64,000 bases of DNA, from positions 1-64,000 of the IMG/VR virus record IMGVR_UViG_3300032073_000011; one strand, 5' to 3'. Positions 1 to 64,000 of this stretch are shown in pieces. The position numbers and the translations under genes are program-made. Within the stretch, counting starts at the first letter, position 1, and each line of letters starts with the position of its first letter. The notes under the pieces were generated by a model. It had not been told where the DNA came from. It searched no databases and worked only from the letters and a program-made list of their open reading frames with translations. The stretch is from a virus.

Positions 1-176
1 GTTACCCCACCACTTTTAAACGCGTTTACGGTAGCTTCTTTAATTTTTTCATCCTTACACCATTGTGGTGCTATAGAACAAATAGATGCAATATTATAAG
101 GTAATATGAGTTCGTATTTATCATCCTCATATACAACTCTTTTATTTACCTGTTCATTTAAAGTATTCATAGTCAT
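1..176 (-). CDS. hypothetical phage protein, partial (runs off left edge)
   Basis: Manual translation MTMNTLNEQVNKRVVYEDDKYELILPYNIASICSIAPQWCKDEK... is open to base 1. TATTTATA lies 4 nt upstream. Not in the ORF track. Confidence 0.75.
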   Translation of the reverse strand, partial: MTMNTLNEQVNKRVVYEDDKYELILPYNIASICSIAPQWCKDEKIKEATVNAFKSGGV

Positions 177-196
177 CTACTATAAATATAAAGTAA

Positions 197-436
197 TTAC
201 AAGTTATATTTGGAATAGTCGGAAAGTCTTCCTTGTTTTATTTTTTGAAGTTTGGAGCATTTTTCGTACTCTTCTGTTTTTTCAAAGAAGTTGATAAGTT
301 TGTCTATGGTTTTGTGTGGTAGGTCTTTATTAACAAATTCTAAGTTTTCGTATACTTCATCTTCTTCCATAGAACTTATAATAAATTCGTAAGCTAATCT
401 AAAAGCTGCATTTTTTTCTAAGGGGTCTAACATCAT
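197..436 (-). CDS. hypothetical protein with UVR-like EEYEKC helix motif
   Basis: ORF track, tight packing, motif FEKTEEYEKCSKLQKI. Confidence 0.7.
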   Translation of the reverse strand: MMLDPLEKNAAFRLAYEFIISSMEEDEVYENLEFVNKDLPHKTIDKLINFFEKTEEYEKCSKLQKIKQGRLSDYSKYNL

Positions 437-657
437 TAGACTGTGGTTTTTTTAAGGATTTTACCATCCCATGCAATTATCTGGTCCATTTTGTATTTAG
501 CACCACTTAATGTAGGAGCCCCTACAGGTCCTATCTGTTGTACGTCTAAATCTAAGTCCCTTGTCCAAGATACCATCCATAAAAACTTTTTACGTTTTTC
601 TATAATGTATTGTATTTTACCACTTAATCTATTTTCTTCTTTTACTATTCTATACAT
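436..657 (-). CDS. hypothetical protein
   Basis: ORF abuts both neighbours (1-nt overlap and 1-nt gap). Confidence 0.7.
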   Translation of the reverse strand: MYRIVKEENRLSGKIQYIIEKRKKFLWMVSWTRDLDLDVQQIGPVGAPTLSGAKYKMDQIIAWDGKILKKTTV

Positions 658-658
658 A

Positions 659-1051
659 TTATTCTCCTTTTCTAATATAATTATACCACCAAGTTGCGGC
701 TAATATTAATACTAATAGTGTCCCCATCGTATATATTAGGAACCACGGTGTGTGGTGTTCAACAAAAAATGCTGGTACACCCATTAATACCAACCATATT
801 AGAAATATAAATCCTGTATTATTTTCTAATTTCTTTTCCACCTTAACAGTTCTTTCTTGGTTGATTAGTCTACTTAGTGCATCTTGCATATCTTTACCGT
901 ATACTGGTTGGGTGTGTTTTGTTCCATCTTTTTCACCTATTGTAACCAAGTACTTCAGGTATCCTGGATTATTTTTACTTTTTTCTACAAATTTACATGA
1001 TAGAGCTCTTCTCCTATTAAATTTATATTTATGTGTATTTTTCTTTAACAT
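659..1051 (-). CDS. hypothetical membrane protein (2 C-terminal TM helices)
   Basis: Hydrophobic segments GFIFLIWLVLMGVPAFFV and WFLIYTMGTLLVLILAATWW. Confidence 0.75.
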   Translation of the reverse strand: MLKKNTHKYKFNRRRALSCKFVEKSKNNPGYLKYLVTIGEKDGTKHTQPVYGKDMQDALSRLINQERTVKVEKKLENNTGFIFLIWLVLMGVPAFFVEHHTPWFLIYTMGTLLVLILAATWWYNYIRKGE

Positions 1052-1054
1052 TTT

Positions 1055-1249
1055 TTATTTATTATTACAAGTTTCTCTAACTTTATAAACCCAACCACTA
1101 TCTGAATTTTCTGTCATCATAGTAGCTATTCTTTGAGCTTCTTTTTCATTTTTTACGTCCCATATTTGGGATAGTCCGTCAGTCAATAAGATAAATGACT
1201 TTTTGCCCGTTTTATGGTCTATCATTTCTTTTACTATATTATATGGCAT
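1055..1249 (-). CDS. hypothetical protein
   Basis: ORF in a packed operon. Confidence 0.65.
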   Translation of the reverse strand: MPYNIVKEMIDHKTGKKSFILLTDGLSQIWDVKNEKEAQRIATMMTENSDSGWVYKVRETCNNK

Positions 1250-1436
1250 TTTTGTATTTTTTATTTAAAAGGTTAATATAAAAATCTGCTACTCCTGGTC
1301 CTAATAAATCGTTCCACTTATTTTCAAAGTTTTTTATCAGTTTTTTCAAAGCTGGTTTATGAACTTCTTTGTTAAGTGGGTTATTTAGTACTTTAAGTAC
1401 AAAATCAGCATCTTTTTTAATATTAGGACTTTTCAT
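1239..1436 (-). CDS. hypothetical protein
   Basis: ORF with TATATTTG 4 nt upstream of the ATG. Confidence 0.65.
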   Translation of the reverse strand: MKSPNIKKDADFVLKVLNNPLNKEVHKPALKKLIKNFENKWNDLLGPGVADFYINLLNKKYKNAI

Positions 1437-1440
1437 GCCA

Positions 1441-1448
1441 CAAATATA
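1441..1448 (-). promoter_or_regulatory. Bacteroidota-type -7 promoter element TATATTTG
   Basis: Exact TAnnTTTG match, 4 nt before the ATG at 1436. Confidence 0.6.
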
Positions 1449-1463
1449 ATAATTATTTTTTAA

Positions 1464-2510
1464 CTATTCTACTAATTCTGGTTGTGGTTTTAACGTTTCT
1501 AATAATCTTTTAGTTATTTTATATGGGTCACCGTTACTTCCAGGTCTTCTATCTTCAACATAACCTTTCCATTTGTTTTTTACTGTGGACACCGGAATTC
1601 TAATACTAGCTCCTCTGTCGGACACACCATAACTAAATTTATCTATAGCTTGTGTTTCATGTAATCCAGTTAACCTTTTTTCATTATCACTACCATAATT
1701 ATTGATATGTTCTTCATGATAAAATGATAGTGTGTCACAAATACCTTCTATCAAATCTTTACCACCCACTTCTCTCATTTCTTTGGTTGAGAAGTTTACG
1801 TGCATTCCTGAACCATTCCAATCCCCTTCCACTGGTTTTGGTCTTAGGTCTACTGTTACTCCATGATTTTCTGTTATTCTATATAAAAGATATCTACTAA
1901 CCCATAAGTCATCGGCAACTTTTAAAGCTCCTTTACCAAACAGTTGGTACTCCCATTGACCTAACATTACTTCCGCATTAACTCCTGTAATTTCTAAACC
2001 GATATTCATACAAGCATCTAAGTGTTGTTCTACAATTTCTCTACCAATAACCCTATCTGTACCCACACCACAATAATACTTTCCTTGTGGTTCTGGATAT
2101 CCTTCTTTTGGGAATCCTAGTGGTTTACCGTCTTTTATTAAAACATATTCTTGTTCGAACCCAAACCACCAACCTTCTCTATGTCTGTGAAAGTCATAGT
2201 CTTCTAATTGTGCTCTTTCATTAGTTTTATGTGAAATACCTTTTTCGTTCAATACCTCACATAATGCAAGATAAGAACCTACTCTTTGTGGGTCTGGATA
2301 AACTCTTACTGGTCTTAGGATACAATCGGAATTATTACCCACGGCTTGTTGTGTTGAACTACCGTCAAATGACCATTCTGGTAAATCTTCTGGTTTAGGT
2401 GTTATGATTGTACTATCTAAATCTACAATCTTAGTTTTACTTCTTAGTGTTTGTTCTGGTTGAGTTCCGTCTAACCAGATGTATTCAATTTTTGTTTTAA
2501 TTTTTGTCAT
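1464..2510 (-). CDS. glnII: glutamine synthetase type II
   Basis: Motifs EYIWLDG, LRSKTK, WSFDGSST, GFEQEY, NAEVMLGQWEYQ, DWNGSGMH, RLTGLHET, RGASIRIP, EDRRP. Length of 348 aa is typical of GSII. Confidence 0.95.
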   Translation of the reverse strand: MTKIKTKIEYIWLDGTQPEQTLRSKTKIVDLDSTIITPKPEDLPEWSFDGSSTQQAVGNNSDCILRPVRVYPDPQRVGSYLALCEVLNEKGISHKTNERAQLEDYDFHRHREGWWFGFEQEYVLIKDGKPLGFPKEGYPEPQGKYYCGVGTDRVIGREIVEQHLDACMNIGLEITGVNAEVMLGQWEYQLFGKGALKVADDLWVSRYLLYRITENHGVTVDLRPKPVEGDWNGSGMHVNFSTKEMREVGGKDLIEGICDTLSFYHEEHINNYGSDNEKRLTGLHETQAIDKFSYGVSDRGASIRIPVSTVKNKWKGYVEDRRPGSNGDPYKITKRLLETLKPQPELVE

Positions 2511-2659
2511 TTTTCAATTTGATTAAATAATTTATCTAGTCTTTGTTGTAATTTTTGTACTTCTTCTTTACTCTTATAGTCGTGCAACTTTAGACTTGTG
2601 AGAATTTTTTGTATTTCTCTTATTTCTTTTTGTATATCTTCTTTTGTTTGCTTAGTCAT
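2507..2659 (-). CDS. small coiled-coil hypothetical protein (50 aa)
   Basis: Manual translation MTKQTKEDIQKEIREIQKILTSLKLHDYKSKEEVQKLQQRLDKLFNQIEK. Its stop overlaps the glnII start (ATGA). Confidence 0.65.
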   Translation of the reverse strand: MTKQTKEDIQKEIREIQKILTSLKLHDYKSKEEVQKLQQRLDKLFNQIEK

Positions 2660-2663
2660 TTTA

Positions 2664-2671
2664 TATTTATA
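2664..2671 (+). promoter_or_regulatory. putative phage late promoter TATTTATA
   Basis: Recurrent motif, 5 nt upstream of the ATG at 2677. Confidence 0.5.
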
Positions 2672-2676
2672 ATAAT

Positions 2677-3012
2677 ATGAATGTTATTTTAGATAATAAA
2701 GTCCTTCCACTAGAGATTATGTCTAGCCCTAATGCTATTAGTACTGGTATGATGGGCAGGGAATTTCTTAATGGTGGAATGCTTTTTATTTTTCCGGAAG
2801 TTTCAGAACGTTCTTTCTGGATGAAAGATTGTTTAATGTCTTTAGATATAATCTTTATCATTAATAATAAAGTTACTAAAGTACATAATAATTGTCCACC
2901 CTGTTATGAAAATAATTGTGAATCTTATAAAGGTATATCGGATAAAGTTTTAGAAGTTCCTTCTGGAAAATTTAATGTAAGTGAGGGTGATGTTTTAGAA
3001 TTTACTCAGTAG
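2677..3012 (+). CDS. DUF192 family protein
   Basis: Motifs GMMGR, GMLFIF, FWMKDCLMSLDIIFI, VLEV..G. Confidence 0.85.
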   Translation: MNVILDNKVLPLEIMSSPNAISTGMMGREFLNGGMLFIFPEVSERSFWMKDCLMSLDIIFIINNKVTKVHNNCPPCYENNCESYKGISDKVLEVPSGKFNVSEGDVLEFTQ

Positions 3013-4447
3013 CGTCTATATTTTCTTTAATTTTCTTAACCATTTCTTTCTGTACCCATTTTACAAATTCTACATATCTTGTTGGTTTGGCATCTGATTT
3101 TTTCTTGTAAGGTCCTTCTGGTTGTCTAGTTGCTCTACTAAAGAAATTTAACCCACTAATATTAGTTATACATTTGTGACCACCACTATTAGCTTGTATA
3201 ACATCCCAAGCTGGTACAGTTATCTTATCTAAAACTGCTTTTTGTTTTTCACTCAAATTGTCCCATGGTGTATCAATTATACTAACCGCCATATCATAGT
3301 ATTTAGAATCTGTTGATGGCATATTTTGTAAATGGTCTTTGTAGAGAGCGAATAAGTCTGAAGTTTTAAACCCAATACTTTCTCCTTCTGCTTTTGTCTC
3401 CCCTATTCTTTTAATAACAGAAACTGGTACTTGATGTTTTTTAAGTTGTGGTTCAACTTCTTTAAGTACTTCTTGTGCTATATCCCCTAAGTTAACACCT
3501 TTAAGAGCTCTGTCTTTCTTGAAGGGGTTACACGAAGCTTGTACAAGACCCATTGGCCATGCAACTACAAAAAAGTCAGCGTCAGGATAAATTTTAAATG
3601 GTGTATATCTATCATATGAACCTGGTTTAAATAGTCTACCACCACCATACTGTACTATTATATTACCATCTAGGTTTAGATTATTACTTTTTTGTTGTGA
3701 CTTTATGTATTCTGCTTGATTTTGTGCCATTTCTTCTGGTGAAGCAAATCCTTTTTCTTTTGCGTATGAAGTTATGTTTTGATATATGTTCATTAAGGAC
3801 GGTGAAGAATTCATAACTAAATGTTCTAAAAATCCTGGTTTGTTTTTGTAAGCTAATAATAATTTGTTGGTTAAAAGACCTAGCATCCATCTTTTTTCGT
3901 AAGTCTGGTCGCCAGATTCGAAATCTCTAATTAGATTCATTACTTGTTCTGGTTCAATATCGTGTTTTGCATAGTCCGCAGAATCTACAGTATTAATCAT
4001 CATTATATCTTCATCAGTGAAAATATCACTAGGACTTATAGTTTGTGAAATAGTTTCTACGTTTGAACGTGCTCCTCTAAATTGTGTTGCCGTGTCGTCT
4101 TCTACACCTGCTTGTGAATCGTGGTGGTCCGTATGAATTTTAAATATTGGTTTTCCATGTGCAAAATCTACTAGTACCGGCATTACATCCTCACTAGCTT
4201 GTGGTTTTTTTACTGAAAATTCTTTATCACCATATTGTATTACGTGGGTATCGATAACATCTATACCGTATTTTTCTAAATAATTTTTCATACCTAATGC
4301 TGATACAACACCATCTAAATCCTGATGGAAATATATCTCTGCTTTAGGGTATCTCTGAGCTAACTTATTAATATCTCTAATACCACCTTCATTTAAAAGT
4401 GATTTATTAATAAAATCTAATTGTTTTTCTGTTATCTCTATTTTCAT
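3002..4447 (-). CDS. DHH-superfamily phosphoesterase with N-terminal ITExQ leader
   Basis: Motif I HQDLDG, motif II VLVDF, motif III TDHH, C-terminal SGGH. Confidence 0.75.
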   Translation of the reverse strand: MKIEITEKQLDFINKSLLNEGGIRDINKLAQRYPKAEIYFHQDLDGVVSALGMKNYLEKYGIDVIDTHVIQYGDKEFSVKKPQASEDVMPVLVDFAHGKPIFKIHTDHHDSQAGVEDDTATQFRGARSNVETISQTISPSDIFTDEDIMMINTVDSADYAKHDIEPEQVMNLIRDFESGDQTYEKRWMLGLLTNKLLLAYKNKPGFLEHLVMNSSPSLMNIYQNITSYAKEKGFASPEEMAQNQAEYIKSQQKSNNLNLDGNIIVQYGGGRLFKPGSYDRYTPFKIYPDADFFVVAWPMGLVQASCNPFKKDRALKGVNLGDIAQEVLKEVEPQLKKHQVPVSVIKRIGETKAEGESIGFKTSDLFALYKDHLQNMPSTDSKYYDMAVSIIDTPWDNLSEKQKAVLDKITVPAWDVIQANSGGHKCITNISGLNFFSRATRQPEGPYKKKSDAKPTRYVEFVKWVQKEMVKKIKENIDATE

Positions 4448-4451
4448 ATTA

Positions 4452-4459
4452 TATAAATA
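4452..4459 (-). promoter_or_regulatory. putative late promoter TATTTATA
   Basis: Recurrent motif, 4 nt upstream of the ATG at 4447. Confidence 0.55.
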
Positions 4460-5026
4460 CTACCCCAACCCGTTAACAAAGTGTTGGTATTCTTTTTCTC
4501 TTCTCTTTTTTAATCCTGGAAATTTACTACTAACTCTATACGTTTTAATTGTTTCTGCGGCTTTTTTATAATCGTTAGTTTCTAACACCCCTATACTTTT
4601 TAATAATGCTATTACATTCGACCTCCTTAATCCCCCAGAACCCCCATTATAAGATAATGATAATAAACTATCATACATATTTTGAGTTATGGGTACATAT
4701 ATACCTTGTTCTTCCCATTTTTTAAAAATTTTTCTTAGTCTGTCCGCATGGTAGTTGGAGTCTTCTCGTAATATCTTATTGGCTTCATCTTCACAGTTTA
4801 CACCGTCCCCTAATACATCACCCTCTTTTACCCCTTCTGTATGTCCATAACCTATTGTCCATTTACCATCCCCAATATTGTATGCTTTACATTTTAAACT
4901 CTCTTCATCTCTAATATGACTCCAATACCAATTTGAAGCTTTTAAATCAGAAGCTCTAACAAACTTAGAACTATCTAATTGTTCTGTTATTAATTTAAGT
5001 TGGTTTTCTGTTATTAATATACGCAT
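4460..5026 (-). CDS. GH24 (T4/P21-like) lysozyme with ITENQ leader
   Basis: Catalytic E-x8-(D/G)-x5-T region EESLKCKAYNIGDGKWTIGYGHT, plus SLSYNGG and GLKKRREKE. Confidence 0.9.
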   Translation of the reverse strand: MRILITENQLKLITEQLDSSKFVRASDLKASNWYWSHIRDEESLKCKAYNIGDGKWTIGYGHTEGVKEGDVLGDGVNCEDEANKILREDSNYHADRLRKIFKKWEEQGIYVPITQNMYDSLLSLSYNGGSGGLRRSNVIALLKSIGVLETNDYKKAAETIKTYRVSSKFPGLKKRREKEYQHFVNGLG

Positions 5027-5066
5027 AAAAAAAGTCGTTTACAATAAATATAATGATAAGCGACTT
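5027..5066 (-). promoter_or_regulatory. hairpin (AAGTCGCTTA...TAAACGACTT + U-run) enclosing a TATTTAT promoter directly before the lysozyme ATG
   Basis: Inverted repeat read directly, with TATTTAT (5044-5050) in the loop. Confidence 0.55.
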
Positions 5067-5080
5067 ACACCATAAATAAA

Positions 5081-5569
5081 TTATACCTTTTCCCATTTAC
5101 CATTATTCAATAATTTAAATGTTCCTATGTACATTTTATCCCATTGATTGGGTTCTATTAAGCTGAGGAATAGTTCCTTATTTTTATTTTCGTATAAGTG
5201 ATAGTGTTCTCCCAATATAGGTTGGAAGTTGTAGGTAGATTTGTACACTAGGCTTGTCCAGTTATATTCCTCAACTAATCTTTTGTACTCGTCCTTTAAT
5301 TCATTTAGTCTGGATTGAAAGTATTTGTCCGCTTTTATAGAGTCTGACTTATCTACATTTATAGGTTCAAACTTTTGTGAACCTACTGTGGTGGGGTAAG
5401 ATTTTAAGTTAGCGTCAAACTCTCCAGAATCTTCATTATAAACCACGTTATCTGGATATTTTTTTTTCATTTTATCTTTATATTCATACCAAGAAGGATT
5501 GGGTAGTTCCGAGTAGTGGTCCCACAATTCTTTTTCAACAATTTCAGGTTTTTTTTCCATTACATACAA
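5081..5569 (-). CDS. DUF2452 family protein
   Basis: Motifs YPTTVGS.KFEP, YNFQPILGEHYHLY, FLSLIEP.QW. The family is common in Bacteroidota. Confidence 0.75.
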   Translation of the reverse strand: MYVMEKKPEIVEKELWDHYSELPNPSWYEYKDKMKKKYPDNVVYNEDSGEFDANLKSYPTTVGSQKFEPINVDKSDSIKADKYFQSRLNELKDEYKRLVEEYNWTSLVYKSTYNFQPILGEHYHLYENKNKELFLSLIEPNQWDKMYIGTFKLLNNGKWEKV

Positions 5570-6456
5570 CTAAAATACCTCTCTCCCCTATCACATAGTA
5601 TGGTAAGTGCCTGTGTTTCATCATTATCCCTTAACCACTGAAATGACGCAAATACATTTGCCGCTGCACTTATCCCCACAAATAACCCATACCTTTTTGC
5701 GAGATGTCTAGCACAAGCCTTCGCACATTCAGTACTTACCATCCTAACTTCAGAAACTTTTTCCATATCTACCAAAAATTTACTACCATCACCGATTCCT
5801 TGTATTCCATGTAATCCTGGTTCAAAACCAGACATAACAGCACTTTCTGCTGGTTCTATAGCTACCGTTTTTATATTGGGCCACATTTCTTTTAAGAATT
5901 TATTAGTACCCATTAATGTACCACCTGTACCGGTACCAGCCACAAAAACTGCGGGAATAGACTTTTCACTTTTAAGTTCTTTATATTGATTATAGAATTC
6001 CGGCCCAGTAGTTTGGTAGTGTGCTTGTATATTTAATGGATTATGGAATTGGTTGCAATTAAACCATTTATTGTCTTCACACATTTTATTTCTTAATTCT
6101 ATTGCACCATCAAAATTACCGTCATCAACTTCAATTAATTCAGCTCCATAATATCTAAACATATTTTTACGTTCTTCGGACATGTTGGATGGCATAATTA
6201 TAACCATCTTATACCCTCTTTCCGCAGCTAACATCGCAAATGCAATCCCACTATTACCACTAGTAGCTTCACATAAAGTACTTCCTTTAATAATTAAACC
6301 ATTTTTTTCAGCATTATTAATTATAAAAGTGGCCATCCTATCTTTAACAGAACCACTAGGATTCATAAACTCAGCTTTCCCCCAAACAGTATAACCACCT
6401 ATGGTTATTGGTATTAATGGGGTGTTGCCTACATTATCAGATAGTTTAGTTTTCAT
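5560..6456 (-). CDS. cysK: cysteine synthase (O-acetylserine sulfhydrylase, PLP-dependent)
   Basis: Motifs GNTPL, NPSGSVKDR (PLP Lys), EATSGNSG, NQF.NP.N, GTGTGGT, IQGIG. CysK versus CysM is not resolved. Confidence 0.9.
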   Translation of the reverse strand: MKTKLSDNVGNTPLIPITIGGYTVWGKAEFMNPSGSVKDRMATFIINNAEKNGLIIKGSTLCEATSGNSGIAFAMLAAERGYKMVIIMPSNMSEERKNMFRYYGAELIEVDDGNFDGAIELRNKMCEDNKWFNCNQFHNPLNIQAHYQTTGPEFYNQYKELKSEKSIPAVFVAGTGTGGTLMGTNKFLKEMWPNIKTVAIEPAESAVMSGFEPGLHGIQGIGDGSKFLVDMEKVSEVRMVSTECAKACARHLAKRYGLFVGISAAANVFASFQWLRDNDETQALTILCDRGERYFSCM

Positions 6457-6884
6457 TATCCTTCTATTTCTACATTAAACTTGTCTCCTTGTTGTATTTT
6501 TTCTATAACGTCTAGTCCTTCTACTACTTTACCAAAACAGGTGTGATTACGGTCTAAGTGTTGTGTCGCATTTCTTGTGTGTACAAGAAAAAACTGTGAC
6601 CCACCCGTATTTCTACCAGCGTGTGCCATTGAGAGTACCCCTCTATCGTGAAATTGGTTATCTCCGTCTAATTCACAGTCTATCTTATATCCTGGTCCAC
6701 CAGCACCAGTCCCATTAGGACAACCTCCTTGAGCTACAAACCCAGGAATTACCCTATGAAAGTTTAGGTCTTTATAAAACCCTTCTTTTGCTAATTTAAC
6801 AAAATTATTTACTGTATTTGGTGCGTCTTTTTCATAGAACTCTACCACCATAGTTCCTTTATCTGTACTAATTTTACCTTTCAT
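6456..6884 (-). CDS. cyclophilin-type peptidyl-prolyl cis-trans isomerase
   Basis: Motifs APNTVNNF, FHRVIPGFVAQGG, LSMAHAGRNTGGSQFF, LD..HTCFGKVVEG. Confidence 0.95.
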   Translation of the reverse strand: MKGKISTDKGTMVVEFYEKDAPNTVNNFVKLAKEGFYKDLNFHRVIPGFVAQGGCPNGTGAGGPGYKIDCELDGDNQFHDRGVLSMAHAGRNTGGSQFFLVHTRNATQHLDRNHTCFGKVVEGLDVIEKIQQGDKFNVEIEG

Positions 6885-6905
6885 ATTAATTAATTATTTT
6901 ATTTA

Positions 6906-7337
6906 TTACATATATTCATTTACTGCTTCGTATATCACTTCTTGTTCTTCCTCATCAAAACTTTCCTCACCCTCTAGAAATGTAGCGTCCCCACCGTGTT
7001 CATCACTATACTCTTCTACCACAAATTTACGGTCACCATATGAACCATAAGCTTCAAATTTAAAAGCAAACCATGTTTCGTAGTTGTTTTCAACATATAC
7101 CTTATCATCACCAGCTTCTTCAATAGTGTCAACATAAGTCATGTCATCTAGTTGTTCAAAAATAACAACTTTATCATCATCAGTGAAATTTTCTTCACCT
7201 TCCATGTAAACAAGTTCTCGTTCATCATTCATGTCTTGCATACTTGCTTTAAAATCTTTTCCTTTATACTTTCCAATATAAGTGTGTTTGCCCTCTTCGT
7301 GGGTCTTTACTTTGTCGTTAATTACTACTTCTGCCAT
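6906..7337 (-). CDS. highly acidic hypothetical protein with internal duplication
   Basis: D/E-rich, with two copies of Y...F...EGEE.F....VI.E. Confidence 0.75.
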   Translation of the reverse strand: MAEVVINDKVKTHEEGKHTYIGKYKGKDFKASMQDMNDERELVYMEGEENFTDDDKVVIFEQLDDMTYVDTIEEAGDDKVYVENNYETWFAFKFEAYGSYGDRKFVVEEYSDEHGGDATFLEGEESFDEEEQEVIYEAVNEYM

Positions 7338-7340
7338 TTT

Positions 7341-7601
7341 TTAATTTTTTTTTAATTTATTAATTTCTCTGTTTATATACCAACTTGCTTTTTCCAAGTC
7401 TTCTAATGTATTAATTTTTTTACCTGCCCTAGAAATATACTTTACTGTATTACCCAAATTAAATCCTAAGTCCCACGCTTCAATAACTTTAATAGCTTCA
7501 TATAGGTTATCTTTTCCACCATAATGATTTGGGTGATTTACCTTTTCTGATTGTTTACGATTAAACTCTATTATTTCTTCGTTTGTAGGGTACTTACTCA
7601 T
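7341..7601 (-). CDS. DUF3310 (SaV-like) protein
   Basis: Motifs VNHPNHY, EAIKVIE, GFNLGNTVKYISRAGKK, EDLEKA.WY. Confidence 0.9.
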   Translation of the reverse strand: MSKYPTNEEIIEFNRKQSEKVNHPNHYGGKDNLYEAIKVIEAWDLGFNLGNTVKYISRAGKKINTLEDLEKASWYINREINKLKKN

Positions 7602-7932
7602 TTTTATCTTTTTTTATATAATCTTTTACTTTTGTGTATTGGGAATCACCTAACAGTGTAGTTTCATATCTTTTATATATGTAACTTTTAAGTTCTTCAA
7701 TATCTTTAAACTTACTATCACAAACACTTACTATCTTAATATCTGTTTCTTCTTCGTCGGGAAAAAGTAATACTTCATAACCACTCTTATCACTTAAATC
7801 AAAAGCAAATTTTTCCAAATCCCCTATTCTTAGTGTCGTTGGTTTGGATAATTTTACCATCATTAGTGGTCTATATTTTTCTAATAGTAGTTCGTTTGCT
7901 ATTCTTTCAGTATTTGTAATATTTTTAGACAT
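7594..7932 (-). CDS. hypothetical protein
   Basis: ORF with TTG-N20-TAAATTTT upstream. Confidence 0.7.
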   Translation of the reverse strand: MSKNITNTERIANELLLEKYRPLMMVKLSKPTTLRIGDLEKFAFDLSDKSGYEVLLFPDEEETDIKIVSVCDSKFKDIEELKSYIYKRYETTLLGDSQYTKVKDYIKKDKNE

Positions 7933-7982
7933 ACGAAAATTTAAACAAAGTTAAAAATATTGTCAATATGTGAATTGTATTT

Positions 7983-8306
7983 TTAATTCAGACAAAAAGG
8001 TGGGTACCCGTCTTTATAGTGGACGAATAATTTTTCTATCTTTTGTTGTTGTTTTATATAATCTCTTACTTTTATTTCTTTAGAAATGTCTTCTACTGCT
8101 AAATCGGTAACTATTTCTAACATTTCTTCAGAACTTAACATGGGGTCACCATTTTTTTTAATGTTAATGGTCGCTTTATTAGCGACCATTTTATAAAACC
8201 TATCCATATCTATTTTACCGTGACCAAACATATCTCTAAATGCTTCCTTATCTGTGTTAAAGAAATCTTTAAGTTTTTGTAAATAGATTTGTAAATCAAC
8301 ATCCAT
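7983..8306 (-). CDS. hypothetical protein
   Basis: ORF. Start moved to MDVDL because the track ATG at 8312 lies inside a TATTTAT motif. Confidence 0.65.
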   Translation of the reverse strand: MDVDLQIYLQKLKDFFNTDKEAFRDMFGHGKIDMDRFYKMVANKATINIKKNGDPMLSSEEMLEIVTDLAVEDISKEIKVRDYIKQQQKIEKLFVHYKDGYPPFCLN

Positions 8307-8317
8307 ATACATAAATA

Positions 8318-8602
8318 TTACACTAAATTGTATTTTTTAATTAATCTTTTGTCTATAGTGGTTGTTTTTCCTTCTTTTTTAAGAATATCGTAGACTTTTT
8401 GTGCCGCAACTTTTACATCTTTTATGCCTCCTTCAATTTTATTTTTACTCTTGTAAATCATAACCTCGACACTTCCAGGTGTTGTAACCACATTACCACC
8501 AACTTTTCTACTAGTTTCTTGTGTTATTTTTTGTCTTACTTCGTAATTCACCATTTTACAGATATGGTGACCTCTTTTTTCCATCATTCTATTTCCACCC
8601 AT
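8318..8602 (-). CDS. hypothetical basic protein
   Basis: ORF in a packed operon. Confidence 0.7.
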   Translation of the reverse strand: MGGNRMMEKRGHHICKMVNYEVRQKITQETSRKVGGNVVTTPGSVEVMIYKSKNKIEGGIKDVKVAAQKVYDILKKEGKTTTIDKRLIKKYNLV

Positions 8603-8615
8603 TTTATTTTATTTT

Positions 8616-8864
8616 TTAAAAATTAATACTAGTCCATTTTGAATTACCTCCAAAGGTAATTATTTTATCAAACATACTGGACTGATACATACTTTTTAGA
8701 TTTTCTGCTTCTTCTAATTTACCAAAAAGTTTTAAGTCGTTGTATCCAAAATTATTTTTCATAAATAAATCTAATTCTCTCCCACCTAAGATAAGGTTAA
8801 CATGTCTAACAACCCAGTCTTGGAAGTCATAGGTGTCCCAGTTTGATTTTTCTTGTTTTTCCAT
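8616..8864 (-). CDS. hypothetical protein
   Basis: ORF with TATATTTG 4 nt upstream. Confidence 0.7.
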   Translation of the reverse strand: MEKQEKSNWDTYDFQDWVVRHVNLILGGRELDLFMKNNFGYNDLKLFGKLEEAENLKSMYQSSMFDKIITFGGNSKWTSINF

Positions 8865-8868
8865 AGTA

Positions 8869-8876
8869 CAAATATA
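8869..8876 (-). promoter_or_regulatory. Bacteroidota-type -7 element TATATTTG
   Basis: Exact TAnnTTTG match 4 nt before the ATG. Confidence 0.6.
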
Positions 8877-8900
8877 CGACTTTTTTATTATTTTATTGTA

Positions 8901-9461
8901 TTATTTGGGGAAAACTTTTATTTCTTTTGTTTTACTTACTAAGTCACCCCACACACTATCTTTTTTATACCGAGTAGCTCTAACTTTATGGTTGTCTATG
9001 TAATGATACTGTGTAATGTCTTCGTGGATTCTTGGTTTACCAAAAATTATATAATGCCATCTTACTTCATTATCTCTTAACCATTGTTCAGTAATTTCTC
9101 TATGTTCTTCTTTTCTAGATGTAAAAAATGTAATTATATTACCTTCTTCATACCATTTATTAATTGTTTCTATAGAATTATGGTATGGTTTTGCTGTGGA
9201 CATTCTTTCAAATTGTTCATTTGGGATGTCATCACAAATAGTCCCGTCAATATCTATAATATAATTAGCTTTATTAACTTGTTTTCTAATTTGTCTGTAA
9301 CCAACCATTTTTTTCTCCAAGTATTCATCTATATCATATTTGTATTCACCACATGAAGAATAAAGACATTTTTTTTGAATTACTGTTTTTTTGTCTTTTG
9401 TTAAATAAACTTCTGTTATACTATTAGCGTAATGTTGTGTATAAATTAATGTTTCTTCCAT
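8901..9461 (-). CDS. HAD-superfamily phosphatase with N-terminal extension
   Basis: Motif I IIDIDGTI, motif II FFTSR, GKP, YIDN. Confidence 0.8.
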   Translation of the reverse strand: MEETLIYTQHYANSITEVYLTKDKKTVIQKKCLYSSCGEYKYDIDEYLEKKMVGYRQIRKQVNKANYIIDIDGTICDDIPNEQFERMSTAKPYHNSIETINKWYEEGNIITFFTSRKEEHREITEQWLRDNEVRWHYIIFGKPRIHEDITQYHYIDNHKVRATRYKKDSVWGDLVSKTKEIKVFPK

Positions 9462-9462
9462 T

Positions 9463-9657
9463 TTATTTATTTTTATCTATTTTTTTAATTATTGTTTTTT
9501 CCATTGCTATTATAACTCTTTCTAGATTTAGTATTTGTTTTTCTAGTTGAATTATCTGTTCTCTTTTTTCTCTTCCGATTTTTGCCTCCCATATTAACCA
9601 TCCAAAAGCTATTACTTCTATAATGAATAGTAATATTAATAATGTTGTTTGTACCAT
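9463..9657 (-). CDS. small membrane-anchored coiled-coil protein
   Basis: MVQTTLLILLFIIEVIAFGWLIW followed by a heptad coil. Start re-called at 9657, just after the stop of the upstream gene. Confidence 0.65.
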   Translation of the reverse strand: MVQTTLLILLFIIEVIAFGWLIWEAKIGREKREQIIQLEKQILNLERVIIAMEKTIIKKIDKNK

Positions 9658-9658
9658 T

Positions 9659-10834
9659 TTACCTTCCCACTTCTTTAATATATTTCTTTTTTGTTTCTTC
9701 CCAAGATAAATCAATAACATCCCAATAAAATAGTTGTTCTGGCTTAATTCTATCTTGTTCATATATATTTTTATACCTTCTAACTGCCTTTTTCTTCCAC
9801 CATTTATCTGTGTATGGGATGTCATCTTGGAATTTTTTCTTTATTTTTAGGTCTTTTTCTTGTATCTCTCCTCGTAAAAACTCACAACCATTATCATACA
9901 TCATTGCAAGATACACACCTCTCTTGAATCCGTGGTCATAATCTGAACCCTTTATACCACAATGTTTAAAAACTTTATTAAGGATGTTCTGTTTAGGTCC
10001 TGTAGCACTTATAGCCTTTTTATGTTCTTCTGGATGGTTATTTTTTAACCATTTATTCCATGGTAGATATGCACTATCATCTGGTTTTAATCTAACCTTA
10101 CCAGATGTTTCACCCATTGTTTTGAAGTGTGGCATTCCATTGTACATGGAGTTGATTCCGTATAGAGATGTTGTTCCTACAGCAATTAGTTTATCACCGT
10201 ATTTTTCTTCCCACGCATCTCTAATTGTCTTACAGGTTGTTAATGCAGCAACTAACTTTCCCATTAACATATTATACCCTCCTGGTTGGGTGGAACATAT
10301 TGTAGTAGCTATCGCAGTATTGTTTAGTTTGTGTTGGTCGAATTTGTTTGTTTTATCCCAACCTATATAGGCATCTCTAACTTTAATACTTGTAACGTCA
10401 GACCCTAAACAAATCAAACCAAGGACTTTGTTAGTTTTCCTATCTCTTACCCAGAATTTCATATTACGTCCGGGATTTGCAACCCATTCCATTGTATGGA
10501 TGAGTTTACGATAGTTTACCCATTCGGTAACACCTTTTCCTGGTGTTGCCATTTCAACATAAGGTTCTAAATCTTCAATTTCTTTTATGGTGTGGTTTAA
10601 GTCATCTAAATCTGATGGCACCCATAGATTTGTTCGGTAATCATATAATTTATTTTTTACCTTAGACATTTTACCACCCTTATTCATTTCTTGCCATTTT
10701 TTATAAAGTGTTTGTTCTTCTACAGACATTTCTTTAAGCATATCAAGATTGTCTATTAAATTTTGTTTTTGACCTTCAAAGTCAAAAATCTCTTCATTTT
10801 CTATAATATCAAATATTGTTGTTTGTTCTCCCAT
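9659..10834 (-). CDS. DUF4338 / Druantia DruA-like protein
   Basis: Motifs PGRNMKFWVRD, LGLICLGSD...RDAYIGW, GYN.L.GKLVA, TTSLYG..SMYN, G.TSG. Confidence 0.75.
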   Translation of the reverse strand: MGEQTTIFDIIENEEIFDFEGQKQNLIDNLDMLKEMSVEEQTLYKKWQEMNKGGKMSKVKNKLYDYRTNLWVPSDLDDLNHTIKEIEDLEPYVEMATPGKGVTEWVNYRKLIHTMEWVANPGRNMKFWVRDRKTNKVLGLICLGSDVTSIKVRDAYIGWDKTNKFDQHKLNNTAIATTICSTQPGGYNMLMGKLVAALTTCKTIRDAWEEKYGDKLIAVGTTSLYGINSMYNGMPHFKTMGETSGKVRLKPDDSAYLPWNKWLKNNHPEEHKKAISATGPKQNILNKVFKHCGIKGSDYDHGFKRGVYLAMMYDNGCEFLRGEIQEKDLKIKKKFQDDIPYTDKWWKKKAVRRYKNIYEQDRIKPEQLFYWDVIDLSWEETKKKYIKEVGR

Positions 10835-10838
10835 GGTT

Positions 10839-10869
10839 TAATAATAATATATTTTGTTGGTATTTTCAA
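10839..10869 (-). promoter_or_regulatory. TTG-N20-TATTATTA promoter
   Basis: Same spacing as other class-1 sites, 4 nt before the ATG at 10834. Confidence 0.5.
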
Positions 10870-10918
10870 GTTTTATTTACTTGTTAAATCCTAATATTTA
10901 TGTTTAAAGAAAAAACTA

Positions 10919-11155
10919 ATGGCTTGTAAAAATTGTAAGGAAAAAACATCTAAGTACCTAAAAGAACTAAATAAAATGGGTACTAATATTAATTTTGATA
11001 GGGAAGCTCGTAAAAAACAAATATTCGAAAAGACTTGGGATGACTCCATGGGTAAATTAAGGGGATGGGAACGTGCGGTACTAATATTATTTGCGTGGAT
11101 TCCTTTAATTATTGGTTATTTTACCATAGTTAAATTTATCATCTTTCTATTTTAA
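10919..11155 (+). CDS. small protein with N-terminal CxxC and C-terminal TM helix
   Basis: MACKNCK start, hydrophobic C-terminus, TATTTAT at 10895-10901. Confidence 0.7.
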   Translation: MACKNCKEKTSKYLKELNKMGTNINFDREARKKQIFEKTWDDSMGKLRGWERAVLILFAWIPLIIGYFTIVKFIIFLF

Positions 11156-12156
11156 TTAAAATTTTCTTTTCTTTTAAATTTTTCTAGAATTTCTTTATCT
11201 TCCTCAGATAGTGATTTTGGCATTTTAACTTTAGGTTTTATAATTAAATCCCCCCTTCCAGTTGATGCGTTCATACCTTTACCCCTTAAATTAAAATTTT
11301 GTAATACATCACTTAGTGGTGGGATTTTTGCACTTAACGCCCCACTAAAATGTGGTACTTCTATACTAGTACCTAAAATCATATCCATAATTGGTACTTC
11401 AACCTCATAGTGAAGGTCTTGGTTAAAGAGTTTGAAATCTTTGTGTCTTGCAATTACTACTTGTATATTTAAATCACCAGTAGCTCCATTAGCTATCTCA
11501 TCACCTAGATTTCTAAATGTAAAAACTTGTCCCGTCATCAAATCTACAGGCAATCTAAAATCTATGGTACTTGCTTGTTTGGTTTGACCTGCACCACCAC
11601 AACCCCTACATGCTTCTACCACTATCTTACCTGAACCACCACACTGAGGACATTGTTCTCTTTGTATTTGTCTAAAAAATGCATTACCCACAGCTTTTTC
11701 TATAACCCCATGTCCTTTACACATATTACAAGGGTGAGAATTACCACCAGTACCTCTACAAACACCACAATTCATATTTCTATTATATCTTAATTTTTTA
11801 ACCTCACCAAAAAATACATCTTCTAATGTTACTGTTAAAGGTAGATTTAAACTCCTACCCTTTCTTTGTTGTCTATGTGGGTTTTGTCTACCCCCAAAGA
11901 ATTGATTGAATACATCGTCCATAGTAGGTCCACGACCCTGTCTTCCATGAAATGGGTTATTTAATTGATTATCGTATTGTGAACGTTTATTACCATCTCC
12001 TAGAGTGTCATAAGCTTCAGATAGTTCCTTAAATGTATTTTCATCACCCCCTTTATCTGGGTGATGAGTTTTTGATAATTTCCTAAATGCCTTTTTTATC
12101 TCATCTTGAGTGGCATTTCTATTGATATTTAGAGTTTTGTAGTAATCTTTATTCAT
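11152..12156 (-). CDS. dnaJ: DnaJ (Hsp40) chaperone
   Basis: J-domain with HPD, four CxxCxGxG repeats, C-terminal substrate-binding domain. Confidence 0.95.
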   Translation of the reverse strand: MNKDYYKTLNINRNATQDEIKKAFRKLSKTHHPDKGGDENTFKELSEAYDTLGDGNKRSQYDNQLNNPFHGRQGRGPTMDDVFNQFFGGRQNPHRQQRKGRSLNLPLTVTLEDVFFGEVKKLRYNRNMNCGVCRGTGGNSHPCNMCKGHGVIEKAVGNAFFRQIQREQCPQCGGSGKIVVEACRGCGGAGQTKQASTIDFRLPVDLMTGQVFTFRNLGDEIANGATGDLNIQVVIARHKDFKLFNQDLHYEVEVPIMDMILGTSIEVPHFSGALSAKIPPLSDVLQNFNLRGKGMNASTGRGDLIIKPKVKMPKSLSEEDKEILEKFKRKENFN

Positions 12157-12792
12157 ATGGTTTACGATAGAAATAAATATAAAATTGTTTTATTTAAAAA
12201 TGGTGAAAGAAATAAAGTCTTGTTTTCTTCCAACAGTAAAAAAAGTATCTTAAAGAAATATACTAAATTTATTGAAGAAAAAAAGCCTAAATTTGTAATG
12301 GAATATATTTCACGTAAAAAAGTTATGTTTGAGCTTGCTGTTATAACTAAAGAGTCTACTACTAATAGTCTATATGTGAAAGATTCTGTAGGTAGAACTA
12401 GAGAAGTTACTTTGGGTGATTCCGATTATAGGTTTATGAAGATGTTACCTTATTGGAAATCTGAGAAGATATATGACCACACTTCTAAATCTAAAATTAA
12501 TTTTGATAGGATGATGGAAACTTACTTGGAGGACAAGGAGTTTAAACAAGTTTTTACTTTAAATAATAAAGTAATAGTTCAAAAAGATACTGATTTTAGT
12601 GTTTTTAGTTTAAAAACTGTCTCTGATGCTTTAAGATTACTAACGGTAATAGAATTAGAATTTTTAAATAATGGTCGTTATGATTGTTTATTTGTTACCG
12701 ATAATAGTACTGTACAAAGAAAACAATTGTATAATTTATTGGAAAATGCTGGTTATAAGAGGGATTTTCTTAGAAAACAATATACGTATTAG
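12157..12792 (+). CDS. hypothetical protein
   Basis: 211-aa ORF filling the whole gap, with no competing minus-strand ORF in the track. Confidence 0.8.
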   Translation: MVYDRNKYKIVLFKNGERNKVLFSSNSKKSILKKYTKFIEEKKPKFVMEYISRKKVMFELAVITKESTTNSLYVKDSVGRTREVTLGDSDYRFMKMLPYWKSEKIYDHTSKSKINFDRMMETYLEDKEFKQVFTLNNKVIVQKDTDFSVFSLKTVSDALRLLTVIELEFLNNGRYDCLFVTDNSTVQRKQLYNLLENAGYKRDFLRKQYTY

Positions 12793-13022
12793 TCTTTATT
12801 AAAAATAAATTCCACATCGTTAATATCTATTGATAATTTTTTTTGGTTCCTATCTACTTTTATCCTAACAAAGTTTTCTATTTCAGCCAAAATATCTTGA
12901 TATTTGTCCCCTTTTATATTTAATTCTATTTTTGTTGTGTTAACATAGGGATTTAATTTTAGGTTTTCTGCTATTTCTGCACAGTCTTCTAAAATTTTAG
13001 ACTCTTTTTGATTTTGTTCCAT
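12789..13022 (-). CDS. hypothetical protein
   Basis: ORF in a packed operon. Confidence 0.65.
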   Translation of the reverse strand: MEQNQKESKILEDCAEIAENLKLNPYVNTTKIELNIKGDKYQDILAEIENFVRIKVDRNQKKLSIDINDVEFIFNKD

Positions 13023-13198
13023 ATCCCTTTATTTTCTTTATTTTCTACGTTTTCTTCGGTTTGGTTGTATCGATTTACAACTTCCTGGATACTAGTTTTT
13101 TTTATTTCTTCTATTATTTTTTTCTTATGTTGTAGGATTTCCTTCTGGTCCTTCGAGACTTCCCGACGGAACCATTCCTCTATTTTGTTCTTCTCCAT
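12989..13198 (-). CDS. hypothetical protein
   Basis: ORF overlapping both neighbours. Confidence 0.6.
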   Translation of the reverse strand: MEKNKIEEWFRREVSKDQKEILQHKKKIIEEIKKTSIQEVVNRYNQTEENVENKENKGIWNKIKKSLKF

Positions 13199-13580
13199 TT
13201 AAATTAATTTTATTAAAATCAAAGTTTAATTTTCTTAATGAGTCTACAGGGTTTTCAGCGAATACCTTTTTTAATTCTAACATTTTTAACTCCAAAAGAC
13301 TATTTTTTTCCTCTACATCGGTATTCCATTTAATAATAGCTTTTATTTCCTCTATTAAAACATTACAGTCTTCTTCCGTAAACACACTAAAAAAAGAAAC
13401 TAATTTATGGGTTTCATTACTATTACCAGGTTTAATTTGTATCTTACTCCCTCTACTAGTAATAATCTTTTGGTCTTCCCAATCAATAGGTATTTTTAAA
13501 TCCACAACGACAAAATTCTCATGCATTCTAATACTATTAAAAGTTTCCCCAAAAATTGATATGTGTTCGTATAGTGTCAT
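13125..13580 (-). CDS. hypothetical protein
   Basis: 151-aa ORF. Confidence 0.75.
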   Translation of the reverse strand: MTLYEHISIFGETFNSIRMHENFVVVDLKIPIDWEDQKIITSRGSKIQIKPGNSNETHKLVSFFSVFTEEDCNVLIEEIKAIIKWNTDVEEKNSLLELKMLELKKVFAENPVDSLRKLNFDFNKINLNGEEQNRGMVPSGSLEGPEGNPTT

Positions 13581-13760
13581 TTAGTGTATTAAATATGTTA
13601 TGCAATAAGAAAGACTCATCCCTAATAATAAAGCTTCCTGATATGGTAGATTATATGTTGTTGGTTCTGCATCGTATAGTTTTCTCACCAACATAGTTAT
13701 ATTCCTCATTATTACTAATAAGGAAAATATAAAAAAGAATGTGAATACCCAATGTATCAT
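13581..13760 (-). CDS. small 2-TM membrane protein (59 aa)
   Basis: Manual translation MIHWVFTFFFIFSLLVIMRNITMLVRKLYDAEPTTYNLPYQEALLLGMSLSYCITYLIH fills the gap exactly. Confidence 0.7.
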   Translation of the reverse strand: MIHWVFTFFFIFSLLVIMRNITMLVRKLYDAEPTTYNLPYQEALLLGMSLSYCITYLIH

Positions 13761-13934
13761 TTATTTTTTACTTTCTTCTAAAATTTCTTTTCTTAGGGTT
13801 TGTAGAACACTTTTTAATTCTTGTGCTGATTTTCTAGCTCTAATTCCAGCACTTTTATTTTTTTTATCAAAAAATTTCTCCGCATCTACTTTTATAGATG
13901 TTACTAATGTTTCTAATTGTGTTAATGTTTCCAT
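13761..13934 (-). CDS. histone H1-like (Hc1-type) DNA-binding protein
   Basis: DAEKFFDKKNKSAGIRARK..QELK matches the Bacteroidota histone-H1-like family pattern. Start called at METL. Confidence 0.8.
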   Translation of the reverse strand: METLTQLETLVTSIKVDAEKFFDKKNKSAGIRARKSAQELKSVLQTLRKEILEESKK

Positions 13935-13935
13935 A

Positions 13936-14148
13936 TTATTCTTTTTTGTTTTCTTTTTCACTTTGTTGGTATGATTCCCAAGTTACAAAACTTTGGTTTA
14001 CCATTGTTAATTTATTTATGAGGTCTAATGATTTTTCTAGTTTATCTTCGATACTCATATCTTGTACATTAAGAATTCTTTCTAATTCAGATTCTAACTT
14101 TTGTTTTTGTACTATTAATTCATTATTTATGATATTAATTATTCTCAT
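13936..14148 (-). CDS. hypothetical coiled-coil protein
   Basis: ORF with TTG-N20-TAAAATTA 4 nt upstream. Confidence 0.7.
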   Translation of the reverse strand: MRIINIINNELIVQKQKLESELERILNVQDMSIEDKLEKSLDLINKLTMVNQSFVTWESYQQSEKENKKE

Positions 14149-14168
14149 GTTTTAATTTTAGTCAATTA

Positions 14169-14648
14169 TTATTTAACTGTCAAGCTTTCATTTAATAATA
14201 CATATATTTCATATAACATATCAAGTTCAGACTTGGTTTTGGATGTATGTAGTACAAAAAGTATAGTTAAAAAATATCTTAATTTCTCTAGGTGTTCATC
14301 ATTTTTCTTATTATAAAAAGATTCATAAAAAAAATGGAAAAAGTAGTCGTAGTGTGTCCCTTCAGTATTAAATACTATATTCTCTTTTTTAAAGTTGTTT
14401 ATAGTTTTTTCCCAACACCAATTAAAGTGTCCTGTAATTTCATCATCAGTTTTTATTACATCAACCCCCAAATACGTATCTTCTACCAAATTATACAACG
14501 AATTTAAATAATCACCGAATAAACTTACTTTAGAAACATTAATATTGTGTGCTTTAACCCATAAATTCATATCTTCACGACTTAGAGGTTGGGTCACGTA
14601 TTTAAAAAATTGTTCTGGTAATAATCTTCTTCTTTCCATATCTTCCAT
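14169..14648 (-). CDS. hypothetical protein
   Basis: ORF. Start re-called at MEDME, 5 nt downstream of TATCTTTA. Confidence 0.7.
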   Translation of the reverse strand: MEDMERRRLLPEQFFKYVTQPLSREDMNLWVKAHNINVSKVSLFGDYLNSLYNLVEDTYLGVDVIKTDDEITGHFNWCWEKTINNFKKENIVFNTEGTHYDYFFHFFYESFYNKKNDEHLEKLRYFLTILFVLHTSKTKSELDMLYEIYVLLNESLTVK

Positions 14649-14689
14649 AGTTTTAAAGATAGGTACTGAGATTGTTATAGGGAATAGTG

Positions 14690-15640
14690 TTATTGTGTTT
14701 TTTTGTTGTAAGACCACAATTTTTTCATTGCATCCATATCTTTGTTTACACCCTCTTTTACTTGTTTTACTTTTTGTACATCTGGTGTGTAACCTCGTAA
14801 ATTAGTCATAGAAGCTTTTTGGTCTGCTATTTTTTCTGCTCTTCTTTTTTTAGATTTTAACATTTTTTCACCCAAATCACTTGGTACTACATTACCTAAA
14901 GCTACACCGTCTTTATCTTTTTGTGCATTTCCTGTTTCACTTGAGCCCTCTAAATATTTAGTTAGTCTTTCCATATTTTGATTATTTACATCAAAATCTA
15001 TTAATCCTGGATATGCGAAATCATCAATGAACTCTTGGTCCTCATCATTATTTCTATAATATTGGTATTGGCCGTCCGCGTTTGTTGTTGACATTTCTTG
15101 ATGTGGGAACTCTGGGTTTTCATTACCCTCAAAAGTTTCATACTCTTTAAATTTCTTTTTGGTGTCTTTCATCGCTTTATCATTCTCTGTCTTTGATTTT
15201 TTGACGGCTTTCTCATAAGCGTCATATCCCGGATGTTTTTTAGTACTTACAGCTTCTTCTAATTTATTTTTTAATTTCTTATTCACTAATTTTTTAATTG
15301 TATCGGTAGTAGTTTCGTTTACTTCTTTTTTATCATCCTCAACTTTTTTGATTGGTTTGATAACATTTTTAATCATACCGTCAATTGTATTTTCTAGTAC
15401 CATTTTTTCTGCCATTTCATCAGCAACTGCTTTTAAAGATTCTTCTATAACAGAACTCATAGTTTCGTTACCTACCTCTTCAGTTCTTCCTTTTCTAAAT
15501 TCTTTTCTATCTTCTTCAATTTCTGAAGCTTTAAATTCACCACCTTTATTATCACGAGCTAATGCATGGTTTTCACCAATTCTTTTAACCGCTTTACTAA
15601 TAATTTTTTCTAAATCTGGTTGTTTTGCTAATATTGACAT
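14690..15640 (-). CDS. Lys/Glu-rich protein, putative head core/scaffold component
   Basis: Charged helical composition, many [LIV]xE sites, TATTTATA at 15654-15661. The role is inferred. Confidence 0.55.
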   Translation of the reverse strand: MSILAKQPDLEKIISKAVKRIGENHALARDNKGGEFKASEIEEDRKEFRKGRTEEVGNETMSSVIEESLKAVADEMAEKMVLENTIDGMIKNVIKPIKKVEDDKKEVNETTTDTIKKLVNKKLKNKLEEAVSTKKHPGYDAYEKAVKKSKTENDKAMKDTKKKFKEYETFEGNENPEFPHQEMSTTNADGQYQYYRNNDEDQEFIDDFAYPGLIDFDVNNQNMERLTKYLEGSSETGNAQKDKDGVALGNVVPSDLGEKMLKSKKRRAEKIADQKASMTNLRGYTPDVQKVKQVKEGVNKDMDAMKKLWSYNKKTQ

Positions 15641-15666
15641 AATTTCTTTTTATTATAAATATCTAG

Positions 15667-16332
15667 TTATTCGTATTTACCTCCAGCATTTGAACCCATT
15701 GAATAAATTTTACCTATAGGTGTATTCATTTTAGTTTCTGGTCCTAGTATTGAGGTTATCGGTGATTTATAAATACTTCTTCTTATAATCTCCTCTATTT
15801 CTTTTTTAACTAATTCTTTTATGTAGGTTTTATCTTTACCTGTTTTTTTCGCTACTTCAGTTATTGCCTTTTTAACGATTTTATTATCGGTCAATTCTAA
15901 AGCGTTAATATCTCCTTGGTTACAGTAAGGGAAAGTACTACATTTTTTCTTTACTTTGACGAATTTTCCTCCAGGCCATTGTGTTTTTGCTTTTCCTCTC
16001 CAATTTTTCTCGTCTTTTGCCCACATTTTTGGGGTGGCGTACTGTCCAGAACTTGCAGCTGTGGTTGCTTCATCAAACTCTTCTTTTTTCTTCTTTTTCT
16101 TTTTCTTCGCAAATCTTGGGTCAAACCCCATAGGAGCCATAAAAGCTCCAGCACTTGCTGCTGTAGTAGCTTCATCCATTTCTTCTTCTTTATTTTTTTC
16201 CCATTCTTCGTGAGTCATTTGTGGATGAATTTCTTCACAATCATGGTCTTCATCTAAAATAGCTTTATACCCCATAGGGTCTTTACTAATTGCTTTTTTT
16301 AATGCCTTTTCAAAATTATTTTTTATTCCCAT
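15667..16332 (-). CDS. hypothetical protein with duplicated DEATTAAS.G motif, putative internal head protein
   Basis: MDEATTAASAGAF and FDEATTAASSGQY, plus KCSTFPYCNQG. Confidence 0.6.
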   Translation of the reverse strand: MGIKNNFEKALKKAISKDPMGYKAILDEDHDCEEIHPQMTHEEWEKNKEEEMDEATTAASAGAFMAPMGFDPRFAKKKKKKKKEEFDEATTAASSGQYATPKMWAKDEKNWRGKAKTQWPGGKFVKVKKKCSTFPYCNQGDINALELTDNKIVKKAITEVAKKTGKDKTYIKELVKKEIEEIIRRSIYKSPITSILGPETKMNTPIGKIYSMGSNAGGKYE

Positions 16333-16574
16333 TATTTTACTCTTTTAATTTCTGATTGCCACATACTACGTCTAAACCAAAATGTTTTATATAGTTCTAA
16401 CATTACCTTACTTACTATATCTACAATTTCTGCCCTAGTGTTTCTCCCTTTTTTAATTTCATCCGCTACAACTTTTTGTACTTCATTTTTAAATTGGGGT
16501 TTATTCATGAAATCTTTTATCTCTTTACGAGCTATTCTTTCAATTTCTCTTTTATCTGTATTAGTTAATGCCAT
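16332..16574 (-). CDS. hypothetical protein
   Basis: ORF with TATTTATA (16579-16586) 4 nt upstream. Confidence 0.75.
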   Translation of the reverse strand: MALTNTDKREIERIARKEIKDFMNKPQFKNEVQKVVADEIKKGRNTRAEIVDIVSKVMLELYKTFWFRRSMWQSEIKRVK

Positions 16575-16586
16575 ATACTATAAATA

Positions 16587-16961
16587 CTACTTAACGTTAG
16601 ATACGACCCAGGAAGCAGTAACAATTGTTGCTGCACCTAAAAAGAAGTGAATCACAGGTTTATTATACCACTTAGGTCTCAATTCTTTTGTCAAATCTAT
16701 GTATAAATCTATTCTTTGATTTAGTAGGTCTGTTTTTTCATTCATGAAAGCTATATGTAAACTGTCTTGGGTATGTAATGTTCTATAATTTGTTATTTGA
16801 GTCTTGAGTAAATTAATCTCTAACTTTTGTAAACTGTCTGTTTGTTCGTATACTTGAAATAGTGAGTCCATTTCAACCACTTCTTTTTCAGTAAAGGTGT
16901 GTGTCTGAGTAAAGGCCCATACTGGTGTAAACAATAATAAGATTAATACTAATTTTTTCAT
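16587..16961 (-). CDS. exported coiled-coil protein with C-terminal TM (spanin-like candidate)
   Basis: Signal peptide MKKLVLILLLFTPVWA, a coil, and C-terminal FFLGAATIVTASWVV. Confidence 0.55.
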   Translation of the reverse strand: MKKLVLILLLFTPVWAFTQTHTFTEKEVVEMDSLFQVYEQTDSLQKLEINLLKTQITNYRTLHTQDSLHIAFMNEKTDLLNQRIDLYIDLTKELRPKWYNKPVIHFFLGAATIVTASWVVSNVK

Positions 16962-16962
16962 A

Positions 16963-17280
16963 TTAATTACTTTTTTTAAGTCTATTTTTTAGAGAGTTGG
17001 TTGCCTGTTTTCCTGTTTTCTTTTTTACTTTAGGTTTTTTTGTTTTAAGTTCTTTTAATTCCTTATCTACATCAGCAATTTTTTTCTTCGTAACTTTCTT
17101 TTTCTTTTTTACGTTTTCTATTTTTTTATCAACTTCTTTTGTTTTCTTATCATTAGATTTAATATTCTTTTTAATCTTTTTAACTTTTTTACTGCTATTT
17201 GCATTCATCATCCATACAAGACCAATAAAGAATCCTATAATTCCGACTACCCATTTCCATGATTTTTTTAAAAATTCCAT
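16963..17280 (-). CDS. N-terminal TM plus Lys-rich coiled coil (i-spanin-like candidate)
   Basis: WKWVVGIIGFFIGLVWMM followed by a K-rich coil. Confidence 0.55.
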   Translation of the reverse strand: MEFLKKSWKWVVGIIGFFIGLVWMMNANSSKKVKKIKKNIKSNDKKTKEVDKKIENVKKKKKVTKKKIADVDKELKELKTKKPKVKKKTGKQATNSLKNRLKKSN

Positions 17281-17281
17281 A

Positions 17282-17821
17282 CTACTCGTTTTCTTCTTCC
17301 ATTTTTTTAGTTGATTTTCTATCAGCTAGTACAGCTGCCCATTTTGCAGAAAATATCTGATAATAATCTTTTAACTTATTAAGCATCTCTAATGCTTCAC
17401 TATCTATTTTAACCATACTTCCAGTTATGTATACACCATTTTCTTCCCCAACACTATAAAAGAATTCAGTATCAAATTTAACTAATACACCGGACCATTC
17501 CACATTATTACTATAAATATTTAATGAGTTATAATCTACTAAATCAGAAACCTGTTCTGTGAAATCATCCATTGTCTCTTGGTATACGTTTTTTTCTTCG
17601 TCTGTTAGGGTGATGTCTGGAGTTGTATACCCATGAACAATAATTTTACCACTAGACACATCATATTCTTTAGTTTTTTCTTCTTCCCTATCTAAAGTAA
17701 TATCTTCAATGTCTGTAACTTGTTCCGTTAATCTTCTAGATTTATTTAATAAAGATTTCATTTCGTCGTACCTACTATTAGTGTACTCGTTATAATCTTT
17801 TATGTTATTTATTTTTTTCAT
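17282..17821 (-). CDS. hypothetical protein
   Basis: 179-aa ORF with MKSLL...LTEQ near the N-terminus. Confidence 0.75.
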   Translation of the reverse strand: MKKINNIKDYNEYTNSRYDEMKSLLNKSRRLTEQVTDIEDITLDREEEKTKEYDVSSGKIIVHGYTTPDITLTDEEKNVYQETMDDFTEQVSDLVDYNSLNIYSNNVEWSGVLVKFDTEFFYSVGEENGVYITGSMVKIDSEALEMLNKLKDYYQIFSAKWAAVLADRKSTKKMEEENE

Positions 17822-18372
17822 AATATTTCAAAATTAAATGATGGGTTTATGTCGGTCCAATATTCATTATAATTACTTCTAGATACTATACCTTTAAAGT
17901 TTTCTATACCATCAACTAAGACATTATGTCCTATAAACTCATTAGGTATGTTTTTATTTTTACATATCTTATCTATTAGTTTTTTAGTTGTTTCTATTTG
18001 TTTATCAGTATATTTGTCCCAAAATAATTTATTTCTCCACTTTTTAGAGAATGTCTTACTACTATAAATATCCCCTAACCAATCAACATACTTACCATCC
18101 GTACTTCTTCTCTTTAACCAACCTCTATTTTCTAAACATACCACAATAACACCATCTTCTCTATAACCATAAAGGTAATGTTTGGATACATCTTTGTGTG
18201 TGGGTGTGTGTATTTTACCTTTTTTATCTATTATGTAGTTAGGTATTTTTTCGTAGTTACCATTATTTCTAAACTTTAGTGCGTTTAGATAATTTTTAAT
18301 GTCTCTATTAGTATTACATAACAGTATTTGATTTACATTATCTTCCCTTATATCTAAGTGTTTTGTTGTCAT
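17818..18372 (-). CDS. N-acetylmuramoyl-L-alanine amidase (Amidase_2)-like protein, Zn ligands apparently degenerate
   Basis: Pattern NYIIDKKGKIH, VVCLEN.G, YT..QIE....L...IC, GIVS..., DINP.F. Confidence 0.6.
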   Translation of the reverse strand: MTTKHLDIREDNVNQILLCNTNRDIKNYLNALKFRNNGNYEKIPNYIIDKKGKIHTPTHKDVSKHYLYGYREDGVIVVCLENRGWLKRRSTDGKYVDWLGDIYSSKTFSKKWRNKLFWDKYTDKQIETTKKLIDKICKNKNIPNEFIGHNVLVDGIENFKGIVSRSNYNEYWTDINPSFNFEIL

Positions 18373-19675
18373 CTTGCTGTTCTTTTTTACTAATGTTAAG
18401 TGCTTCTGCTAATTTTTCAAGGTCTTCTTCTGTAGGATTTATAGGACTTATCTCCTCCAGTGTCTCTTTTTTACCCACTTCTTTACTTAATTCTATTAGT
18501 TCTTCTTCTTCTAAATCTTCATTAGATTTAATAACTCTAACATCTTTTGTGTTGTCAACTATTAATGTTTGTGTTGTATCTGTTAACCTATCTAATGAAA
18601 TGTCCGTCTCATCGTAATGTAAACCGTCATTACCGTTTTGACCTATAATATTCATTCTTTGTTCATCTATGTCTACTACGTCTTCTTGTGTATCGTGTAA
18701 ATAATTTTCTAAATCTTCAAAGTATTGTTCATCTAAAAGTTCTTGGTCGAATAATTCTTTGTCTTTCGTTTCATCTTTTTTATCTTCTCTAACAAGAGCT
18801 TCGGATACTTCTTCCATGGTATATGGGGTGTTGAATTCTAAACCGTCTGGTTTTGACATTTTAACCTCATTTTTAGGTCTTATTTGGGCAAACGCAAAAT
18901 TAGCGGCTACAACCAATGCAATTGCTAATGGGTCGAACACAAATATAATTAACAATAAAAACCAATTAACCACTTCATTCATCGGTTTACCTGTGGTTTC
19001 CGCCAAATATTTTAAAGGCCCTAATTCTCTTTCGGCTTCATTACTTACTTCTTTATCTAATAATAATATATCAGTAGATGATATAGAATCTAGAACAGCT
19101 TCCAATTTTACATTTACATCATTCCTATCAACAATTGTTAATTCCAATTCTTTTTGTAAAGCTCTTCTTGTAGAACTGGATGTTGTTGTAATTACTTGTT
19201 CCGCTTCTTTATCATAATAAGATACGGATGCAGGATTAGATAGTGATACTCTTAAATCCGATATTGTTTTATTGAGTTGGGTTTTCTCAATTGTTAAATC
19301 TGTTTTTTGTTCTTCAAACCTAATTTGTTTTTGATTTATTATTGCTAAAGATTTGTCTAGGAGTTCGGATTTAGTGGCGGTTTCTTGGTAAGCACCTGAT
19401 AAGAACCCGTATATTCCACCACTGGTAATTAAAATTAGTATAAAACACGCTAATGAAAGATATATTTTTAATGCTCTATTAATTGTGTCCCAGTATTGGT
19501 ATAGTAAAGAGGCGACTACCAGTTTCGCAAATTCTAATGAACCGGCCATTATTATTACTTGGGTGGAGGCTCCCGCAAACAATTTACTCAATCCAAACAC
19601 CGAATAAAATGCTGCAGAACCAGATACTGCCAATGCAGATAACGCAATTAATAAAGGAAAAAGTCTTTTTTTCAT
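18338..19675 (-). CDS. multi-pass membrane protein with long coiled coil and acidic tail
   Basis: Three N-terminal TMs (AAFYSVFGL..LFAGA, LE.AKLV, TS.GIYGFLS), ELGPLKY, and a TM ending IFVFDPLAIAL. Confidence 0.8.
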   Translation of the reverse strand: MKKRLFPLLIALSALAVSGSAAFYSVFGLSKLFAGASTQVIIMAGSLEFAKLVVASLLYQYWDTINRALKIYLSLACFILILITSGGIYGFLSGAYQETATKSELLDKSLAIINQKQIRFEEQKTDLTIEKTQLNKTISDLRVSLSNPASVSYYDKEAEQVITTTSSSTRRALQKELELTIVDRNDVNVKLEAVLDSISSTDILLLDKEVSNEAERELGPLKYLAETTGKPMNEVVNWFLLLIIFVFDPLAIALVVAANFAFAQIRPKNEVKMSKPDGLEFNTPYTMEEVSEALVREDKKDETKDKELFDQELLDEQYFEDLENYLHDTQEDVVDIDEQRMNIIGQNGNDGLHYDETDISLDRLTDTTQTLIVDNTKDVRVIKSNEDLEEEELIELSKEVGKKETLEEISPINPTEEDLEKLAEALNISKKEQQDDNKTLRYKGR

Positions 19676-19696
19676 TTTTATCTTTATTGATAAATA

Positions 19697-20494
19697 TTAA
19701 TCAGCTAGGTATTCTAACAGTTGGTAACTATCATTTCTTAACTTTCTTAGTACTTTTTCTTTAATTTGTCTAACTCTTTCCTTAGTAAGACTTAGTCCGT
19801 CACCAATTTCTTGTAAAGTCATAGGTGTCCCACATAACCCATAATAATCTATAATAATGTTTCTTTCTCTCTCATCTAATGAAGACATAAGTTTATAGAG
19901 TTCATCTTTTAAATTAACTTCATCAGCAAAAATGTCTTCTGGATTTTCAGCGTCTGGATTTGCCAGTATATCTATTAAGGTATCCCCCTCTTCATTTATT
20001 GGTCTATCATAATTTATAGTAACTGGTAACATAGCTAGTTTACTATTCCATTTTTCTATTTCTTGGCTAACTTTTTTCTTTTCTCTTTGTAACTCTTGAA
20101 TTATGTTTACTGGTAGTCTTATTGTTCTCGCATTTTCATTAAGACATTGCAATATAGATTGTTTTACCCACCACACAGCGTAAGAGATAAATCTAAATCC
20201 TTTGTTCCAATCAAAGTTTTTTATAGCTTTAAGTAACCCATAGTTACCCTCCGCTATTAAATCTGATAGTTCAACACCTTGTCCTTGGTAATCTTTGGCT
20301 ACACTAATAACAAATCTTAGATTACCTTCCAATAATTCTAAATGTACTTCTTCCCTCACTTCTATAGGTGTTTTTTTATCTAACATTAGTTTAGCTAGCT
20401 CTTTTTCTCTAGCTGGTGTAAGTACTTTTCTTTTTCTCACATCTTTTAAATAATGTGATATTTCTGCCTGATTTATAAATGTATTTTTTGCCAT
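19697..20494 (-). CDS. RNA polymerase sigma-70 factor (Bacteroidota RpoD-like, no region 1.1)
   Basis: Region 2 NLRFVISVAK..Q, DLI.EGN.GL.KA, FISYAVWW..QSI, RTIRLP. Region 4 TLQEIG..L.LTKERVRQIKEK. Confidence 0.92.
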   Translation of the reverse strand: MAKNTFINQAEISHYLKDVRKRKVLTPAREKELAKLMLDKKTPIEVREEVHLELLEGNLRFVISVAKDYQGQGVELSDLIAEGNYGLLKAIKNFDWNKGFRFISYAVWWVKQSILQCLNENARTIRLPVNIIQELQREKKKVSQEIEKWNSKLAMLPVTINYDRPINEEGDTLIDILANPDAENPEDIFADEVNLKDELYKLMSSLDERERNIIIDYYGLCGTPMTLQEIGDGLSLTKERVRQIKEKVLRKLRNDSYQLLEYLAD

Positions 20495-20552
20495 TATATT
20501 AATTTTTATTAGTTACTCTGTTATAGTACAATAAGCGTACCAAAGAATATTG

Positions 20553-20569
20553 ACTGACTTTTTGTCAGT
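20553..20569. promoter_or_regulatory. inverted repeat ACTGAC-N5-GTCAGT in the sigma 5-prime leader
   Basis: Read directly. It lies between the promoter (20585-20615) and the sigma ATG. Confidence 0.4.
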
Positions 20570-20584
20570 TATATTATATGAGTA

Positions 20585-20615
20585 CAAATATAAAAAATTA
20601 ATTTGTTTCCGACAA
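20585..20615 (-). promoter_or_regulatory. TTG-N20-TATATTTG promoter of the sigma gene
   Basis: Matches the Bacteroidota -33/-7 consensus. Confidence 0.7.
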
Positions 20616-20632
20616 GATTTTGTTGGATTATT

Positions 20633-20977
20633 TTATATACAGTAGTTTTCTTTAACTATTTGGAGTGCATCTTCTGCGTTTTCAAACCCTCCGGTTAAAC
20701 TCCATACCATTCTTTTACCTTCTATACTATCTATAACCATTACAGGTGTGAATTTAACATTATTTGGGTACTCTCTTGATAAGTCTACAAAATCCCAACG
20801 ATTATCCGCTTTTTCTTTATCCCAATTCTCTGTGTTGGTTCTGTCCGATGCGTGAGTTATAGATTTATTTTCAAAAGGTATTTTTTCCTCTGTTAATTTT
20901 TCTTTTAACTCTAGACAATCTGGACATGCATCTTCTGTGTAAATTGTTAATTTATAATTATCAGTATCTAATTTCAT
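20633..20977 (-). CDS. glutaredoxin/NrdH-like thioredoxin-fold protein
   Basis: IYT..ACPDC..LK..L and a cis-Pro region TPVMVI. Confidence 0.75.
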   Translation of the reverse strand: MKLDTDNYKLTIYTEDACPDCLELKEKLTEEKIPFENKSITHASDRTNTENWDKEKADNRWDFVDLSREYPNNVKFTPVMVIDSIEGKRMVWSLTGGFENAEDALQIVKENYCI

Positions 20978-20983
20978 TTTTTT

Positions 20984-21541
20984 TTACTTATTAAATTTAT
21001 TTAAAAATTCCTTCTCTTCATTGGTTAGACTATCTATACCTTCATCTAGTATTTTATCCAATAGTCCATCAATGGTCATAGGAATTAACTTTGTTTCTTT
21101 AAAACTACTAATTTTTTGATTTTTGTCAATATTTTTTTTTAATTTTTTTACTCTGTCGTTAACTATAGATTTTAGTTGTTGAGTTAGTATCTCGGCAACC
21201 TTCGGGTCTATGTGTTTATATTTTCGTTTACTTCTCCCAAATAAATGATTTTTTAAATTTTCATCCAACCTATAAGATAGTTTTCTAGGCTTTGGCATAA
21301 GAAATAGTGTGTTAATGAAGGGTGAAAGAAATTCTTTTAATATCTCATCTATTTCTTCAAAAGATAATCTAGATTTTACACACATTATTATTACGTGGTC
21401 TCCAGTGATGAAAGTAAATTCTTCTTCAGTAACTATAGTTTCCATAACATCTCTAATGTTATTGACCACCTCAGCATTTTTTTCAATCATACTCCAATTA
21501 CCGAACATAAATAAAAGATATTGTTTAACTCTTGGTCCCAT
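20984..21541 (-). CDS. hypothetical protein with C-terminal DUF6576-like motif
   Basis: IDGLLDKILDEGIDSLTNEEKEFL, with TATTTATA 4 nt upstream. Confidence 0.7.
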   Translation of the reverse strand: MGPRVKQYLLFMFGNWSMIEKNAEVVNNIRDVMETIVTEEEFTFITGDHVIIMCVKSRLSFEEIDEILKEFLSPFINTLFLMPKPRKLSYRLDENLKNHLFGRSKRKYKHIDPKVAEILTQQLKSIVNDRVKKLKKNIDKNQKISSFKETKLIPMTIDGLLDKILDEGIDSLTNEEKEFLNKFNK

Positions 21542-21554
21542 ACTATATAAATAT

Positions 21555-23882
21555 TTATCTTAGTTTAGAAATATTACTTTCTTTGTTAATTGTTATTACA
21601 TTATCTGACCATTCCCTAACTAATGGATTATGGGTAATTAAAAATATATTTTCAAAATAGTCCTTTACTCGACTAAAAAATGTACCCACTTGGTCTAGGT
21701 TTTCGTTACTTACCTTACCCAATACCTCATCAAATACTGTTATATTAGGTCGAGGTAAACACGATACTTTAGTCAACACAGTTCTAATTGCTAATGATGC
21801 AAGTGTTTTTTCAAAACCACTACCAGTAACTAATAATTTTTCTACACCAGTATTATTATCTACCATCCAAAACTCTACCTCATTTTTATCACTAACTCTT
21901 ATTTCAACCATAAAATTAGTTACGTCGGATAATAACCTCATTAATTCACTATTAAGTTGTGGTACAACACTTTTAACTATTGTTTTTATTATTCCATTTT
22001 TACCAAATACAGTTAAGTAAGCTCTAAAAATTTCTTCAACTTCATTTTCTTTTTTAATTTTACTTATCTTAGTATTGTGTTCCACTATAGTATCTTCAGC
22101 TACTTTTATCCCATTAATATTACTTTCTATATCCCTTATTAAAGAATCTTTATTTGTTTTTAGTATGTCTATGGTAGAGTTGGTGGTTAATATTTTTTTA
22201 TCTATTTCTGCATTTTCTTCAAGTTTATTCTTATTGTTCTCCCATTCTTCCAATTTATTTTTTACCTCCCTTATATCTAATTCTTTTTTATTTATTTCTA
22301 ATACTAATCTTTCTTTTTTTAACATTTCTTTCTCATACTCATCAAAAACTGTTTTTTTGGTCGTAAGTTTATCTACATCTTCATTTAGATTAGTTAGTTT
22401 TATTTCTTCCTTATTTATTGTGGTGGTTAGTTGGTTTACTTCTTTTTTTAAGGATTCAATCTCATCTGTATGGTCGACATCTTTTAAAGGTTGTTTACAA
22501 GTAGGGCATATTTCTGCCTCTATTAAATTTTTTAATGTTTTGTTTAAATTTTTTAAATTAGTTGTATTTTGTATCTTTTTATGTAAGGTATTATCTCTCT
22601 CTTTTGTCTTATGACTTAAAATTTCTAAGTCTACCTCTTCTGGGATTTCTTTATCCCCATAAGCTTTTAATTTTAAATCTAAACTTAATAAATTTAAATT
22701 ATTTTCATCTAAATTTTCTTTTAGTAACCTAGGATTTACCTTCTCTATTTCACTATCTATATCAGTAAATTTTTTACTTATTAATTCGTCCCTATTTTTA
22801 TTATTATTTAAAAGTTCAAGTTCTACTTTTTTTAAATTTTTTTCATTCTCTATGTTATTTTGTGTTAAGGTATTTTTTGTTTCCTCTTCTTTTTTAATAC
22901 CTTGTTTTAAATCTTCAATATTATAAACATTAGATATTAATTTTTTTGACCAAGCGGAATACATTTCTTTACATGTTTTTTCTTTGTCTTTTAAAACTTC
23001 TAGACCTATAAATCTACTTAAAACATTACCTCTTTCTGTAGGTTTTGACTCTATAAGTGATTCTAGGTTACCAGCGGTAGATAAAACTGTTAATAAAAAA
23101 TCATTCATAGTACCAATAGATTCCTTTATAAACTTTTCCGTTTCTCTTCTTTGTTCACCTGTAAAATTTTGTAATGAACCGTCTTTTTTTCTTTCTAAAA
23201 ACTCTAAACTGGTACTAACAGACCAATCTCCCTTTTTTGTCTTTCTTCTTTTAATTTTTCTAACTATAATATAATCTTTTCCATCTATTTCAACTTCTCC
23301 TTGAACGAAAACTTCATTACTTTTTCTAAATCTATTAAAAATATCAATTGCTTTAGTAGTTTTGGTTGTGGTGTTAAAGAATAAGAATAGGATTAGGTCT
23401 ACAGCTAAAACGGATTTACCACCAAAATTGGGTGGGTTAGAGTCTATAACGGTAATACCCCCTAGTTTTTCTACATTTAGTGTGTTATTATCCCCAAATG
23501 ATAGGAAATTAGAAAATTTTATATTTTTAATATATACTCTTTTGTATTTGGTGTCCATTTCGACTTCATCCGCAATTTTTGCGTTTACCTTATCATCTAA
23601 TCTTTTCAACAAATCTATATCCACTCTCATATCATTTGCCATAACAAATTGTGACATAAGATTTCTTTGGTATGTTGTGTCCATCACATTTTGGTCCAGG
23701 TCTATATCTAGTTCGTTACCAGAATTTCTATCAATAGCTCTAGTAAGGACTGTTACATTCTTAGAATTGTATTTGTTTTGGAAGTAACTTCTAACTCTTT
23801 TAATCCTTTCTTGTGTAAAATTCTCTGGTATGTCATCCCATGTTACCTTAATAAAAGGATTTTCTAACTTATCTATTTCCAT
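21555..23882 (-). CDS. SbcC/Rad50/gp46-like SMC ATPase with about 115-aa N-terminal extension
   Basis: NFLSFG, Walker A NFGGKS, coiled coils with CPTC zinc hook, signature SGFEK, Walker B VFDE, LITH. Confidence 0.92.
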   Translation of the reverse strand: MEIDKLENPFIKVTWDDIPENFTQERIKRVRSYFQNKYNSKNVTVLTRAIDRNSGNELDIDLDQNVMDTTYQRNLMSQFVMANDMRVDIDLLKRLDDKVNAKIADEVEMDTKYKRVYIKNIKFSNFLSFGDNNTLNVEKLGGITVIDSNPPNFGGKSVLAVDLILFLFFNTTTKTTKAIDIFNRFRKSNEVFVQGEVEIDGKDYIIVRKIKRRKTKKGDWSVSTSLEFLERKKDGSLQNFTGEQRRETEKFIKESIGTMNDFLLTVLSTAGNLESLIESKPTERGNVLSRFIGLEVLKDKEKTCKEMYSAWSKKLISNVYNIEDLKQGIKKEEETKNTLTQNNIENEKNLKKVELELLNNNKNRDELISKKFTDIDSEIEKVNPRLLKENLDENNLNLLSLDLKLKAYGDKEIPEEVDLEILSHKTKERDNTLHKKIQNTTNLKNLNKTLKNLIEAEICPTCKQPLKDVDHTDEIESLKKEVNQLTTTINKEEIKLTNLNEDVDKLTTKKTVFDEYEKEMLKKERLVLEINKKELDIREVKNKLEEWENNKNKLEENAEIDKKILTTNSTIDILKTNKDSLIRDIESNINGIKVAEDTIVEHNTKISKIKKENEVEEIFRAYLTVFGKNGIIKTIVKSVVPQLNSELMRLLSDVTNFMVEIRVSDKNEVEFWMVDNNTGVEKLLVTGSGFEKTLASLAIRTVLTKVSCLPRPNITVFDEVLGKVSNENLDQVGTFFSRVKDYFENIFLITHNPLVREWSDNVITINKESNISKLR

Positions 23883-23886
23883 GTCT

Positions 23887-23917
23887 TAAATATCGTATAT
23901 TTATTAGTATAAATCAA
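23887..23917 (-). promoter_or_regulatory. TTG-N20-GATATTTA promoter overlapping a divergent TATTTAT (23898-23904, + strand)
   Basis: Both motifs lie in the 41-nt divergent gap. Confidence 0.5.
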
Positions 23918-23923
23918 TATGAA

Positions 23924-24649
23924 GTGAAAATTAGAATAACAGAAAATCAGTACACTAAATTAGTTAAGGAACAGAGGATTAGTATAGACAAAATTAAGAA
24001 AAATATTCCTGACCCACTAAAGAAAATAGCGGAAGCTATTATCAATAGATTAACTAACCCTAGTCCTGCTGATTATAAAGCATTACGTGAGTTATCTAGA
24101 AGTAGATTAGAAAAAGTTTTAAGTTATATTCCTTCTAAATACAAAAATAATGGTGATGCTCCAACTTTATACCCAATACTCACTTTACCAAAAAAAATTA
24201 ATAGTTGTTATGGGTATAGGACTGCTACTGGTACTAATAGAATGCACAGTGGTGTTGACTTGGATACAACTGATTTAAATGATGAACAACCCCTTATATC
24301 TACATGTGCTGGTATAATAAGTAAATCTAATGATGATACGGGGGGTGCTTGTGGTGGTTTTATAAAAATCAATTGTAACAATGGGGATTCTGTTGGTTAT
24401 TGTCATCTTAAAGTTGTTAATGAAAACTTATATGGTTTAAAAGTACCTAAAGGATTTCCTATTGGTGTGTCTGGAGGTGGGATGCATGACCACGGTACGG
24501 GTAATTCTTTGGGCCCACATTTACATTATATAATTTGGAAGGGTGGTAAAAAAGTTAACCCTATAAACGTAATGGATGGTGGACATACTATTCCTGCAAG
24601 TGGTAGTGAAAATAGAAAGGGTAAATACTGTGACCCTAACGTGAGATAG
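23924..24649 (+). CDS. M23 family metallopeptidase with ITENQ leader
   Basis: HxxxD (HSGVD), YCHL, and HxH in GNSLGPHLHY. GTG start. Confidence 0.88.
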   Translation: MKIRITENQYTKLVKEQRISIDKIKKNIPDPLKKIAEAIINRLTNPSPADYKALRELSRSRLEKVLSYIPSKYKNNGDAPTLYPILTLPKKINSCYGYRTATGTNRMHSGVDLDTTDLNDEQPLISTCAGIISKSNDDTGGACGGFIKINCNNGDSVGYCHLKVVNENLYGLKVPKGFPIGVSGGGMHDHGTGNSLGPHLHYIIWKGGKKVNPINVMDGGHTIPASGSENRKGKYCDPNVR

Positions 24650-25676
24650 TTTCAAAATAATCTCTAAAAATTTTTCCTTTATATTTTTCCAATTTACTAT
24701 AAAGTTCTCCGTCTTTTTGTTGCTTAATATCTTCCATCAATAAATCTATATCATTTTGTGTTTTAGGCATTAACCCAACTAAAACTTCTGTGGGTACTTT
24801 GGTGGGTGTTGTTTTCCAGTATCTACAAAGTTGGATGTACCCGAGATTTACCCCTATGTTTTTTGTTATTTTTATATTAGTAGAGAAATTTAAAAAAAAC
24901 AGTAGTAATTTTAGTAGTGGGTTTTGGATTACTTCTTTTATTTTGACTTTTATATGGCCCATAGTATCTTTTTTAAAATTTTCAAATTCTACTCTATTTA
25001 ACATTTTAACAAATTTATCTTGGGTGTTTTTAAAATCGTTTTGTGACGATAAGTATTTTTTTTGTAGAAGAATGGTGGACATCCCATTAAAGTGGTTATA
25101 TCGTATAGGAACTTTTTTTATTTGTTTTCCTAAATTTAATATTTTTGTAGAAAACATAACATCCTCAAACCCCCAGTAATAAGTCTCATCATAACCACCT
25201 ATTTCTAAAAATTTTTCTCTTTCTAAAACTACTGGAACTTCTTTTAAATATTTTTTTTGTTTTATTATTTTTAAGGGTTCAATATCACTATGTAACTCAG
25301 GACCCACCATATACACTTTATTAGTTAAGTGACTGGTTAAATTTTTAACCCAAGTATCATCTAATACTTCACAGTCATCGTGAAAAAGAGCGACATATTT
25401 ACTGTTTGAATTTTTTACCCCAATATTAAATGCTTTGGGTAGGTGATTTGGTGTGGATTTAATAATGTTTATTCTTTTGTTTACTACGTGCAAATATCCT
25501 TTATCTAAGAGAATATCTTTAACATTTTGGTTAGGACTATTATCGACCACTATTAACTCAATCTGCCACCCTATATGGTTAGTTGTAGATATAATACTAG
25601 ATAAGGTTCTTTCGGTTAAAAACTTATTATTCAATCCGTTTGTAATTACCACACAAGAGATACTATTATCTACCAT
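24636..25676 (-). CDS. glycosyltransferase family 2
   Basis: ELIVVDN, AFNIGV, DxD-like FHDDC, IGGYDE.Y..G.ED. Confidence 0.85.
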   Translation of the reverse strand: MVDNSISCVVITNGLNNKFLTERTLSSIISTTNHIGWQIELIVVDNSPNQNVKDILLDKGYLHVVNKRINIIKSTPNHLPKAFNIGVKNSNSKYVALFHDDCEVLDDTWVKNLTSHLTNKVYMVGPELHSDIEPLKIIKQKKYLKEVPVVLEREKFLEIGGYDETYYWGFEDVMFSTKILNLGKQIKKVPIRYNHFNGMSTILLQKKYLSSQNDFKNTQDKFVKMLNRVEFENFKKDTMGHIKVKIKEVIQNPLLKLLLFFLNFSTNIKITKNIGVNLGYIQLCRYWKTTPTKVPTEVLVGLMPKTQNDIDLLMEDIKQQKDGELYSKLEKYKGKIFRDYFETISR

Positions 25677-26857
25677 CCTTCTTTTATTGTTCTAACAATA
25701 TATTCTTTATCTTCTTTATTTAACCACCACCCCACTGGTATACAAATCATTTCATTAACTAACTTATCTAGGTTGGGTAAATTTCTTTTGTATTGTTCCA
25801 CACATGAATGTTTATCATTACGTTCATGTATCCTACTAACCATAATCCCTTTAGACTCCATCATGTCCATAAATTTTTTTTGATTTTTAACCCTAATCGT
25901 ATAAATCCAATAAGAACATTCATTTTTATTTTTTATTAGTTTAACATTTTTTAAACCGTCCAATTCTTTATTGTAATATAAAGCATTTTGTTTGTGTTTT
26001 TCTAAAATAGTTTCTATGTGTTTAAAATTACACAACCCTATAGTTGCCGAAACATCATTCATATGAAACTTAAACCCCCATTCTGGTATATCATTTTCAC
26101 ACCTAAAGTCTTTTCGATTATCGTCCCTATCAATGCCATACCACCTTAAAAGTTTTGCTCTTTTATAGTATCTGTTATTAGGTAAAATCAAACATCCCCC
26201 ATCAACAGTTGTTAGGTGTTTAATTGCTTGAAAGCTGTAAATGGTAAAGGCATCATGTTTAGTATTTCCTAATTTTTTACCCTTGTACTCTGAACCAAAT
26301 CCGTGAGCACCATCTTGTATTATCACAGGCCTAAATCCGTATTTATTTTTACATTTTTGTTGTATTTTTTCTACCCTATCTAAATCAATAGCGTTACCAC
26401 CCCAATGTACCAACATAATTATTTTTGTTTTTTCTGATAATTGTTTCTCTAAATCATCTAAACACATATTACAAGTTTCAGGATTAACATCCACCCACTT
26501 TATATTTAAATTATTAGCTAATATAGGCCAATTAGTCGCTGTACAGGTTAAGGGACAACTTAGTACCTCATCACCATCTTGTAAACCAGGCCACTCCCCT
26601 AATTGTGGTGCATAATCAGATGAACTTTCAATGGTGTTTGTTGGGTTTTTTAATAAATGTAGTGTTAAGTGTAAAGCTGAGGTTGCGGAATTTAATGTGA
26701 CTAAATTATCAGTATTAAAATAATTTTTTAGTTTTTCTTCAAATTTTTTAACTTGTGGTCCTTCACCCACAAATCCAGACATTAGAACTTTACCCACTTC
26801 AGTAGGTGCATCTTCTGACATAAAAACTTTAAATAGGGGTATTTGGGTTTTATCCAT
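25670..26857 (-). CDS. DegT/DnrJ/EryC1/StrS family PLP sugar aminotransferase
   Basis: NSATSALHL, GDEV, VHWGG, DGAH.FG, SFQAIKHLTT.DGG (PLP Lys). Confidence 0.92.
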   Translation of the reverse strand: MDKTQIPLFKVFMSEDAPTEVGKVLMSGFVGEGPQVKKFEEKLKNYFNTDNLVTLNSATSALHLTLHLLKNPTNTIESSSDYAPQLGEWPGLQDGDEVLSCPLTCTATNWPILANNLNIKWVDVNPETCNMCLDDLEKQLSEKTKIIMLVHWGGNAIDLDRVEKIQQKCKNKYGFRPVIIQDGAHGFGSEYKGKKLGNTKHDAFTIYSFQAIKHLTTVDGGCLILPNNRYYKRAKLLRWYGIDRDDNRKDFRCENDIPEWGFKFHMNDVSATIGLCNFKHIETILEKHKQNALYYNKELDGLKNVKLIKNKNECSYWIYTIRVKNQKKFMDMMESKGIMVSRIHERNDKHSCVEQYKRNLPNLDKLVNEMICIPVGWWLNKEDKEYIVRTIKEGW

Positions 26858-26861
26858 AATT

Positions 26862-26893
26862 TAAATATAAAATATTATGGATAATAAATCAAA
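26862..26893 (-). promoter_or_regulatory. TTTG-N20-TATATTTA promoter
   Basis: Near-consensus Bacteroidota promoter 4 nt before the ATG at 26857. Confidence 0.65.
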
Positions 26894-27226
26894 TTAAACT
26901 ACTCCTGGTCCGTTGTCTTCGTCTTTTGGTCTATTTTCTTCGAACCACTCTACCATTGCATTAATTGCCCATACTGACCCACTAGCTAACATACCGTCAA
27001 AAAATATACTAGTGTAAGGGATAAACGTCATGCTTTCTGTTGGGGAGTAAAACGTTAATGAGAAAAAGAATCCTACCCATGTAGATGTACACATCATACA
27101 TCCAAGTAAGTCACCAAAAAAAGTTGATTTTTTTGTTATCCATTCTCTTGTGGTGTCAAATATAGTACCAAATACTAGTATTTGGGACATTCCGTAAGCT
27201 GCTAAAATCCATATAAGTGTTTCCAT
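26894..27226 (-). CDS. DUF1360-like membrane protein
   Basis: IFD..R, LLGCMMCTSTWVG, hydrophobic helices. Confidence 0.7.
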   Translation of the reverse strand: METLIWILAAYGMSQILVFGTIFDTTREWITKKSTFFGDLLGCMMCTSTWVGFFFSLTFYSPTESMTFIPYTSIFFDGMLASGSVWAINAMVEWFEENRPKDEDNGPGVV

Positions 27227-27229
27227 AAT

Positions 27230-27676
27230 TTAATCTATGTATGTGTCGTTTAAGTTAGATGTTCTCATGTATTTTGTTCTTCTATTTACTGTTACGTTTT
27301 TGAAGTGTTCTAACACATCATCTTGTTCTTTTATTTTATTTTTTTGTTCATTTATTATAGTTTTTGACTCTACTAATTCTGACTTCATTTTTTCTAATTC
27401 TTCTATTAGGTGAGTATCTTTTACCTCTTTTGTTACTATTTTTTCTACTATAATTTCTTTTTCTACCGGTATCTCTTTTATAACTTCTTTTATTATTTCT
27501 TTTTCTACTGGTACTTCCTGTATTTGAGATTTTGGTAAAAATGGTGCTACTCCGTATTTATCCAATGTTAATCCGTCTTTTGCACACTTTACAATAAAAT
27601 CTGATGTATTGTCTATTTCATTTAATTTACAATATTCATCAAATTCTTTTTGTAGTGTTTTATTTATTTCAATCAT
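27230..27676 (-). CDS. hypothetical protein with VEKEII/EIPV repeats and coiled coil
   Basis: EVPVEKEIIKEVIKEIPVEKEIIVEKIVTKEV. Confidence 0.7.
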   Translation of the reverse strand: MIEINKTLQKEFDEYCKLNEIDNTSDFIVKCAKDGLTLDKYGVAPFLPKSQIQEVPVEKEIIKEVIKEIPVEKEIIVEKIVTKEVKDTHLIEELEKMKSELVESKTIINEQKNKIKEQDDVLEHFKNVTVNRRTKYMRTSNLNDTYID

Positions 27677-28451
27677 TAGTTAAAATTTCTTTTTCTTTTT
27701 CTATATCATCAATATCTCTTATTCTAAAATTAAGATATGGTTGGGGATTATCAAGTGTAAAAAATTTATATTTTTCTGTCTCTACGTTGTACACTCCATA
27801 CCCATGATTCTTTATACTTTCTCCAAAATTTTGTATTATAGTAGAGCCTACCATATAAGCTTTTTTACCTCTAGGTATTTTAAAGGTTTGTCTTTTGTGT
27901 ATGTCCCCTGCGAATACAACATCACACCCATCAAACCTATCAACACTAAAACCATCTTCAAACACAAAACCAAAATCATTCGAAGCACCTTCTATTGGTC
28001 CATGGAATAACCCTATTTTATATTTGGTGGTATTGTCAGGTATATCAGGACTAACATTATGACTTCTCAAAGAATAGACACACCAAAGAATATTTTCGTC
28101 TTCGTAACACCCTTTATCTTTGTAATAAATGATATTTGGGTTGTTAAGACTTTCTACTATCGGTGAAATAGCGTCCATCCTATCCATATTATTTTCTAAA
28201 AAGTCGTGATTTCCTATAATATAAACACACTTACAGATTTTTGCTGTTTCTGTCATCACCCAAGACATTAGATTGATTAACTCTGGTGTCATTTGATTTT
28301 TAGAGTGTACAAAATCTCCGGTAAATACGATTCTATCGGGTTTTAGTTCTTTCCAATCTTTTAAAGCCTTTTCCAAAACTTTTTTATCTCTTTTATGTTG
28401 TTTATAAAGTTTTAAGTGTAAATCAGAATAATGTATTATTTTATTAATCAT
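27669..28451 (-). CDS. SbcD/Mre11/gp47-like metallophosphoesterase nuclease
   Basis: Motifs SDLH, GDFVH, GNHD, FHG, GDIH, Q.FGE. Confidence 0.88.
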   Translation of the reverse strand: MINKIIHYSDLHLKLYKQHKRDKKVLEKALKDWKELKPDRIVFTGDFVHSKNQMTPELINLMSWVMTETAKICKCVYIIGNHDFLENNMDRMDAISPIVESLNNPNIIYYKDKGCYEDENILWCVYSLRSHNVSPDIPDNTTKYKIGLFHGPIEGASNDFGFVFEDGFSVDRFDGCDVVFAGDIHKRQTFKIPRGKKAYMVGSTIIQNFGESIKNHGYGVYNVETEKYKFFTLDNPQPYLNFRIRDIDDIEKEKEILTND

Positions 28452-29251
28452 TACTTGTTTTTTATTTTATTTATTATTTCTGCCATACCAATATTTATAT
28501 CCCCATAGACCGTACCCGTAAAAAATTTCAATAATAGAGTTATAGCCCCTATAATTAATAAACCTATAAAATGTGTAGTTATGACATGATATGTGTATAT
28601 GGAAATAATGAGACCTATAACTATCATTCTGTAATTATAATATAGAAACATCAATGCACTATACATGAAATTTGCATTATCATATACCCAACCCAGTCCT
28701 TTTTTGGGGTGTATTTCTTGATTTGCTCTACCTCTAATGTCTGTTGTAAATGTAGCGAAAAAATATAGTGTAAAAGAAACTACTATAACTTCCAAAAACA
28801 TATACCAAAGAAAAAATATTATAGATGGTAATAGTGTTATAGGTATAGTACTAATACCGTCCCAAAGATTTGGCCATAATCCATCTAGTTCTTCTGGTAT
28901 ATTGTTAGTTTCTTTTTTATTTACTTTTACCATGACTGTAACTTCATGGTCTTCCCCATACAATTCTTTTAGTACTCTTACTCTATGGTTTCCATCAGCA
29001 GCTCTGTAAGGTTTACCATCCCAATCACCTTCATGGACCTCTATGTAACCATATTTTTCAGGGTTATAACCAAATTCTAAAATACTTTCTTTTATCTTTG
29101 TAAGTCTACTAGGTGTTGTGGTTTTTCTCCAAGCTCTTCTTAGTCTTGCTGACATAGATTCATCTAGAGTGTAACTCCAAGTATCTCGTATCTGACCAAC
29201 TTTTACTTTTTCAAGTTTATCGTATTCTATTAGTTCACCTATTTCTGCCAT
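28451..29251 (-). CDS. ParB/Sulfiredoxin-like domain fused to C-terminal TM helices
   Basis: IKESI...G, YRAADGNHRV, and 3-4 hydrophobic segments in the C-terminal half. Confidence 0.65.
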   Translation of the reverse strand: MAEIGELIEYDKLEKVKVGQIRDTWSYTLDESMSARLRRAWRKTTTPSRLTKIKESILEFGYNPEKYGYIEVHEGDWDGKPYRAADGNHRVRVLKELYGEDHEVTVMVKVNKKETNNIPEELDGLWPNLWDGISTIPITLLPSIIFFLWYMFLEVIVVSFTLYFFATFTTDIRGRANQEIHPKKGLGWVYDNANFMYSALMFLYYNYRMIVIGLIISIYTYHVITTHFIGLLIIGAITLLLKFFTGTVYGDINIGMAEIINKIKNK

Positions 29252-30015
29252 TAGTTCATTATTTTTAATATTTCATCTCTAAAATCATAACATTTAATAA
29301 TTTTATAAGTTTCGTTATTTTCATTAAACCACACAATGTAAGAGTCACCCAAGTCTAACTCCGTATTTCTTTCAACTATTAATTTATAAAAAGATAATTG
29401 TAGTGAATATGTATTTAATTCACAAACATCTAAATGACTTAAAGGTTCTTTAAATTGTTGCCATTTATTATTTTCTTTTATAGCTTTATTGGTTTTCCAA
29501 TCCCAAATTTCTAATTTTTGTGATTTTTCGTTATAGAATAATTGGTCAATCATTCCTGTAACACCCCACTCTTTATCTCCAACTACAACCTCTGCCCTTA
29601 CAGGTATTAATTTTCCAAATGATTTATTGTAAAAATCATCAAACATTTTTTTTAGTTTTTCTACCGCTTCTTTACATTCTAACATATTTTCTGTCCCACC
29701 CAAAGCTTCAGTAATTCTGTGTTCTGGAAATGGAAATAATTTGTTAGTTAAAAAGTTTTCTGCATATTCATGAAAAGCTGAACCTTTTTCACATGAAAAA
29801 TCTGCTTTATATTTCCACTCTTTTAAAATCTCTTCTTTTGTTATACCTCTTTCATCTGCCTTTTTTTTAGACCAATAGTCTTTGTCAAATGGGTGCTTAT
29901 ATTTACCTATTATTGAGGTTACAGATTTTGTTTTTACACCGTCCAAATAATAGATATGTTCCTTGTCATGAAACTTTATATTGTTAAATTTAGCTAACTC
30001 TCTAGTTATTTTCAT
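29251..30015 (-). CDS. PD-(D/E)XK superfamily exonuclease
   Basis: SVTSII, GS.FH, E.VV, GMIDQL, IWDWKTN, QLSFY. Confidence 0.85.
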   Translation of the reverse strand: MKITRELAKFNNIKFHDKEHIYYLDGVKTKSVTSIIGKYKHPFDKDYWSKKKADERGITKEEILKEWKYKADFSCEKGSAFHEYAENFLTNKLFPFPEHRITEALGGTENMLECKEAVEKLKKMFDDFYNKSFGKLIPVRAEVVVGDKEWGVTGMIDQLFYNEKSQKLEIWDWKTNKAIKENNKWQQFKEPLSHLDVCELNTYSLQLSFYKLIVERNTELDLGDSYIVWFNENNETYKIIKCYDFRDEILKIMN

Positions 30016-30016
30016 A

Positions 30017-30931
30017 TTATAATAATTTTATTTCTTTTAGGTTGTTTATACCACCTAGTTCTCCCACATCTTTATCTTGAGGTAATTTGATGAGTCTTAC
30101 CCTACCTGTTAATTTCCCACCATCTAATTTCCTATATAAATTTTGTGCATCTTTCCAAGCGTCTCCGTCTAAACAAATTATAACATTCTTTTTTGCGTTG
30201 TCATATAATTTACCCCAAAGTTTGTCACTAACACTTTTCCCTAATACTGGAATGGCGTTAGGCACAAAAAACATATCGAACACCCCTTCCACTAAATATA
30301 TATCTTCTTCCCAATTAATTAAATGTTCGTTGAATATAATTTTATCTTTTTCTGCTTCGGGATTTTTGTATTTATTTTTGTGTCCTACATAAGAACGAGA
30401 AACAAAATAATTAATTTCTTCGTTTTCATCGAAAGATGGGACTATTATTCTACCTCTATAAGGTCCTTCTGTTGTATACCCAATAGAGTATTTGGATATT
30501 ATCTCATCACTTATATTTCTTTTTCTTAAGTAATTATAAGCTTCTTTATATGGTATTGTTAATTTGTTACCTTTAGTAAATGAGATGTAGTGGTGAGGTA
30601 ATCTTACGTCTTCATATTTTCTTTTTTTAGTTTTAATGAAATCCCCACCTATTAGTTCCCAGGTGGATTTGTGTCTTCTATTCCCCCACTTTAAAAATAA
30701 TTTATTTAGGGACCCATGAGTAGCGTAAGTTTCTGAACATGCCCAACATTTATACACCCCTTGTTGATAGTTGACTTCGAAGTTTCCTTTTCCATCCCCC
30801 TTATCCAGCCCTTTTATGTCATACGAACATACGGGACAATCAAAGGAGATTTGTCCCTTATTAGGATAATGTGAGTTTATTTCCCCTAAAATGTCCTGTA
30901 ATAATTCTAATAATAGTGGTGAGTCTTCCAT
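30017..30931 (-). CDS. DNA primase (zinc finger plus TOPRIM)
   Basis: CPVC...CWAC, YL..R.I, RIIVP, KYKNP, LVEGVFD, LDGDA. Confidence 0.9.
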   Translation of the reverse strand: MEDSPLLLELLQDILGEINSHYPNKGQISFDCPVCSYDIKGLDKGDGKGNFEVNYQQGVYKCWACSETYATHGSLNKLFLKWGNRRHKSTWELIGGDFIKTKKRKYEDVRLPHHYISFTKGNKLTIPYKEAYNYLRKRNISDEIISKYSIGYTTEGPYRGRIIVPSFDENEEINYFVSRSYVGHKNKYKNPEAEKDKIIFNEHLINWEEDIYLVEGVFDMFFVPNAIPVLGKSVSDKLWGKLYDNAKKNVIICLDGDAWKDAQNLYRKLDGGKLTGRVRLIKLPQDKDVGELGGINNLKEIKLL

Positions 30932-30935
30932 ATGA

Positions 30936-30966
30936 TAAATGTATGGAATTTTTTATGGGTAATCAA
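30936..30966 (-). promoter_or_regulatory. TTG-N20-TACATTTA promoter
   Basis: Fills the intergenic gap, 4 nt before the primase ATG. Confidence 0.6.
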
Positions 30967-31563
30967 TTACCATAAATTATTTTGATTCATATGACCTAAA
31001 ACACATGTATAAGCATCACACATATCAAAATTTTCTTTTTTAAGGGTGTTATTTCTAGTATAAGCCCAAGTTAGGTGTGGTTCTTTGTTGGATACTTTTT
31101 GCCAAATAATATGTTTCTTATCACACCCCACTTCATATTTACCAAATAAAACTTTTCTACCTTTTATATTTTCTGCGACTAACTCTGGAAAAGCAAATTT
31201 TCTAGAGTTATAGGTAGAAATAAATGATGGTATAATACCTAATACATTATAAATGGTTCTAGTTATAAAAGAATTATACCTCATTAAGGTAGCTACTGTT
31301 CTAATATTATTAGAATTTATAAGTGGTTCTTCTATAATAATTTTAGTTATACCAATATTTTTATAATCTATTAGTTTGTCATGAAATTGGTCTGCTTTAA
31401 CTAACATTTCTTCTATCTTATCTTCTCTTTTGGGTTTTACTTTTGGTGAAAAGTGTGTTAGTTCTAGTAATTCTTGTTTTTGTATATCAAATAATGCCCA
31501 CCCTATTGTTTTGGTGGAAATATCCAGACCTAAAACTTTAGGTGCTTTTCCTATATTATTCAT
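30967..31563 (-). CDS. RuvC-like Holliday junction resolvase
   Basis: LGLDIST..IGW, IIIEEP, DMCDAY acidic motifs of the RNase H fold. Confidence 0.8.
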   Translation of the reverse strand: MNNIGKAPKVLGLDISTKTIGWALFDIQKQELLELTHFSPKVKPKREDKIEEMLVKADQFHDKLIDYKNIGITKIIIEEPLINSNNIRTVATLMRYNSFITRTIYNVLGIIPSFISTYNSRKFAFPELVAENIKGRKVLFGKYEVGCDKKHIIWQKVSNKEPHLTWAYTRNNTLKKENFDMCDAYTCVLGHMNQNNLW

Positions 31564-31603
31564 TCGTAATATTTTTTATTTTATATAATACTATAAAATA
31601 ATC

Positions 31604-32821
31604 CTAGAAAGTAAGTACTAGTTGTAAATTTACTGGTGTATTTTTTGCTTTTTCTATAGGTCTATCAGGAATAGCAACAGCTATCAATCTATTAGATGAA
31701 TCATACAGTCCAATTTCCGTTATATAAGAAGAACTAATATCAGATAAATCCCATATATTGTGTACATCACCAAATGGTGTTTGGAATTGTATCCCTGTGT
31801 TTTCTCCTCCCGCACCATAGTAAGGTGTTTCCGCTGGAGAAGCTGTTTGGTTTTCAGTAACATAAAATTCACCTGATGCTGCAACAATATCAACTACTAT
31901 TCTATATTCTTTTTCGAAAGAATAAAAACTACAATTTGCTGAACTAGCTCCAGTAAAATATATTTGAGTTGCTGCCGAAGCAAATGACATCGTATTAGCG
32001 TTAGGATTTCCTGAATGAAATGGGTAAGCTAAGGTACCACCAGTAGAAGCACCACTGTAATTAAAATTAGCTATAATACCAGGGTCTGTTATAACAGCAA
32101 ATCCTTTGTCTAAATAAGCTATACCCACTGGACGGTCTTGTACTTGTGCATAAGCTTTAGGTGAGTTTGCTGATGATACTGTTTCAGTAAATCTAAAATT
32201 GTCTACACCAGAATTAGGATACCCAGTAGGTGTACTTCCTGAAACCCAACCATTTGACCAACTTGTTATACTAGTATTTGATGCGGATAGGGATGGTCCA
32301 AGTATTTCATCACAAAATAAGAATGCCACATTTGTCGATGGTAGTCCTGGGTTACCTACTATATTACCTTCTATTTTTGGGTTACCAAAAAATTCACCTT
32401 CATCTGAATTATCTGATGATGTTGCTAATGGGTTATAATAAGAACTATATAATTCATAATTACCTTCCGACCCCGCTATATTTTTAGGTACCAATAATTT
32501 TAATGTTCTACCATCTATTAAAACTCCGTATTCACTTTTTGGTATTTCAGCAACAATTGCTTGTGCCTGAGAAAGTCCACTAAATCCTGTATTTGCCCAA
32601 GTTGATAGGAAAGCGTTTGTTGTTCCACTATTTGCTGGCATATTAAATGAAGAATATAGATTAGAAAAAGCTCTTCCGTTTGACGGGTTTCTTTGTATTA
32701 TTGTAAATGGTAAACTTGACCCACTTATATAGTTCCACCCTGTACTTGCGGAAGCATTATAAGGCACTAGAACTGCTTCTATCCTTTTTTCACTTGTTTG
32801 TATTTTTTTAAATTTTCCCAT
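31604..32821 (-). CDS. putative tail/baseplate structural protein
   Basis: C-terminal ITEIGLYD....IAVA..PIEK (tail-collar/fibre-like), S/T/G/N-rich. Confidence 0.65.
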   Translation of the reverse strand: MGKFKKIQTSEKRIEAVLVPYNASASTGWNYISGSSLPFTIIQRNPSNGRAFSNLYSSFNMPANSGTTNAFLSTWANTGFSGLSQAQAIVAEIPKSEYGVLIDGRTLKLLVPKNIAGSEGNYELYSSYYNPLATSSDNSDEGEFFGNPKIEGNIVGNPGLPSTNVAFLFCDEILGPSLSASNTSITSWSNGWVSGSTPTGYPNSGVDNFRFTETVSSANSPKAYAQVQDRPVGIAYLDKGFAVITDPGIIANFNYSGASTGGTLAYPFHSGNPNANTMSFASAATQIYFTGASSANCSFYSFEKEYRIVVDIVAASGEFYVTENQTASPAETPYYGAGGENTGIQFQTPFGDVHNIWDLSDISSSYITEIGLYDSSNRLIAVAIPDRPIEKAKNTPVNLQLVLTF

Positions 32822-32822
32822 T

Positions 32823-33254
32823 TTAAGTCCAACTTTTATAATTACTAGAATTTATACCCCTATCTAAAACTAAGGATGCTCTACCCGCAAAGTAAAGAGG
32901 TACAATATGAAAGGGACTACCCTCAGTTCTACCATTTGCGTTATTTTGAATACCTGGAAATACTTTATTTGTTGTTAGTGAGGGGTTACTTGTGTAACTT
33001 ACAAACATGTATTTACCTTTATCTGGTGGACTCATTACAGATATATATTTCGAAGGTGCAAAAATTGCGTAGTATTCACCTGGAGTACCGTAATATCTAC
33101 TATTTTCATTACTTTTACTCTGGTCTATAAATCTATTTCTAGCTCCCCTTATCCTTTGGTTATCCACATATAAAATAGCTTCTTTATTAACTAAAACACT
33201 ATTTTCAGTACATTTACTTTCGTTCCTATAAAATTCTAAAGCTTTTGTATCCAT
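32823..33254 (-). CDS. hypothetical protein in structural module
   Basis: ORF packed between structural genes. Confidence 0.7.
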   Translation of the reverse strand: MDTKALEFYRNESKCTENSVLVNKEAILYVDNQRIRGARNRFIDQSKSNENSRYYGTPGEYYAIFAPSKYISVMSPPDKGKYMFVSYTSNPSLTTNKVFPGIQNNANGRTEGSPFHIVPLYFAGRASLVLDRGINSSNYKSWT

Positions 33255-33259
33255 TTTAT

Positions 33260-35131
33260 TTAATTTATTACTTGTCCGTTTGTAACTTTAAAGAATAGAG
33301 ATTTACCCCCACTTGTTTGCCACGGATTTGAACTGTTATGCCCTCTAGGGTCTTCGGAATAAGAACTTCTATCTCCACCGGCTTCACCATAAAAACGGAA
33401 TGTAGCGTTATCATACATTCTGTAATAGTTTTGAGCTGATACGTTTTTGTACGCGAAAGATGGTGATAATGCTGCTTTATTAAATTTAAATCTCACAGTT
33501 AATTTACATGGTACAGCTCCATTTGATTCGGAAGATTGTACTTCCCAACTTATAGGTATAGATATATTGTATGATGTTAATCCACTTCCACTTAGTCCTG
33601 CAATATAACCACCACTATACGTATCAGTTTTCCAGTAACTATTATTTTGTTTAGCTATGGTAATAAATATATTATCTGCCATTTTTGCTTGTCTTGTAAA
33701 TAGTGTATAGTATGGGTCGGTTTCTGCTACTACACTCCCCGCTACTGTACTTAACCCATTATCTTTAGATGGGTATAGTGAGAAGTTTGGTCCCCCACTT
33801 TTAAGTCCTTGTTCGTTAGTGTTCCAATTAGCTGTATATTCCATACTACCCATTAATAAACCAAATGTATCGGATGGGTGAGTTGTGTAAGTTATCTGAA
33901 CCCCTTTATTATTACTACTATTAATATCTATATACTCACCCTGACTTTGAGTTAATCTTTTTAACTTAATTGGGTAGTATGTTGGTGAAAAATTAGAATT
34001 TGTCACGTTAATCACTAACCTTGTGGTTGGTATTGTTACGTTTATATTTTTATAAGCTTCACTATCAAATCCTGCTGTGGTCATACTTACTTCTCTTTCC
34101 ATATCGATAGAACTTACAAACCCTATTAGGGGTTCTATTTGAGCAGCAAGATTACTTACCCAACCATTTTGAGTTGAGTTCATATTGAATGTTGGGTATG
34201 ACTGTCCGTTTTGATTCCATGTGGACATTCCACCACAATTTAAATAACCAACATCAAATGCTGCAAATCCAATCCCGTATCGACCAGCTCCTCTTAAATA
34301 ACGTGTACCGTTTTCATCTAACCCTGGTGAAAATACTAAAGAAAAAGGAGAAGGTAATTGTAAACCTTTTAAGTTTGTACCAGTAAAATCAATACCAGTA
34401 TGTTGTCCTTTATTCATAAATGCACCCCCAGCCATGGCAAGAGCATTATAATAACTACTATCTTTTAATGGTACTAATTTTATACCACTAGTAGAGAAAT
34501 TTGTACCATCATATATCTTAACAGAATCCACATAATCAATATATTGTCCTATACCATGTTCAGATAATTCACTTAAGAAATTAAGATATTCACTATTATT
34601 ACGGATGTTTAATGTGTTTTCAAAATAATTAGTTGTAGCGGTAGATATAGTAGTTGCAGCGGAAGATAAAACATCTTTATGGTCATCTATATATTTTGAA
34701 GCTAATAACTTACATAAAACATAATAGTCAGATAAATAAACGTCTATCTCTACTTCATTTCTATAATACTTAACCAAGTTATCAGTACCTTTAACACCAA
34801 CTGCAACATATTTTTTCTTCCTAGTAAACACTTTGTTTGATGATGGTGTTTGCCACACAGCATTATTTATGGTATATCCGTTACTTATGGAATTTTTATA
34901 ATTACTATCTTGACCTGTTGCGTCAGGTATGTAACCTAATTGTGCGGAATTATTAGCTGTACTACTACTATCACCGTGTGCTTGTGTATTTCTATAGTCA
35001 ATATTACCATCTGAAATAACAAATTTATCAAATAAACTTATAAAACTCCCTGTTGATAGCATCAATTGACGCCCTTGTTCAGTTAACTGAACTGTCAATG
35101 TTGTTGCTGTTTGTGCACTTATATAACCCAT
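33260..35131 (-). CDS. putative virion structural protein (MGY..LT..GR..D..IDY family)
   Basis: N-terminal motif shared with the 35184 and 35966 genes. Confidence 0.65.
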   Translation of the reverse strand: MGYISAQTATTLTVQLTEQGRQLMLSTGSFISLFDKFVISDGNIDYRNTQAHGDSSSTANNSAQLGYIPDATGQDSNYKNSISNGYTINNAVWQTPSSNKVFTRKKKYVAVGVKGTDNLVKYYRNEVEIDVYLSDYYVLCKLLASKYIDDHKDVLSSAATTISTATTNYFENTLNIRNNSEYLNFLSELSEHGIGQYIDYVDSVKIYDGTNFSTSGIKLVPLKDSSYYNALAMAGGAFMNKGQHTGIDFTGTNLKGLQLPSPFSLVFSPGLDENGTRYLRGAGRYGIGFAAFDVGYLNCGGMSTWNQNGQSYPTFNMNSTQNGWVSNLAAQIEPLIGFVSSIDMEREVSMTTAGFDSEAYKNINVTIPTTRLVINVTNSNFSPTYYPIKLKRLTQSQGEYIDINSSNNKGVQITYTTHPSDTFGLLMGSMEYTANWNTNEQGLKSGGPNFSLYPSKDNGLSTVAGSVVAETDPYYTLFTRQAKMADNIFITIAKQNNSYWKTDTYSGGYIAGLSGSGLTSYNISIPISWEVQSSESNGAVPCKLTVRFKFNKAALSPSFAYKNVSAQNYYRMYDNATFRFYGEAGGDRSSYSEDPRGHNSSNPWQTSGGKSLFFKVTNGQVIN

Positions 35132-35183
35132 ATTATTATTCTCTTACTATATAATTATCTCGTTAAACGATTTCTTATCATTA

Positions 35184-35966
35184 TTACACACATTTTAAAC
35201 AATCACCATTACATGGGGATTCACTACCTAAATGTTTACATAATAAACAATAAACTTCTTTATTTTTACAATAACTTTCTATACTTCTATTATTATACCT
35301 TAAACACTCCATAAAAATCATTAAATCATTTTTATCTACTATACCATCACCATTAAAATCACCAATTAATTCATTACCTACTTTAGCCTTTGTACCAATT
35401 AGATTTAAAAAGACTATTAAATCTTTTATATCAACCACACCATCCCCATTAAAATCAGCACAACTTATACAATATGCTGGATAAAATTCTGTTATGTTGT
35501 GACCTACTTGCCAACAAGTTTCAAAATTACCACTTGTAGGGTTTTCTATTTCTTCTGGTTTTTCTGTTTTTTTATATTTTGCCCAGAGAGTACTTGTGTT
35601 AGTTGGTCCAACACCTAGAGTAGTATCTAGTAAAGATATTACACCTGATTTAATATTAGTTCTTGCCCCTCTAAAAATCGAGGGTAGTGTACCAAAACTT
35701 TGTTTGGTACTTTTTGGTTCCCCACCTCTAGCATCAGGTAAATCATAAAAACATGAACCTGTAAAAGCACTTAAACCTGTTTGTCCACTACAACTTCCAC
35801 TCCCCACAAATCTACGATAATCAATATCCGAATCACCCAATCCAAATTGTGTAATCGACCCCATTAAACCTTTTCCTGTACCAATAATGCTTCTACCATA
35901 ATCAGAAAGGTATAATCTAAAAGTGTTACCAGATAATGTATTATTATAAATCCCTAAATACCCCAT
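35184..35966 (-). CDS. putative virion protein with dockerin type I-like domain
   Basis: Paired Ca-binding loops ADFNGDGVVDIKDL and GDFNGDGIVDKNDL, shared N-terminal motif, Cys-rich C-terminus. Confidence 0.75.
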   Translation of the reverse strand: MGYLGIYNNTLSGNTFRLYLSDYGRSIIGTGKGLMGSITQFGLGDSDIDYRRFVGSGSCSGQTGLSAFTGSCFYDLPDARGGEPKSTKQSFGTLPSIFRGARTNIKSGVISLLDTTLGVGPTNTSTLWAKYKKTEKPEEIENPTSGNFETCWQVGHNITEFYPAYCISCADFNGDGVVDIKDLIVFLNLIGTKAKVGNELIGDFNGDGIVDKNDLMIFMECLRYNNRSIESYCKNKEVYCLLCKHLGSESPCNGDCLKCV

Positions 35967-38374
35967 TAAAAATCAATAGATATTGTAAATTGTTGAGTAC
36001 TTTGTCTTTGAATTGGTGACTGCAATTTTGCTATAGCCATCAAGTCTGGGAACCCATTCTCATTATCATATAAACCAATTTCAGTTATTCTAGGGTTAGT
36101 ATAACCATTAATAGCTGTATAATCTATCCATGTTGGGTTCGTAGAAGTTATATATTGTTGTGCTCCTAACTGTACCACATGTCTCATTTCATATATTGTT
36201 GCCATAATATCAGTTTCTAGACTACCATAAAAGAAATATTCGTCTCCAAAATTTAGCCCACCTAAATCCCCATTTTGTGGTATAGTAATATAATCGTTTA
36301 GACTATAATTTGTTGGTGTTGGGTTACAAGCTGGGTCAGTATCATTTCCGGTTAAGAAAAATGTTTGGTTTATTATATTCGTGGAAGCTATTTTAGTCCC
36401 TACTGTGTGTCCTGGGATGTCAGCTGTAATATCTTTCATGTTCCAACCATGTGGAGAAACTTTTTGTCCGTTTGGTACTATTTGCCATAATATATGTAAG
36501 GTGTCTGCCTCCCATCCGGTACCTGTTAACGCAAAATTATCTCTTAAGTAAGGGAATTCTGCACCTAAAGTGAATCCTATATCAAATGAGGTTTCACCTG
36601 GTTCCAAAGTTTCATTGACATAATAATTACAATGTAGCCCAGTAGTAACCCCGGCATTACCAACTGTATTATTTTCAAATAAATAAGTCATATATATTGT
36701 GTCACCTGGATTTTGTACCGCACCAAATGTAGCACATGCACCAGTAGGACATCCTGTACCAGCTGGAACTTTTTGTGTTCTAGGTGCTGGTAAAGTCCAA
36801 CTTCGATTAGACTTATAAGACATAGCTGCTAATAATTCTTCATCATCTATAACCACCATTTTATAATCTGGAAATACTTTTCCAACTCTATTAGGTGTTG
36901 CTCCACTACCAATATTATCATCCCATAAATGATAGTATCTTAAACCATCATCATTCATATTAATATTTTTACTAGATAACATTAAGTGTGGATTAATTGG
37001 GAAAACATCTGGATATGATTGTGGGTCAACATAAAAAGTTTGACCTAAAATTGTTTCATTACCAGCTCCAGTTCCAGTACCAGACCCCTGGGAACTCTTT
37101 TTATGCCACATTAACCAAGGTAAATGTAATTTAAAGTTTTTAGCTTCACCAATAGTAGTCATGGTGGTATCTTTCATAGCAAATTTTTCACCATAAAAAT
37201 CTGTGGTAGAATTATTTGTGTAATGAATAAATCCAGCACATTTCTGGTCTTCTGGTAAAACTACTCTTGTATTGTAAAAAGAATCAAAGTAAAAAGTACC
37301 ACCAATAACTGAAGGGTGGTAACTATCAGTAACTTGATTGGTGAAAGATTGTCCGTCATTACTTTCTAAACCAAAGTATTCTTTGGACCCACAATAACCA
37401 CTAGAACCATAATTATCTACCCCTACAAAAACTCCATTAGTTGGTGATGCTACTCCCGCTACTTGGTGTGTCCAGTTTATATTCATATTCCATATCTTAA
37501 CATCTGTATTGGATGTATCACAACAATTATTAAATGAAAGTGTGTCGTCACACCAACAATTAATTGTACTAGCGGTATTATATATACTAGTTGTGGTCAT
37601 AGGATTTGCGGATGATGCTGGATAAACTCTAACTCGAGTACAACCAGATTTCATTTGGGTTGTCACCCCACTAAAGTTTGGTATATTTCTATCTATAGTT
37701 AACCATAGTGAAGCATTAGTTTGTGCGGAATTACTATTACCCGCTGTTACTTGGTAAAATAAAGTGGTGGAGGCAGCACTATAGTTAAGTTGGGAACATC
37801 CTGCACCAGAAAACTCATAAGTGACAGAAATTAAATCCCCTATTACTGGTGAATATTGTTGTAAAGAACACATAGTTGTTGCTGAGACTAAATGTACTTC
37901 ATTTGACCCTGTCATTGATGACACACATAATTGCCAGTTTGATGATAGAGTATATGAACCTCCAGTATTAGCGGTAAAATATGTATATGAACCTTGTCCT
38001 GCTGCGGTATTATCAGTTGTTCCAGTAAAAAAACCTCTTAGAGTTGCTGTGTTATACACATCGTTTTGTTGGTGTTGTGGTATAGTAGGACCAAAAGTAT
38101 CTCCACTACTTAAACCACCTACTAGTGGGTATTTTACATGACCTTTATTTTTTTCAGGCATAGGATTTAGGTTCTGTGCATTGTGTTCTGCCTGTAATAT
38201 AAATAAACCTGGACTTGCTGCGGGTTGTTGTGTGTAACAATCATAGTTAACTTCACTATCACCTATTTGGAAAAGTCCTATATTTAATTTTCCTTCTGAT
38301 AGTTTTCTTCTACCGGCATCGGTAAGACGAGCGACTATCGCTCCTTGTGTACTGTTTTTAATTATATAACTCAT
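35966..38374 (-). CDS. putative tail/baseplate structural protein
   Basis: N-terminal LTDAGRRKLSEG..F.IGDSEVNY, C-terminal ITEIGLYD...AIAKL..PI.R, TATTTAT upstream. Confidence 0.65.
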   Translation of the reverse strand: MSYIIKNSTQGAIVARLTDAGRRKLSEGKLNIGLFQIGDSEVNYDCYTQQPAASPGLFILQAEHNAQNLNPMPEKNKGHVKYPLVGGLSSGDTFGPTIPQHQQNDVYNTATLRGFFTGTTDNTAAGQGSYTYFTANTGGSYTLSSNWQLCVSSMTGSNEVHLVSATTMCSLQQYSPVIGDLISVTYEFSGAGCSQLNYSAASTTLFYQVTAGNSNSAQTNASLWLTIDRNIPNFSGVTTQMKSGCTRVRVYPASSANPMTTTSIYNTASTINCWCDDTLSFNNCCDTSNTDVKIWNMNINWTHQVAGVASPTNGVFVGVDNYGSSGYCGSKEYFGLESNDGQSFTNQVTDSYHPSVIGGTFYFDSFYNTRVVLPEDQKCAGFIHYTNNSTTDFYGEKFAMKDTTMTTIGEAKNFKLHLPWLMWHKKSSQGSGTGTGAGNETILGQTFYVDPQSYPDVFPINPHLMLSSKNINMNDDGLRYYHLWDDNIGSGATPNRVGKVFPDYKMVVIDDEELLAAMSYKSNRSWTLPAPRTQKVPAGTGCPTGACATFGAVQNPGDTIYMTYLFENNTVGNAGVTTGLHCNYYVNETLEPGETSFDIGFTLGAEFPYLRDNFALTGTGWEADTLHILWQIVPNGQKVSPHGWNMKDITADIPGHTVGTKIASTNIINQTFFLTGNDTDPACNPTPTNYSLNDYITIPQNGDLGGLNFGDEYFFYGSLETDIMATIYEMRHVVQLGAQQYITSTNPTWIDYTAINGYTNPRITEIGLYDNENGFPDLMAIAKLQSPIQRQSTQQFTISIDF

Positions 38375-38416
38375 AGTTTTTTACTTTATACATAAATACA
38401 TTTTATTTCAAAATGT

Positions 38417-41400
38417 TTAATATCCACCTTCAAATCCTTCAGCTCCACCTGGTCCCGCTAAATTAACTGGATTTATACCTGTTGGGGAATAAAATACATC
38501 TCTTGTTATTTCAAATGGAACTATGTCCGTTTGACTTGTAGCATAAACACTTTCACCATTTAATAAAGGGTATTGTCTTGTAATGGATACCCTGTATTTA
38601 TAATTTCCTGGTGCTGGTGGTAACAATTTAAAAGAACAATAAATAGCTCCTATTCTATCAGCATCTATTGTTTTACTTAGTTCTTGTACTATATTACCAT
38701 CTTCATTAAATAATCTAACTCTAACAACATCTATTAATGTTTTATCTTTTAAATAGTTTATTGGTATTTGTGGTTCTTTGTTCATACTTATCCCAGCTAT
38801 CATATAAATTGTCTTATAAAATAAAGCGAAGGTGTCACCTGATTGGTAAGTATCTAAAGAAGATAATAATTGTATTCTAGTGTCACTGACTTTGGTGTAT
38901 CCACCAGCTCCTTCTCCTTGGGTTACACCATTTATTGCTAGTTGTACTCCACCGAATGACTGTTTTTCTAAATTAATATAGTAGTAACCATTTTCTTCAA
39001 ATATCATCTCAGTATCTGTGGTGGTAACAGTTTCTGGCATTGTAAAAAATTGTGCCCATGAACCACCTATAGCATCATACATAAATTTTAATTGGTCACC
39101 ATTTTGTACTGTTTCAGGAAAAAATCTTACCGCCCTATTATGTAAAGTTAATTCATAGTCTCCGGTAGCTAATATAGTATTATAATTAGACACATCCTTA
39201 CCCATAGAATCAGTCATAGGAACATAAGTTGTGGTACCTGACCTTCCTTCAGAAACTACAATACCGTTTACTGTGACTATTGGTATACTAGGATTAGCAC
39301 TTCTAATTTGATGCGTGTATGTTGCACTACTGAAATCTGGGTGGGTTGCTGCAGGCATATTAGTGACTACTGTTGTTTCTACCCTTAATGATGGTGTGGT
39401 AAAGGGAATTCTAAAACTATCTAATGTTAAAACAGGGATAGGTGGGTCTTTTACCAAAGCCATATAAAAATCCTGACTTGTAGAAACTAGTTCTTGTGGT
39501 GGATAAAAAGCTGTATCAATCCACACATCATTAGGTGATTTTTTATCTTTAAATAAATAACTTGGTCTTACAATATATTCCCAACTGCTTCCCGTACAGA
39601 AACCAGACCAAGGAATAAAAGTACTAGCACTTATTATAGTGCTTTGACTACTTTCATCATAATAAGTTGGTAAGGTGTCAAATATTGCTTCATAAACTGG
39701 TGATGTTGCAATTCTATCTTCTTCTGTTATGTATGGATATATCCTAAATTTAGGGTACATATTACCGAATAACATGTCCGTATTGTTACCCCCATAATAT
39801 ACTTTTATTTCTCCACCACCTCCTTGACTTGCATTATAAACTGATAATGCTGGTTTATTACCTATCTGTGCACTTAATTTAACATTTGGTTTACTTAAAC
39901 CAACAATACTTAGACTAGGGGATGGCATTGTTTGTAATGTCACGTTAACTTTTGGGTTAACTTTTGGTACGTTTGGTTCCGTAGAAGTGTAACTACTTGT
40001 ATTATTAGTTTGTATTATATTAGTGGTTGTCCCTGTGGTAGCGGTAATAGTGACGGTGTTTGAAGGTCCTTGACTATTTCCACAATCTGGTGGGAGTATT
40101 TCTTGTTGTGATGGGTTACCAGTAAAACTAACGTGATAAAAACTTAACCCGGGTTGTGATGCTTGACCGTAACCAATTCTTTTAGAGCCTAAAAATTTAC
40201 ATAAATCATATCTTTGTAACCAATCATATTCATCATAAGCAGAAAAAGAGTTTCCAGACCATGTGGTTCTATCTAAAAGATTAAAATTAATGTCGTACCT
40301 TGGATTATATCCGTTTGATTGTCCTATCGCTCTGGTTGCACTAGAACCGGTACCCATTGTTTCAGTAAATTGTATATGAAAATGTTCTCCTGTAGTCCCT
40401 GAACGATTTATTTTAACTCTTACCGCTCCCATGTTTGCCCAAGCCCCTGTTCCCGCACTAAAAGGCGTAAGATAATCATCAAAATTAGCTATGGTTACTT
40501 TACCCGCGTTAGGGTTTACACTAGTACATGCACCTTGGAAACAATCTCTAAACTGATAACCTTCTCTTTTAAAACCGAAACCACTACTACCCGCATTGTG
40601 ACCTATACTAATTTTTCCTGATGTACCATTAGCTTGTAAATACAAACTATATGTAAACCCAGATGGTCCATATTTTGCGTCATCATCTCTAAATGCAGCC
40701 AAAAATATATATAGACTATCATTATCTAATGTAGCATTAAATGTTGTTTGCCATGAATAGTTGTTATAGGAACATAAACTTAACATACCACCAGTACTAG
40801 AATTATTTGCCGTAGAACTTGCATAAAATTTACCATCAGTACCACCATCCGGATATATACCACTAAATGGAGCTACATTTCCTGAAGATGGGTCTACAGT
40901 AACATCCACAGCTGACACATCGGCTATAGAAAATCCTGAAGTAGCTCCTGTTAGATTAGAACTTCTGGGGTTACCTGGTATCCCATAGTTTTGACGTGGG
41001 TCATATGTTATCCAACTAAGTACAGCTCCATAACTTGGCCATAAATAAACAAATTTATTTATTATACTATTGTAATAAAACTTACCTATATTACCCACAC
41101 TTCTAGCTATGTCTGGCCCCACATTATTATTACCTTCTTCTGTTGTTAAAGCACTAACACCTAAGTACCAGTTTTGACCTAAATCTGTTTTTCTAGTTAA
41201 AGTGTCACCAGTATAAAACCACACATAAGGATTATCTGTGTCTATAGTCCCGTCTGGCAAAATACCAGTTTCATAGTATATTTGAGTTCCTCCTGTTGCT
41301 GGACCCCAACCAGGAGTACCAGGAAGGAAACTAAGGTGAAATGGTGCGTTAGGAAGAAAATTTTCCCATGTATTACCAATAACATTAGGTAATAACCACC

Positions 41401-41974
41401 CATAAGATGTACCATTATCATTAAAATTATAGGCGGTACATCCACTTTGTGATGGTCTGGTATTAAAATCTATTATTTTTTCTTCCATTACTGTAACAGT
41501 ATATAAACCATTTTCTATACCACTAAAAGCGTGACTTGTATCACCTGTGTTCCCATAATAAATGTCTACTAATTTATTATTTTTTCTTAACTCATATGTA
41601 TATGTGGCTGTTGTGGTAGTAGAGTCTGATACTGTTATCTCTCCTTTTTTGTTTGGGTCTAATACACAGTCATCGTTAGTTAAACTGGCATTTATACTAG
41701 GTACTGTAAAAGCACTAAGTGTTATTGTTGTGGTTGCTGTCGCTCCCGTATAATCTGTTATAGTAGCCACATAATCATCAGCACATAAATTACTAATATC
41801 AAAAGTATCTGCTGTATATAAAGTATTAGTACCTGACCAAGTTACTAGGTAAGGTGCACTATTAGTAGAAGCAGATATATTTGCCCCTATAATACTCCCA
41901 TTACAAGACCCACTTAATGTGTTGGTTATCTTATACCCGTTTAATTTCATATTACCTACATACGATATTGACAT
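38417..41974 (-). CDS. large putative virion protein with N-terminal SprB-like repeats
   Basis: CNGSI...APY...WS...ISNLCA.DY...ITD..G, then a second copy KGEITV...YTY....F.GI..G.YTVTV. Confidence 0.65.
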   Translation of the reverse strand: MSISYVGNMKLNGYKITNTLSGSCNGSIIGANISASTNSAPYLVTWSGTNTLYTADTFDISNLCADDYVATITDYTGATATTTITLSAFTVPSINASLTNDDCVLDPNKKGEITVSDSTTTTATYTYELRKNNKLVDIYYGNTGDTSHAFSGIENGLYTVTVMEEKIIDFNTRPSQSGCTAYNFNDNGTSYGWLLPNVIGNTWENFLPNAPFHLSFLPGTPGWGPATGGTQIYYETGILPDGTIDTDNPYVWFYTGDTLTRKTDLGQNWYLGVSALTTEEGNNNVGPDIARSVGNIGKFYYNSIINKFVYLWPSYGAVLSWITYDPRQNYGIPGNPRSSNLTGATSGFSIADVSAVDVTVDPSSGNVAPFSGIYPDGGTDGKFYASSTANNSSTGGMLSLCSYNNYSWQTTFNATLDNDSLYIFLAAFRDDDAKYGPSGFTYSLYLQANGTSGKISIGHNAGSSGFGFKREGYQFRDCFQGACTSVNPNAGKVTIANFDDYLTPFSAGTGAWANMGAVRVKINRSGTTGEHFHIQFTETMGTGSSATRAIGQSNGYNPRYDINFNLLDRTTWSGNSFSAYDEYDWLQRYDLCKFLGSKRIGYGQASQPGLSFYHVSFTGNPSQQEILPPDCGNSQGPSNTVTITATTGTTTNIIQTNNTSSYTSTEPNVPKVNPKVNVTLQTMPSPSLSIVGLSKPNVKLSAQIGNKPALSVYNASQGGGGEIKVYYGGNNTDMLFGNMYPKFRIYPYITEEDRIATSPVYEAIFDTLPTYYDESSQSTIISASTFIPWSGFCTGSSWEYIVRPSYLFKDKKSPNDVWIDTAFYPPQELVSTSQDFYMALVKDPPIPVLTLDSFRIPFTTPSLRVETTVVTNMPAATHPDFSSATYTHQIRSANPSIPIVTVNGIVVSEGRSGTTTYVPMTDSMGKDVSNYNTILATGDYELTLHNRAVRFFPETVQNGDQLKFMYDAIGGSWAQFFTMPETVTTTDTEMIFEENGYYYINLEKQSFGGVQLAINGVTQGEGAGGYTKVSDTRIQLLSSLDTYQSGDTFALFYKTIYMIAGISMNKEPQIPINYLKDKTLIDVVRVRLFNEDGNIVQELSKTIDADRIGAIYCSFKLLPPAPGNYKYRVSITRQYPLLNGESVYATSQTDIVPFEITRDVFYSPTGINPVNLAGPGGAEGFEGGY

Positions 41975-41987
41975 TATTTATATATTT

Positions 41988-44900
41988 TTAACATTCTTCT
42001 TTTAATGGTATACACCCTCTTTTTTCACACCAATAAGTACCTGCTTTACAAATACCGGCTTCTTCTTTTTCTTTTATGGATTCTTTTAAAATCCGTGTTA
42101 TTTCATCTTTAGATGTTGGTTTACCTTTTACACCCACCTCTACAACCGCTTTACTGTCTATAACCGCCTCTGTCGCTGCTTCTTCAATAGGGTCTGCTGG
42201 TTCTTTAGGTGTGACTGGGCCACCACCCCTTACTTTTTCAACACAGCTTTTTACACAATCATCTAAAGTACGATAAATACCACTTCTATCTTCAAAACAC
42301 CTACCATCCATACATGAATAGAGTGTTTGGGAATCTGTAGGACCACCGGTTGGTTTACCACTAGGACCATCAGTTTCTTCATCACTCCTATCATCTATTG
42401 GTGGTCTTGTGGTGGTTGTTGTGTCAACAATAATAGTCCCTTTTAACTTAACTGGTATACCGGTTTCTGTTGTAGATTGTGCATAATCTTTAAGTTCTGA
42501 ACAGTCTTCTATTATAACTGGTTTACATTTTGCGTGTATTTCACTACAGTGTTTTCTGGAATTTTTAACACAATCAGTACAATCTTTTCCTTCTAAATCC
42601 GTAAATAAATCTGTTATACCATATATGGGGTCTATCTCTAAATGTTCCGCAACATCTTGTCCACAATCACAAAAGTACTTGCAGATATTCTGATTGGGAA
42701 GTGTTTTAGGTTTAGGATTAGAATGGGAATCACTACTTAATATAGTTATCTCTTTTCCGTTTATAGTTATTTTTTTATCAACATTTTCTACCTTCCATTT
42801 ATCTGGTCGTGTTTTGTGTAATATATCATAATCACTTAACACTTTTGTACCTGAACAAGGTTTGTAAAAATTACAGCTTGGTGTTACTACAATATAATGA
42901 GTTAAATCATTACCGAAAAAGTTTTTAAATTTATTAATAATAACGTAAGATTGTGTAATTTGTGGAAAATTAAAATCACATTTTGCACCAAAATCACTAT
43001 TGTAGGTGGGTAAGTAAAAACAAAACACACCTTCTTTTTTCATCGCTGTTAATTTATTTTCTGGACTACTTGTTAGTTGGTAATCCTTTATTGTGTTATT
43101 TTCTAATAAATTTTGCCAATTATTTACTGGTTTTCCCGATTTTAGATTCCACATTAATTTATGGTTAGGTGCTGAACTATCTAAAAATGTTTGACGTGTA
43201 AATGATTCTGGAGTAATAGTTGGTCTTTTTATATTACCACATTTACGGTCTGAAAGATATAAAGTCCCATCTAATCTTACTTCTCTATCCATACCATTAG
43301 TTTTCATTAAAAACGGTTTGGATTGTTTACTTGCGTCAAAAAATAAATTTTTATATATTATAGAGTCTGATAGTTTAACCCCTCTGTACCAAGGAGATGC
43401 TATTTTATCCCCTAGGTGGTTTAGTTGGTGCCCTAAATTAATATCTAAATTTGTTGTACCCCCACCACCAAAATAATTACCCTTAGAAATGGATTCCCAA
43501 TTTACATCATAAGCTAATTCTATTATGTCACCAGCTGCTAAACTTATTAATCCGGTATCTAATACAATAGGTATTTGTTTAGAGAATATGGTAGTTGCTG
43601 ATGCACCAGTTGTTATACAAACATTGTATGTGTTAGAAAACTTATCGTTTTCACTAACATCTAAAGTTAAGTAGTTGTCCGCAGTTCCATCAATATTTGC
43701 TCTTTTAACATTAGTACTTACTAGAGTAGATGGGGTACCAGAAGTACCACCTGTAACCACACCACTAGTGGTTGACCCACTTGTATATCTAAGTATGGAG
43801 GCTTCGAAATTAAATTTCATAATACCACTATTAATTGGTGTTTGGTCCCACCAACCATCACCGGGTCTTTTAAATCTATAACCTGGATGTGCTTTACCAC
43901 CAGTGTCTTGTAAGGTGGTTCTAGTTTCATCTTCACCGCCTTGAATGATGGATGTATTTATCAATCTTTTAGTTTGGTAGTCATTTTGTGGGAATACTCC
44001 TGTAGTTGCTGTTACCGCACTAGGACAAATACGACTTACGTAATCACACCATTGAGTATCTGTATATTTAACATTTAAAAATGCTTTATAAGTAAACCTA
44101 TAAACACCGGTACTTTTAACGGTATATGTCATATAGTGTTTAGGGCTACTTTCATCTAAAGCTAAAGACCCACCCGAATTACCACTATAAACACCACTAA
44201 AACTATATGGTTTATATTGTTTATTAACGTCATTAATCATTGGACAAACATACTCTCTTTCCATATTACTTACAGGTATACATGTAGTTCCTGTGGTAGT
44301 AGAATGTGCAGAAAATGAATTCCCACTTATATGTAAATCGTAGGTATAGTCTGGTTGGTAGGCGGAGCTTGTAGTAGAAGTGAACGCAGAATATATGTCC
44401 ACCTTTTTCATACCATACGTAGTTAAATAAAAATCAGTAATACTATTTGCACTAATAGGTGCGTAACAATATAATTCTGTTAATAATTGTTGGTTTGGAC
44501 TACTACTATCTTTACCTGTTACTGGACCCATTTTTGGGTTGTAGTGATAGTCCCCAATATAGGGTTGCCCATTTAATTGTCTTAAAATTGTACCGTCACT
44601 ATACATTTCTTTTGTAACCCCACCTTCATTATTTACCTTTGTTTTTTTCCTAGGGCAAATTAATATATTTTTTATATAAGAATCACTATCATAAGTAAAA
44701 CTAACATCATTATATTCATCTAATAGAGACCGTTCAATCCATTGTGATATTTTACTATATGTTTTTTTTGGTCTTGTGACGGCATCACCATAAGACTCTG
44801 TGAATGCGTTTGCTACCGGATAGGTTTCTACATTACCTATTTGTTGTTTTTTTAATTTTTCTGAAAAGGATATAAGTTGTTCTCTACTATTGAAGGATAG

Positions 44901-45911
44901 AGAAAAACATTTGTTACTTCTGGAAACTATTTTATTGTTTCTAAGTTCGTTAATCCAACCTAGTGGATACATCTCTTTACCGTTTTTTATTATTTTTCTA
45001 GTAGTTTTTATTTTGCCATCTTCTACTTCTCTCGATATATTATAAGGTATTTCAATAATATTACTATCGGTTAAACCTACACCTTCTAAATCTGTATTTA
45101 AATTTTTTGGGTTTTGTATTGCATAAACCTCACTACTCATCAGTGTTAGTGACGCTGCATCAACATTTTGTGAAACTAAAGCTTTGTTATAATCAAAAAT
45201 AACTTCTCTTGACGCTAAATCATTACTGGTTAAAGATATATAAGTTGTATCTAGTTTTATAGTGGGTGTTACATTTATTATAGGTTCAGGGATAGTAATT
45301 GGTAATTCTGTACCCTGTACTATTGTTATTTCTTCTTTTTGTGTTTTAAAACCTAAAGATTTTACATATTGGCCTTCTGACTGGATGTGTATATCCAAAT
45401 CAAAAGAGTACTTATTAGCTTGTTTCTTTGGTATATTTGCACCTGGTAATAACATTTGTAGTGAATGGAATTTACCCATTACTATAGTTTCGAATGGTAG
45501 CATTGCTCCTACTCCTCTAACCGCGTGTTTTGGTGTTTGGGTGGAGAAATAGTTTGGGTGTGATAGAAAGGCACCAAACCCATTACCCTTAACACTTTCA
45601 AAACTATGAACACCTTTATTGGTTTTAAAAACTTCTAGAAATAAATCTGTTTTTCTTAAAGATATTATATTAGAAAATTGTTTAATTTTTAGGTGGTCAC
45701 CAGAAAATCTCAAAAATAGTCTTTCTTCCTCCCCTTGATACATGCAAATAGCTTCTACTAAATTATCAGTATTGTACGTTAGTTGTATACATTTTTTCTT
45801 ATTGTATGCTTTACTGGTTGTATTCCCTGGTGTATTAGAGATTAAAAGCATGAATTTTATTTCATCACCTAACACTCTTAAATCTATATATGTTTTATAT
45901 GTTTTTGCCAT
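41988..45911 (-). CDS. large putative virion protein with Cys-rich C-terminus
   Basis: 1307-aa ORF with C-terminal YSCMDGRC....GIY.TL.DC...C and CKAGTYWC modules. Confidence 0.7.
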   Translation of the reverse strand: MAKTYKTYIDLRVLGDEIKFMLLISNTPGNTTSKAYNKKKCIQLTYNTDNLVEAICMYQGEEERLFLRFSGDHLKIKQFSNIISLRKTDLFLEVFKTNKGVHSFESVKGNGFGAFLSHPNYFSTQTPKHAVRGVGAMLPFETIVMGKFHSLQMLLPGANIPKKQANKYSFDLDIHIQSEGQYVKSLGFKTQKEEITIVQGTELPITIPEPIINVTPTIKLDTTYISLTSNDLASREVIFDYNKALVSQNVDAASLTLMSSEVYAIQNPKNLNTDLEGVGLTDSNIIEIPYNISREVEDGKIKTTRKIIKNGKEMYPLGWINELRNNKIVSRSNKCFSLSFNSREQLISFSEKLKKQQIGNVETYPVANAFTESYGDAVTRPKKTYSKISQWIERSLLDEYNDVSFTYDSDSYIKNILICPRKKTKVNNEGGVTKEMYSDGTILRQLNGQPYIGDYHYNPKMGPVTGKDSSSPNQQLLTELYCYAPISANSITDFYLTTYGMKKVDIYSAFTSTTSSAYQPDYTYDLHISGNSFSAHSTTTGTTCIPVSNMEREYVCPMINDVNKQYKPYSFSGVYSGNSGGSLALDESSPKHYMTYTVKSTGVYRFTYKAFLNVKYTDTQWCDYVSRICPSAVTATTGVFPQNDYQTKRLINTSIIQGGEDETRTTLQDTGGKAHPGYRFKRPGDGWWDQTPINSGIMKFNFEASILRYTSGSTTSGVVTGGTSGTPSTLVSTNVKRANIDGTADNYLTLDVSENDKFSNTYNVCITTGASATTIFSKQIPIVLDTGLISLAAGDIIELAYDVNWESISKGNYFGGGGTTNLDINLGHQLNHLGDKIASPWYRGVKLSDSIIYKNLFFDASKQSKPFLMKTNGMDREVRLDGTLYLSDRKCGNIKRPTITPESFTRQTFLDSSAPNHKLMWNLKSGKPVNNWQNLLENNTIKDYQLTSSPENKLTAMKKEGVFCFYLPTYNSDFGAKCDFNFPQITQSYVIINKFKNFFGNDLTHYIVVTPSCNFYKPCSGTKVLSDYDILHKTRPDKWKVENVDKKITINGKEITILSSDSHSNPKPKTLPNQNICKYFCDCGQDVAEHLEIDPIYGITDLFTDLEGKDCTDCVKNSRKHCSEIHAKCKPVIIEDCSELKDYAQSTTETGIPVKLKGTIIVDTTTTTRPPIDDRSDEETDGPSGKPTGGPTDSQTLYSCMDGRCFEDRSGIYRTLDDCVKSCVEKVRGGGPVTPKEPADPIEEAATEAVIDSKAVVEVGVKGKPTSKDEITRILKESIKEKEEAGICKAGTYWCEKRGCIPLKEEC

Positions 45912-45916
45912 AACTT

Positions 45917-48900
45917 TTAATATCCACCACCACCACTAGACATACCCCCACCGGTTGACCTACCTCCCGAGGAGTTAGATATTCTACTTGTGTTTATACT
46001 ACTACCTATTCCTCGCCTACCAGTTTGTATATTATCAGTAGGGGTTAGAGTGTAGTTTTCTAACCAACTTAGGTCATCAAAACCTAATTCTTTTAAACCT
46101 TTTATACACAATAAATTATCTGTACTTCCTTTTTTTGTAAAGACTGCCTTAGATGTAAATTTTGTTCTGTTAGTCTGAAAACTATTTGCTAATTTATTGG
46201 TTTCTTTACTAAGTAATGGACTACCTATAAATCTACCTTGATTATTTATATTATAAGAAGTAGCGTAACTAGAAAGTGGTATGGTACTTGAGCCTGAAAA
46301 TAAATTGTCATAATAAGTTGTACCAGATTGTGGTGGTGTGGGCATGGACATCATTCTAGCTGAATTACTAAATAAAGGCCATGGATAACCAGTGTATCCA
46401 CTTGCGGAAGTGGTAAATGTCATTGAGTACACACTCTGCAGTGGGTCACCACTTACAGTAAAACATTTATAAACAAACTTATCTCTATGGAATGCAGAAT
46501 TTTCTACCTTAACACCACTTGTCCAAAGTGTTGTTGTGGGAAGCATCTGCTCAACAATTTTTATCCAATAATCACCTAAAGCTTGTGTATAATCAATCAT
46601 TTTTTGATAGGTGTATTGATTATTTTCACCACAATTTTTGTTTAAATATTCTAAATAAATTTGTTGTAGTGTTGGGTACCCACCTGTCTTACCATCATTT
46701 ATTGTCATTCTATTTTTGGCGTCTATAAAAACTTTCCAAAAATGATTTTTAAATGTTTTAAAATCTAAGGTTTTTGCATTTATCTTTGGATTTGTAGAGT
46801 CCCAAACACCACCTGGTCTAGGGTATGGTGAAGGTAGTGTACCACCACTAAAGAAACAATCCGACTTAACCGATTGTTGCCACACATCGTAAGTTAAACC
46901 TTGGCCTATATTAAGGGATAAATCAACATTTTTTACATTTAATACTAGTTTTTCACTTTGTGTTTGGTAATACGCGTCTCTATTATTGAAAGAGTAGTCT
47001 CTGTACTGTGTTCCTTCTTGTAGTACCCAAGATTTTTTATCATCATTAATTCTGGTAAGTCCAAACCCAAATGACATGTGTGGAAACCTCCTAAATCTAT
47101 CTAGATAAGGTGCTTTTACTAAATTAGAATATTGACCCATCGTCCAAAAACCACCCCATGTAAATTCTGCGTATTTAGTAACAGTATTAGGTGTACACCC
47201 AGTTAGGGTAGAAGCACTTAAATTTAAAACTAAGTCTGATTTATGTTCTTCAGTCATTTCAAACCAACCAGCTCCTCTTTGGAAAAAGTAACTTTCGGTA
47301 AATCTAGGTTTTGTGGGGTATCCCTGTGTGTCTATAGGATAGTCTGATAATACAAATGGATTAAAGGTTGTACCTGTAGAAATATAATATTGGTTAAATG
47401 GTATACTATAATTTAGTGTTTCTGTAGTATAGGACCCACCAGATATTTTTTCCCATTGGTAGTCGAATTTATTTTGTATTTTTTGGTATGATGCAACTTC
47501 TCCAGCTGCTCCTTTAGACCATTCGAATCTCATACCTGGATTCATATTTATAGGAGCTCCAGCTATCACCACATATTCATTAAACTCAACCAAAGCTTCT
47601 GGTGCACCTAACAAAGTGAGTAAAAATTCTATAGATTTTCTAGTTCCTTTTGATTTAAATAGATAGGCTGTATTAAGTAATATTCTTCTATATAATTCAA
47701 TATCTAATTCTGCTGGTGTTTGTGAAACACTGGTACCGGAGTATTCGGGTGTATTAACACCTAAAACACTATCTAAAAATGTTGTGTTATCTAAAGTACT
47801 TGGTGTAGACCAACCTAAAGTTTTTGCGAAATTTTTTATTAACTCATTAGGTATATTATTTTTACCGTCGTAACTTACATTTGTCATATAAGCTATCCCA
47901 TCTACAAATGTTTTTATATTATCAAAACTCCTACCATAAATCTGTAAAGTTTTTTCTATATATTGGTTTGTACCGTCGAATTCTTTTAATTGTGGTGAAG
48001 TTAAAAATCTAGAAACTAGATTGGTTTTTTCTCTATCGATTTCATCACCTAAGTCCGCTAATTTTATTAAATAATTAGTATATCTATCACTATCGATGTC
48101 TATATTTACATTATCTTCTAAAGGCCAAGTTTGTTTTACTTTATCATAATATTTTACACCACTAGTTGTTTCTTTTACTACTTGGAATATTGAGGTATAT
48201 ATTGGTGTGATATCTCTATTAACTAAAAACTTTTCCACATTACCTAGATTTTTAAACTCTTCTTCTGTTTGGTTTTGTGTTGGTCTTATGTAGAATGTTT
48301 CTATTGTTGAGGTTACTATTGTTCCACCAGTCAATGGTAAATTAAATGGGTTACCTTTTACAGTAAATTCTATGTAGTCGGTCGTTGTTGTTTGTGGTTT
48401 AAATTCTTTAATTCTGTATTCTTTTTCACCAATCTGACCACTAAAACTTAAAGCGTATTTTTTAAAATGTTGTGTAATATTTCTAATTGGTGAGACTGTC
48501 CCATCAGCAATCTTTAGTAGGGTATCAGCGGAAACCCCAAAAGTGTTAAAATTATTTAATATTTGTTCTTTACTTATAGCACCGGTTAATAAATCTCCAT
48601 TTGTGGTAAATTCTAAACTAAATGGGTTGGATAGGGTGTTTACGTTGGTTTTAAATGTGGTTTCTTCAGTACTTAAACTATATAAAATATCATAAGCTGT
48701 AGTATTACCTGAAACAAGGTTAATGTTAACCCCATCCACAAATAAGGCTGCGGGAAAAAAATTAACTACGTTTTGTGTGGCTACAGCTAGACGTTTTTTT
48801 AATGACCCATATAAAACAAAACTAGATATTTCACTCATATCATTATTAACAAAAACTTCTAAACTATTACTTGTTAGTTTTTGAGCGAGAGCTAAACTTT

Positions 48901-49108
48901 CATTACTTAAAGACTCTAGGGTTATTGGTGTTGAGAATGTCCCTAAATTATATTCTGGTGTGTTGGGTTGGTTGTATGAAGGTTGTGTGTAAAAATTACC
49001 TAGGGTCATTTGCTGTGAACCCATAAATTGATTTCCAACAAGAAAATCACTAAAGGTATCCCCTCCGTTATTAGGGGCCGGTGGATATCTAAATCGATTA
49101 CTAGCCAT
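45917..49108 (-). CDS. putative baseplate wedge-like protein
   Basis: ELYRRILLN.AYLFKSKGTRKSIEFLL, a KGT motif typical of baseplate/tail-I-like proteins. Gly/Ser tail. Confidence 0.6.
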   Translation of the reverse strand: MASNRFRYPPAPNNGGDTFSDFLVGNQFMGSQQMTLGNFYTQPSYNQPNTPEYNLGTFSTPITLESLSNESLALAQKLTSNSLEVFVNNDMSEISSFVLYGSLKKRLAVATQNVVNFFPAALFVDGVNINLVSGNTTAYDILYSLSTEETTFKTNVNTLSNPFSLEFTTNGDLLTGAISKEQILNNFNTFGVSADTLLKIADGTVSPIRNITQHFKKYALSFSGQIGEKEYRIKEFKPQTTTTDYIEFTVKGNPFNLPLTGGTIVTSTIETFYIRPTQNQTEEEFKNLGNVEKFLVNRDITPIYTSIFQVVKETTSGVKYYDKVKQTWPLEDNVNIDIDSDRYTNYLIKLADLGDEIDREKTNLVSRFLTSPQLKEFDGTNQYIEKTLQIYGRSFDNIKTFVDGIAYMTNVSYDGKNNIPNELIKNFAKTLGWSTPSTLDNTTFLDSVLGVNTPEYSGTSVSQTPAELDIELYRRILLNTAYLFKSKGTRKSIEFLLTLLGAPEALVEFNEYVVIAGAPINMNPGMRFEWSKGAAGEVASYQKIQNKFDYQWEKISGGSYTTETLNYSIPFNQYYISTGTTFNPFVLSDYPIDTQGYPTKPRFTESYFFQRGAGWFEMTEEHKSDLVLNLSASTLTGCTPNTVTKYAEFTWGGFWTMGQYSNLVKAPYLDRFRRFPHMSFGFGLTRINDDKKSWVLQEGTQYRDYSFNNRDAYYQTQSEKLVLNVKNVDLSLNIGQGLTYDVWQQSVKSDCFFSGGTLPSPYPRPGGVWDSTNPKINAKTLDFKTFKNHFWKVFIDAKNRMTINDGKTGGYPTLQQIYLEYLNKNCGENNQYTYQKMIDYTQALGDYWIKIVEQMLPTTTLWTSGVKVENSAFHRDKFVYKCFTVSGDPLQSVYSMTFTTSASGYTGYPWPLFSNSARMMSMPTPPQSGTTYYDNLFSGSSTIPLSSYATSYNINNQGRFIGSPLLSKETNKLANSFQTNRTKFTSKAVFTKKGSTDNLLCIKGLKELGFDDLSWLENYTLTPTDNIQTGRRGIGSSINTSRISNSSGGRSTGGGMSSGGGGY

Positions 49109-49113
49109 AATTA

Positions 49114-50034
49114 CTAAAAGTTAGTTATTGTACCAAACGCTTGACTAAAATCAATATTGTTCCCTCTATTTTCTTTTACTTCGTATAATTGTCCGTTAAA
49201 TTGGTCTCTTACTTCATATAAATCATATTGCATATATATGTTGTTGGTACCAGATAAATCGTAAAGTGTGTAAATTCCATTATCGATAGATTTGGCTTGA
49301 TTTCCATATAATGCGATAGCAAGTGTATCGAAATCATGGTCTACCATTTCTATGTCGAGTACAGTGGGATTAAAGTAAGTGTTAGTGATTATGACTGATT
49401 GTCCGGGTTGTCCTATAAATGGTATAGCATTTGGATTATTAGATGGTGCACTTGTCGGTGTTAAGGTACAGTAAACCAAATTAGTTTTTGCATTTGTATA
49501 TACATATCTAGGTGAGGTTTGATTCGGGTTTGTATTATTTTGTTCTACTGTTGTACAATAAAAATTAGAAGTGACTATTCTATAAAAATTATTAATTTTT
49601 GCTCCACTATCAGCGTCTAAATATTCTATTCTATAACCTACTAAATCCATAGGTGAAAATCTATTTCTAAATTGTGCGGGTATAGTGTTTAAATCGAACA
49701 CCAAACCTTTTACGTTTGGTAGTGATGATAATATACCACAATCTAATATTGTGGTTCTAATTTCTATAGGTCTTATGTAAACAGTATATATCCCTTTATT
49801 AGAAAATACGGCTGAAGGTAATTTTAAATCGTAAAGACCGCCTAGTACCTCTCCTACTGGACCACCTGTTTGTAAACCATTATGTACTATTGGTGTTAGT
49901 ACGGTTGCAGCATTTATTTCGAAAACAGAAACAGCTGAACTTGCGTCTCGGTCTGCCTGTTGGTGTACTATTATTTGTACATCCTCAACTTTTACGTCTG
50001 CTGGTCTTTTAATTCCGTATGCTCCTAATGCCAT
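49114..50034 (-). CDS. putative virion structural protein
   Basis: 306-aa beta-rich ORF in the structural module. Confidence 0.65.
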   Translation of the reverse strand: MALGAYGIKRPADVKVEDVQIIVHQQADRDASSAVSVFEINAATVLTPIVHNGLQTGGPVGEVLGGLYDLKLPSAVFSNKGIYTVYIRPIEIRTTILDCGILSSLPNVKGLVFDLNTIPAQFRNRFSPMDLVGYRIEYLDADSGAKINNFYRIVTSNFYCTTVEQNNTNPNQTSPRYVYTNAKTNLVYCTLTPTSAPSNNPNAIPFIGQPGQSVIITNTYFNPTVLDIEMVDHDFDTLAIALYGNQAKSIDNGIYTLYDLSGTNNIYMQYDLYEVRDQFNGQLYEVKENRGNNIDFSQAFGTITNF

Positions 50035-50037
50035 ATT

Positions 50038-50259
50038 CTATGGTTGTTTTTCTACTTTATAGTAACCGTATCCGTGTAATTCTAAATCACCTATACTATT
50101 TATTTGACCTAGTCTTTGTGGTTTTTCAAATACAGTTATTTTACCCCTTTCAATAAATATATTTGACCTTACTTCTGGTCTTTGGCAAACATTCATGAGT
50201 ACCTCTAATTTTGTTAGTGGTAAAATACATCCTGTTACTTTTACTTCGCTTAATGCCAT
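50038..50259 (-). CDS. small hypothetical protein
   Basis: ORF with its own TATTTAT (50273-50279). Confidence 0.7.
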   Translation of the reverse strand: MALSEVKVTGCILPLTKLEVLMNVCQRPEVRSNIFIERGKITVFEKPQRLGQINSIGDLELHGYGYYKVEKQP

Positions 50260-50288
50260 TACTTATTTTATAATAAATATCATAACAC

Positions 50289-50921
50289 TTATTTCCCTAC
50301 TAATTCTGTTGCTGGAAAATATTTTTTGTAGTCTCTTAGGTAAATTTCGTCGTCGTATTTAAATCCGTTATTTATTCTCTGTATTTGTTTTACCGATGGA
50401 AATTGTAATTTTGTAACCCAGAGACCTTCAATAACCTCTTCTTCTATATTCCAATTAGAAACTATCATATTATTTCTTTTAACATGGGGTGCGTAAGCTA
50501 GACCTACTTTTTCAAAGCTGTAAGGTTCACAATCTTTTATACCCCCCCTATAACAAATTTTATTTAATTCTACATTTTCTCTATTTTGGTAGTATACATC
50601 CATATAAAAATCACATTCTTCTAGTGCTACCCTAGATAAATCTATCAAAGTATCTCTAATTAATTCTAATTTATTATTACCGTCATCTATTAAAATAATA
50701 TCTATATCCCAGCTATTCCAATTTATGTTACCATTAATATAATTAGGAAAAGAACCTGTCAACAACACATCAAATTGGTTAAAATAAGATTTTTTTTCTA
50801 CAATATTTAACCACTTTTCAAATCTTCTAAGTGTGGGTCGGTAGATTTTTTTACTAACTGATATGGGGCCTACTTCAAAGTTAAAAAATCTACCAAATTC
50901 TATTTCTCTTCTTATACTCAT
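50289..50921 (-). CDS. Pol-beta-superfamily nucleotidyltransferase-like protein
   Basis: hG[GS] motif LTGSF, DxD motif WDIDII, third acidic strand YMDVY. Confidence 0.65.
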   Translation of the reverse strand: MSIRREIEFGRFFNFEVGPISVSKKIYRPTLRRFEKWLNIVEKKSYFNQFDVLLTGSFPNYINGNINWNSWDIDIILIDDGNNKLELIRDTLIDLSRVALEECDFYMDVYYQNRENVELNKICYRGGIKDCEPYSFEKVGLAYAPHVKRNNMIVSNWNIEEEVIEGLWVTKLQFPSVKQIQRINNGFKYDDEIYLRDYKKYFPATELVGK

Positions 50922-50922
50922 C

Positions 50923-53900
50923 TTAGGTTGGCATACACTGACATCTATCCCAATCCCATTGATATCCCTCCGGACAACTTTCAGTTTGTATACAAGGTTC
51001 TTCGGTCACCCAATCATCCTCGATAGGTCCTCCAGGTCCAATAACTATTGGTACACAACTACAGTCTGATTGAGACCAAACTTGTCCAATAGGGCACGCC
51101 CAAGTTGGTGGTACACAACAGTCACTAGTTGGTTTTGTTACCCACCCTATACCTAACCAAAACTCACAATCACATGGGTTGTATGTGGTAGGCAGTGTTT
51201 GATAAATCCAAGTACCATCTTTTTTAAGTTTTCCACAACATTCGTTACATGGGGTTACTGGTGGTGGACATGGTGAATTTTGACATGCTTGTAGACTAGT
51301 ATATGGACCACCTGGTACTGGTACACACTCGTGATTACTTGGGTCGAATATTGTTGGTCGGTGTAGACAATCATAGTAAATACTCCCTGAAACTCCACTA
51401 CATGGAAAGGACCCTGAAGGTGTACAACTAACCCAACCATAAATATTTCCATCAGTAAAAGGAACAATAACACCAGCACCGTAATATTCCCAATTTCCAT
51501 CTTGGTTTGTATCATACACAGCACACGGAGATGAATTAGAAAAACCAGGACCTCTAACGGGGTCATCATGGTCAACCCATCCAGAACCAAAATCATTAGG
51601 GTCTACATTAGGTGACATCATACAACAATAACAACAACCGTCATTTGGGTCTACGACACATTGGTTCTGGTAAAAGTGTTGGTATGCTGGTGTTTTCCAC
51701 TGTAAAGGTAGTGTTGCTCCCCAATTAGTAGACATGTAGGTATCACAATTATTACAATCTACCGCACCAGTACTATTATCACATGGAGAACCATCTGTTG
51801 TAACCTTACAATCCATCCACATCGCACCACCACCTATATTTACACCTACATTTAATGATGGTTGATATCCGGATTTACAAATTACTTTAGTTGGTGATGG
51901 ACCTGAGCCTCCTGGACCTGAGCCTCCTGGACCTGAGCCTCCTGGCCCAGCGGGACTTATAGTTCCATCATTCCTTTTAATCTTTGAATGAGGGTCATCG
52001 TCGTCATGTGGGTCGTCTGGCCCAAATGGGTATGGAACACAACAATAACAACAACCATCATCTGGGTCTGTCACACAATCATTCTCTACGTAGGCTGGGT
52101 TAAATGTAGAATACCATATACCTTCATAATCTATAGGTCCTGTTAAGTAACCAGATAGGGTTTGTGCACAATCTTCACAACCTTGTTTACAATTTGCTAT
52201 ACATAATGATAAAGCATTTGGTCCTTGATATTGAGCTGTACCAGTATTATTTTGAATACAGTTACAACTTCCTGGACAATTAACACAATCGTAACCTATA
52301 TCCGGTGGTGTTGTTGAACATTTTGGGTCACATGGCCACCATATTGGTCCTCTATTTTGAATATTTATTTCCGGAGTTACTGGTGTTGGGTCTTGTGTCC
52401 CATTATAATATTTCCCCAGTAAGTGATTCTGGTAGATTTGACTAGGTGAATAACTCATAATATCACTACCAGTAAAATGACAATTATCACAAACTAAGAC
52501 ATAACAACAATCATCATATGGGTCTTTAACTATATCAAATGGAGTATATATAGTTCCTGATAACCAAAGACCTGCAATATTTGATGATGCTAGTGGAAGA
52601 GTTTGTGTGAAACCTATACTATAGGTACCGTTATGGTGAACGTAAGTTGGTGATATAAACGAAGATGGTGGACATTCTGTTGAACAGTCAGTTGATTGAT
52701 TTTCACAACAGTTTGATACTGGTATTCCGTTTTGGCAATCACTAAGGGTAGCGTAGGTCCCAAATCCTGATACGTTAACTACACATTTACATAAACCGTT
52801 ATTACCGGGAACACAATCATATCTACCGGTATGACCAGTATAACAACAATCATTAACTTGAGCTTCACAATCTGCTTGAGTAGGCCAAACACCACTTGCT
52901 GTTTGTACACATTTACAACCACCTGCTTTTGGACCAAAATCAACACATTCCCAATCTTTTGTTACTCCCGTATAACAACAATTATTATTAATTGCTGTTT
53001 GACAATCATGTAACGTTGAGTATGGTCCGGTAGGGTCTATGACACAAGAACAATCTTTAGTACATCTCCACATATCTGGCATTGTTCTTCCTGAACAACA
53101 TGTTGTTGGGTCATTTTCACAATCAAATAAAGCGTTTGGTCCGGTATAACTTCCCATCCCTGCGGGTACAACGACACATTCACATTTAAAATTATTTGCA
53201 CCTACAGGTCCTATAATTGGAATTTTTCTACACTCGTACTCATCATACCTTATTGTACAACAGTTATTAGAGTTATAACATTCTGTTTGAGAACTAAATC
53301 CTGTTATGTCATTTGGTATAAACGTACAGTCACATATTTTTGGGTCACATTTCCAACTACCACAACAAGGGTCGTAATTTAGAGTAGTTTGACAACCTGA
53401 TAAACTATTAAAAGCTCCTGTTGGACCATTAACTTGTACACAGACACAAGGAGTTTGTGTACATCTACATGGGGTCATTTGTATGTCCATACATTTATCT
53501 CTAAGATATGAACCCCAAATTGCATTTATCCCTAAACACACATCATCCCAACTACTTGATAAGCTCAATATTGTACCACTTGGTGATGTTACTCCCGCAC
53601 CAGCTAAACTAGTAATCATAGAACTCCATGTGTTGTAACTTCCAGGTATCCCTATCATAACGCCCACATTTGGGTGTATTACAATTGGTCCGTTTACCTG
53701 ATATAGTGGTGCTGCATTAGGAGTACCTGCAGCATATGTACATGGGTTACTAAATATAGGTCCAGGTCCATAATAAGGGAATTTTATAGTCATGACATCG
53801 GTTGTTTGTAAATAAGGTACACCTGCTGGTGCTCCTATTACTTCCAATAAATCATACTGATTTAATGTTGCTGTAGGAGGAACCACTAAATTACGGTTAG

Positions 53901-56900
53901 AACAACTATCCGTAATGGTTCCTGGTATACAATCATAAGTCTGTTGCATAACACCCGGTACACAATCAGGGTCACATGGTATCCACTGTAAACTTAATGT
54001 TCCACCTCCTGGCCAAACTGGGTTACTTGTATTTAAATCGTTAATATATGCTTGGTAGTAAAAATAAGGTGGTACTGTCCAATCTTGAGATGTATCCCAA
54101 ACATTCACATAACAACAAGATGTATTATCAAAACTAAATGTAACAACATCTCCTATGTTATATACTTGTCCTGATACCCAAGGTAAAGCACCTGTACTCA
54201 TATTAACTGGTGTTGAGCCTAACACCCAAGACATAGTTCCAGTATCATACATTTGATATGTTATAGGACTATTTGTTGTACAGTGATAACATCTACAACA
54301 AGAACCATCAGCACCAAATAAAGTTAGTGATTGAACATAAGTTTCACAATCTAACATATTTGTAAATGGATATGGTGAACATGAAGGGGATACCGGACCA
54401 TTTACGAATTGACAATGACAATCTCCTGCTGGAGGAACACAGTCACCACAAACAAAATTACACTCATCAGTACAAGCTGCGGCGTTTGTTCCAAAGAAAG
54501 TAACACATGGATTTCCATCACTACCCATTGGTGGAGTTCCTATATATGATAAACAACCATCAACTGCATGACAACAATATTCAGTTTGTGGTTCCCTACA
54601 AGTTCTATCACCTGTAACTGTTAATTGTTGTTGAGCACAATCTCCTGGTGAGGTAGAACTTGGTAGTCCTGTACCACAAGATGCTGTACCACCACTACAA
54701 GTCATATCACCCCATGCACAAGCTACAACTGTTGGGTCACCGCACAAATCACAAACACCGGTACCTGGAGGTGCACAATCACAACAGAATCTACATCTTT
54801 CTTCACACTGTGCTTGAGTAGGGAATCCCATTCCCGTAGGTACGTTACCTAGTGTTACCGCAAAAAAGTAATTATTATTTGGGTCCGAAGGTCCACCTGC
54901 GGCTTGTCCTATCGCTTGTGATTGGTATGCACTACCTTGACCTACAAAGTAGGAGCTTGGTTGACATGGTTGTGAACCTGGGGTGTCATACAATCCTGCG
55001 TCCGCACCAGCCCAATCACACCACCATTCTTCTGATAAGTTTTGACATAAACAATTAGTATTTGCCAGTTCACAAGCTGTAGCTGAAGGATATGTAACTG
55101 AAGCTAACGACATTGGTATAAATTGGCAAGTTTGTGCTCCTTGGGAATTACACTCCCAAGTACACCATTCTTGACATCCTGATAAACTAGTAAAAGTTCC
55201 TCCACTACCCATTACTGGGTAACAACCTACACCACCCACACAAGGATTACCCGCCACTGTAGGACAGTTACAACTACTGTCACATTCCCAGGTCATAATA
55301 CTTGTATTTCCCGTACAACAAAATGCAAATCCAGGGTCTATCTGTGATTGACATAGGTCTAGAGACCCATAAGGCCAGGTAGTCAAAACACCGGTCATTT
55401 GAAAAACAATCCCGGGTTGAACTGGTGGCCATGTAAATGGAAATGGTGAATAACCATTAAAATGAATACCTAAGTTACCTGTCCCTGGTGAATATATATC
55501 ATTTAAATAATCTTGCATAACTACACAATTAGAAACATCTACTGGTTCTAATCCTGCTGGTGGTCCTGGGTCTGCACAATAACAGTCTGCTGTACATTGG
55601 TCGATACCCATTCCAATTAATGGTGTACTACAAGTTCCACCCGTATAACAGTTATTTTGTGTTGCCCATATCGAAACGTTTACACCTGGAGGTGGGTCAA
55701 ATATACCACCCACACCACTAGCTGTAGAAGAAGGCAGTGACCCACAACCTGAAGTGCAACCACTAGGGGTACACCACATTGTAGCGGCAGAACTAGGTCC
55801 ATCACAAGGACCACAAGGGTCACCTATAGTTGGTACTGGAGTTGCTGGGTCATAAGCTGGTAGTCTTTCACATGTTTGCCAACAATTTGGTGGTCCGTTT
55901 ACTGTATATGGTCCATCATCTGGGGGACTAGAATCACAATCATAACCTGTACCAGTTATATCTGGTGGACACATACACATGAAACAACATTCAGGTGTAT
56001 TTCCGTCACTATAACTTACAGTCTCAAACATATTATAAGTGTTAGTGTTAGACCATGGCCCTGACCAAGTAAATGCACTAGTAATTGGTATTCCGTTTAC
56101 AGTTAACCAATCTTCACATGCACAATTACAAGTTTCTTCTACAGGTGCACAACAAGTCATACCTGTTGTGTTTAGTGGGTCTGGGTCCGGACATAATGCG
56201 TTAACACAATCTATCATGTCACAGTAAGGTAATCCTGGATTGTCATCAAAACACTGTACAATACCAGTTAATCCATTCATTGAATTTACATAAGCTGGAG
56301 AACAACAATTAACATTTGTTGGGCCAACCTGTAGGTCTAAGTTAGTTTGTGAAATCCAATAACATGGTAGTTGTCCTCCACCACCACCTTGTAGTGCTGG
56401 ACCTGTAGTTGTGTAAGCTGACCAACCATTTAGTCCTGCTTGAATTGGGTCATCTTCACATACTGCTCTACAACATTCTGTTGCGTTACAACATTCTTCA
56501 AAAGAGGTATACCCCGTAGGGTTACCAAATGGGTCTGTCGGGGAACCTGGGGACCAAGTAACTCCAAGTTGTATCATAACATACTCACTTGCGTAGTATG
56601 TACATCCACCTACTTGTTGTCCTATTTGTGCAGGGGGATTTGTATCGTCATATACAAAACAATCAAAACCACCAGGACAAGTACACCCTGTTTGACATTG
56701 TGGTAAATCTGGGAATGTTGGTGGACTACCGAATGGGTTTGGTGGCCAATAAGGACAGGACGCTGCGTTAGTAATTGGGTCTTGGTATATGGTACATGGT
56801 GTAGGATTTGTACAATCACAAACATAACATACGGTAGAACAGGAACAGTTCATTTCACAATCAATGTGCCCCTGTAAATCATATGCGTAACCACAATTTA

Positions 56901-59679
56901 AAGTAGAACAAGTTGTACAAGGGTCACACATAGGGTCACATACCCATCCACAAGGGGTGTTACCTATACCTAACCATTGTGGGTTAGCGGCATAACAAGA
57001 TGCTTCATCGGTATACCCAGTACCCACATATACCGGTTTACAACCTTCTTCACAATTATAAATCCACCTAGTATAATCACAACAACCCGTGTAAGTTCCG
57101 GCTGAATTCGTAAATCCACCATTACAATCACTTATATCGTAAGGGTCAAAAAATAATTCAAAATTAAATGCCGCGTAGTCTACAAAATTTAAAAATGGTG
57201 CTGGTGTAGGTGGTAAAGTACTCATTACTGGTAATACACTATCAACATAAAATGAGGTTCCGTTTAAAAGGTCCTCATCACATGAAAGTAATTGACAACA
57301 ATTCCCTCCAGCTGCTGGTGAACTAGTAGTACATGAAAAAGCTGGGGGATTACACCAATTATTACAGTCAATTTCACTATCAAAAACTGGTCCTTGATTA
57401 GGGTCTAACCCACTTGGGTCATTATATAAAGGGTGTGCTGAAGTAATTTCTATACAATTACCACAAGAATATTGGTCTTCACAAACATACCTATCTTCAC
57501 AACAATTACCTAAGTAAAAAGTATCCATACAATCTTCAAAAGCTGTAAATCCGACACTTGTACAAGGACCTGTATTTGTTGACCCCGTACCTGGTACTAA
57601 TTGACATGAAAGACTAGATGCTGTTAAAGCTGATACTGGTGGACATACCCAACTAGAACATCCAATATAATCCCAATATTGATTATTGGTTAGGCCGGAT
57701 GGTGGTGGTAACGTACCACCTGATAAAGCTCTATAACAATTACCCCATTGACCTAAAGTAAATTGTCCTGTTGAGTACACATTACCATTACTGTATACTC
57801 CCGCTGGACCCACAGGTGATATGGTAGGATACGCATTCCATGTGTTAGTTGGGTCATAACAAGGTATAGCTGTAAAGTCTGGGCATGATTCACACTCTGG
57901 AGTACAAGCCTCCCAAATATGTTCTGTTGGTTGTCCGTTATTCCACCAAACTCCTTGTACTAAATCAGTTGGTTTAATTCCAGCCCAAGGGTCTATAGTT
58001 CCACCACTCTGATTAATATCTGTTACTGCCATATAACAACAACACTCCCCCCAAGTAGAGTCAAATACTATATCTCCTTTAACATAGTTTGTCGTTGCCG
58101 ACCATTCACCCCAATTAGTGTTAATCATTGGGTCGAAACTTATAGGTTCTGGTAGTGTGGTTATTCTATCAATATATTCGTCTTTTGTTTCACAGTAAGT
58201 ACAATCTTCTATTGCACATTTTACACAATCAAAAGCACCGAAAGCAAAAGCATCCATACCACAACTTGTAGCTTCATATAAAGTAACACCATTACTAAAG
58301 TCATAAAAAGTTATTGGTGTATTTGTACCAATACTAATAGTATAAGCAGTATATTGTGTGTTTTCTACTGTAATTCTACCCATAACCCCTTGTTCTATAA
58401 GGTTGGTTATTGGATTTATTACTTCACCCATAATCGGTACATCAACATTTATTTGGTATCCCGGTGGTAAATTACCAGTTTGTAGTGATGTGTATGTTTG
58501 AAACGCACCTAGTAAACTTTGTGTGTTACCTGTAACCTCAAAACAATTACTATTATTACCACCACCAAATATAGGTGACATACCACTATATTGTAATATA
58601 TCGGTACCAGAATCTAAAGGTGAAAAAGGATAGGCACCAAAATATGTATTAGTACCTGTAGGTCCAGTAGGTCCAACTACTGGAGCGTTACTAGGAGCTA
58701 TACCTGTATTAAGAACTGAATTGTAAGGTTGAGCTTGTAATGTATTATAAGGCATGAATGGAACTGTTATAACTTGAGAAACTGAAGTTGGTCCCCATTC
58801 ATTTTGATGAGTTATGGTAATCCTTCTTTGTCCTACACCAGCATAAGTATGTGGTGTTGGGTTTGTAAGATTTGGAAATTGTAGGGTTTCACAACAAGGG
58901 TCACCAAATGAATTTGTACAAGGTGGTGTCACACAATCACAAGGACAGTCACCCCACTCTATAGTATATGGTGAATTTTGGTAGGTTTTGTAATAACCAA
59001 AATCCGTAGTATTATATATTTGTATTTGGTTACCCATCGCGGTGGTTGCGGTAACAATAAAATTAGAAAAAATATCTTTTTGACCTAGATTTCCATCCCA
59101 AATATCATAATGCCCTATATCATTAAAATCTTGTTCTAGGAAAATAGGTATTTGATGTAAGTCATTAAATACTGGTGGTGGACAAAAACAAGATACTGTG
59201 TTTGGTGTTAAGTGTGCACTAGTTTGGGTGTTTAGTGGTTGTGATAAAGTAGAATTTGTTAAAGAAAAAATACTTATTAAATCATCATAACTTTCACCAG
59301 TAAATGTCATTACCCCAGATTGGTATAAATTTAACCCAGCAAATATAACATAAGGATGGGATTCTACATCCAAACAAAATGGTTGATTCATAGTTGGTGC
59401 ATTACCGTATGGTGGTGGTGCACCCATTACTGGCATCGTAGTTGTATCATTTAATAGGATACATGGGTTTGTTGACGAACATCCAGTTAGTTCGGTAGGA
59501 AAATTATTCATGTCACCCTGTAAAGCGTTCTGTACTTGACTAAATGTAGAGTTGTACATTGTTAATCCTGAACAGTTAGGGCTTGTATTGATAGGGTAGA
59601 AATTAGTTCCACCGGTACAAGGTACTGTAAAATAAACACTAGGGTTACTTCTTTTTATTCTATATTTGTATACTTCCAT
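50923..59679 (-). CDS. giant Cys/Pro/Gly-rich repeat protein (putative tail fibre/adhesin) with PKD-like and CBM5/12-like modules
   Basis: 2918-aa uninterrupted ORF. PKD-like WGD...HTY, repeated W....Y..GD.V modules, about 20 Cys modules. Confidence 0.8.
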   Translation of the reverse strand: MEVYKYRIKRSNPSVYFTVPCTGGTNFYPINTSPNCSGLTMYNSTFSQVQNALQGDMNNFPTELTGCSSTNPCILLNDTTTMPVMGAPPPYGNAPTMNQPFCLDVESHPYVIFAGLNLYQSGVMTFTGESYDDLISIFSLTNSTLSQPLNTQTSAHLTPNTVSCFCPPPVFNDLHQIPIFLEQDFNDIGHYDIWDGNLGQKDIFSNFIVTATTAMGNQIQIYNTTDFGYYKTYQNSPYTIEWGDCPCDCVTPPCTNSFGDPCCETLQFPNLTNPTPHTYAGVGQRRITITHQNEWGPTSVSQVITVPFMPYNTLQAQPYNSVLNTGIAPSNAPVVGPTGPTGTNTYFGAYPFSPLDSGTDILQYSGMSPIFGGGNNSNCFEVTGNTQSLLGAFQTYTSLQTGNLPPGYQINVDVPIMGEVINPITNLIEQGVMGRITVENTQYTAYTISIGTNTPITFYDFSNGVTLYEATSCGMDAFAFGAFDCVKCAIEDCTYCETKDEYIDRITTLPEPISFDPMINTNWGEWSATTNYVKGDIVFDSTWGECCCYMAVTDINQSGGTIDPWAGIKPTDLVQGVWWNNGQPTEHIWEACTPECESCPDFTAIPCYDPTNTWNAYPTISPVGPAGVYSNGNVYSTGQFTLGQWGNCYRALSGGTLPPPSGLTNNQYWDYIGCSSWVCPPVSALTASSLSCQLVPGTGSTNTGPCTSVGFTAFEDCMDTFYLGNCCEDRYVCEDQYSCGNCIEITSAHPLYNDPSGLDPNQGPVFDSEIDCNNWCNPPAFSCTTSSPAAGGNCCQLLSCDEDLLNGTSFYVDSVLPVMSTLPPTPAPFLNFVDYAAFNFELFFDPYDISDCNGGFTNSAGTYTGCCDYTRWIYNCEEGCKPVYVGTGYTDEASCYAANPQWLGIGNTPCGWVCDPMCDPCTTCSTLNCGYAYDLQGHIDCEMNCSCSTVCYVCDCTNPTPCTIYQDPITNAASCPYWPPNPFGSPPTFPDLPQCQTGCTCPGGFDCFVYDDTNPPAQIGQQVGGCTYYASEYVMIQLGVTWSPGSPTDPFGNPTGYTSFEECCNATECCRAVCEDDPIQAGLNGWSAYTTTGPALQGGGGGQLPCYWISQTNLDLQVGPTNVNCCSPAYVNSMNGLTGIVQCFDDNPGLPYCDMIDCVNALCPDPDPLNTTGMTCCAPVEETCNCACEDWLTVNGIPITSAFTWSGPWSNTNTYNMFETVSYSDGNTPECCFMCMCPPDITGTGYDCDSSPPDDGPYTVNGPPNCWQTCERLPAYDPATPVPTIGDPCGPCDGPSSAATMWCTPSGCTSGCGSLPSSTASGVGGIFDPPPGVNVSIWATQNNCYTGGTCSTPLIGMGIDQCTADCYCADPGPPAGLEPVDVSNCVVMQDYLNDIYSPGTGNLGIHFNGYSPFPFTWPPVQPGIVFQMTGVLTTWPYGSLDLCQSQIDPGFAFCCTGNTSIMTWECDSSCNCPTVAGNPCVGGVGCYPVMGSGGTFTSLSGCQEWCTWECNSQGAQTCQFIPMSLASVTYPSATACELANTNCLCQNLSEEWWCDWAGADAGLYDTPGSQPCQPSSYFVGQGSAYQSQAIGQAAGGPSDPNNNYFFAVTLGNVPTGMGFPTQAQCEERCRFCCDCAPPGTGVCDLCGDPTVVACAWGDMTCSGGTASCGTGLPSSTSPGDCAQQQLTVTGDRTCREPQTEYCCHAVDGCLSYIGTPPMGSDGNPCVTFFGTNAAACTDECNFVCGDCVPPAGDCHCQFVNGPVSPSCSPYPFTNMLDCETYVQSLTLFGADGSCCRCYHCTTNSPITYQMYDTGTMSWVLGSTPVNMSTGALPWVSGQVYNIGDVVTFSFDNTSCCYVNVWDTSQDWTVPPYFYYQAYINDLNTSNPVWPGGGTLSLQWIPCDPDCVPGVMQQTYDCIPGTITDSCSNRNLVVPPTATLNQYDLLEVIGAPAGVPYLQTTDVMTIKFPYYGPGPIFSNPCTYAAGTPNAAPLYQVNGPIVIHPNVGVMIGIPGSYNTWSSMITSLAGAGVTSPSGTILSLSSSWDDVCLGINAIWGSYLRDKCMDIQMTPCRCTQTPCVCVQVNGPTGAFNSLSGCQTTLNYDPCCGSWKCDPKICDCTFIPNDITGFSSQTECYNSNNCCTIRYDEYECRKIPIIGPVGANNFKCECVVVPAGMGSYTGPNALFDCENDPTTCCSGRTMPDMWRCTKDCSCVIDPTGPYSTLHDCQTAINNNCCYTGVTKDWECVDFGPKAGGCKCVQTASGVWPTQADCEAQVNDCCYTGHTGRYDCVPGNNGLCKCVVNVSGFGTYATLSDCQNGIPVSNCCENQSTDCSTECPPSSFISPTYVHHNGTYSIGFTQTLPLASSNIAGLWLSGTIYTPFDIVKDPYDDCCYVLVCDNCHFTGSDIMSYSPSQIYQNHLLGKYYNGTQDPTPVTPEINIQNRGPIWWPCDPKCSTTPPDIGYDCVNCPGSCNCIQNNTGTAQYQGPNALSLCIANCKQGCEDCAQTLSGYLTGPIDYEGIWYSTFNPAYVENDCVTDPDDGCCYCCVPYPFGPDDPHDDDDPHSKIKRNDGTISPAGPGGSGPGGSGPGGSGPSPTKVICKSGYQPSLNVGVNIGGGAMWMDCKVTTDGSPCDNSTGAVDCNNCDTYMSTNWGATLPLQWKTPAYQHFYQNQCVVDPNDGCCYCCMMSPNVDPNDFGSGWVDHDDPVRGPGFSNSSPCAVYDTNQDGNWEYYGAGVIVPFTDGNIYGWVSCTPSGSFPCSGVSGSIYYDCLHRPTIFDPSNHECVPVPGGPYTSLQACQNSPCPPPVTPCNECCGKLKKDGTWIYQTLPTTYNPCDCEFWLGIGWVTKPTSDCCVPPTWACPIGQVWSQSDCSCVPIVIGPGGPIEDDWVTEEPCIQTESCPEGYQWDWDRCQCMPT
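51898..51945. repeat. perfect 15-bp tandem repeat x3 (GGACCTGAGCCTCCT), encoding GPGGS
   Basis: Read directly. Confidence 0.95.
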
Positions 59680-59682
59680 ATA

Positions 59683-60633
59683 TTAAGGGTTTACGTATTC
59701 ATAAAATCTTATTGGTACAGCGTTAGGTACTTGTAGGGTACCAGGAACTGCATCTGCGGGTGTACCACCTGGTAAACCAGTTCCAGCAGGTCCACCACCA
59801 CCTAAAGCCATGATTGCTTCATTAAATTGTGTAACAACATATCTAAATTTAGGGTCTATTGTAGATGCGTTACTGGGGTTTATAAATAATTTAACTTTAT
59901 AATAAAACCATTCTGGATAACTTAACACCTCCCCATTGGTTATTTCACTAAGGGTTGGTGGCTTGTTTATCATATTAGTTACTTTTCCATTTTTTGCGTT
60001 AAAAAATTTACATGACATATAAAACTCATCAATTTCTGTAAGTTCTCTATCTTTTAACCATTGTATATAATAATTTTCACTTCTGCCGTGTAGTGGTCCT
60101 AAGACACAAACAGGCACATACACACCATACTTAGGGTTAGTAATGTTATTAGCTATTTGTGAATAGTACTCTGTGGGGTCCTCTAGTGGTAGTATCTCTG
60201 TCATTTCTTTCATACAATTATTTAAAGGCATAACGTTGGTGAACATTATTTTTTGTTCCTTTCTTAGGGGAGAATCGTAGAAATCAAATTTAAAAAAACT
60301 TCTTGTAAAAGCTTTTTTAGGTTTATGTAAATCTTTATCTTGGAAACCTAGAACATTAAAATTATCAACATACTGTAAAGTGTTAGGGTCCCAAAATTCA
60401 AAAGCGTAAGATATTGTGTTTGAGCCTCCACTAAATGTATTATTAACAGTGTTTCTATAAGCGTACCTGGTAGTTTCATAATCTTGTATTACATTTATAT
60501 TATCTTGTAATTCAACCTCTTCCCACGTCCTAACTAATTGTTCATTACCTATTTCGTCAAATGTCTGCCCTATGGGTATAGTTATAGACTTATCTTTCGT
60601 TGAAGCTTTTATATTTACTCTATTGACAGCCAT
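59683..60633 (-). CDS. putative virion structural protein
   Basis: 316-aa ORF with SFFKFDFYDSP, FYMSCKFFNAKNG, FYEYVNP. Confidence 0.65.
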   Translation of the reverse strand: MAVNRVNIKASTKDKSITIPIGQTFDEIGNEQLVRTWEEVELQDNINVIQDYETTRYAYRNTVNNTFSGGSNTISYAFEFWDPNTLQYVDNFNVLGFQDKDLHKPKKAFTRSFFKFDFYDSPLRKEQKIMFTNVMPLNNCMKEMTEILPLEDPTEYYSQIANNITNPKYGVYVPVCVLGPLHGRSENYYIQWLKDRELTEIDEFYMSCKFFNAKNGKVTNMINKPPTLSEITNGEVLSYPEWFYYKVKLFINPSNASTIDPKFRYVVTQFNEAIMALGGGGPAGTGLPGGTPADAVPGTLQVPNAVPIRFYEYVNP

Positions 60634-62410
60634 CAGTGTATTCGGTTAATATAGTTATTGTTGCTGAGGTTAGTGGGATTAATGCTGGCCCCACCGCCTC
60701 TATTTTAAATTCTAAATTATGGTAAGGGTAGTGAGCATCATTTAAATAGGGGTAACTAACACCATTATCCCCATCTTCATAAGCTTCTACCGGTAAAATT
60801 TCTCTCCACCTAAATGTTTCCTCTGATAAAGAATAAACAGCATACTGGGGTGATGTAAACAGACTATCATTATAACTTACATAATTAGAGAATTTTTTTA
60901 CAGGTATCTTGTGGTGTGGATGGTATTTAAAGATAGAATCTACAAAATCATATCCTGGTGTACCACCAACTTTATACATCGCATCTCTATTAAATTTTAA
61001 GGAATGTCCTATTTCTGAAATTACTCTTTCTTTTAACTCAAAAGGGTTATATTCAGCAAAAGCACCTCTAAGTGTACTTCCACTTAATGGTAATGGATTT
61101 ACCCCTAAATTACCGTTTTGAGTTACATTTATGGGGTGAATTGTGTTATCCACAAAAGGGTCTACCACCCCATTTTTTTTAAAGTTCCACCCCCAACCAT
61201 ATCCAGCTGGACTAGAATTACCACCAGGATTCCAATCCCAAACTAAATTTCTATTTGTAGTAAAAATTGTTAAATAAAATTCTGTTAAAGGCCTATTAAA
61301 TTGGTCGTAATAATCATCACTATTAATATTATAATTACAATTCCATAAAAATGAATCGTATTCTTGGATTAAAACCGACTTTTGTTTATAGTTTGGTGTT
61401 CTTTTTGCTGGAAATATTCTTCCTCTTTTATTGTATATCCCTCTTTCAAAACCTGTTTTATCTAAAGTTAAATCATTAGGGTTTGTTATTAATTTATGTA
61501 TTTGACAATAGTATTCAGATTTTGTCTCTAGCATATTTTCTGGGTTAGTGACTCTTTTTAAAGTACCTACTGGTTCTGTTGGTATTGAGGTAGCGTCTAA
61601 CCCTAATGTGGTAATATTCATAACATAATCTTCAGAATTTTCTAATCCATTACCCAAATAATCTACTTTAAATATAGTTTGAGGCCCACTTACCGGTGCA
61701 AATACAGTAGTAATTGCTACATCAACTAGTAGATTAGCGTTACCAAAAGTAGTTGCCCCAGATTGTATTTCTATATATTCTCCTGGTGATACACCATGTC
61801 TTACCGGTGTTATTATTTGTAACACTTCTTTACCATCAGTATTGGTCACTCTGGGGGTAAAAGGGATACCATCTCCAGCTACAAACTGCATACCAGAAGG
61901 TGTGGTGTAGTCTGTATAGTATTCCATTGTTTGTTCTGGGTCTGCATCATGTACATAAGAAATATATCGCACCCAATTATCTTGGTGTGCTAATATTGGT
62001 TCCCAACCTGCTTGACTAGGGTCAATACCATATCTTTTAGGTGGTATCATGGTAAAAGTACTAGATGGTGGTAAACCGGAACAACTAGTAGGTGGTACTC
62101 CACCTAAAAGATGGGGGCACCCTATATAATCTGGAATAAAATACATTGAGTCCATAAAATAAGCATCTTGTGTGCTACCACTAATAATATTGTTGTAAAG
62201 TATATCTATTTTCCCATATAACCTATATTGGGTTGAGTATTCTCTTTCAAAGTCAAATTGGTCTCTTAGGTCTAAAACTAGGTTTCTGTCACCTTCATGT
62301 ATTTGTTTTTGTGTGGATTCTAAAAACGGTTGTAATTGCAATTCTCTGTTAGGTGAACCAGCAAATTTAGATTCTCCTCTTACAATCCTTATGTTTTTTT
62401 CGTTACTCAT
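60620..62410 (-). CDS. putative virion structural protein
   Basis: 596-aa ORF in the structural module. Confidence 0.65.
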   Translation of the reverse strand: MSNEKNIRIVRGESKFAGSPNRELQLQPFLESTQKQIHEGDRNLVLDLRDQFDFEREYSTQYRLYGKIDILYNNIISGSTQDAYFMDSMYFIPDYIGCPHLLGGVPPTSCSGLPPSSTFTMIPPKRYGIDPSQAGWEPILAHQDNWVRYISYVHDADPEQTMEYYTDYTTPSGMQFVAGDGIPFTPRVTNTDGKEVLQIITPVRHGVSPGEYIEIQSGATTFGNANLLVDVAITTVFAPVSGPQTIFKVDYLGNGLENSEDYVMNITTLGLDATSIPTEPVGTLKRVTNPENMLETKSEYYCQIHKLITNPNDLTLDKTGFERGIYNKRGRIFPAKRTPNYKQKSVLIQEYDSFLWNCNYNINSDDYYDQFNRPLTEFYLTIFTTNRNLVWDWNPGGNSSPAGYGWGWNFKKNGVVDPFVDNTIHPINVTQNGNLGVNPLPLSGSTLRGAFAEYNPFELKERVISEIGHSLKFNRDAMYKVGGTPGYDFVDSIFKYHPHHKIPVKKFSNYVSYNDSLFTSPQYAVYSLSEETFRWREILPVEAYEDGDNGVSYPYLNDAHYPYHNLEFKIEAVGPALIPLTSATITILTEYTDGCQ

Positions 62411-64000
62411 TATATTACTGTATCTGATAATTCTTCATCTATATATTTCCTAACAAAAGTATTGAATGCTGTACCTCCAGGTCTTAAACCAAAATAATAA
62501 AATAATGGTTGTGAAAACACATAAGAATCACTACCTGGAATTGTACCATTAGTTACTGGGTAGTTGTTATTCGCAAATGAAAATGGTGGATTACCCATAT
62601 AGTGTTGGAAATTACCACTACTTAGATATTGTGTACCCCCGGAAAGACCTGGTACGGCATTTGTGGGGTGTATTGTTGAACCTTCTGCATCAACAGAAGA
62701 AATTGCTGGTAAAATTGACATTGCTGGTCCAGGTACACCGAACGCATATCTATATTCTCCTAGAGTACCTAACCAGTCATTCCAAACAGTACCGTACCCA
62801 CCAATTGGGACACCCCCAAGTGTACCACTCGCATTATGTAAATGCCATGGATAAAATGGTACAGTCTGACTAGATGCTGACAACTCCATAGTGACACAAT
62901 CTATTAAATCCTGACCATCCATAATAACTGATGTAGAACCTGTAAATAATAATGGTTCCCACAAAAGATTATGTCTAAAGTTATTTGAATTATTTATATC
63001 GTTTACATTAAGAGCATTGGGTACGTAAGTTCCTCCCACAAAATTTGGTGATGGGTAAGTTAGTCCACTTGGTGGTAGTGAGTCTGTTGGTGATGTGGAA
63101 AATCCTGGACCGTTACCAACTGGGAATTGACACTCACAAGCTGTATTACCATTATTTGCCTCATATCCTGCAACACCTAACATACAATTTTGCATAAGTG
63201 CTTGTGCTACATCACCACCAATTTCATATTCAGGACGAGGAAAGAACGTAGACATAGATGCCTTTGGATTTTGCATCTTAAGATTATAGGTATCAGAAAC
63301 TAGTTCTGTTATGTCTTGGAATGTTGTACTACCTATCTGGTCAGTCACAGAACATTCGTTAGCGTATTTAGGGTCTAAACATATTTGTTGTATACATTGG
63401 TTTCTAGACCCCATATCTACCATTGTTGTTGGAAAAAGAATATGTCTGTCTTGGTCACCCTTAGCGTGGTTACTACCACTACTACCCGCAAAAGCCCACC
63501 AAGGATTATATACACCATCAGTATCACCAATAAAACTTCCTTCTAGTGGTTGGATACCGTTAACTTTAAATGGTGTGGACCTATAGTAAAAAGTATGTTC
63601 TGTTGGGTGTAGGTAGGTTAATTTTTTACACCACTGGGAATTGGTGACGTAGGTATCATTGGCGGTATCATATTCTACCTTAGCTCTAAATTGGAATTGG
63701 TATAAGAATCCACTTACCCAACTATTTTCCCAAAAATAATTCATAATACCATTACATAATGCCTGTGATACTTTTTCTCTTCTGGTCCATTCTAATAAAA
63801 CTCTAAGATTATAGTTCTCAGCGACACAGTCTATATTAAAACATATTATTTTTACATAACAACCACCACCTGCTATACCATCCGTCGGGTCATTACTTGT
63901 ACTTGGGTCACCCGAAAAAGAAGAATTAAAACCATAATAGTCTGGGCAACATATTCTTGTCTCATCTGTTTGTGCACAACAATCATGTGACCACTTGCCA
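62410..64000 (-). CDS. putative large virion protein, partial (starts beyond right edge)
   Basis: The frame stays open from 63744 to the window edge (GKWSHDCCAQTDETRICCPDY...ALCNGIMNYFW). Ends FYYFGLRPGGTAF..F..KY. Confidence 0.75.
   Translation of the reverse strand, partial: GKWSHDCCAQTDETRICCPDYYGFNSSFSGDPSTSNDPTDGIAGGGCYVKIICFNIDCVAENYNLRVLLEWTRREKVSQALCNGIMNYFWENSWVSGFLYQFQFRAKVEYDTANDTYVTNSQWCKKLTYLHPTEHTFYYRSTPFKVNGIQPLEGSFIGDTDGVYNPWWAFAGSSGSNHAKGDQDRHILFPTTMVDMGSRNQCIQQICLDPKYANECSVTDQIGSTTFQDITELVSDTYNLKMQNPKASMSTFFPRPEYEIGGDVAQALMQNCMLGVAGYEANNGNTACECQFPVGNGPGFSTSPTDSLPPSGLTYPSPNFVGGTYVPNALNVNDINNSNNFRHNLLWEPLLFTGSTSVIMDGQDLIDCVTMELSASSQTVPFYPWHLHNASGTLGGVPIGGYGTVWNDWLGTLGEYRYAFGVPGPAMSILPAISSVDAEGSTIHPTNAVPGLSGGTQYLSSGNFQHYMGNPPFSFANNNYPVTNGTIPGSDSYVFSQPLFYYFGLRPGGTAFNTFVRKYIDEELSDTVI

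Follow-up and report, generated by a model that had tools for sequence, protein, structure and literature searches.

What reads, if anything does, a five-residue pattern that recurs across otherwise unrelated tail proteins of one uncultured marine jumbo phage? The pattern, [FYLVIC][ST][GA]x[ST], fills a tail block at 31604-64000 of the 64,000-nucleotide viral stretch analysed here (positions 1 to 64,000 of IMG/VR record IMGVR_UViG_3300032073_000011; the window). An initial annotation had noticed it from the sequence alone, quoting pentapeptides that we find, every one, in the ORFs named, and had proposed a recognition sequon for phage-encoded glycosylation. Against whole-protein shuffles the block holds 66 copies where 14.1 are expected (z 13.9), and the left-half enzymes hold 1 against 3.1, bearing out both the enrichment and the rarity in enzymes that the annotation described. 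Shuffling locally raises the block expectation only to 15.0 (20-aa, z 13.0) or 16.7 (10-aa, z 11.7), confirming that the over-representation is real and strong. Of the 36 ways to order these residue classes, two alone deviate, the motif itself and its overlapping form [ST][GA]x[ST]-hydrophobic; the others lie near expectation, and the reversed motif is flat. When 48,000 gapped triplets were scanned without bias in the outer proteins, SA.T came first, SG.T third and TG.T fifth, with no comparable signal in the remaining genome.

The enrichment (4.1-4.4x) comes with single-residue specificity at four positions. Position 1 favours hydrophobic residues (3-6x, versus 0.7-0.9x for Asp), position 2 prefers Ser to Thr, position 3 admits only Gly or Ala and position 5 prefers Thr to Ser, while Pro and Lys show no enrichment at x; the flanks are featureless apart from a depletion of charge. 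Such sharpness with featureless flanks is typical of enzyme sequons, unlike domain signatures. At the motif's residues the choice among synonymous codons matches the background and Ser is encoded by both of its codon families, which places the signal at the peptide level, as the annotation had held, and rejects a DNA-level cause. Carrier proteins have no internal repeats (BLAST at E≤1 gives no off-diagonal self-hits or cross-hits beyond short chance matches) and no mutual homology by BLAST or by profile-profile comparison of families, and the sites are irregularly spaced, without a regular tandem-repeat period. Repeat and homology causes are thereby rejected, as are local-composition causes by the local shuffles and permuted orders. 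A DNA-level signal, or a post-hoc artefact of low-complexity sequence rich in S, T and G, might be suspected on two grounds: the motif's definition followed inspection, and S, T and G are more frequent in the outer proteins than in the enzymes. Yet the signal is reproduced under 10-20-aa shuffles, permuted orders, the triplet scan and codon analysis, and in independent families and more than 150 independent metagenomic loci; these controls effectively refute an artefact, which we consider extremely improbable.

The carriers in the block all lie on the minus strand. An orphan baseplate/fibre-module protein of 405 aa (31604..32821) has 5 sites against 0.85 expected, and its family of more than 160 relatives maintains 3-3.7x enrichment down to 30% identity. 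A 260-aa protein with a dockerin/EF-hand-like Ca-binding motif (35184..35966) has 3 against 0.35; orphan fibre-module proteins of 802 aa (35966..38374), 1185 aa (38417..41974), 1307 aa (41988..45911) and 1063 aa (45917..49108) have 5 against 1.3, 11 against 2.1, 7 against 1.4 and 9 against 1.3. The largest, a Cys-rich giant tail protein of 2918 aa (50923..59679), has 19 against 3.9; a handful of its sites resemble the EGF-type O-GlcNAc (EOGT) sequon. An overlapping pair from the distal baseplate region (316 and 596 aa, 59683..62410) is weakly enriched, with 1 against 0.16 and 2 against 0.44, and a 1221-aa protein whose C-terminal part lies in the window (62410..64000, running on to 66075), encoded directly downstream of the baseplate J gene (66189-68027), has 4 against 1.1. 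The claim that most large structural ORFs carry the motif thus holds for most of the block and fails for the ORFs at 33260, 32823, 49114 and 50289, which are not enriched. The first of these, an S/T/G-rich protein of 623 aa (33260..35131, also minus strand), serves as an internal negative control, with 1 site against 1.1 expected and likewise 1 against 0.9 in its orthologue in a relative, G001. The dockerin/EF-hand-like motif apart, the fibre-block ORFs match no Pfam or PHROGs family, and by megablast the window has no match among deposited phages.

Beyond the window, on the 102-kb contig, the motif recurs in the ORF reaching 66075, in a 366-aa ORF at 83685 and in the sheath (94541-97990), where 9 of 10 sites fall in the non-core region 130-432. 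It is confined to sheath outer domains and distal baseplate and fibre proteins, and its sites there are internal, not in C-terminal tails. The tube and portal have none, the T4-like major capsid protein has 2 against 0.8 expected and is counted as not enriched, and neither the hub, baseplate J, the tape-measure-like protein nor the enzymes are enriched; what had been called a feature of virion proteins is therefore one of tail-surface proteins. Exposed loops had been anticipated; the 14 sites covered by two AF2 models are heterogeneous in context and mostly turn or loop. Of these, 3 sit in short helical or 3-10 turns, and the others occupy loops or lie at the start, the end or the middle of a strand. 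The 405-aa model (pLDDT 79.7) places its sites in turns, 3-10 turns and loops; it gives no clear fold in Foldseek PDB or wide VIA-align searches (top Z 4.5, small phage baseplate/fibre domains), and the ESM Atlas returns only unnamed viral clusters. With only 3 of 14 modelled sites in helical or 3-10 turns, a helix N-cap capping box or hydrophobic staple does not fit, nor does a beta-solenoid or fibre-repeat rung, given the lack of repeats, the irregular spacing and the lack of profile-profile similarity between families.

These contexts bear on a structural alternative, in which a lineage-specific small turn is reused at strand/loop junctions or subunit interfaces with no enzyme reader, Ser/Thr side chains bonding to the backbone, the small residue allowing tight packing and the hydrophobic residue acting as anchor. 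Many modelled sites do lie at loop-to-strand junctions or 3-10 turns, a hydrophobic residue is also preferred directly after the pentapeptide, and sites cluster locally, in places at a spacing of about 20-40 residues. Between two 74%-identical genomes (G000 and G001), 45 of 63 sites (~70%) keep their position, and a few are near-invariant across families; a structural role would predict this too. In two families the sites occupy 102 and 43 different alignment columns, and the G001 orthologue of the 1185-aa protein has 13 sites against 2.6. The giant protein's counterpart there (2991 aa) retains 29% identity over only ~355 aa yet has 19 sites against 4.2; motif density is retained where sequence is not. 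Against a shared turn stand the mixed contexts (loop, strand, strand end, helix end and 3-10 turn) and the lack of an extended flank profile, internal repeats or common homology. A generic fold would be expected to recur in beta-rich tail proteins at large; T4 and the outgroup phage LR756508 are instead at or below expectation, as are the clade's own S/T-rich non-enriched proteins. We therefore consider a purely structural or assembly motif rather unlikely.

Enrichment of 3-7x runs throughout a clade of marine 'moraphage-like' jumbo phages (77 + 80 IMG/VR loci), with 900 sites against 220 expected in 208 dereplicated proteins. It is 0.55x in T4, 1.00x genome-wide (77 against 77) in LR756508 (484 kb) and nearly absent in a cyanomyovirus (1.5x). 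Moraphages are large aquatic phages with T4-like tail genes, glutamine synthetase, a DnaJ-type chaperone, a sigma factor and several core glycosyltransferases (GTs), with relatives above 200 kb (PMC12619734). The 102-kb contig encodes GlnA, DnaJ and sigma-70 together with sheath, gp6-like and tube proteins; its CheckV completeness is 32%, and contigs of relatives reach 380 kb. All the listed moraphage traits being found, gene content suggests that the phage belongs to this lineage. A search with the phage DnaJ for a Flavobacteriia host genome returned only unrelated MAGs. The narrow specificity, the pattern at x and the lineage restriction fit recognition by a factor that the lineage itself encodes.

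GTs are a heavy investment of this lineage. The annotation had pointed to a GT2-family enzyme (Glycos_transf_2 + Glyco_transf_7C; 24636..25676, minus strand) and a DegT/PseC-like sugar aminotransferase (25670..26857, minus strand), but both are sub-clade-restricted: of 20 large clade contigs only one has a GT2 orthologue, and the three genomes at least 90% complete, all of them still motif-enriched, have none; DegT occurs in 1 of 5 genomes checked. We reject the pair as reader on this ground; the GT2 is not a universal reader and possibly has a role in glycan tailoring. The expectation that enrichment and GTs would co-occur across relatives fails for these two genes and is borne out by a PF13712-family GT-A enzyme, found in 15 of 16 clade records, 3 of 3 complete genomes among them, but in none of 50,697 deposited phages or 14 cellular controls and not in LR756508, T4 or S-RIM2. 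It is usually fused to a GT4-type domain, with a GT1-like protein as neighbour, and this conserved core adjoins motif-rich genes: at loci sampled by the PF13712 GT, divergently oriented neighbours carry the motif at 5.3x and island enzymes at 0.68x. The 102-kb contig, at its partial completeness, does not include it. GT2 clusters occur in 5 of 5 large genomes, and G001 has a ~19-kb sugar-nucleotide/GT island; a conserved 268-aa island gene proved to be an unrelated PhoH-like ATPase. PDB sequence searches with the window GT2, the 366-aa ORF, the conserved GT and its 412-aa neighbour gave nothing informative. With a thymidylate-synthase-family gene in 2 of 3 complete genomes, DNA modification is conceivable, and the clade's GTs could instead act on DNA, host envelope glycans or another target. 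A link between motif and glycosylation is plausible from clade-level co-occurrence and synteny, which amount to effectively one evolutionary event plus a few outgroups.

The reading we tentatively prefer, while granting that it may well prove wrong, is that the motif is a sequon on the tail surface, modified by a phage-encoded enzyme, most likely the clade-conserved GT core. The hydrophobic-[S>T]-[G/A]-x(not P/K)-[T>S] pentapeptide would be a short linear recognition site on exposed sheath outer domains, distal baseplate and fibres, read in the host cytoplasm by an enzyme that would modify one of its hydroxyl residues. The PF13712 GT-A enzyme, usually with its GT4-type domain, and the neighbouring GT1-like protein may attach a core sugar, to be elaborated into strain-specific tail-coating glycans by sugar-nucleotide enzymes and variable GTs, among them the window's GT2 and DegT. 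Sharp specificity, lineage restriction and the many GTs support the proposal of a glycosylation sequon in part, with the enzymes originally put forward replaced. Sequon-like sharpness and restriction to one lineage and to surface proteins call for a reader, which need not be a GT, and phosphorylation, nucleotidylation, acylation or docking of a clade-specific fibre-assembly chaperone or adaptor might serve; the clade has its own DnaJ, and a small orphan ORF without a Pfam or NCBIfam match (50289-50921) lies in the fibre operon. The analysis turned up neither a kinase nor any other enzyme that modifies Ser/Thr, though, DnaK/DnaJ clients are hydrophobic and basic where the motif flanks are charge-depleted, and GTs are the sole conserved enzyme class found to be co-occurring and syntenic with motif-rich genes. 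A non-GT reader accordingly seems improbable.

Several known systems resemble the proposed sequon in part. Phage-encoded GTs O-glycosylate the C-terminal Ser/Thr-rich tails of mycobacteriophage major capsid and tail-tube subunits, with no discrete sequon described (Freeman et al. 2023, as summarised in PMC12619734). Here too the phage genomes encode GTs (the GT2, the G001 island and the PF13712 GT) that would decorate virion surface proteins from the cytoplasm, and the glycans may likewise shield the particle; the differences are that capsid and tube are not enriched, the candidate targets being sheath outer domains and fibres, and that the site is a defined internal pentapeptide with a putative modification. 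Giant viruses also encode their own glycosylation (chlorovirus capsid protein, mimivirus fibrils), with N-linked or fibril glycans in eukaryotic hosts, and share large islands of sugar-nucleotide enzymes (dehydratase, aminotransferase, methyltransferases) with several GTs, and atypical, virus-specific acceptor sites; we know of none that uses such an O-type pentapeptide. The general O-glycosylation of Bacteroidota, the predicted host phylum, is periplasmic and host-encoded. Its sequon, D-(S/T)-(A/I/L/V/M/T), shares a three-to-five-residue length and a small or aliphatic residue after the Ser/Thr acceptor, but occurs at 0.98x (484 against 493.5 expected) in the 208 dereplicated fibre-module proteins, and Asp at position 1 of the motif is not enriched; the annotation, too, had set the two apart. 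N-x-S/T offers an acceptor, an x excluding Pro and a hydroxyl residue with Thr over Ser, but the acceptor here would be Ser/Thr instead of Asn, a G/A and a hydrophobic position are added, and N-x-(S/T) itself (x not Pro) occurs at 0.97x (1826 against 1873) in the same proteins. The EOGT-type aromatic-(S/T)-G-x-x-C, a site located between Cys 5 and Cys 6 of EGF-like repeats, occurs 8 times against 3.5, and the bulk of motif sites cannot come from it. Also comparable are cytoplasmic bacterial O-GTs acting on folded surface proteins, such as flagellin GTs (the GT2 enzyme GmaR) and BAHT heptosyltransferases on autotransporter beta-helices: soluble enzymes that modify many Ser/Thr sites in hydrophobic local contexts on exported or fibre-like proteins before assembly. 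Any kinship of the PF13712 GT with these enzymes would be conjectural, and to our knowledge those systems lack the present consensus and serve one substrate family each, against ~20 unrelated proteins here. We suggest, with still more reserve, that the PF13712/GT4 core could define a previously unrecognised cytoplasmic protein O-glycosylation system, in abundant marine jumbo phages, that reads hydrophobic-S-[G/A]-x-T on folded tail-surface proteins, with strain-variable GT islands extending the glycan.

Should the motif turn out to be structural, a five-residue code spread over a whole lineage and ~20 unrelated tail proteins would still be unusual and amenable to recombinant-protein tests. If it does direct glycosylation, bacteriophages would have their first defined O-linked sequon, the multiple 'core' glycosyltransferases of these phages would gain a target (PMC12619734) and glyco-engineering would gain a new sequon/GT pair. 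A tail (sheath plus fibres), as opposed to a capsid, would for the first time be seen to carry a systematic glycan coat, and the clade concerned, of marine Flavobacteriia-type jumbo phages, is distributed globally. Their contractile tail and fibres would then bear an O-antigen-like, diversifiable sugar coat, relevant to host recognition, to protease and grazing resistance and to particle stickiness in the ocean.

The 64-kb window is the initial part of a single 102,192-bp contig (completeness ~32% by CheckV, GC ~30%) with nearly all genes on the minus strand. Its left half holds a glutamine synthetase (1464–2510, minus strand), lysozyme, PLP enzyme, DruA-like protein, full-length DnaJ (11152–12156, minus strand; J domain, zinc finger and C-terminal domain), sigma-70 factor (19697–20494, minus strand), SMC/Rad50-like ATPase, M23 peptidase, GT2 glycosyltransferase (GT), DegT aminotransferase, phosphoesterase, PD-(D/E)XK nuclease and primase. 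The DruA homologue (PF14236, E 7e-25; 9659–10834, minus strand; 95% identical in G001, a 74%-identical relative) places a component of the Druantia defence system on a lytic-looking jumbo phage. Beyond the window, the contig encodes a baseplate-J/gp6-like wedge protein (66189–68027), RNR, a DnaB-like helicase, a UvsX-like recombinase, baseplate hub, tail tube, a tail sheath of 1149 aa with its sheath core limited to residues ~850–1146, and a 2097-aa protein (77079–83372, minus strand; L002:1079–7372) with a C-terminal endolysin (lysin)/peptidase-like domain (PHROGs) that is probably a tape-measure/tail-lysin protein. This content (GlnA, DnaJ, sigma factor, T4-like tail genes and several GTs) matches the description of moraphages, large aquatic phages with Flavobacteriia as predicted hosts, of which glutamine synthetase, DnaJ and a sigma factor are typical and whose four core GT orthogroups have no assigned target (PMC12619734). 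Relatives of the sheath come from marine metagenomes, on contigs of up to ~420 kb.

Directly downstream of baseplate J in the direction of transcription lie the ORFs running from 66075 down to 31604, a zone that usually houses the baseplate periphery and fibres. Because these ORFs have no Pfam or PHROGs match except one dockerin/EF-hand-like motif, we label them tail-surface proteins by position. The exception is a dockerin-type I/EF-hand-like calcium-binding loop pair in a 260-aa fibre-module protein (35184–35966, minus strand; Pfam Dockerin_1, E 1.2e-6, residues 171–218).

The initial annotation had singled out a pentapeptide, [FYLVIC][ST][GA]x[ST], as recurrent across unrelated proteins of the right half and rare in the enzymes of the left, and this over-representation is real: against composition-preserving shuffles, right-half ORFs contain 66 sites where 14.1 are expected (z 13.9) and left-half ORFs 1 versus 3.1. 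Local shuffles within 20 or 10 residues, which preserve S/T/G-rich patches, give right-half expectations of 15.0 and 16.7 (z 13.0 and 11.7), and of the 36 ways to order these residue classes only the motif itself (66) and its overlap variant [ST][GA]x[ST]-hydrophobic (41) are outliers. When 48,000 gapped residue triplets were scored without a prior hypothesis, SA.T, SG.T and TG.T came first, third and fifth in the outer proteins, the remaining top triplets deriving from Cys repeats of a giant protein, and no comparable signal appeared elsewhere in the genome. Contig-wide, the outer proteins carry 80 sites versus 18.3 expected and all remaining proteins 3 versus 9.8. The signal also acts at the peptide level, as had been proposed, rather than through DNA repeats: codons at motif positions track background usage, with both serine families employed, and the carriers have neither internal repeats nor BLAST similarity to one another, nor profile–profile similarity in the two families tested.

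Dissection of the motif reveals a sharply defined grammar. Position 3 accepts G (4.1–4.3x) or A (3.7–4.8x) only, the other 18 residues lying at 0.2–1.8x; position 2 prefers S (5.2–5.5x) over T (3.1–3.2x), and position 5 T (5.7x) over S (2.2–2.8x). The residues preferred at position 1 are F, W, L, Y, I, M, V and C, with D, E, K, R, G and H not enriched; at x most residues are enriched (3–5x), whereas Pro (9 versus 10) and Lys (8 versus 7) are not. The strongest version, hydrophobic-S-[G/A]-x-T, reaches ~7x, a one-residue change of spacing reduces the signal to 1.5–2.5x, and the flanks, low charge apart, are nearly uninformative. The Bacteroidota O-glycosylation sequon, which the initial annotation had set apart from this pentapeptide, is flat, together with N-x-S/T, S-G-x-G and the reversed motif (0.97–1.13x). 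A literature search found no publication describing the motif.

Within the particle, enrichment is confined to particular proteins. Nine of the ten sheath sites fall in residues 130–432, outside the conserved core, and the tail tube, hub, baseplate J and tape-measure-like 2097-aa protein show expected levels, as does a 623-aa protein within the fibre block that is equally S/T/G-rich. An orphan ORF of 210 aa that separates the giant-protein gene from the adjoining fibre gene (50289–50921, minus strand; no match in Pfam or NCBIfam) has zero sites. In the complete 353-kb relative G005, which has terminal repeats, 159 sites genome-wide (73 expected) concentrate in ~20 ORFs comprising two near-sheath blocks, the sheath and the fibre module; its T4-like major capsid protein has 2 versus 0.8 and its portal none. 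With sites in the outer part of the sheath and the fibre module, tube and portal without enrichment and the capsid not implicated, the motif is therefore a tail-surface feature and not, as first described, one of virion proteins at large.

We mapped 14 sites onto predicted structures of the sheath (pLDDT 59 overall, 70–90 over residues ~105–660) and of a 405-aa protein (31604–32821; pLDDT 79.7, pTM 0.75), for the latter of which fold searches recognised no known fold. Exposed loops had been anticipated, and loops and turns are indeed common (four pre-strand loops, four open loops and three short 3-10/helical turns, one also counted as a strand end), but three strand ends, one mid-strand and one helix end occur too. 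These modelled contexts are compatible with accessible turns, and their variety argues against a single local fold; that the motif is a lineage-specific structural or assembly code we consider unlikely, if a serious contender.

Comparison with relatives shows that motif density outlasts sequence. In G001 the pattern is repeated ORF by ORF; between orthologue pairs 45 of 63 sites persist, against 18 losses and 13 gains, with positions 1, 2, 3 and 5 class-conserved at ~87% and x identical at 57% (background 71%). The giant Cys-rich tail protein (50923–59679, minus strand; G001:76947–85922) is almost unalignable between the two, other tail proteins being 60–80% identical, and is a hypervariable component, probably one that binds receptors. 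Although only ~355 residues of the 2918-aa and 2991-aa versions align (29% identity), that of G001 has 19 sites versus 4.2 expected. Sheath homologues (n=120) hold 1203 sites versus 340, spread over 102 alignment columns, and in relatives of the 405-aa protein (n=120) a 2.7–3.7x excess persists to 28% identity, the sites occupying 43 columns with just two widely conserved. Across 77 IMG/VR loci (26–94% identity, GC 24–40%), fibre-module ORFs are enriched 3–7x and other ORFs ~1x; dereplication below 60% identity leaves 208 proteins with 900 sites versus 220. T4 baseplate, fibre, sheath, Hoc and capsid proteins (7 versus 12.7), the cyanomyovirus S-RIM2 (27 versus 17.8) and LR756508, the nearest deposited relative (484 kb, sheath 30% identical; 77 versus 77.3 genome-wide, no outlier ORF), are flat or weak. 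Enrichment is therefore a trait of one clade, not generic to tails, marine phages or huge phages.

The GT2 and DegT genes of the window (24636–26857), initially proposed as the modifying enzymes, are not conserved across this clade, and we reject them as reader of the motif. Their synteny is kept only in closer relatives; of 20 large contigs only one yielded a GT2 orthologue, and three genomes at least 90% complete, all three still motif-enriched, yielded none. DegT occurs in one of five genomes, GT11 in two. The GT2 orthologue of a 94%-related contig (G002:C1:16067–17104, L011) has an in-frame TAG and one GT11 copy (G006:C1:78600–79388) five in-frame stops, suggesting decay or turnover among the variable GTs. 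A GT cluster is nonetheless present in every large genome. G001 carries a ~19-kb sugar island (G001:1–20000; L014, L171) that by synteny lies just past the end of the window contig. For a phage this is an unusually rich set of glycan genes, comprising a 4,6-dehydratase/epimerase, a UDP-Glc/GDP-Man dehydrogenase, a second DegT, methyltransferases including an epimerase–sugar C-methyltransferase fusion, an RmlD-like reductase–GT2 fusion, three GT11 (fucosyltransferase-family) enzymes, one GT17-like enzyme and a GT of the Glyco_tranf_2_5 (PF13712) family.

Comparison of five genomes reveals a syntenic conserved core adjoining the variable sugar genes: the PF13712 GT (in most relatives fused to a GT4-type PF13439 domain in a protein of ~546 aa), a 412-aa protein resembling viral family-1 GTs (a language-model lead only), a ~200-aa protein of unknown function and a PhoH-like ATPase. 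In G005 the GT genes of this core lie at 20376–25511. Where the window GT2 fails to track the motif, PF13712 does: 15 of 16 clade records carry it, among them all three complete genomes (the sole miss is a 53%-complete fragment), and it is absent from LR756508, T4 and S-RIM2, from 14 cellular genomes used as controls and from every one of the 50,697 deposited phages; this co-occurrence amounts to essentially one evolutionary event. At 80 loci sampled by this GT, ORFs running divergently from the island hold 538 sites versus 102 (5.3x) and the island's own enzymes 109 versus 161 (0.68x). Of 46 full-length loci, 38 include a motif-rich ORF, and in G001 one of these neighbours bears a tail-fibre chaperone domain (Peptidase_S74). 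The targets of the GTs could instead be DNA or envelope glycans: two of three complete genomes have a thymidylate-synthase-family gene, which is compatible with DNA modification, but a clade-wide hydroxymethylase was not found.

A sharp Ser/Thr motif with sequon-like grammar, on unrelated carriers and exposed tail parts, its density kept through sequence turnover, and its restriction to a clade that has its own conserved GT core next to motif-rich genes together point, from sequence, to a clade-encoded factor that reads the motif. That this reader is something other than a GT seems improbable. Protein O-glycosylation is the best candidate for what the motif directs, a putative modification to which we give somewhat less than an even chance, and the conserved PF13712 core is a better candidate reader than the window GT2. 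The conserved core would then prime motif sites, and the variable islands, the window GT2 and DegT included, would diversify the glycan.

Follow-up and report, generated by a model that had tools for sequence, protein, structure and literature searches.

The window analysed here is a 64,000-nucleotide stretch of a viral record, itself a 102-kb fragment judged 32% complete, whose complete relatives measure 308 to 321 kb. It carries an open reading frame of 2,918 uninterrupted codons, called the giant gene below (Table 1). The ATG lies 3 nt past the stop codon of an upstream 316-aa gene, and the giant stop codon lies 1 nt ahead of the next ATG. The encoded protein has a mass of 311 kDa. Cysteine accounts for 246 residues (8.43%, about 1 in 12); the original prediction was right to call the protein Cys rich but slightly overstated the rate at one residue in ten. 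Cys makes up 0.5 to 2.4% of the 12 neighboring ORFs. Pro (9.6%) and Gly (9.8%) are abundant, as had been noted, as is Thr (9.8%), while His is at 0.9%. Lys and Arg together make up 2.2%, and with 270 acidic (D+E) versus 63 basic residues the protein is strongly net negative. Direct inspection of the translation showed no hydrophobic stretch at the N terminus, in agreement with the earlier statement that there is no signal peptide.

Table 1. Features of the giant gene and the surrounding operon (positions are those of the window unless marked otherwise; residues are those of the giant protein).
Feature	Residues	Position	Strand	Remarks
gp25-like baseplate wedge gene		68029-68496		Beyond the window
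gp6-like baseplate wedge gene		66189-68027		Beyond the window, ahead of the 1,221-aa gene
1,221-aa gene, 3′ part		62410..64000	(-)	Extends to genome position 66075
Upstream 596-aa gene		60620..62410	(-)	Syntenic across all relatives
Upstream 316-aa gene		59683..60633	(-)	Syntenic across all relatives
Giant ORF		50923..59679	(-)	2,918 aa plus stop codon
N-terminal segment	1-176	59152..59679	(-)	Start motif M-[DE]-[VI]-Y-K-Y, common to 730- to 1,260-aa relatives
Conserved core	177-505	58165..59151	(-)	Homologous to ~390-aa, 1%-Cys proteins in the same operon slot
PKD/Ig-like beta-sandwich	198-309	58753..59088	(-)	Alignment and fold matches
6-Cys insert in PKD	243-263	58891-58953	(-)	Replaces the WGDG loop
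Module (b), copy 1	524-590	57910..58110	(-)	CBM5/12-like, GxWxxxxxYxxGDxV...CCY
Module (b), copy 2	627-694	57598..57801	(-)	
Module (a), dispersed copy	873-910	56950..57063	(-)	HMM
Module (b), copy 3	1207-1268	55876..56061	(-)	
Module (a), two adjacent copies	1463-1545	55045..55293	(-)	HMM
Module (a), partial copy	1611-1633	54781..54849	(-)	HMM
Module (a), dispersed copy	1742-1795	54295..54456	(-)	HMM
Module (b), copy 4	1832-1890	54010..54186	(-)	Subthreshold CBM_5_12; chitin-binding fold matches
Alpha/beta region	1989-2059	53503..53715	(-)	pLDDT 82-89, best predicted of the C-terminal half; no fold assignment
Module (a), six tandem copies	2069-2325	52705..53475	(-)	[WY]xC...CxC[VI]...PxGx[YF]x[ST]Lx[DE]C......CC
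Module (b), copy 5	2370-2434	52378..52572	(-)	
Module (a), dispersed copy	2462-2501	52177..52296	(-)	HMM
Module (b), copy 6	2520-2579	51943..52122	(-)	Followed by GPGGS x3 linker, residues 2578-2596
Module (b), copy 7	2659-2723	51511..51705	(-)	
Module (a), dispersed copy	2768-2815	51235..51378	(-)	HMM
C-terminal CPxGxxWxxxxCxC, two units	2862-2875, 2902-2915	50935..51096	(-)	Most divergent part of the protein
Downstream 306-aa gene		49114..50034	(-)	56-95% identity across all relatives
Downstream 1,063-aa gene		45917..49108	(-)	Syntenic across all relatives

The genes are ordered gp25-like, gp6-like, 1,221 aa, 596 aa, 316 aa, giant, 306 aa, and 1,063 aa, and this order is kept in 6 giant-bearing loci and 8 sister-lineage loci. 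The giant gene is thus part of a conserved baseplate operon of a contractile tail, three genes past the wedge genes, which bears out its proposed location in a tail module. In Flavobacterium phage immuto, the nearest cultured relative (27% identity in gp6), tail fiber and tail spike genes come after the wedge genes. The host is probably a Flavobacteriia-type member of the Bacteroidota, judging from weak links. A scan for Bacteroidota-type promoters with a 19-nt spacer gave 3 matches versus 2.15, which is not an enrichment, and no host inference was drawn from it.

Sixteen full-length orthologues (32 to 78% identity) were found in JGI, ENA, and Logan assemblies of independent metagenomes, and 11 IMG/VR loci carry the giant gene. 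The whole protein had no tblastn match in 50,697 phage records and no PHROG family match, and its full-length profile matched no PDB sequence. There is next to no chance that the ORF is an artefact, either an assembly chimera or a noncoding open frame. A chimera, a concern raised in the original prediction, was ruled out because the 16 orthologues come from independent metagenomes; they and the 11 IMG/VR loci share architecture and synteny, and Cys conservation is 0.90. The open frame and its orthologues together confirm that the 2,918-aa Cys-rich protein is real. Identity to the distant orthologues falls from 0.42 to 0.54 over the first 600 aa to 0.09 to 0.18 over the last 370 aa, and the N-terminal domain also occurs in proteins with other C termini. 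This N-conserved, C-variable gradient resembles that of tail fibers at the sequence level. By gene position and conservation gradient, the giant ORF appears to fit the fiber/baseplate class. The trimeric architecture usual for phage fibers left no sign in the giant protein.

Related phages of 220 to 320 kb, which form a sister lineage, have, where the giant would be, a PKD protein of about 390 aa (the P0181 family, annotated "hypothetical protein"), flanked by the 316-aa and 306-aa genes. These proteins are homologous to giant residues 177 to 505 (24 to 28% identity) and share the PKD core, but they have 4 to 5 Cys (1%), an uninterrupted WGDG loop, neither module (a) nor module (b), and none of the giant's ~2,400-aa extension. 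Intermediate forms of 730 to 1,260 aa contain 3.3 to 4.5% Cys and 0 to 2 copies of module (b), and giant forms span 2,100 to 3,000 aa. Most likely, on this comparison, the giant grew from an ordinary 390-residue baseplate protein by module addition.

The PKD-like domain with a Cys-rich insert was confirmed by alignment and by predicted fold. The DWGDG/EWGDG...HTY signatures of the homologues P0181 and P0157, uninterrupted in both, align in register with EWGDC(insert)HTY of the giant. The modeled region matched 4l9d_A (Z 7.4; 81 of 82 residues aligned), and its top BFVD match was a "PKD domain-containing protein" (E 6.6e-15). Pfam PKD did not match the giant itself. Since signature and fold match while the Pfam model does not, the domain is a divergent member with an insert.

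We considered whether the giant might not be a virion protein at all but a product made late and released at lysis as a decoy, matrix-binding factor, or assembly scaffold. A Cys-rich protein made in the cytoplasm might indeed fold only outside the cell. This is nevertheless very improbable: the gene is tightly coupled within the baseplate operon by gaps of 3 nt and 1 nt, its product is by position orthologous to a small protein that is conserved in the baseplate cluster, and its conservation gradient is fiber-like.

Self-BLAST of the giant protein gave no off-diagonal rows, so HMMs were needed to detect repeats. Iterated HMMs located 13 firm copies of a 6-Cys module, module (a), at a domain E value of ≤0.01, and about 18 copies under loose criteria. 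The helix core [YFW]x[ST]xxxC occurs 16 times versus 4.6 ± 2.0 in shuffles. The module itself was correctly recognized in the original prediction; its count of about 20 was a mild overcount, given 13 HMM copies and 16 helix cores. The tandem array described there as five copies at about 52700 to 53360 likewise exists but holds six, at 52705 to 53475. Each tandem module is predicted to form a beta-hairpin followed by a short helix. Models of the giant protein had low AF2 confidence (mean pLDDT 54 and 61), and neither of the two had a Foldseek match in the PDB at an E value of ≤1e-3.

No family in Pfam, NCBIfam, or PHROG covers the 6-Cys module, an ESM Atlas search with the tandem region returned low-score unnamed clusters only, and no second ORF in the 102-kb record carries the modules of the giant. 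In a search of 1.84 billion proteins, the module (a) profile retrieved 91 representatives at an E value of ≤1e-3, with 621 instances of the hairpin-helix Cys module across the matched proteins. The relatives are bacterial cargo of the type IX secretion system (T9SS) and phage-like metagenomic proteins; two module-bearing proteins, P0022 and P0027, have no IMG/VR relatives, and their viral origin is putative. A short module profile found no match in a profile search of three Flavobacteriales MAGs, and a local HMM scan found 5 to 6 modules in loci from those MAGs. The Flavobacteriales and metagenomic modules, [WY]xCxxGxC...Gx[YF]x[ST]LxxCxxxC, share the hairpin-helix core and tandem layout of the giant but have four Cys rather than six, lacking the CxC and the terminal CC. 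Module comparison indicated that the 6-Cys form arose from the 4-Cys form by the addition of two Cys. The 4-Cys proteins are 100 to 1,500 aa long, shorter than the giant, and unlike it the bacterial ones bear signal peptides along with Por_Secre_tail domains. Because they have signal peptides and T9SS sorting domains, these relatives are extracellular. As far as sequence comparison can tell, the hairpin-helix Cys module is a family absent from curated libraries and common to phage and secreted marine Flavobacteriales proteins.

The protein had initially been called eukaryote-like, which did not hold as a statement of ancestry. No eukaryotic Cys-repeat family matched: EGF, TSP1, granulin, and similar Pfam models were without hits, CBM_5_12 being the only model listed for the giant at an E-value limit of 1, and its relatives gave only subthreshold EGF_TEN noise. 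Extracellular Cys-rich repeats of eukaryotes and giant viruses (EGF/fibrillin type) share the beads-on-a-string arrangement of small Cys-stapled domains, but homology to the giant is not detectable. Since the 4-Cys relatives lie in T9SS-secreted Flavobacteriales proteins, the resemblance is one of style.

Cys is the best-conserved residue of the giant (0.90), followed by Trp (0.67). Among variable Cys columns of the substitution type, 53% had a Cys partner with the same presence pattern within 80 columns, compared with 2 to 13% for 11 other residue types in the same column test, and 7 clean covarying Cys pairs were found. Covarying pairs include 706/727, 918/947, 924/929, 1237/1266, 1702/1725, and 2633/2642. 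CC (29 versus 20.8 expected) and CxC (28 versus 18.8 expected) are enriched, and CxxC (18 versus 17.4 expected) is not. Because Cys are gained and lost in pairs and CC and CxC are enriched while CxxC is not, disulfides are favored over zinc. Of the two chemistries originally offered, metal-thiolate sites or disulfides, these patterns favor the latter; the Cys behave like disulfide partners, and metal-thiolate ligation is less likely. Complete pairing within the chain would make Cys totals even; they are odd in 12 of 22 orthologue rows (3 rows repeat another), which leaves some Cys outside intrachain pairs.

A metal-bound version of the same appendage was weighed against these data. Its modules would be held by Zn or Fe thiolate clusters, which can form under reducing cytoplasmic conditions, with a zinc-finger-like fold for the 4-Cys ancestor (C-x3-9-C...C-x3-C, hairpin plus helix). 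The predicted topology and the 4-Cys spacing do resemble a beta-beta-alpha zinc finger; cytoplasmic phage assembly, the odd Cys totals in about half of the orthologues, and the failure to find an oxidase (below) also fit. We judge this reading distinctly unlikely. The paired CxxC (C/H) knuckles at fixed spacing of zinc ribbons and fingers are absent, with CxxC at expectation and Cys-to-Cys loops of 2 to about 19 residues within the one module type; His is scarce; Cys were gained and lost by twos, not fours; the module went from four to six Cys; and its relatives are Sec/T9SS-exported proteins.

Erv1/ALR oxidase is the cytoplasmic disulfide pathway of poxviruses and mimivirus. None of five related records, each 19 to 48% complete, contains a match to PF04777 (Erv1/ALR), PF00085, or PF01323. 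These phage fragments thus yielded neither a sulfhydryl oxidase nor a thioredoxin or DsbA that could account for about 120 correct disulfides, which counts against the disulfide reading. A glutaredoxin-like ORF with a CPDC motif is present in four of the five records. A link between the giant and a phage cysteine synthase was considered but not borne out; that gene was not found in five giant-bearing fragments or in five sister genomes 76 to 100% complete. Disulfides do occur in cytoplasmically assembled phage tails. Cyanophage Pam3 and Agrobacterium phage Milano have them in the baseplate, fiber, or sheath, and their reduction by DTT is functionally consequential (PMC9942802, PMC10811340). 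Those tails contain a handful of intersubunit bonds in otherwise ordinary proteins, whereas the giant would have about 120 putative intradomain bonds in a single chain.

Module (b) is present in exactly seven copies (seven regular-expression matches versus 0.5 in shuffles), matching the earlier estimate of about seven CBM5/12-like modules. Sequence scores are subthreshold. Pfam CBM_5_12 (PF02839) reached 15.7 bits versus a gathering cutoff of 26.2 (E 0.016, residues 1834 to 1848), and a 32-copy profile of the module matched 1ed7_A at an E value of 0.28 only. Residues 30 to 107 of a moderate-confidence model aligned with 4hmc_A at a low Z of 5.0 (rmsd 1.7 Å over 46 aa). The chitin-binding folds 4ny2, 4tx8, 8yug, 2d49, 2rts, 1ed7, and 6z40 followed at Z 2.8 to 4.5, and CBM5/12 chains made up at least 10 of the top 25 fold matches. 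The model also matched phage baseplate/fiber chains from Pseudomonas phage Pa193 (9b45_2) and the fibers of Agrobacterium phage 7-7-1 (9rkv_M). Across these phage domains and the chitinase domains 4hmc, 1ed7, and 2d49, the match covers the whole domain of ~46 to 50 aa at rmsd 1.7 to 2.3 Å, with low Z (4 to 5). W and Y are conserved within the GxWxxxxxYxxGDxV signature, and the W...Y..GD.V motif is common to module (b) and CBM5/12-type domains; module (b) is set apart by a CC(Y) pair, itself conserved, and by long inserts. Where such domains are known from phages, their carriers are small proteins poor in Cys. The consistent matches suggest a CBM5/12-like fold, and glycan binding is putative. 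The C-terminal units described earlier, module (d), number two, starting at residues 2862 and 2902, and are kept in the closer orthologues.

CBM5/12 and PKD modules occur on chitinases and other particle-degrading enzymes of marine bacteria. Together with the seven module (b) copies, the PKD domain, and the strong negative charge, this could mean that the giant is a virion protein with no part in host recognition, which tethers the phage to chitinous or other polysaccharide particles, marine snow, or mucus (BAM-like), or else forms a structural whisker or a fibril around the sheath. Four more large downstream ORFs (1,063, 1,307, 1,185, and 802 aa) could then encode the true receptor-binding fibers. 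We regard such a nonrecognition role, in either form, as fairly unlikely: the steep C-terminal divergence fits a host range arms race better than binding to an invariant polymer, and except for the ligand the tether overlaps with the explanation we prefer.

That explanation, which we think somewhat probable, is that the giant is a disulfide-stapled, putatively glycan-binding baseplate fiber of an uncultured marine jumbo phage, extended from a small baseplate protein. We infer virion incorporation, the chemistry and timing of the disulfides, glycan binding, and the host. The ORF would encode an appendage that is a structural part of the contractile-tail baseplate in a ~300-kb phage. Residues 1 to 505, including the PKD domain, would be the ancestral baseplate component and dock at the baseplate periphery, and ~2,400 residues added at the C terminus would follow as a chain of small, independent domains strung like beads. 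In this chain, the 6-Cys hairpin-helix modules may act as rigid spacers, glycans may be bound at the seven CBM5/12-like modules, and the fast-evolving C-terminal tip may determine specificity. The ~120 Cys pairs would form intradomain disulfides; since the host cytoplasm is reducing, the bonds would most likely be made at release, in oxic seawater, giving a protease- and shear-resistant fiber. The long modular adhesin fiber first proposed draws partial support from the operon, the gradient, the predicted CBM5/12-like fold, and the disulfide-like behavior of the Cys.

A bolder form, which we consider doubtful, holds that the fiber is redox gated and that it and the T9SS surface proteins of a Flavobacteriia host have traded the hairpin-helix module. 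The fiber would be synthesized in the cytoplasm in a reduced, mostly unfolded state, with its Cys-poor N-terminal core docked on the baseplate, and ~120 disulfides would snap shut only on release into oxic seawater, so that the virion would become adhesive or infective after lysis. Through the module exchange, the phage would adhere to the same polysaccharide particles as its host. If true, redox gating would be a novel way for virions to mature, and the surfaces of phage and host would share a disulfide domain family not described before.

Tail fibers govern phage adhesion and infection, and next to nothing is known of them in the marine jumbo phages, which are abundant and uncultured. The giant illustrates how a small baseplate protein may become a 311-kDa appendage by module addition, and it poses the puzzle of how a chain with ~120 Cys pairs folds when the virus is put together under reducing conditions inside the cell. 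Its conserved N-terminal core could mark the baseplate of this group of jumbo phages, and the protein supplies discrete modules for structural, redox, and glycan-binding work.

The 2,918-aa Cys-rich protein (here called the giant) is encoded by 2,918 codons without interruption. It contains 246 Cys residues (8.43%); Cys makes up 0.5 to 2.4% of the adjoining ORFs. Gly, Thr, and Pro each contribute about 9.7%, K plus R only 2.2%, and acidic residues outnumber basic ones 270 to 63. The G+C content of the gene (0.36 to 0.42 versus about 0.31) fits this Gly/Pro/Cys/Thr-rich makeup. As originally predicted, there is no signal peptide, since residues 1 to 40 lack a hydrophobic core. Among 5.8 billion proteins searched, 16 full-length orthologues (2,132 to 2,997 aa, 32 to 78% identity, query coverage above 90% in most) were found in JGI, ENA, and Logan assemblies, one of them on a 298-kb contig, and IMG/VR held 11 further loci. 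Across the 17 aligned sequences, conservation of Cys (0.90) was far ahead of that of Trp (0.67) and of all remaining residues (at most 0.62). An assembly chimera, which was checked for as the source of the ORF, is excluded by the orthologues, the IMG/VR loci, and the Cys conservation, and the central observation of a giant Cys-rich modular ORF is confirmed.

Features of the record, with positions in the window
Feature	Position (strand)	Length (aa)	Match or motif
Glutamine synthetase, GlnII type	1464-2510 (-)		NF041605, E 5e-133, under cut-off
Cysteine synthase homologue, full-length	5560-6456 (-)		TIGR01136 cysKM, E 7e-87, 291 bits (cut-off 344); Pfam PALP, E 7e-64
ORF matching DruA (Druantia defence protein)	9659-10834 (-)	391	Pfam DruA, E 7e-25
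DnaJ	11152-12156 (-)		J domain, CXXCXGXG zinc-finger domain, C-terminal domain
Glutaredoxin-like ORF	20633-20977 (-)	114	CPDC active-site motif
Dockerin/EF-hand-like protein	35184-35966 (-)	260	Dockerin_1, E 1e-6
ORF after the giant	50289-50921 (-)	210	no match in Pfam, PHROG, NCBIfam
Giant	50923-59679 (-)	2,918	
gp25-like (first transcribed)		155	phrog_261, E 9e-18
gp6-like (second)		612	phrog_6, E 1e-18

Module (a), a 6-Cys hairpin plus helix ([WY]xC-loop-CxC[VI]...PxGx[YF]x[ST]Lx[DE]C......CC), forms a clean tandem run of six copies at residues 2069 to 2325. The run had been anticipated; the total had been put at about 20, and iterated HMMs gave 13. The helix motif occurs 16 times (4.6 expected), and AF2 modeled each tandem copy as two strands and a short helix (pLDDT 50 to 65). 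A profile of 52 copies, searched against 1.84 billion representative proteins (E ≤ 1e-3), matched 91 proteins with 2 to 16 stretches apiece. None of the matched proteins checked had a curated family or name for the region in Pfam, NCBIfam, or PHROG. Most relatives have a simpler version with four Cys (YxCxxGxC...GxYxSLxxCxxxC); in the giant family, the version with six, which includes CxC and ends in CC, predominates. Among the matches, P0034, P0063, and P0067 combine a signal peptide with a T9SS sorting domain, others contain M43 peptidase, Fib_succ_major, or DUF11 plus fn3 domains, and such proteins, with five or six modules, are also encoded in MAGs of Flavobacteriales and Cryomorphaceae. 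The N-terminal region of another match, P0024, weakly resembles a Cellulophaga phage virion structural protein (E 3e-5). Because its relatives are of these kinds, module (a) appears to be an extracellular prokaryotic and phage domain, and the label "eukaryote-like" holds for style only. A metagenomic 4-Cys-module family without a signal peptide (P0022, P0030, P0033, P0036, P0055, P0060, and P0100) shares the N-terminal motif EEAKRIRxLHE; no relatives of it were found in IMG/VR.

Seven copies of module (b) (GxWxxxxxYxxGDxV...CCY) were found, in agreement with the original count. Sequence similarity to CBM5/12 was subthreshold (Pfam E 0.016; 1ed7, E 0.28, in register). When structures were compared all against all, the copy spanning residues 1832 to 1890 aligned with at least 10 chitin-binding domains (best, 4hmc_A; Z 5.0, rmsd 1.7 Å, 46 aa) and also with the phage baseplate/fibre chains 9b45_2 and 9rkv_M. 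On these models a CBM5/12-like fold is accepted, family membership is not. The AF2 model of residues 1 to 680 was poor overall (pLDDT 54), but its residues 198 to 309 matched PKD domains (4l9d_A; Z 7.4, rmsd 2.7 Å, 81/82 residues). Its top BFVD match was a phage "PKD domain-containing protein" (E 6.6e-15), and four of the nine best BFVD matches were phage proteins annotated as chitin binding. Homologues have an uninterrupted PKD signature, Y-x-[VI]-[DE]-W-G-D-G...H-T-Y, where the giant reads YTIEWGD-CPCDCVTPPCTNSFGDPCCE-...-HTY. With the fold match, this bears out the proposed module (c), a PKD domain carrying a 6-Cys insert. Two CPxGxxWxxxxCxC units, module (d), lie at the C-terminal end as described; closer orthologues retain them and distant ones have lost them.

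The window spans the initial 64 kb of a record of 102 kb, rated 32% complete, that encodes sigma-70, DnaJ, primase, RNR, DnaB, UvsX-like, tail sheath, and baseplate wedge proteins. Complete relatives with terminal repeats measure 308 to 321 kb, and the record belongs to a jumbo myophage. Among cultured phages, those of Flavobacterium have the proteins nearest to the gp6-like wedge protein (27% identity). Downstream of the two wedge genes, transcription proceeds through genes for 1,221, 596, and 316 aa, the giant, and genes for 210, 306, 1,063, and then 1,307, 1,185, and 802 aa, with gaps of 3 nt and 1 nt flanking the giant. Six loci that encode a giant show this order unchanged, and in Flavobacterium phage immuto wedge genes likewise precede genes annotated as tail fibre and tail spike. 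Elsewhere in the window, the phage genome encodes a DruA-type protein, a GlnII-type glutamine synthetase, and, among large late ORFs, a protein (4.6% Cys) with a dockerin-like calcium-binding repeat. The phage DnaJ has all three domains and may help very large virion proteins of many domains to fold.

A search among shorter proteins yielded 53 relatives of residues 1 to 520, many of about 390 aa and matching residues ~177 to 505. In IMG/VR these PKD proteins of sister-lineage jumbo phages are abundant (80 loci, the longest contig 321 kb). Eight loci were examined, and in every one the 390-aa gene lay directly between the counterparts of the 316-aa and 306-aa genes, and homologues of the gp6-like, 1,221-aa, 596-aa, and 1,063-aa genes kept the same order; it is thus the positional orthologue of the giant. 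The 390-aa proteins have four or five Cys (1%) and lack modules (a) and (b). Proteins of 730 to 1,260 aa share the giant's N-terminal start motif and have 3.3 to 4.5% Cys and zero to two (b) modules; Cys in the giant family is 6.5 to 8.8%. The positional orthologue and these intermediate forms suggest that a small baseplate-cluster protein gained Cys-rich modules at its C-terminal end and so became the giant. Over the first 600 residues, its identity to distant orthologues is 0.42 to 0.54, and over the last 370 it drops to 0.09 to 0.18, a classical tail-fibre gradient. The 210-aa ORF, which starts 1 nt past the giant's stop, is kept (71 to 85%) directly after it in the four closest relatives and is absent from the 2,454-aa and 2,636-aa giant lineages and the 390-aa lineage.

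Several features favour disulfides over metal sites for the giant's cysteines. CC (29 observed, 20.8 expected) and CxC (28 versus 18.8) are enriched, while CxxC is not (18 versus 17.4); His is scarce (0.9%), and inter-Cys loops in module (a) vary from 2 to ~19 residues. Cysteines also appear to be gained and lost in pairs. For 53% of Cys columns varying by substitution, a Cys column with an identical presence pattern lies within 80 positions, compared with 2 to 13% for eleven other residues. Seven pairs covary cleanly (706/727, 918/947, 924/929, 1237/1266, 1702/1725, 2633/2642, and one present only in other orthologues). Module (a) seems to have grown from four Cys to six, and it has exported relatives. 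Against a simple all-paired picture, the total Cys count is odd in about half of the orthologues, and no Erv/ALR, thioredoxin, or DsbA genes were found in the partial genome fragments searched. The Pam3 (PMC9942802) and Milano (PMC10811340) phage tails provide a precedent for disulfides, yet have just a few inter-subunit bonds.

Homologues of the glutaredoxin-like ORF occur in four of five related records, two exceeding the Pfam cut-off; its product could support the phage RNR or assist thiol-disulfide exchange in fibre folding. The cysteine synthase would be a tempting source of Cys for a structural protein with 246 of them; the gene was found in none of five giant-bearing fragments and none of five sister genomes (76 to 100% complete).

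The adhesin-fibre interpretation thus stands in part: the baseplate operon, the tail-fibre gradient, the CBM5/12-like fold, and the preference for disulfides agree with it, and a eukaryotic ancestry is not supported. The giant is most likely a disulfide-stapled fibre, anchored at the baseplate and putatively glycan binding, encoded by a widespread clade of uncultured marine jumbo phages and apparently built upon an ancestral PKD-containing baseplate protein.
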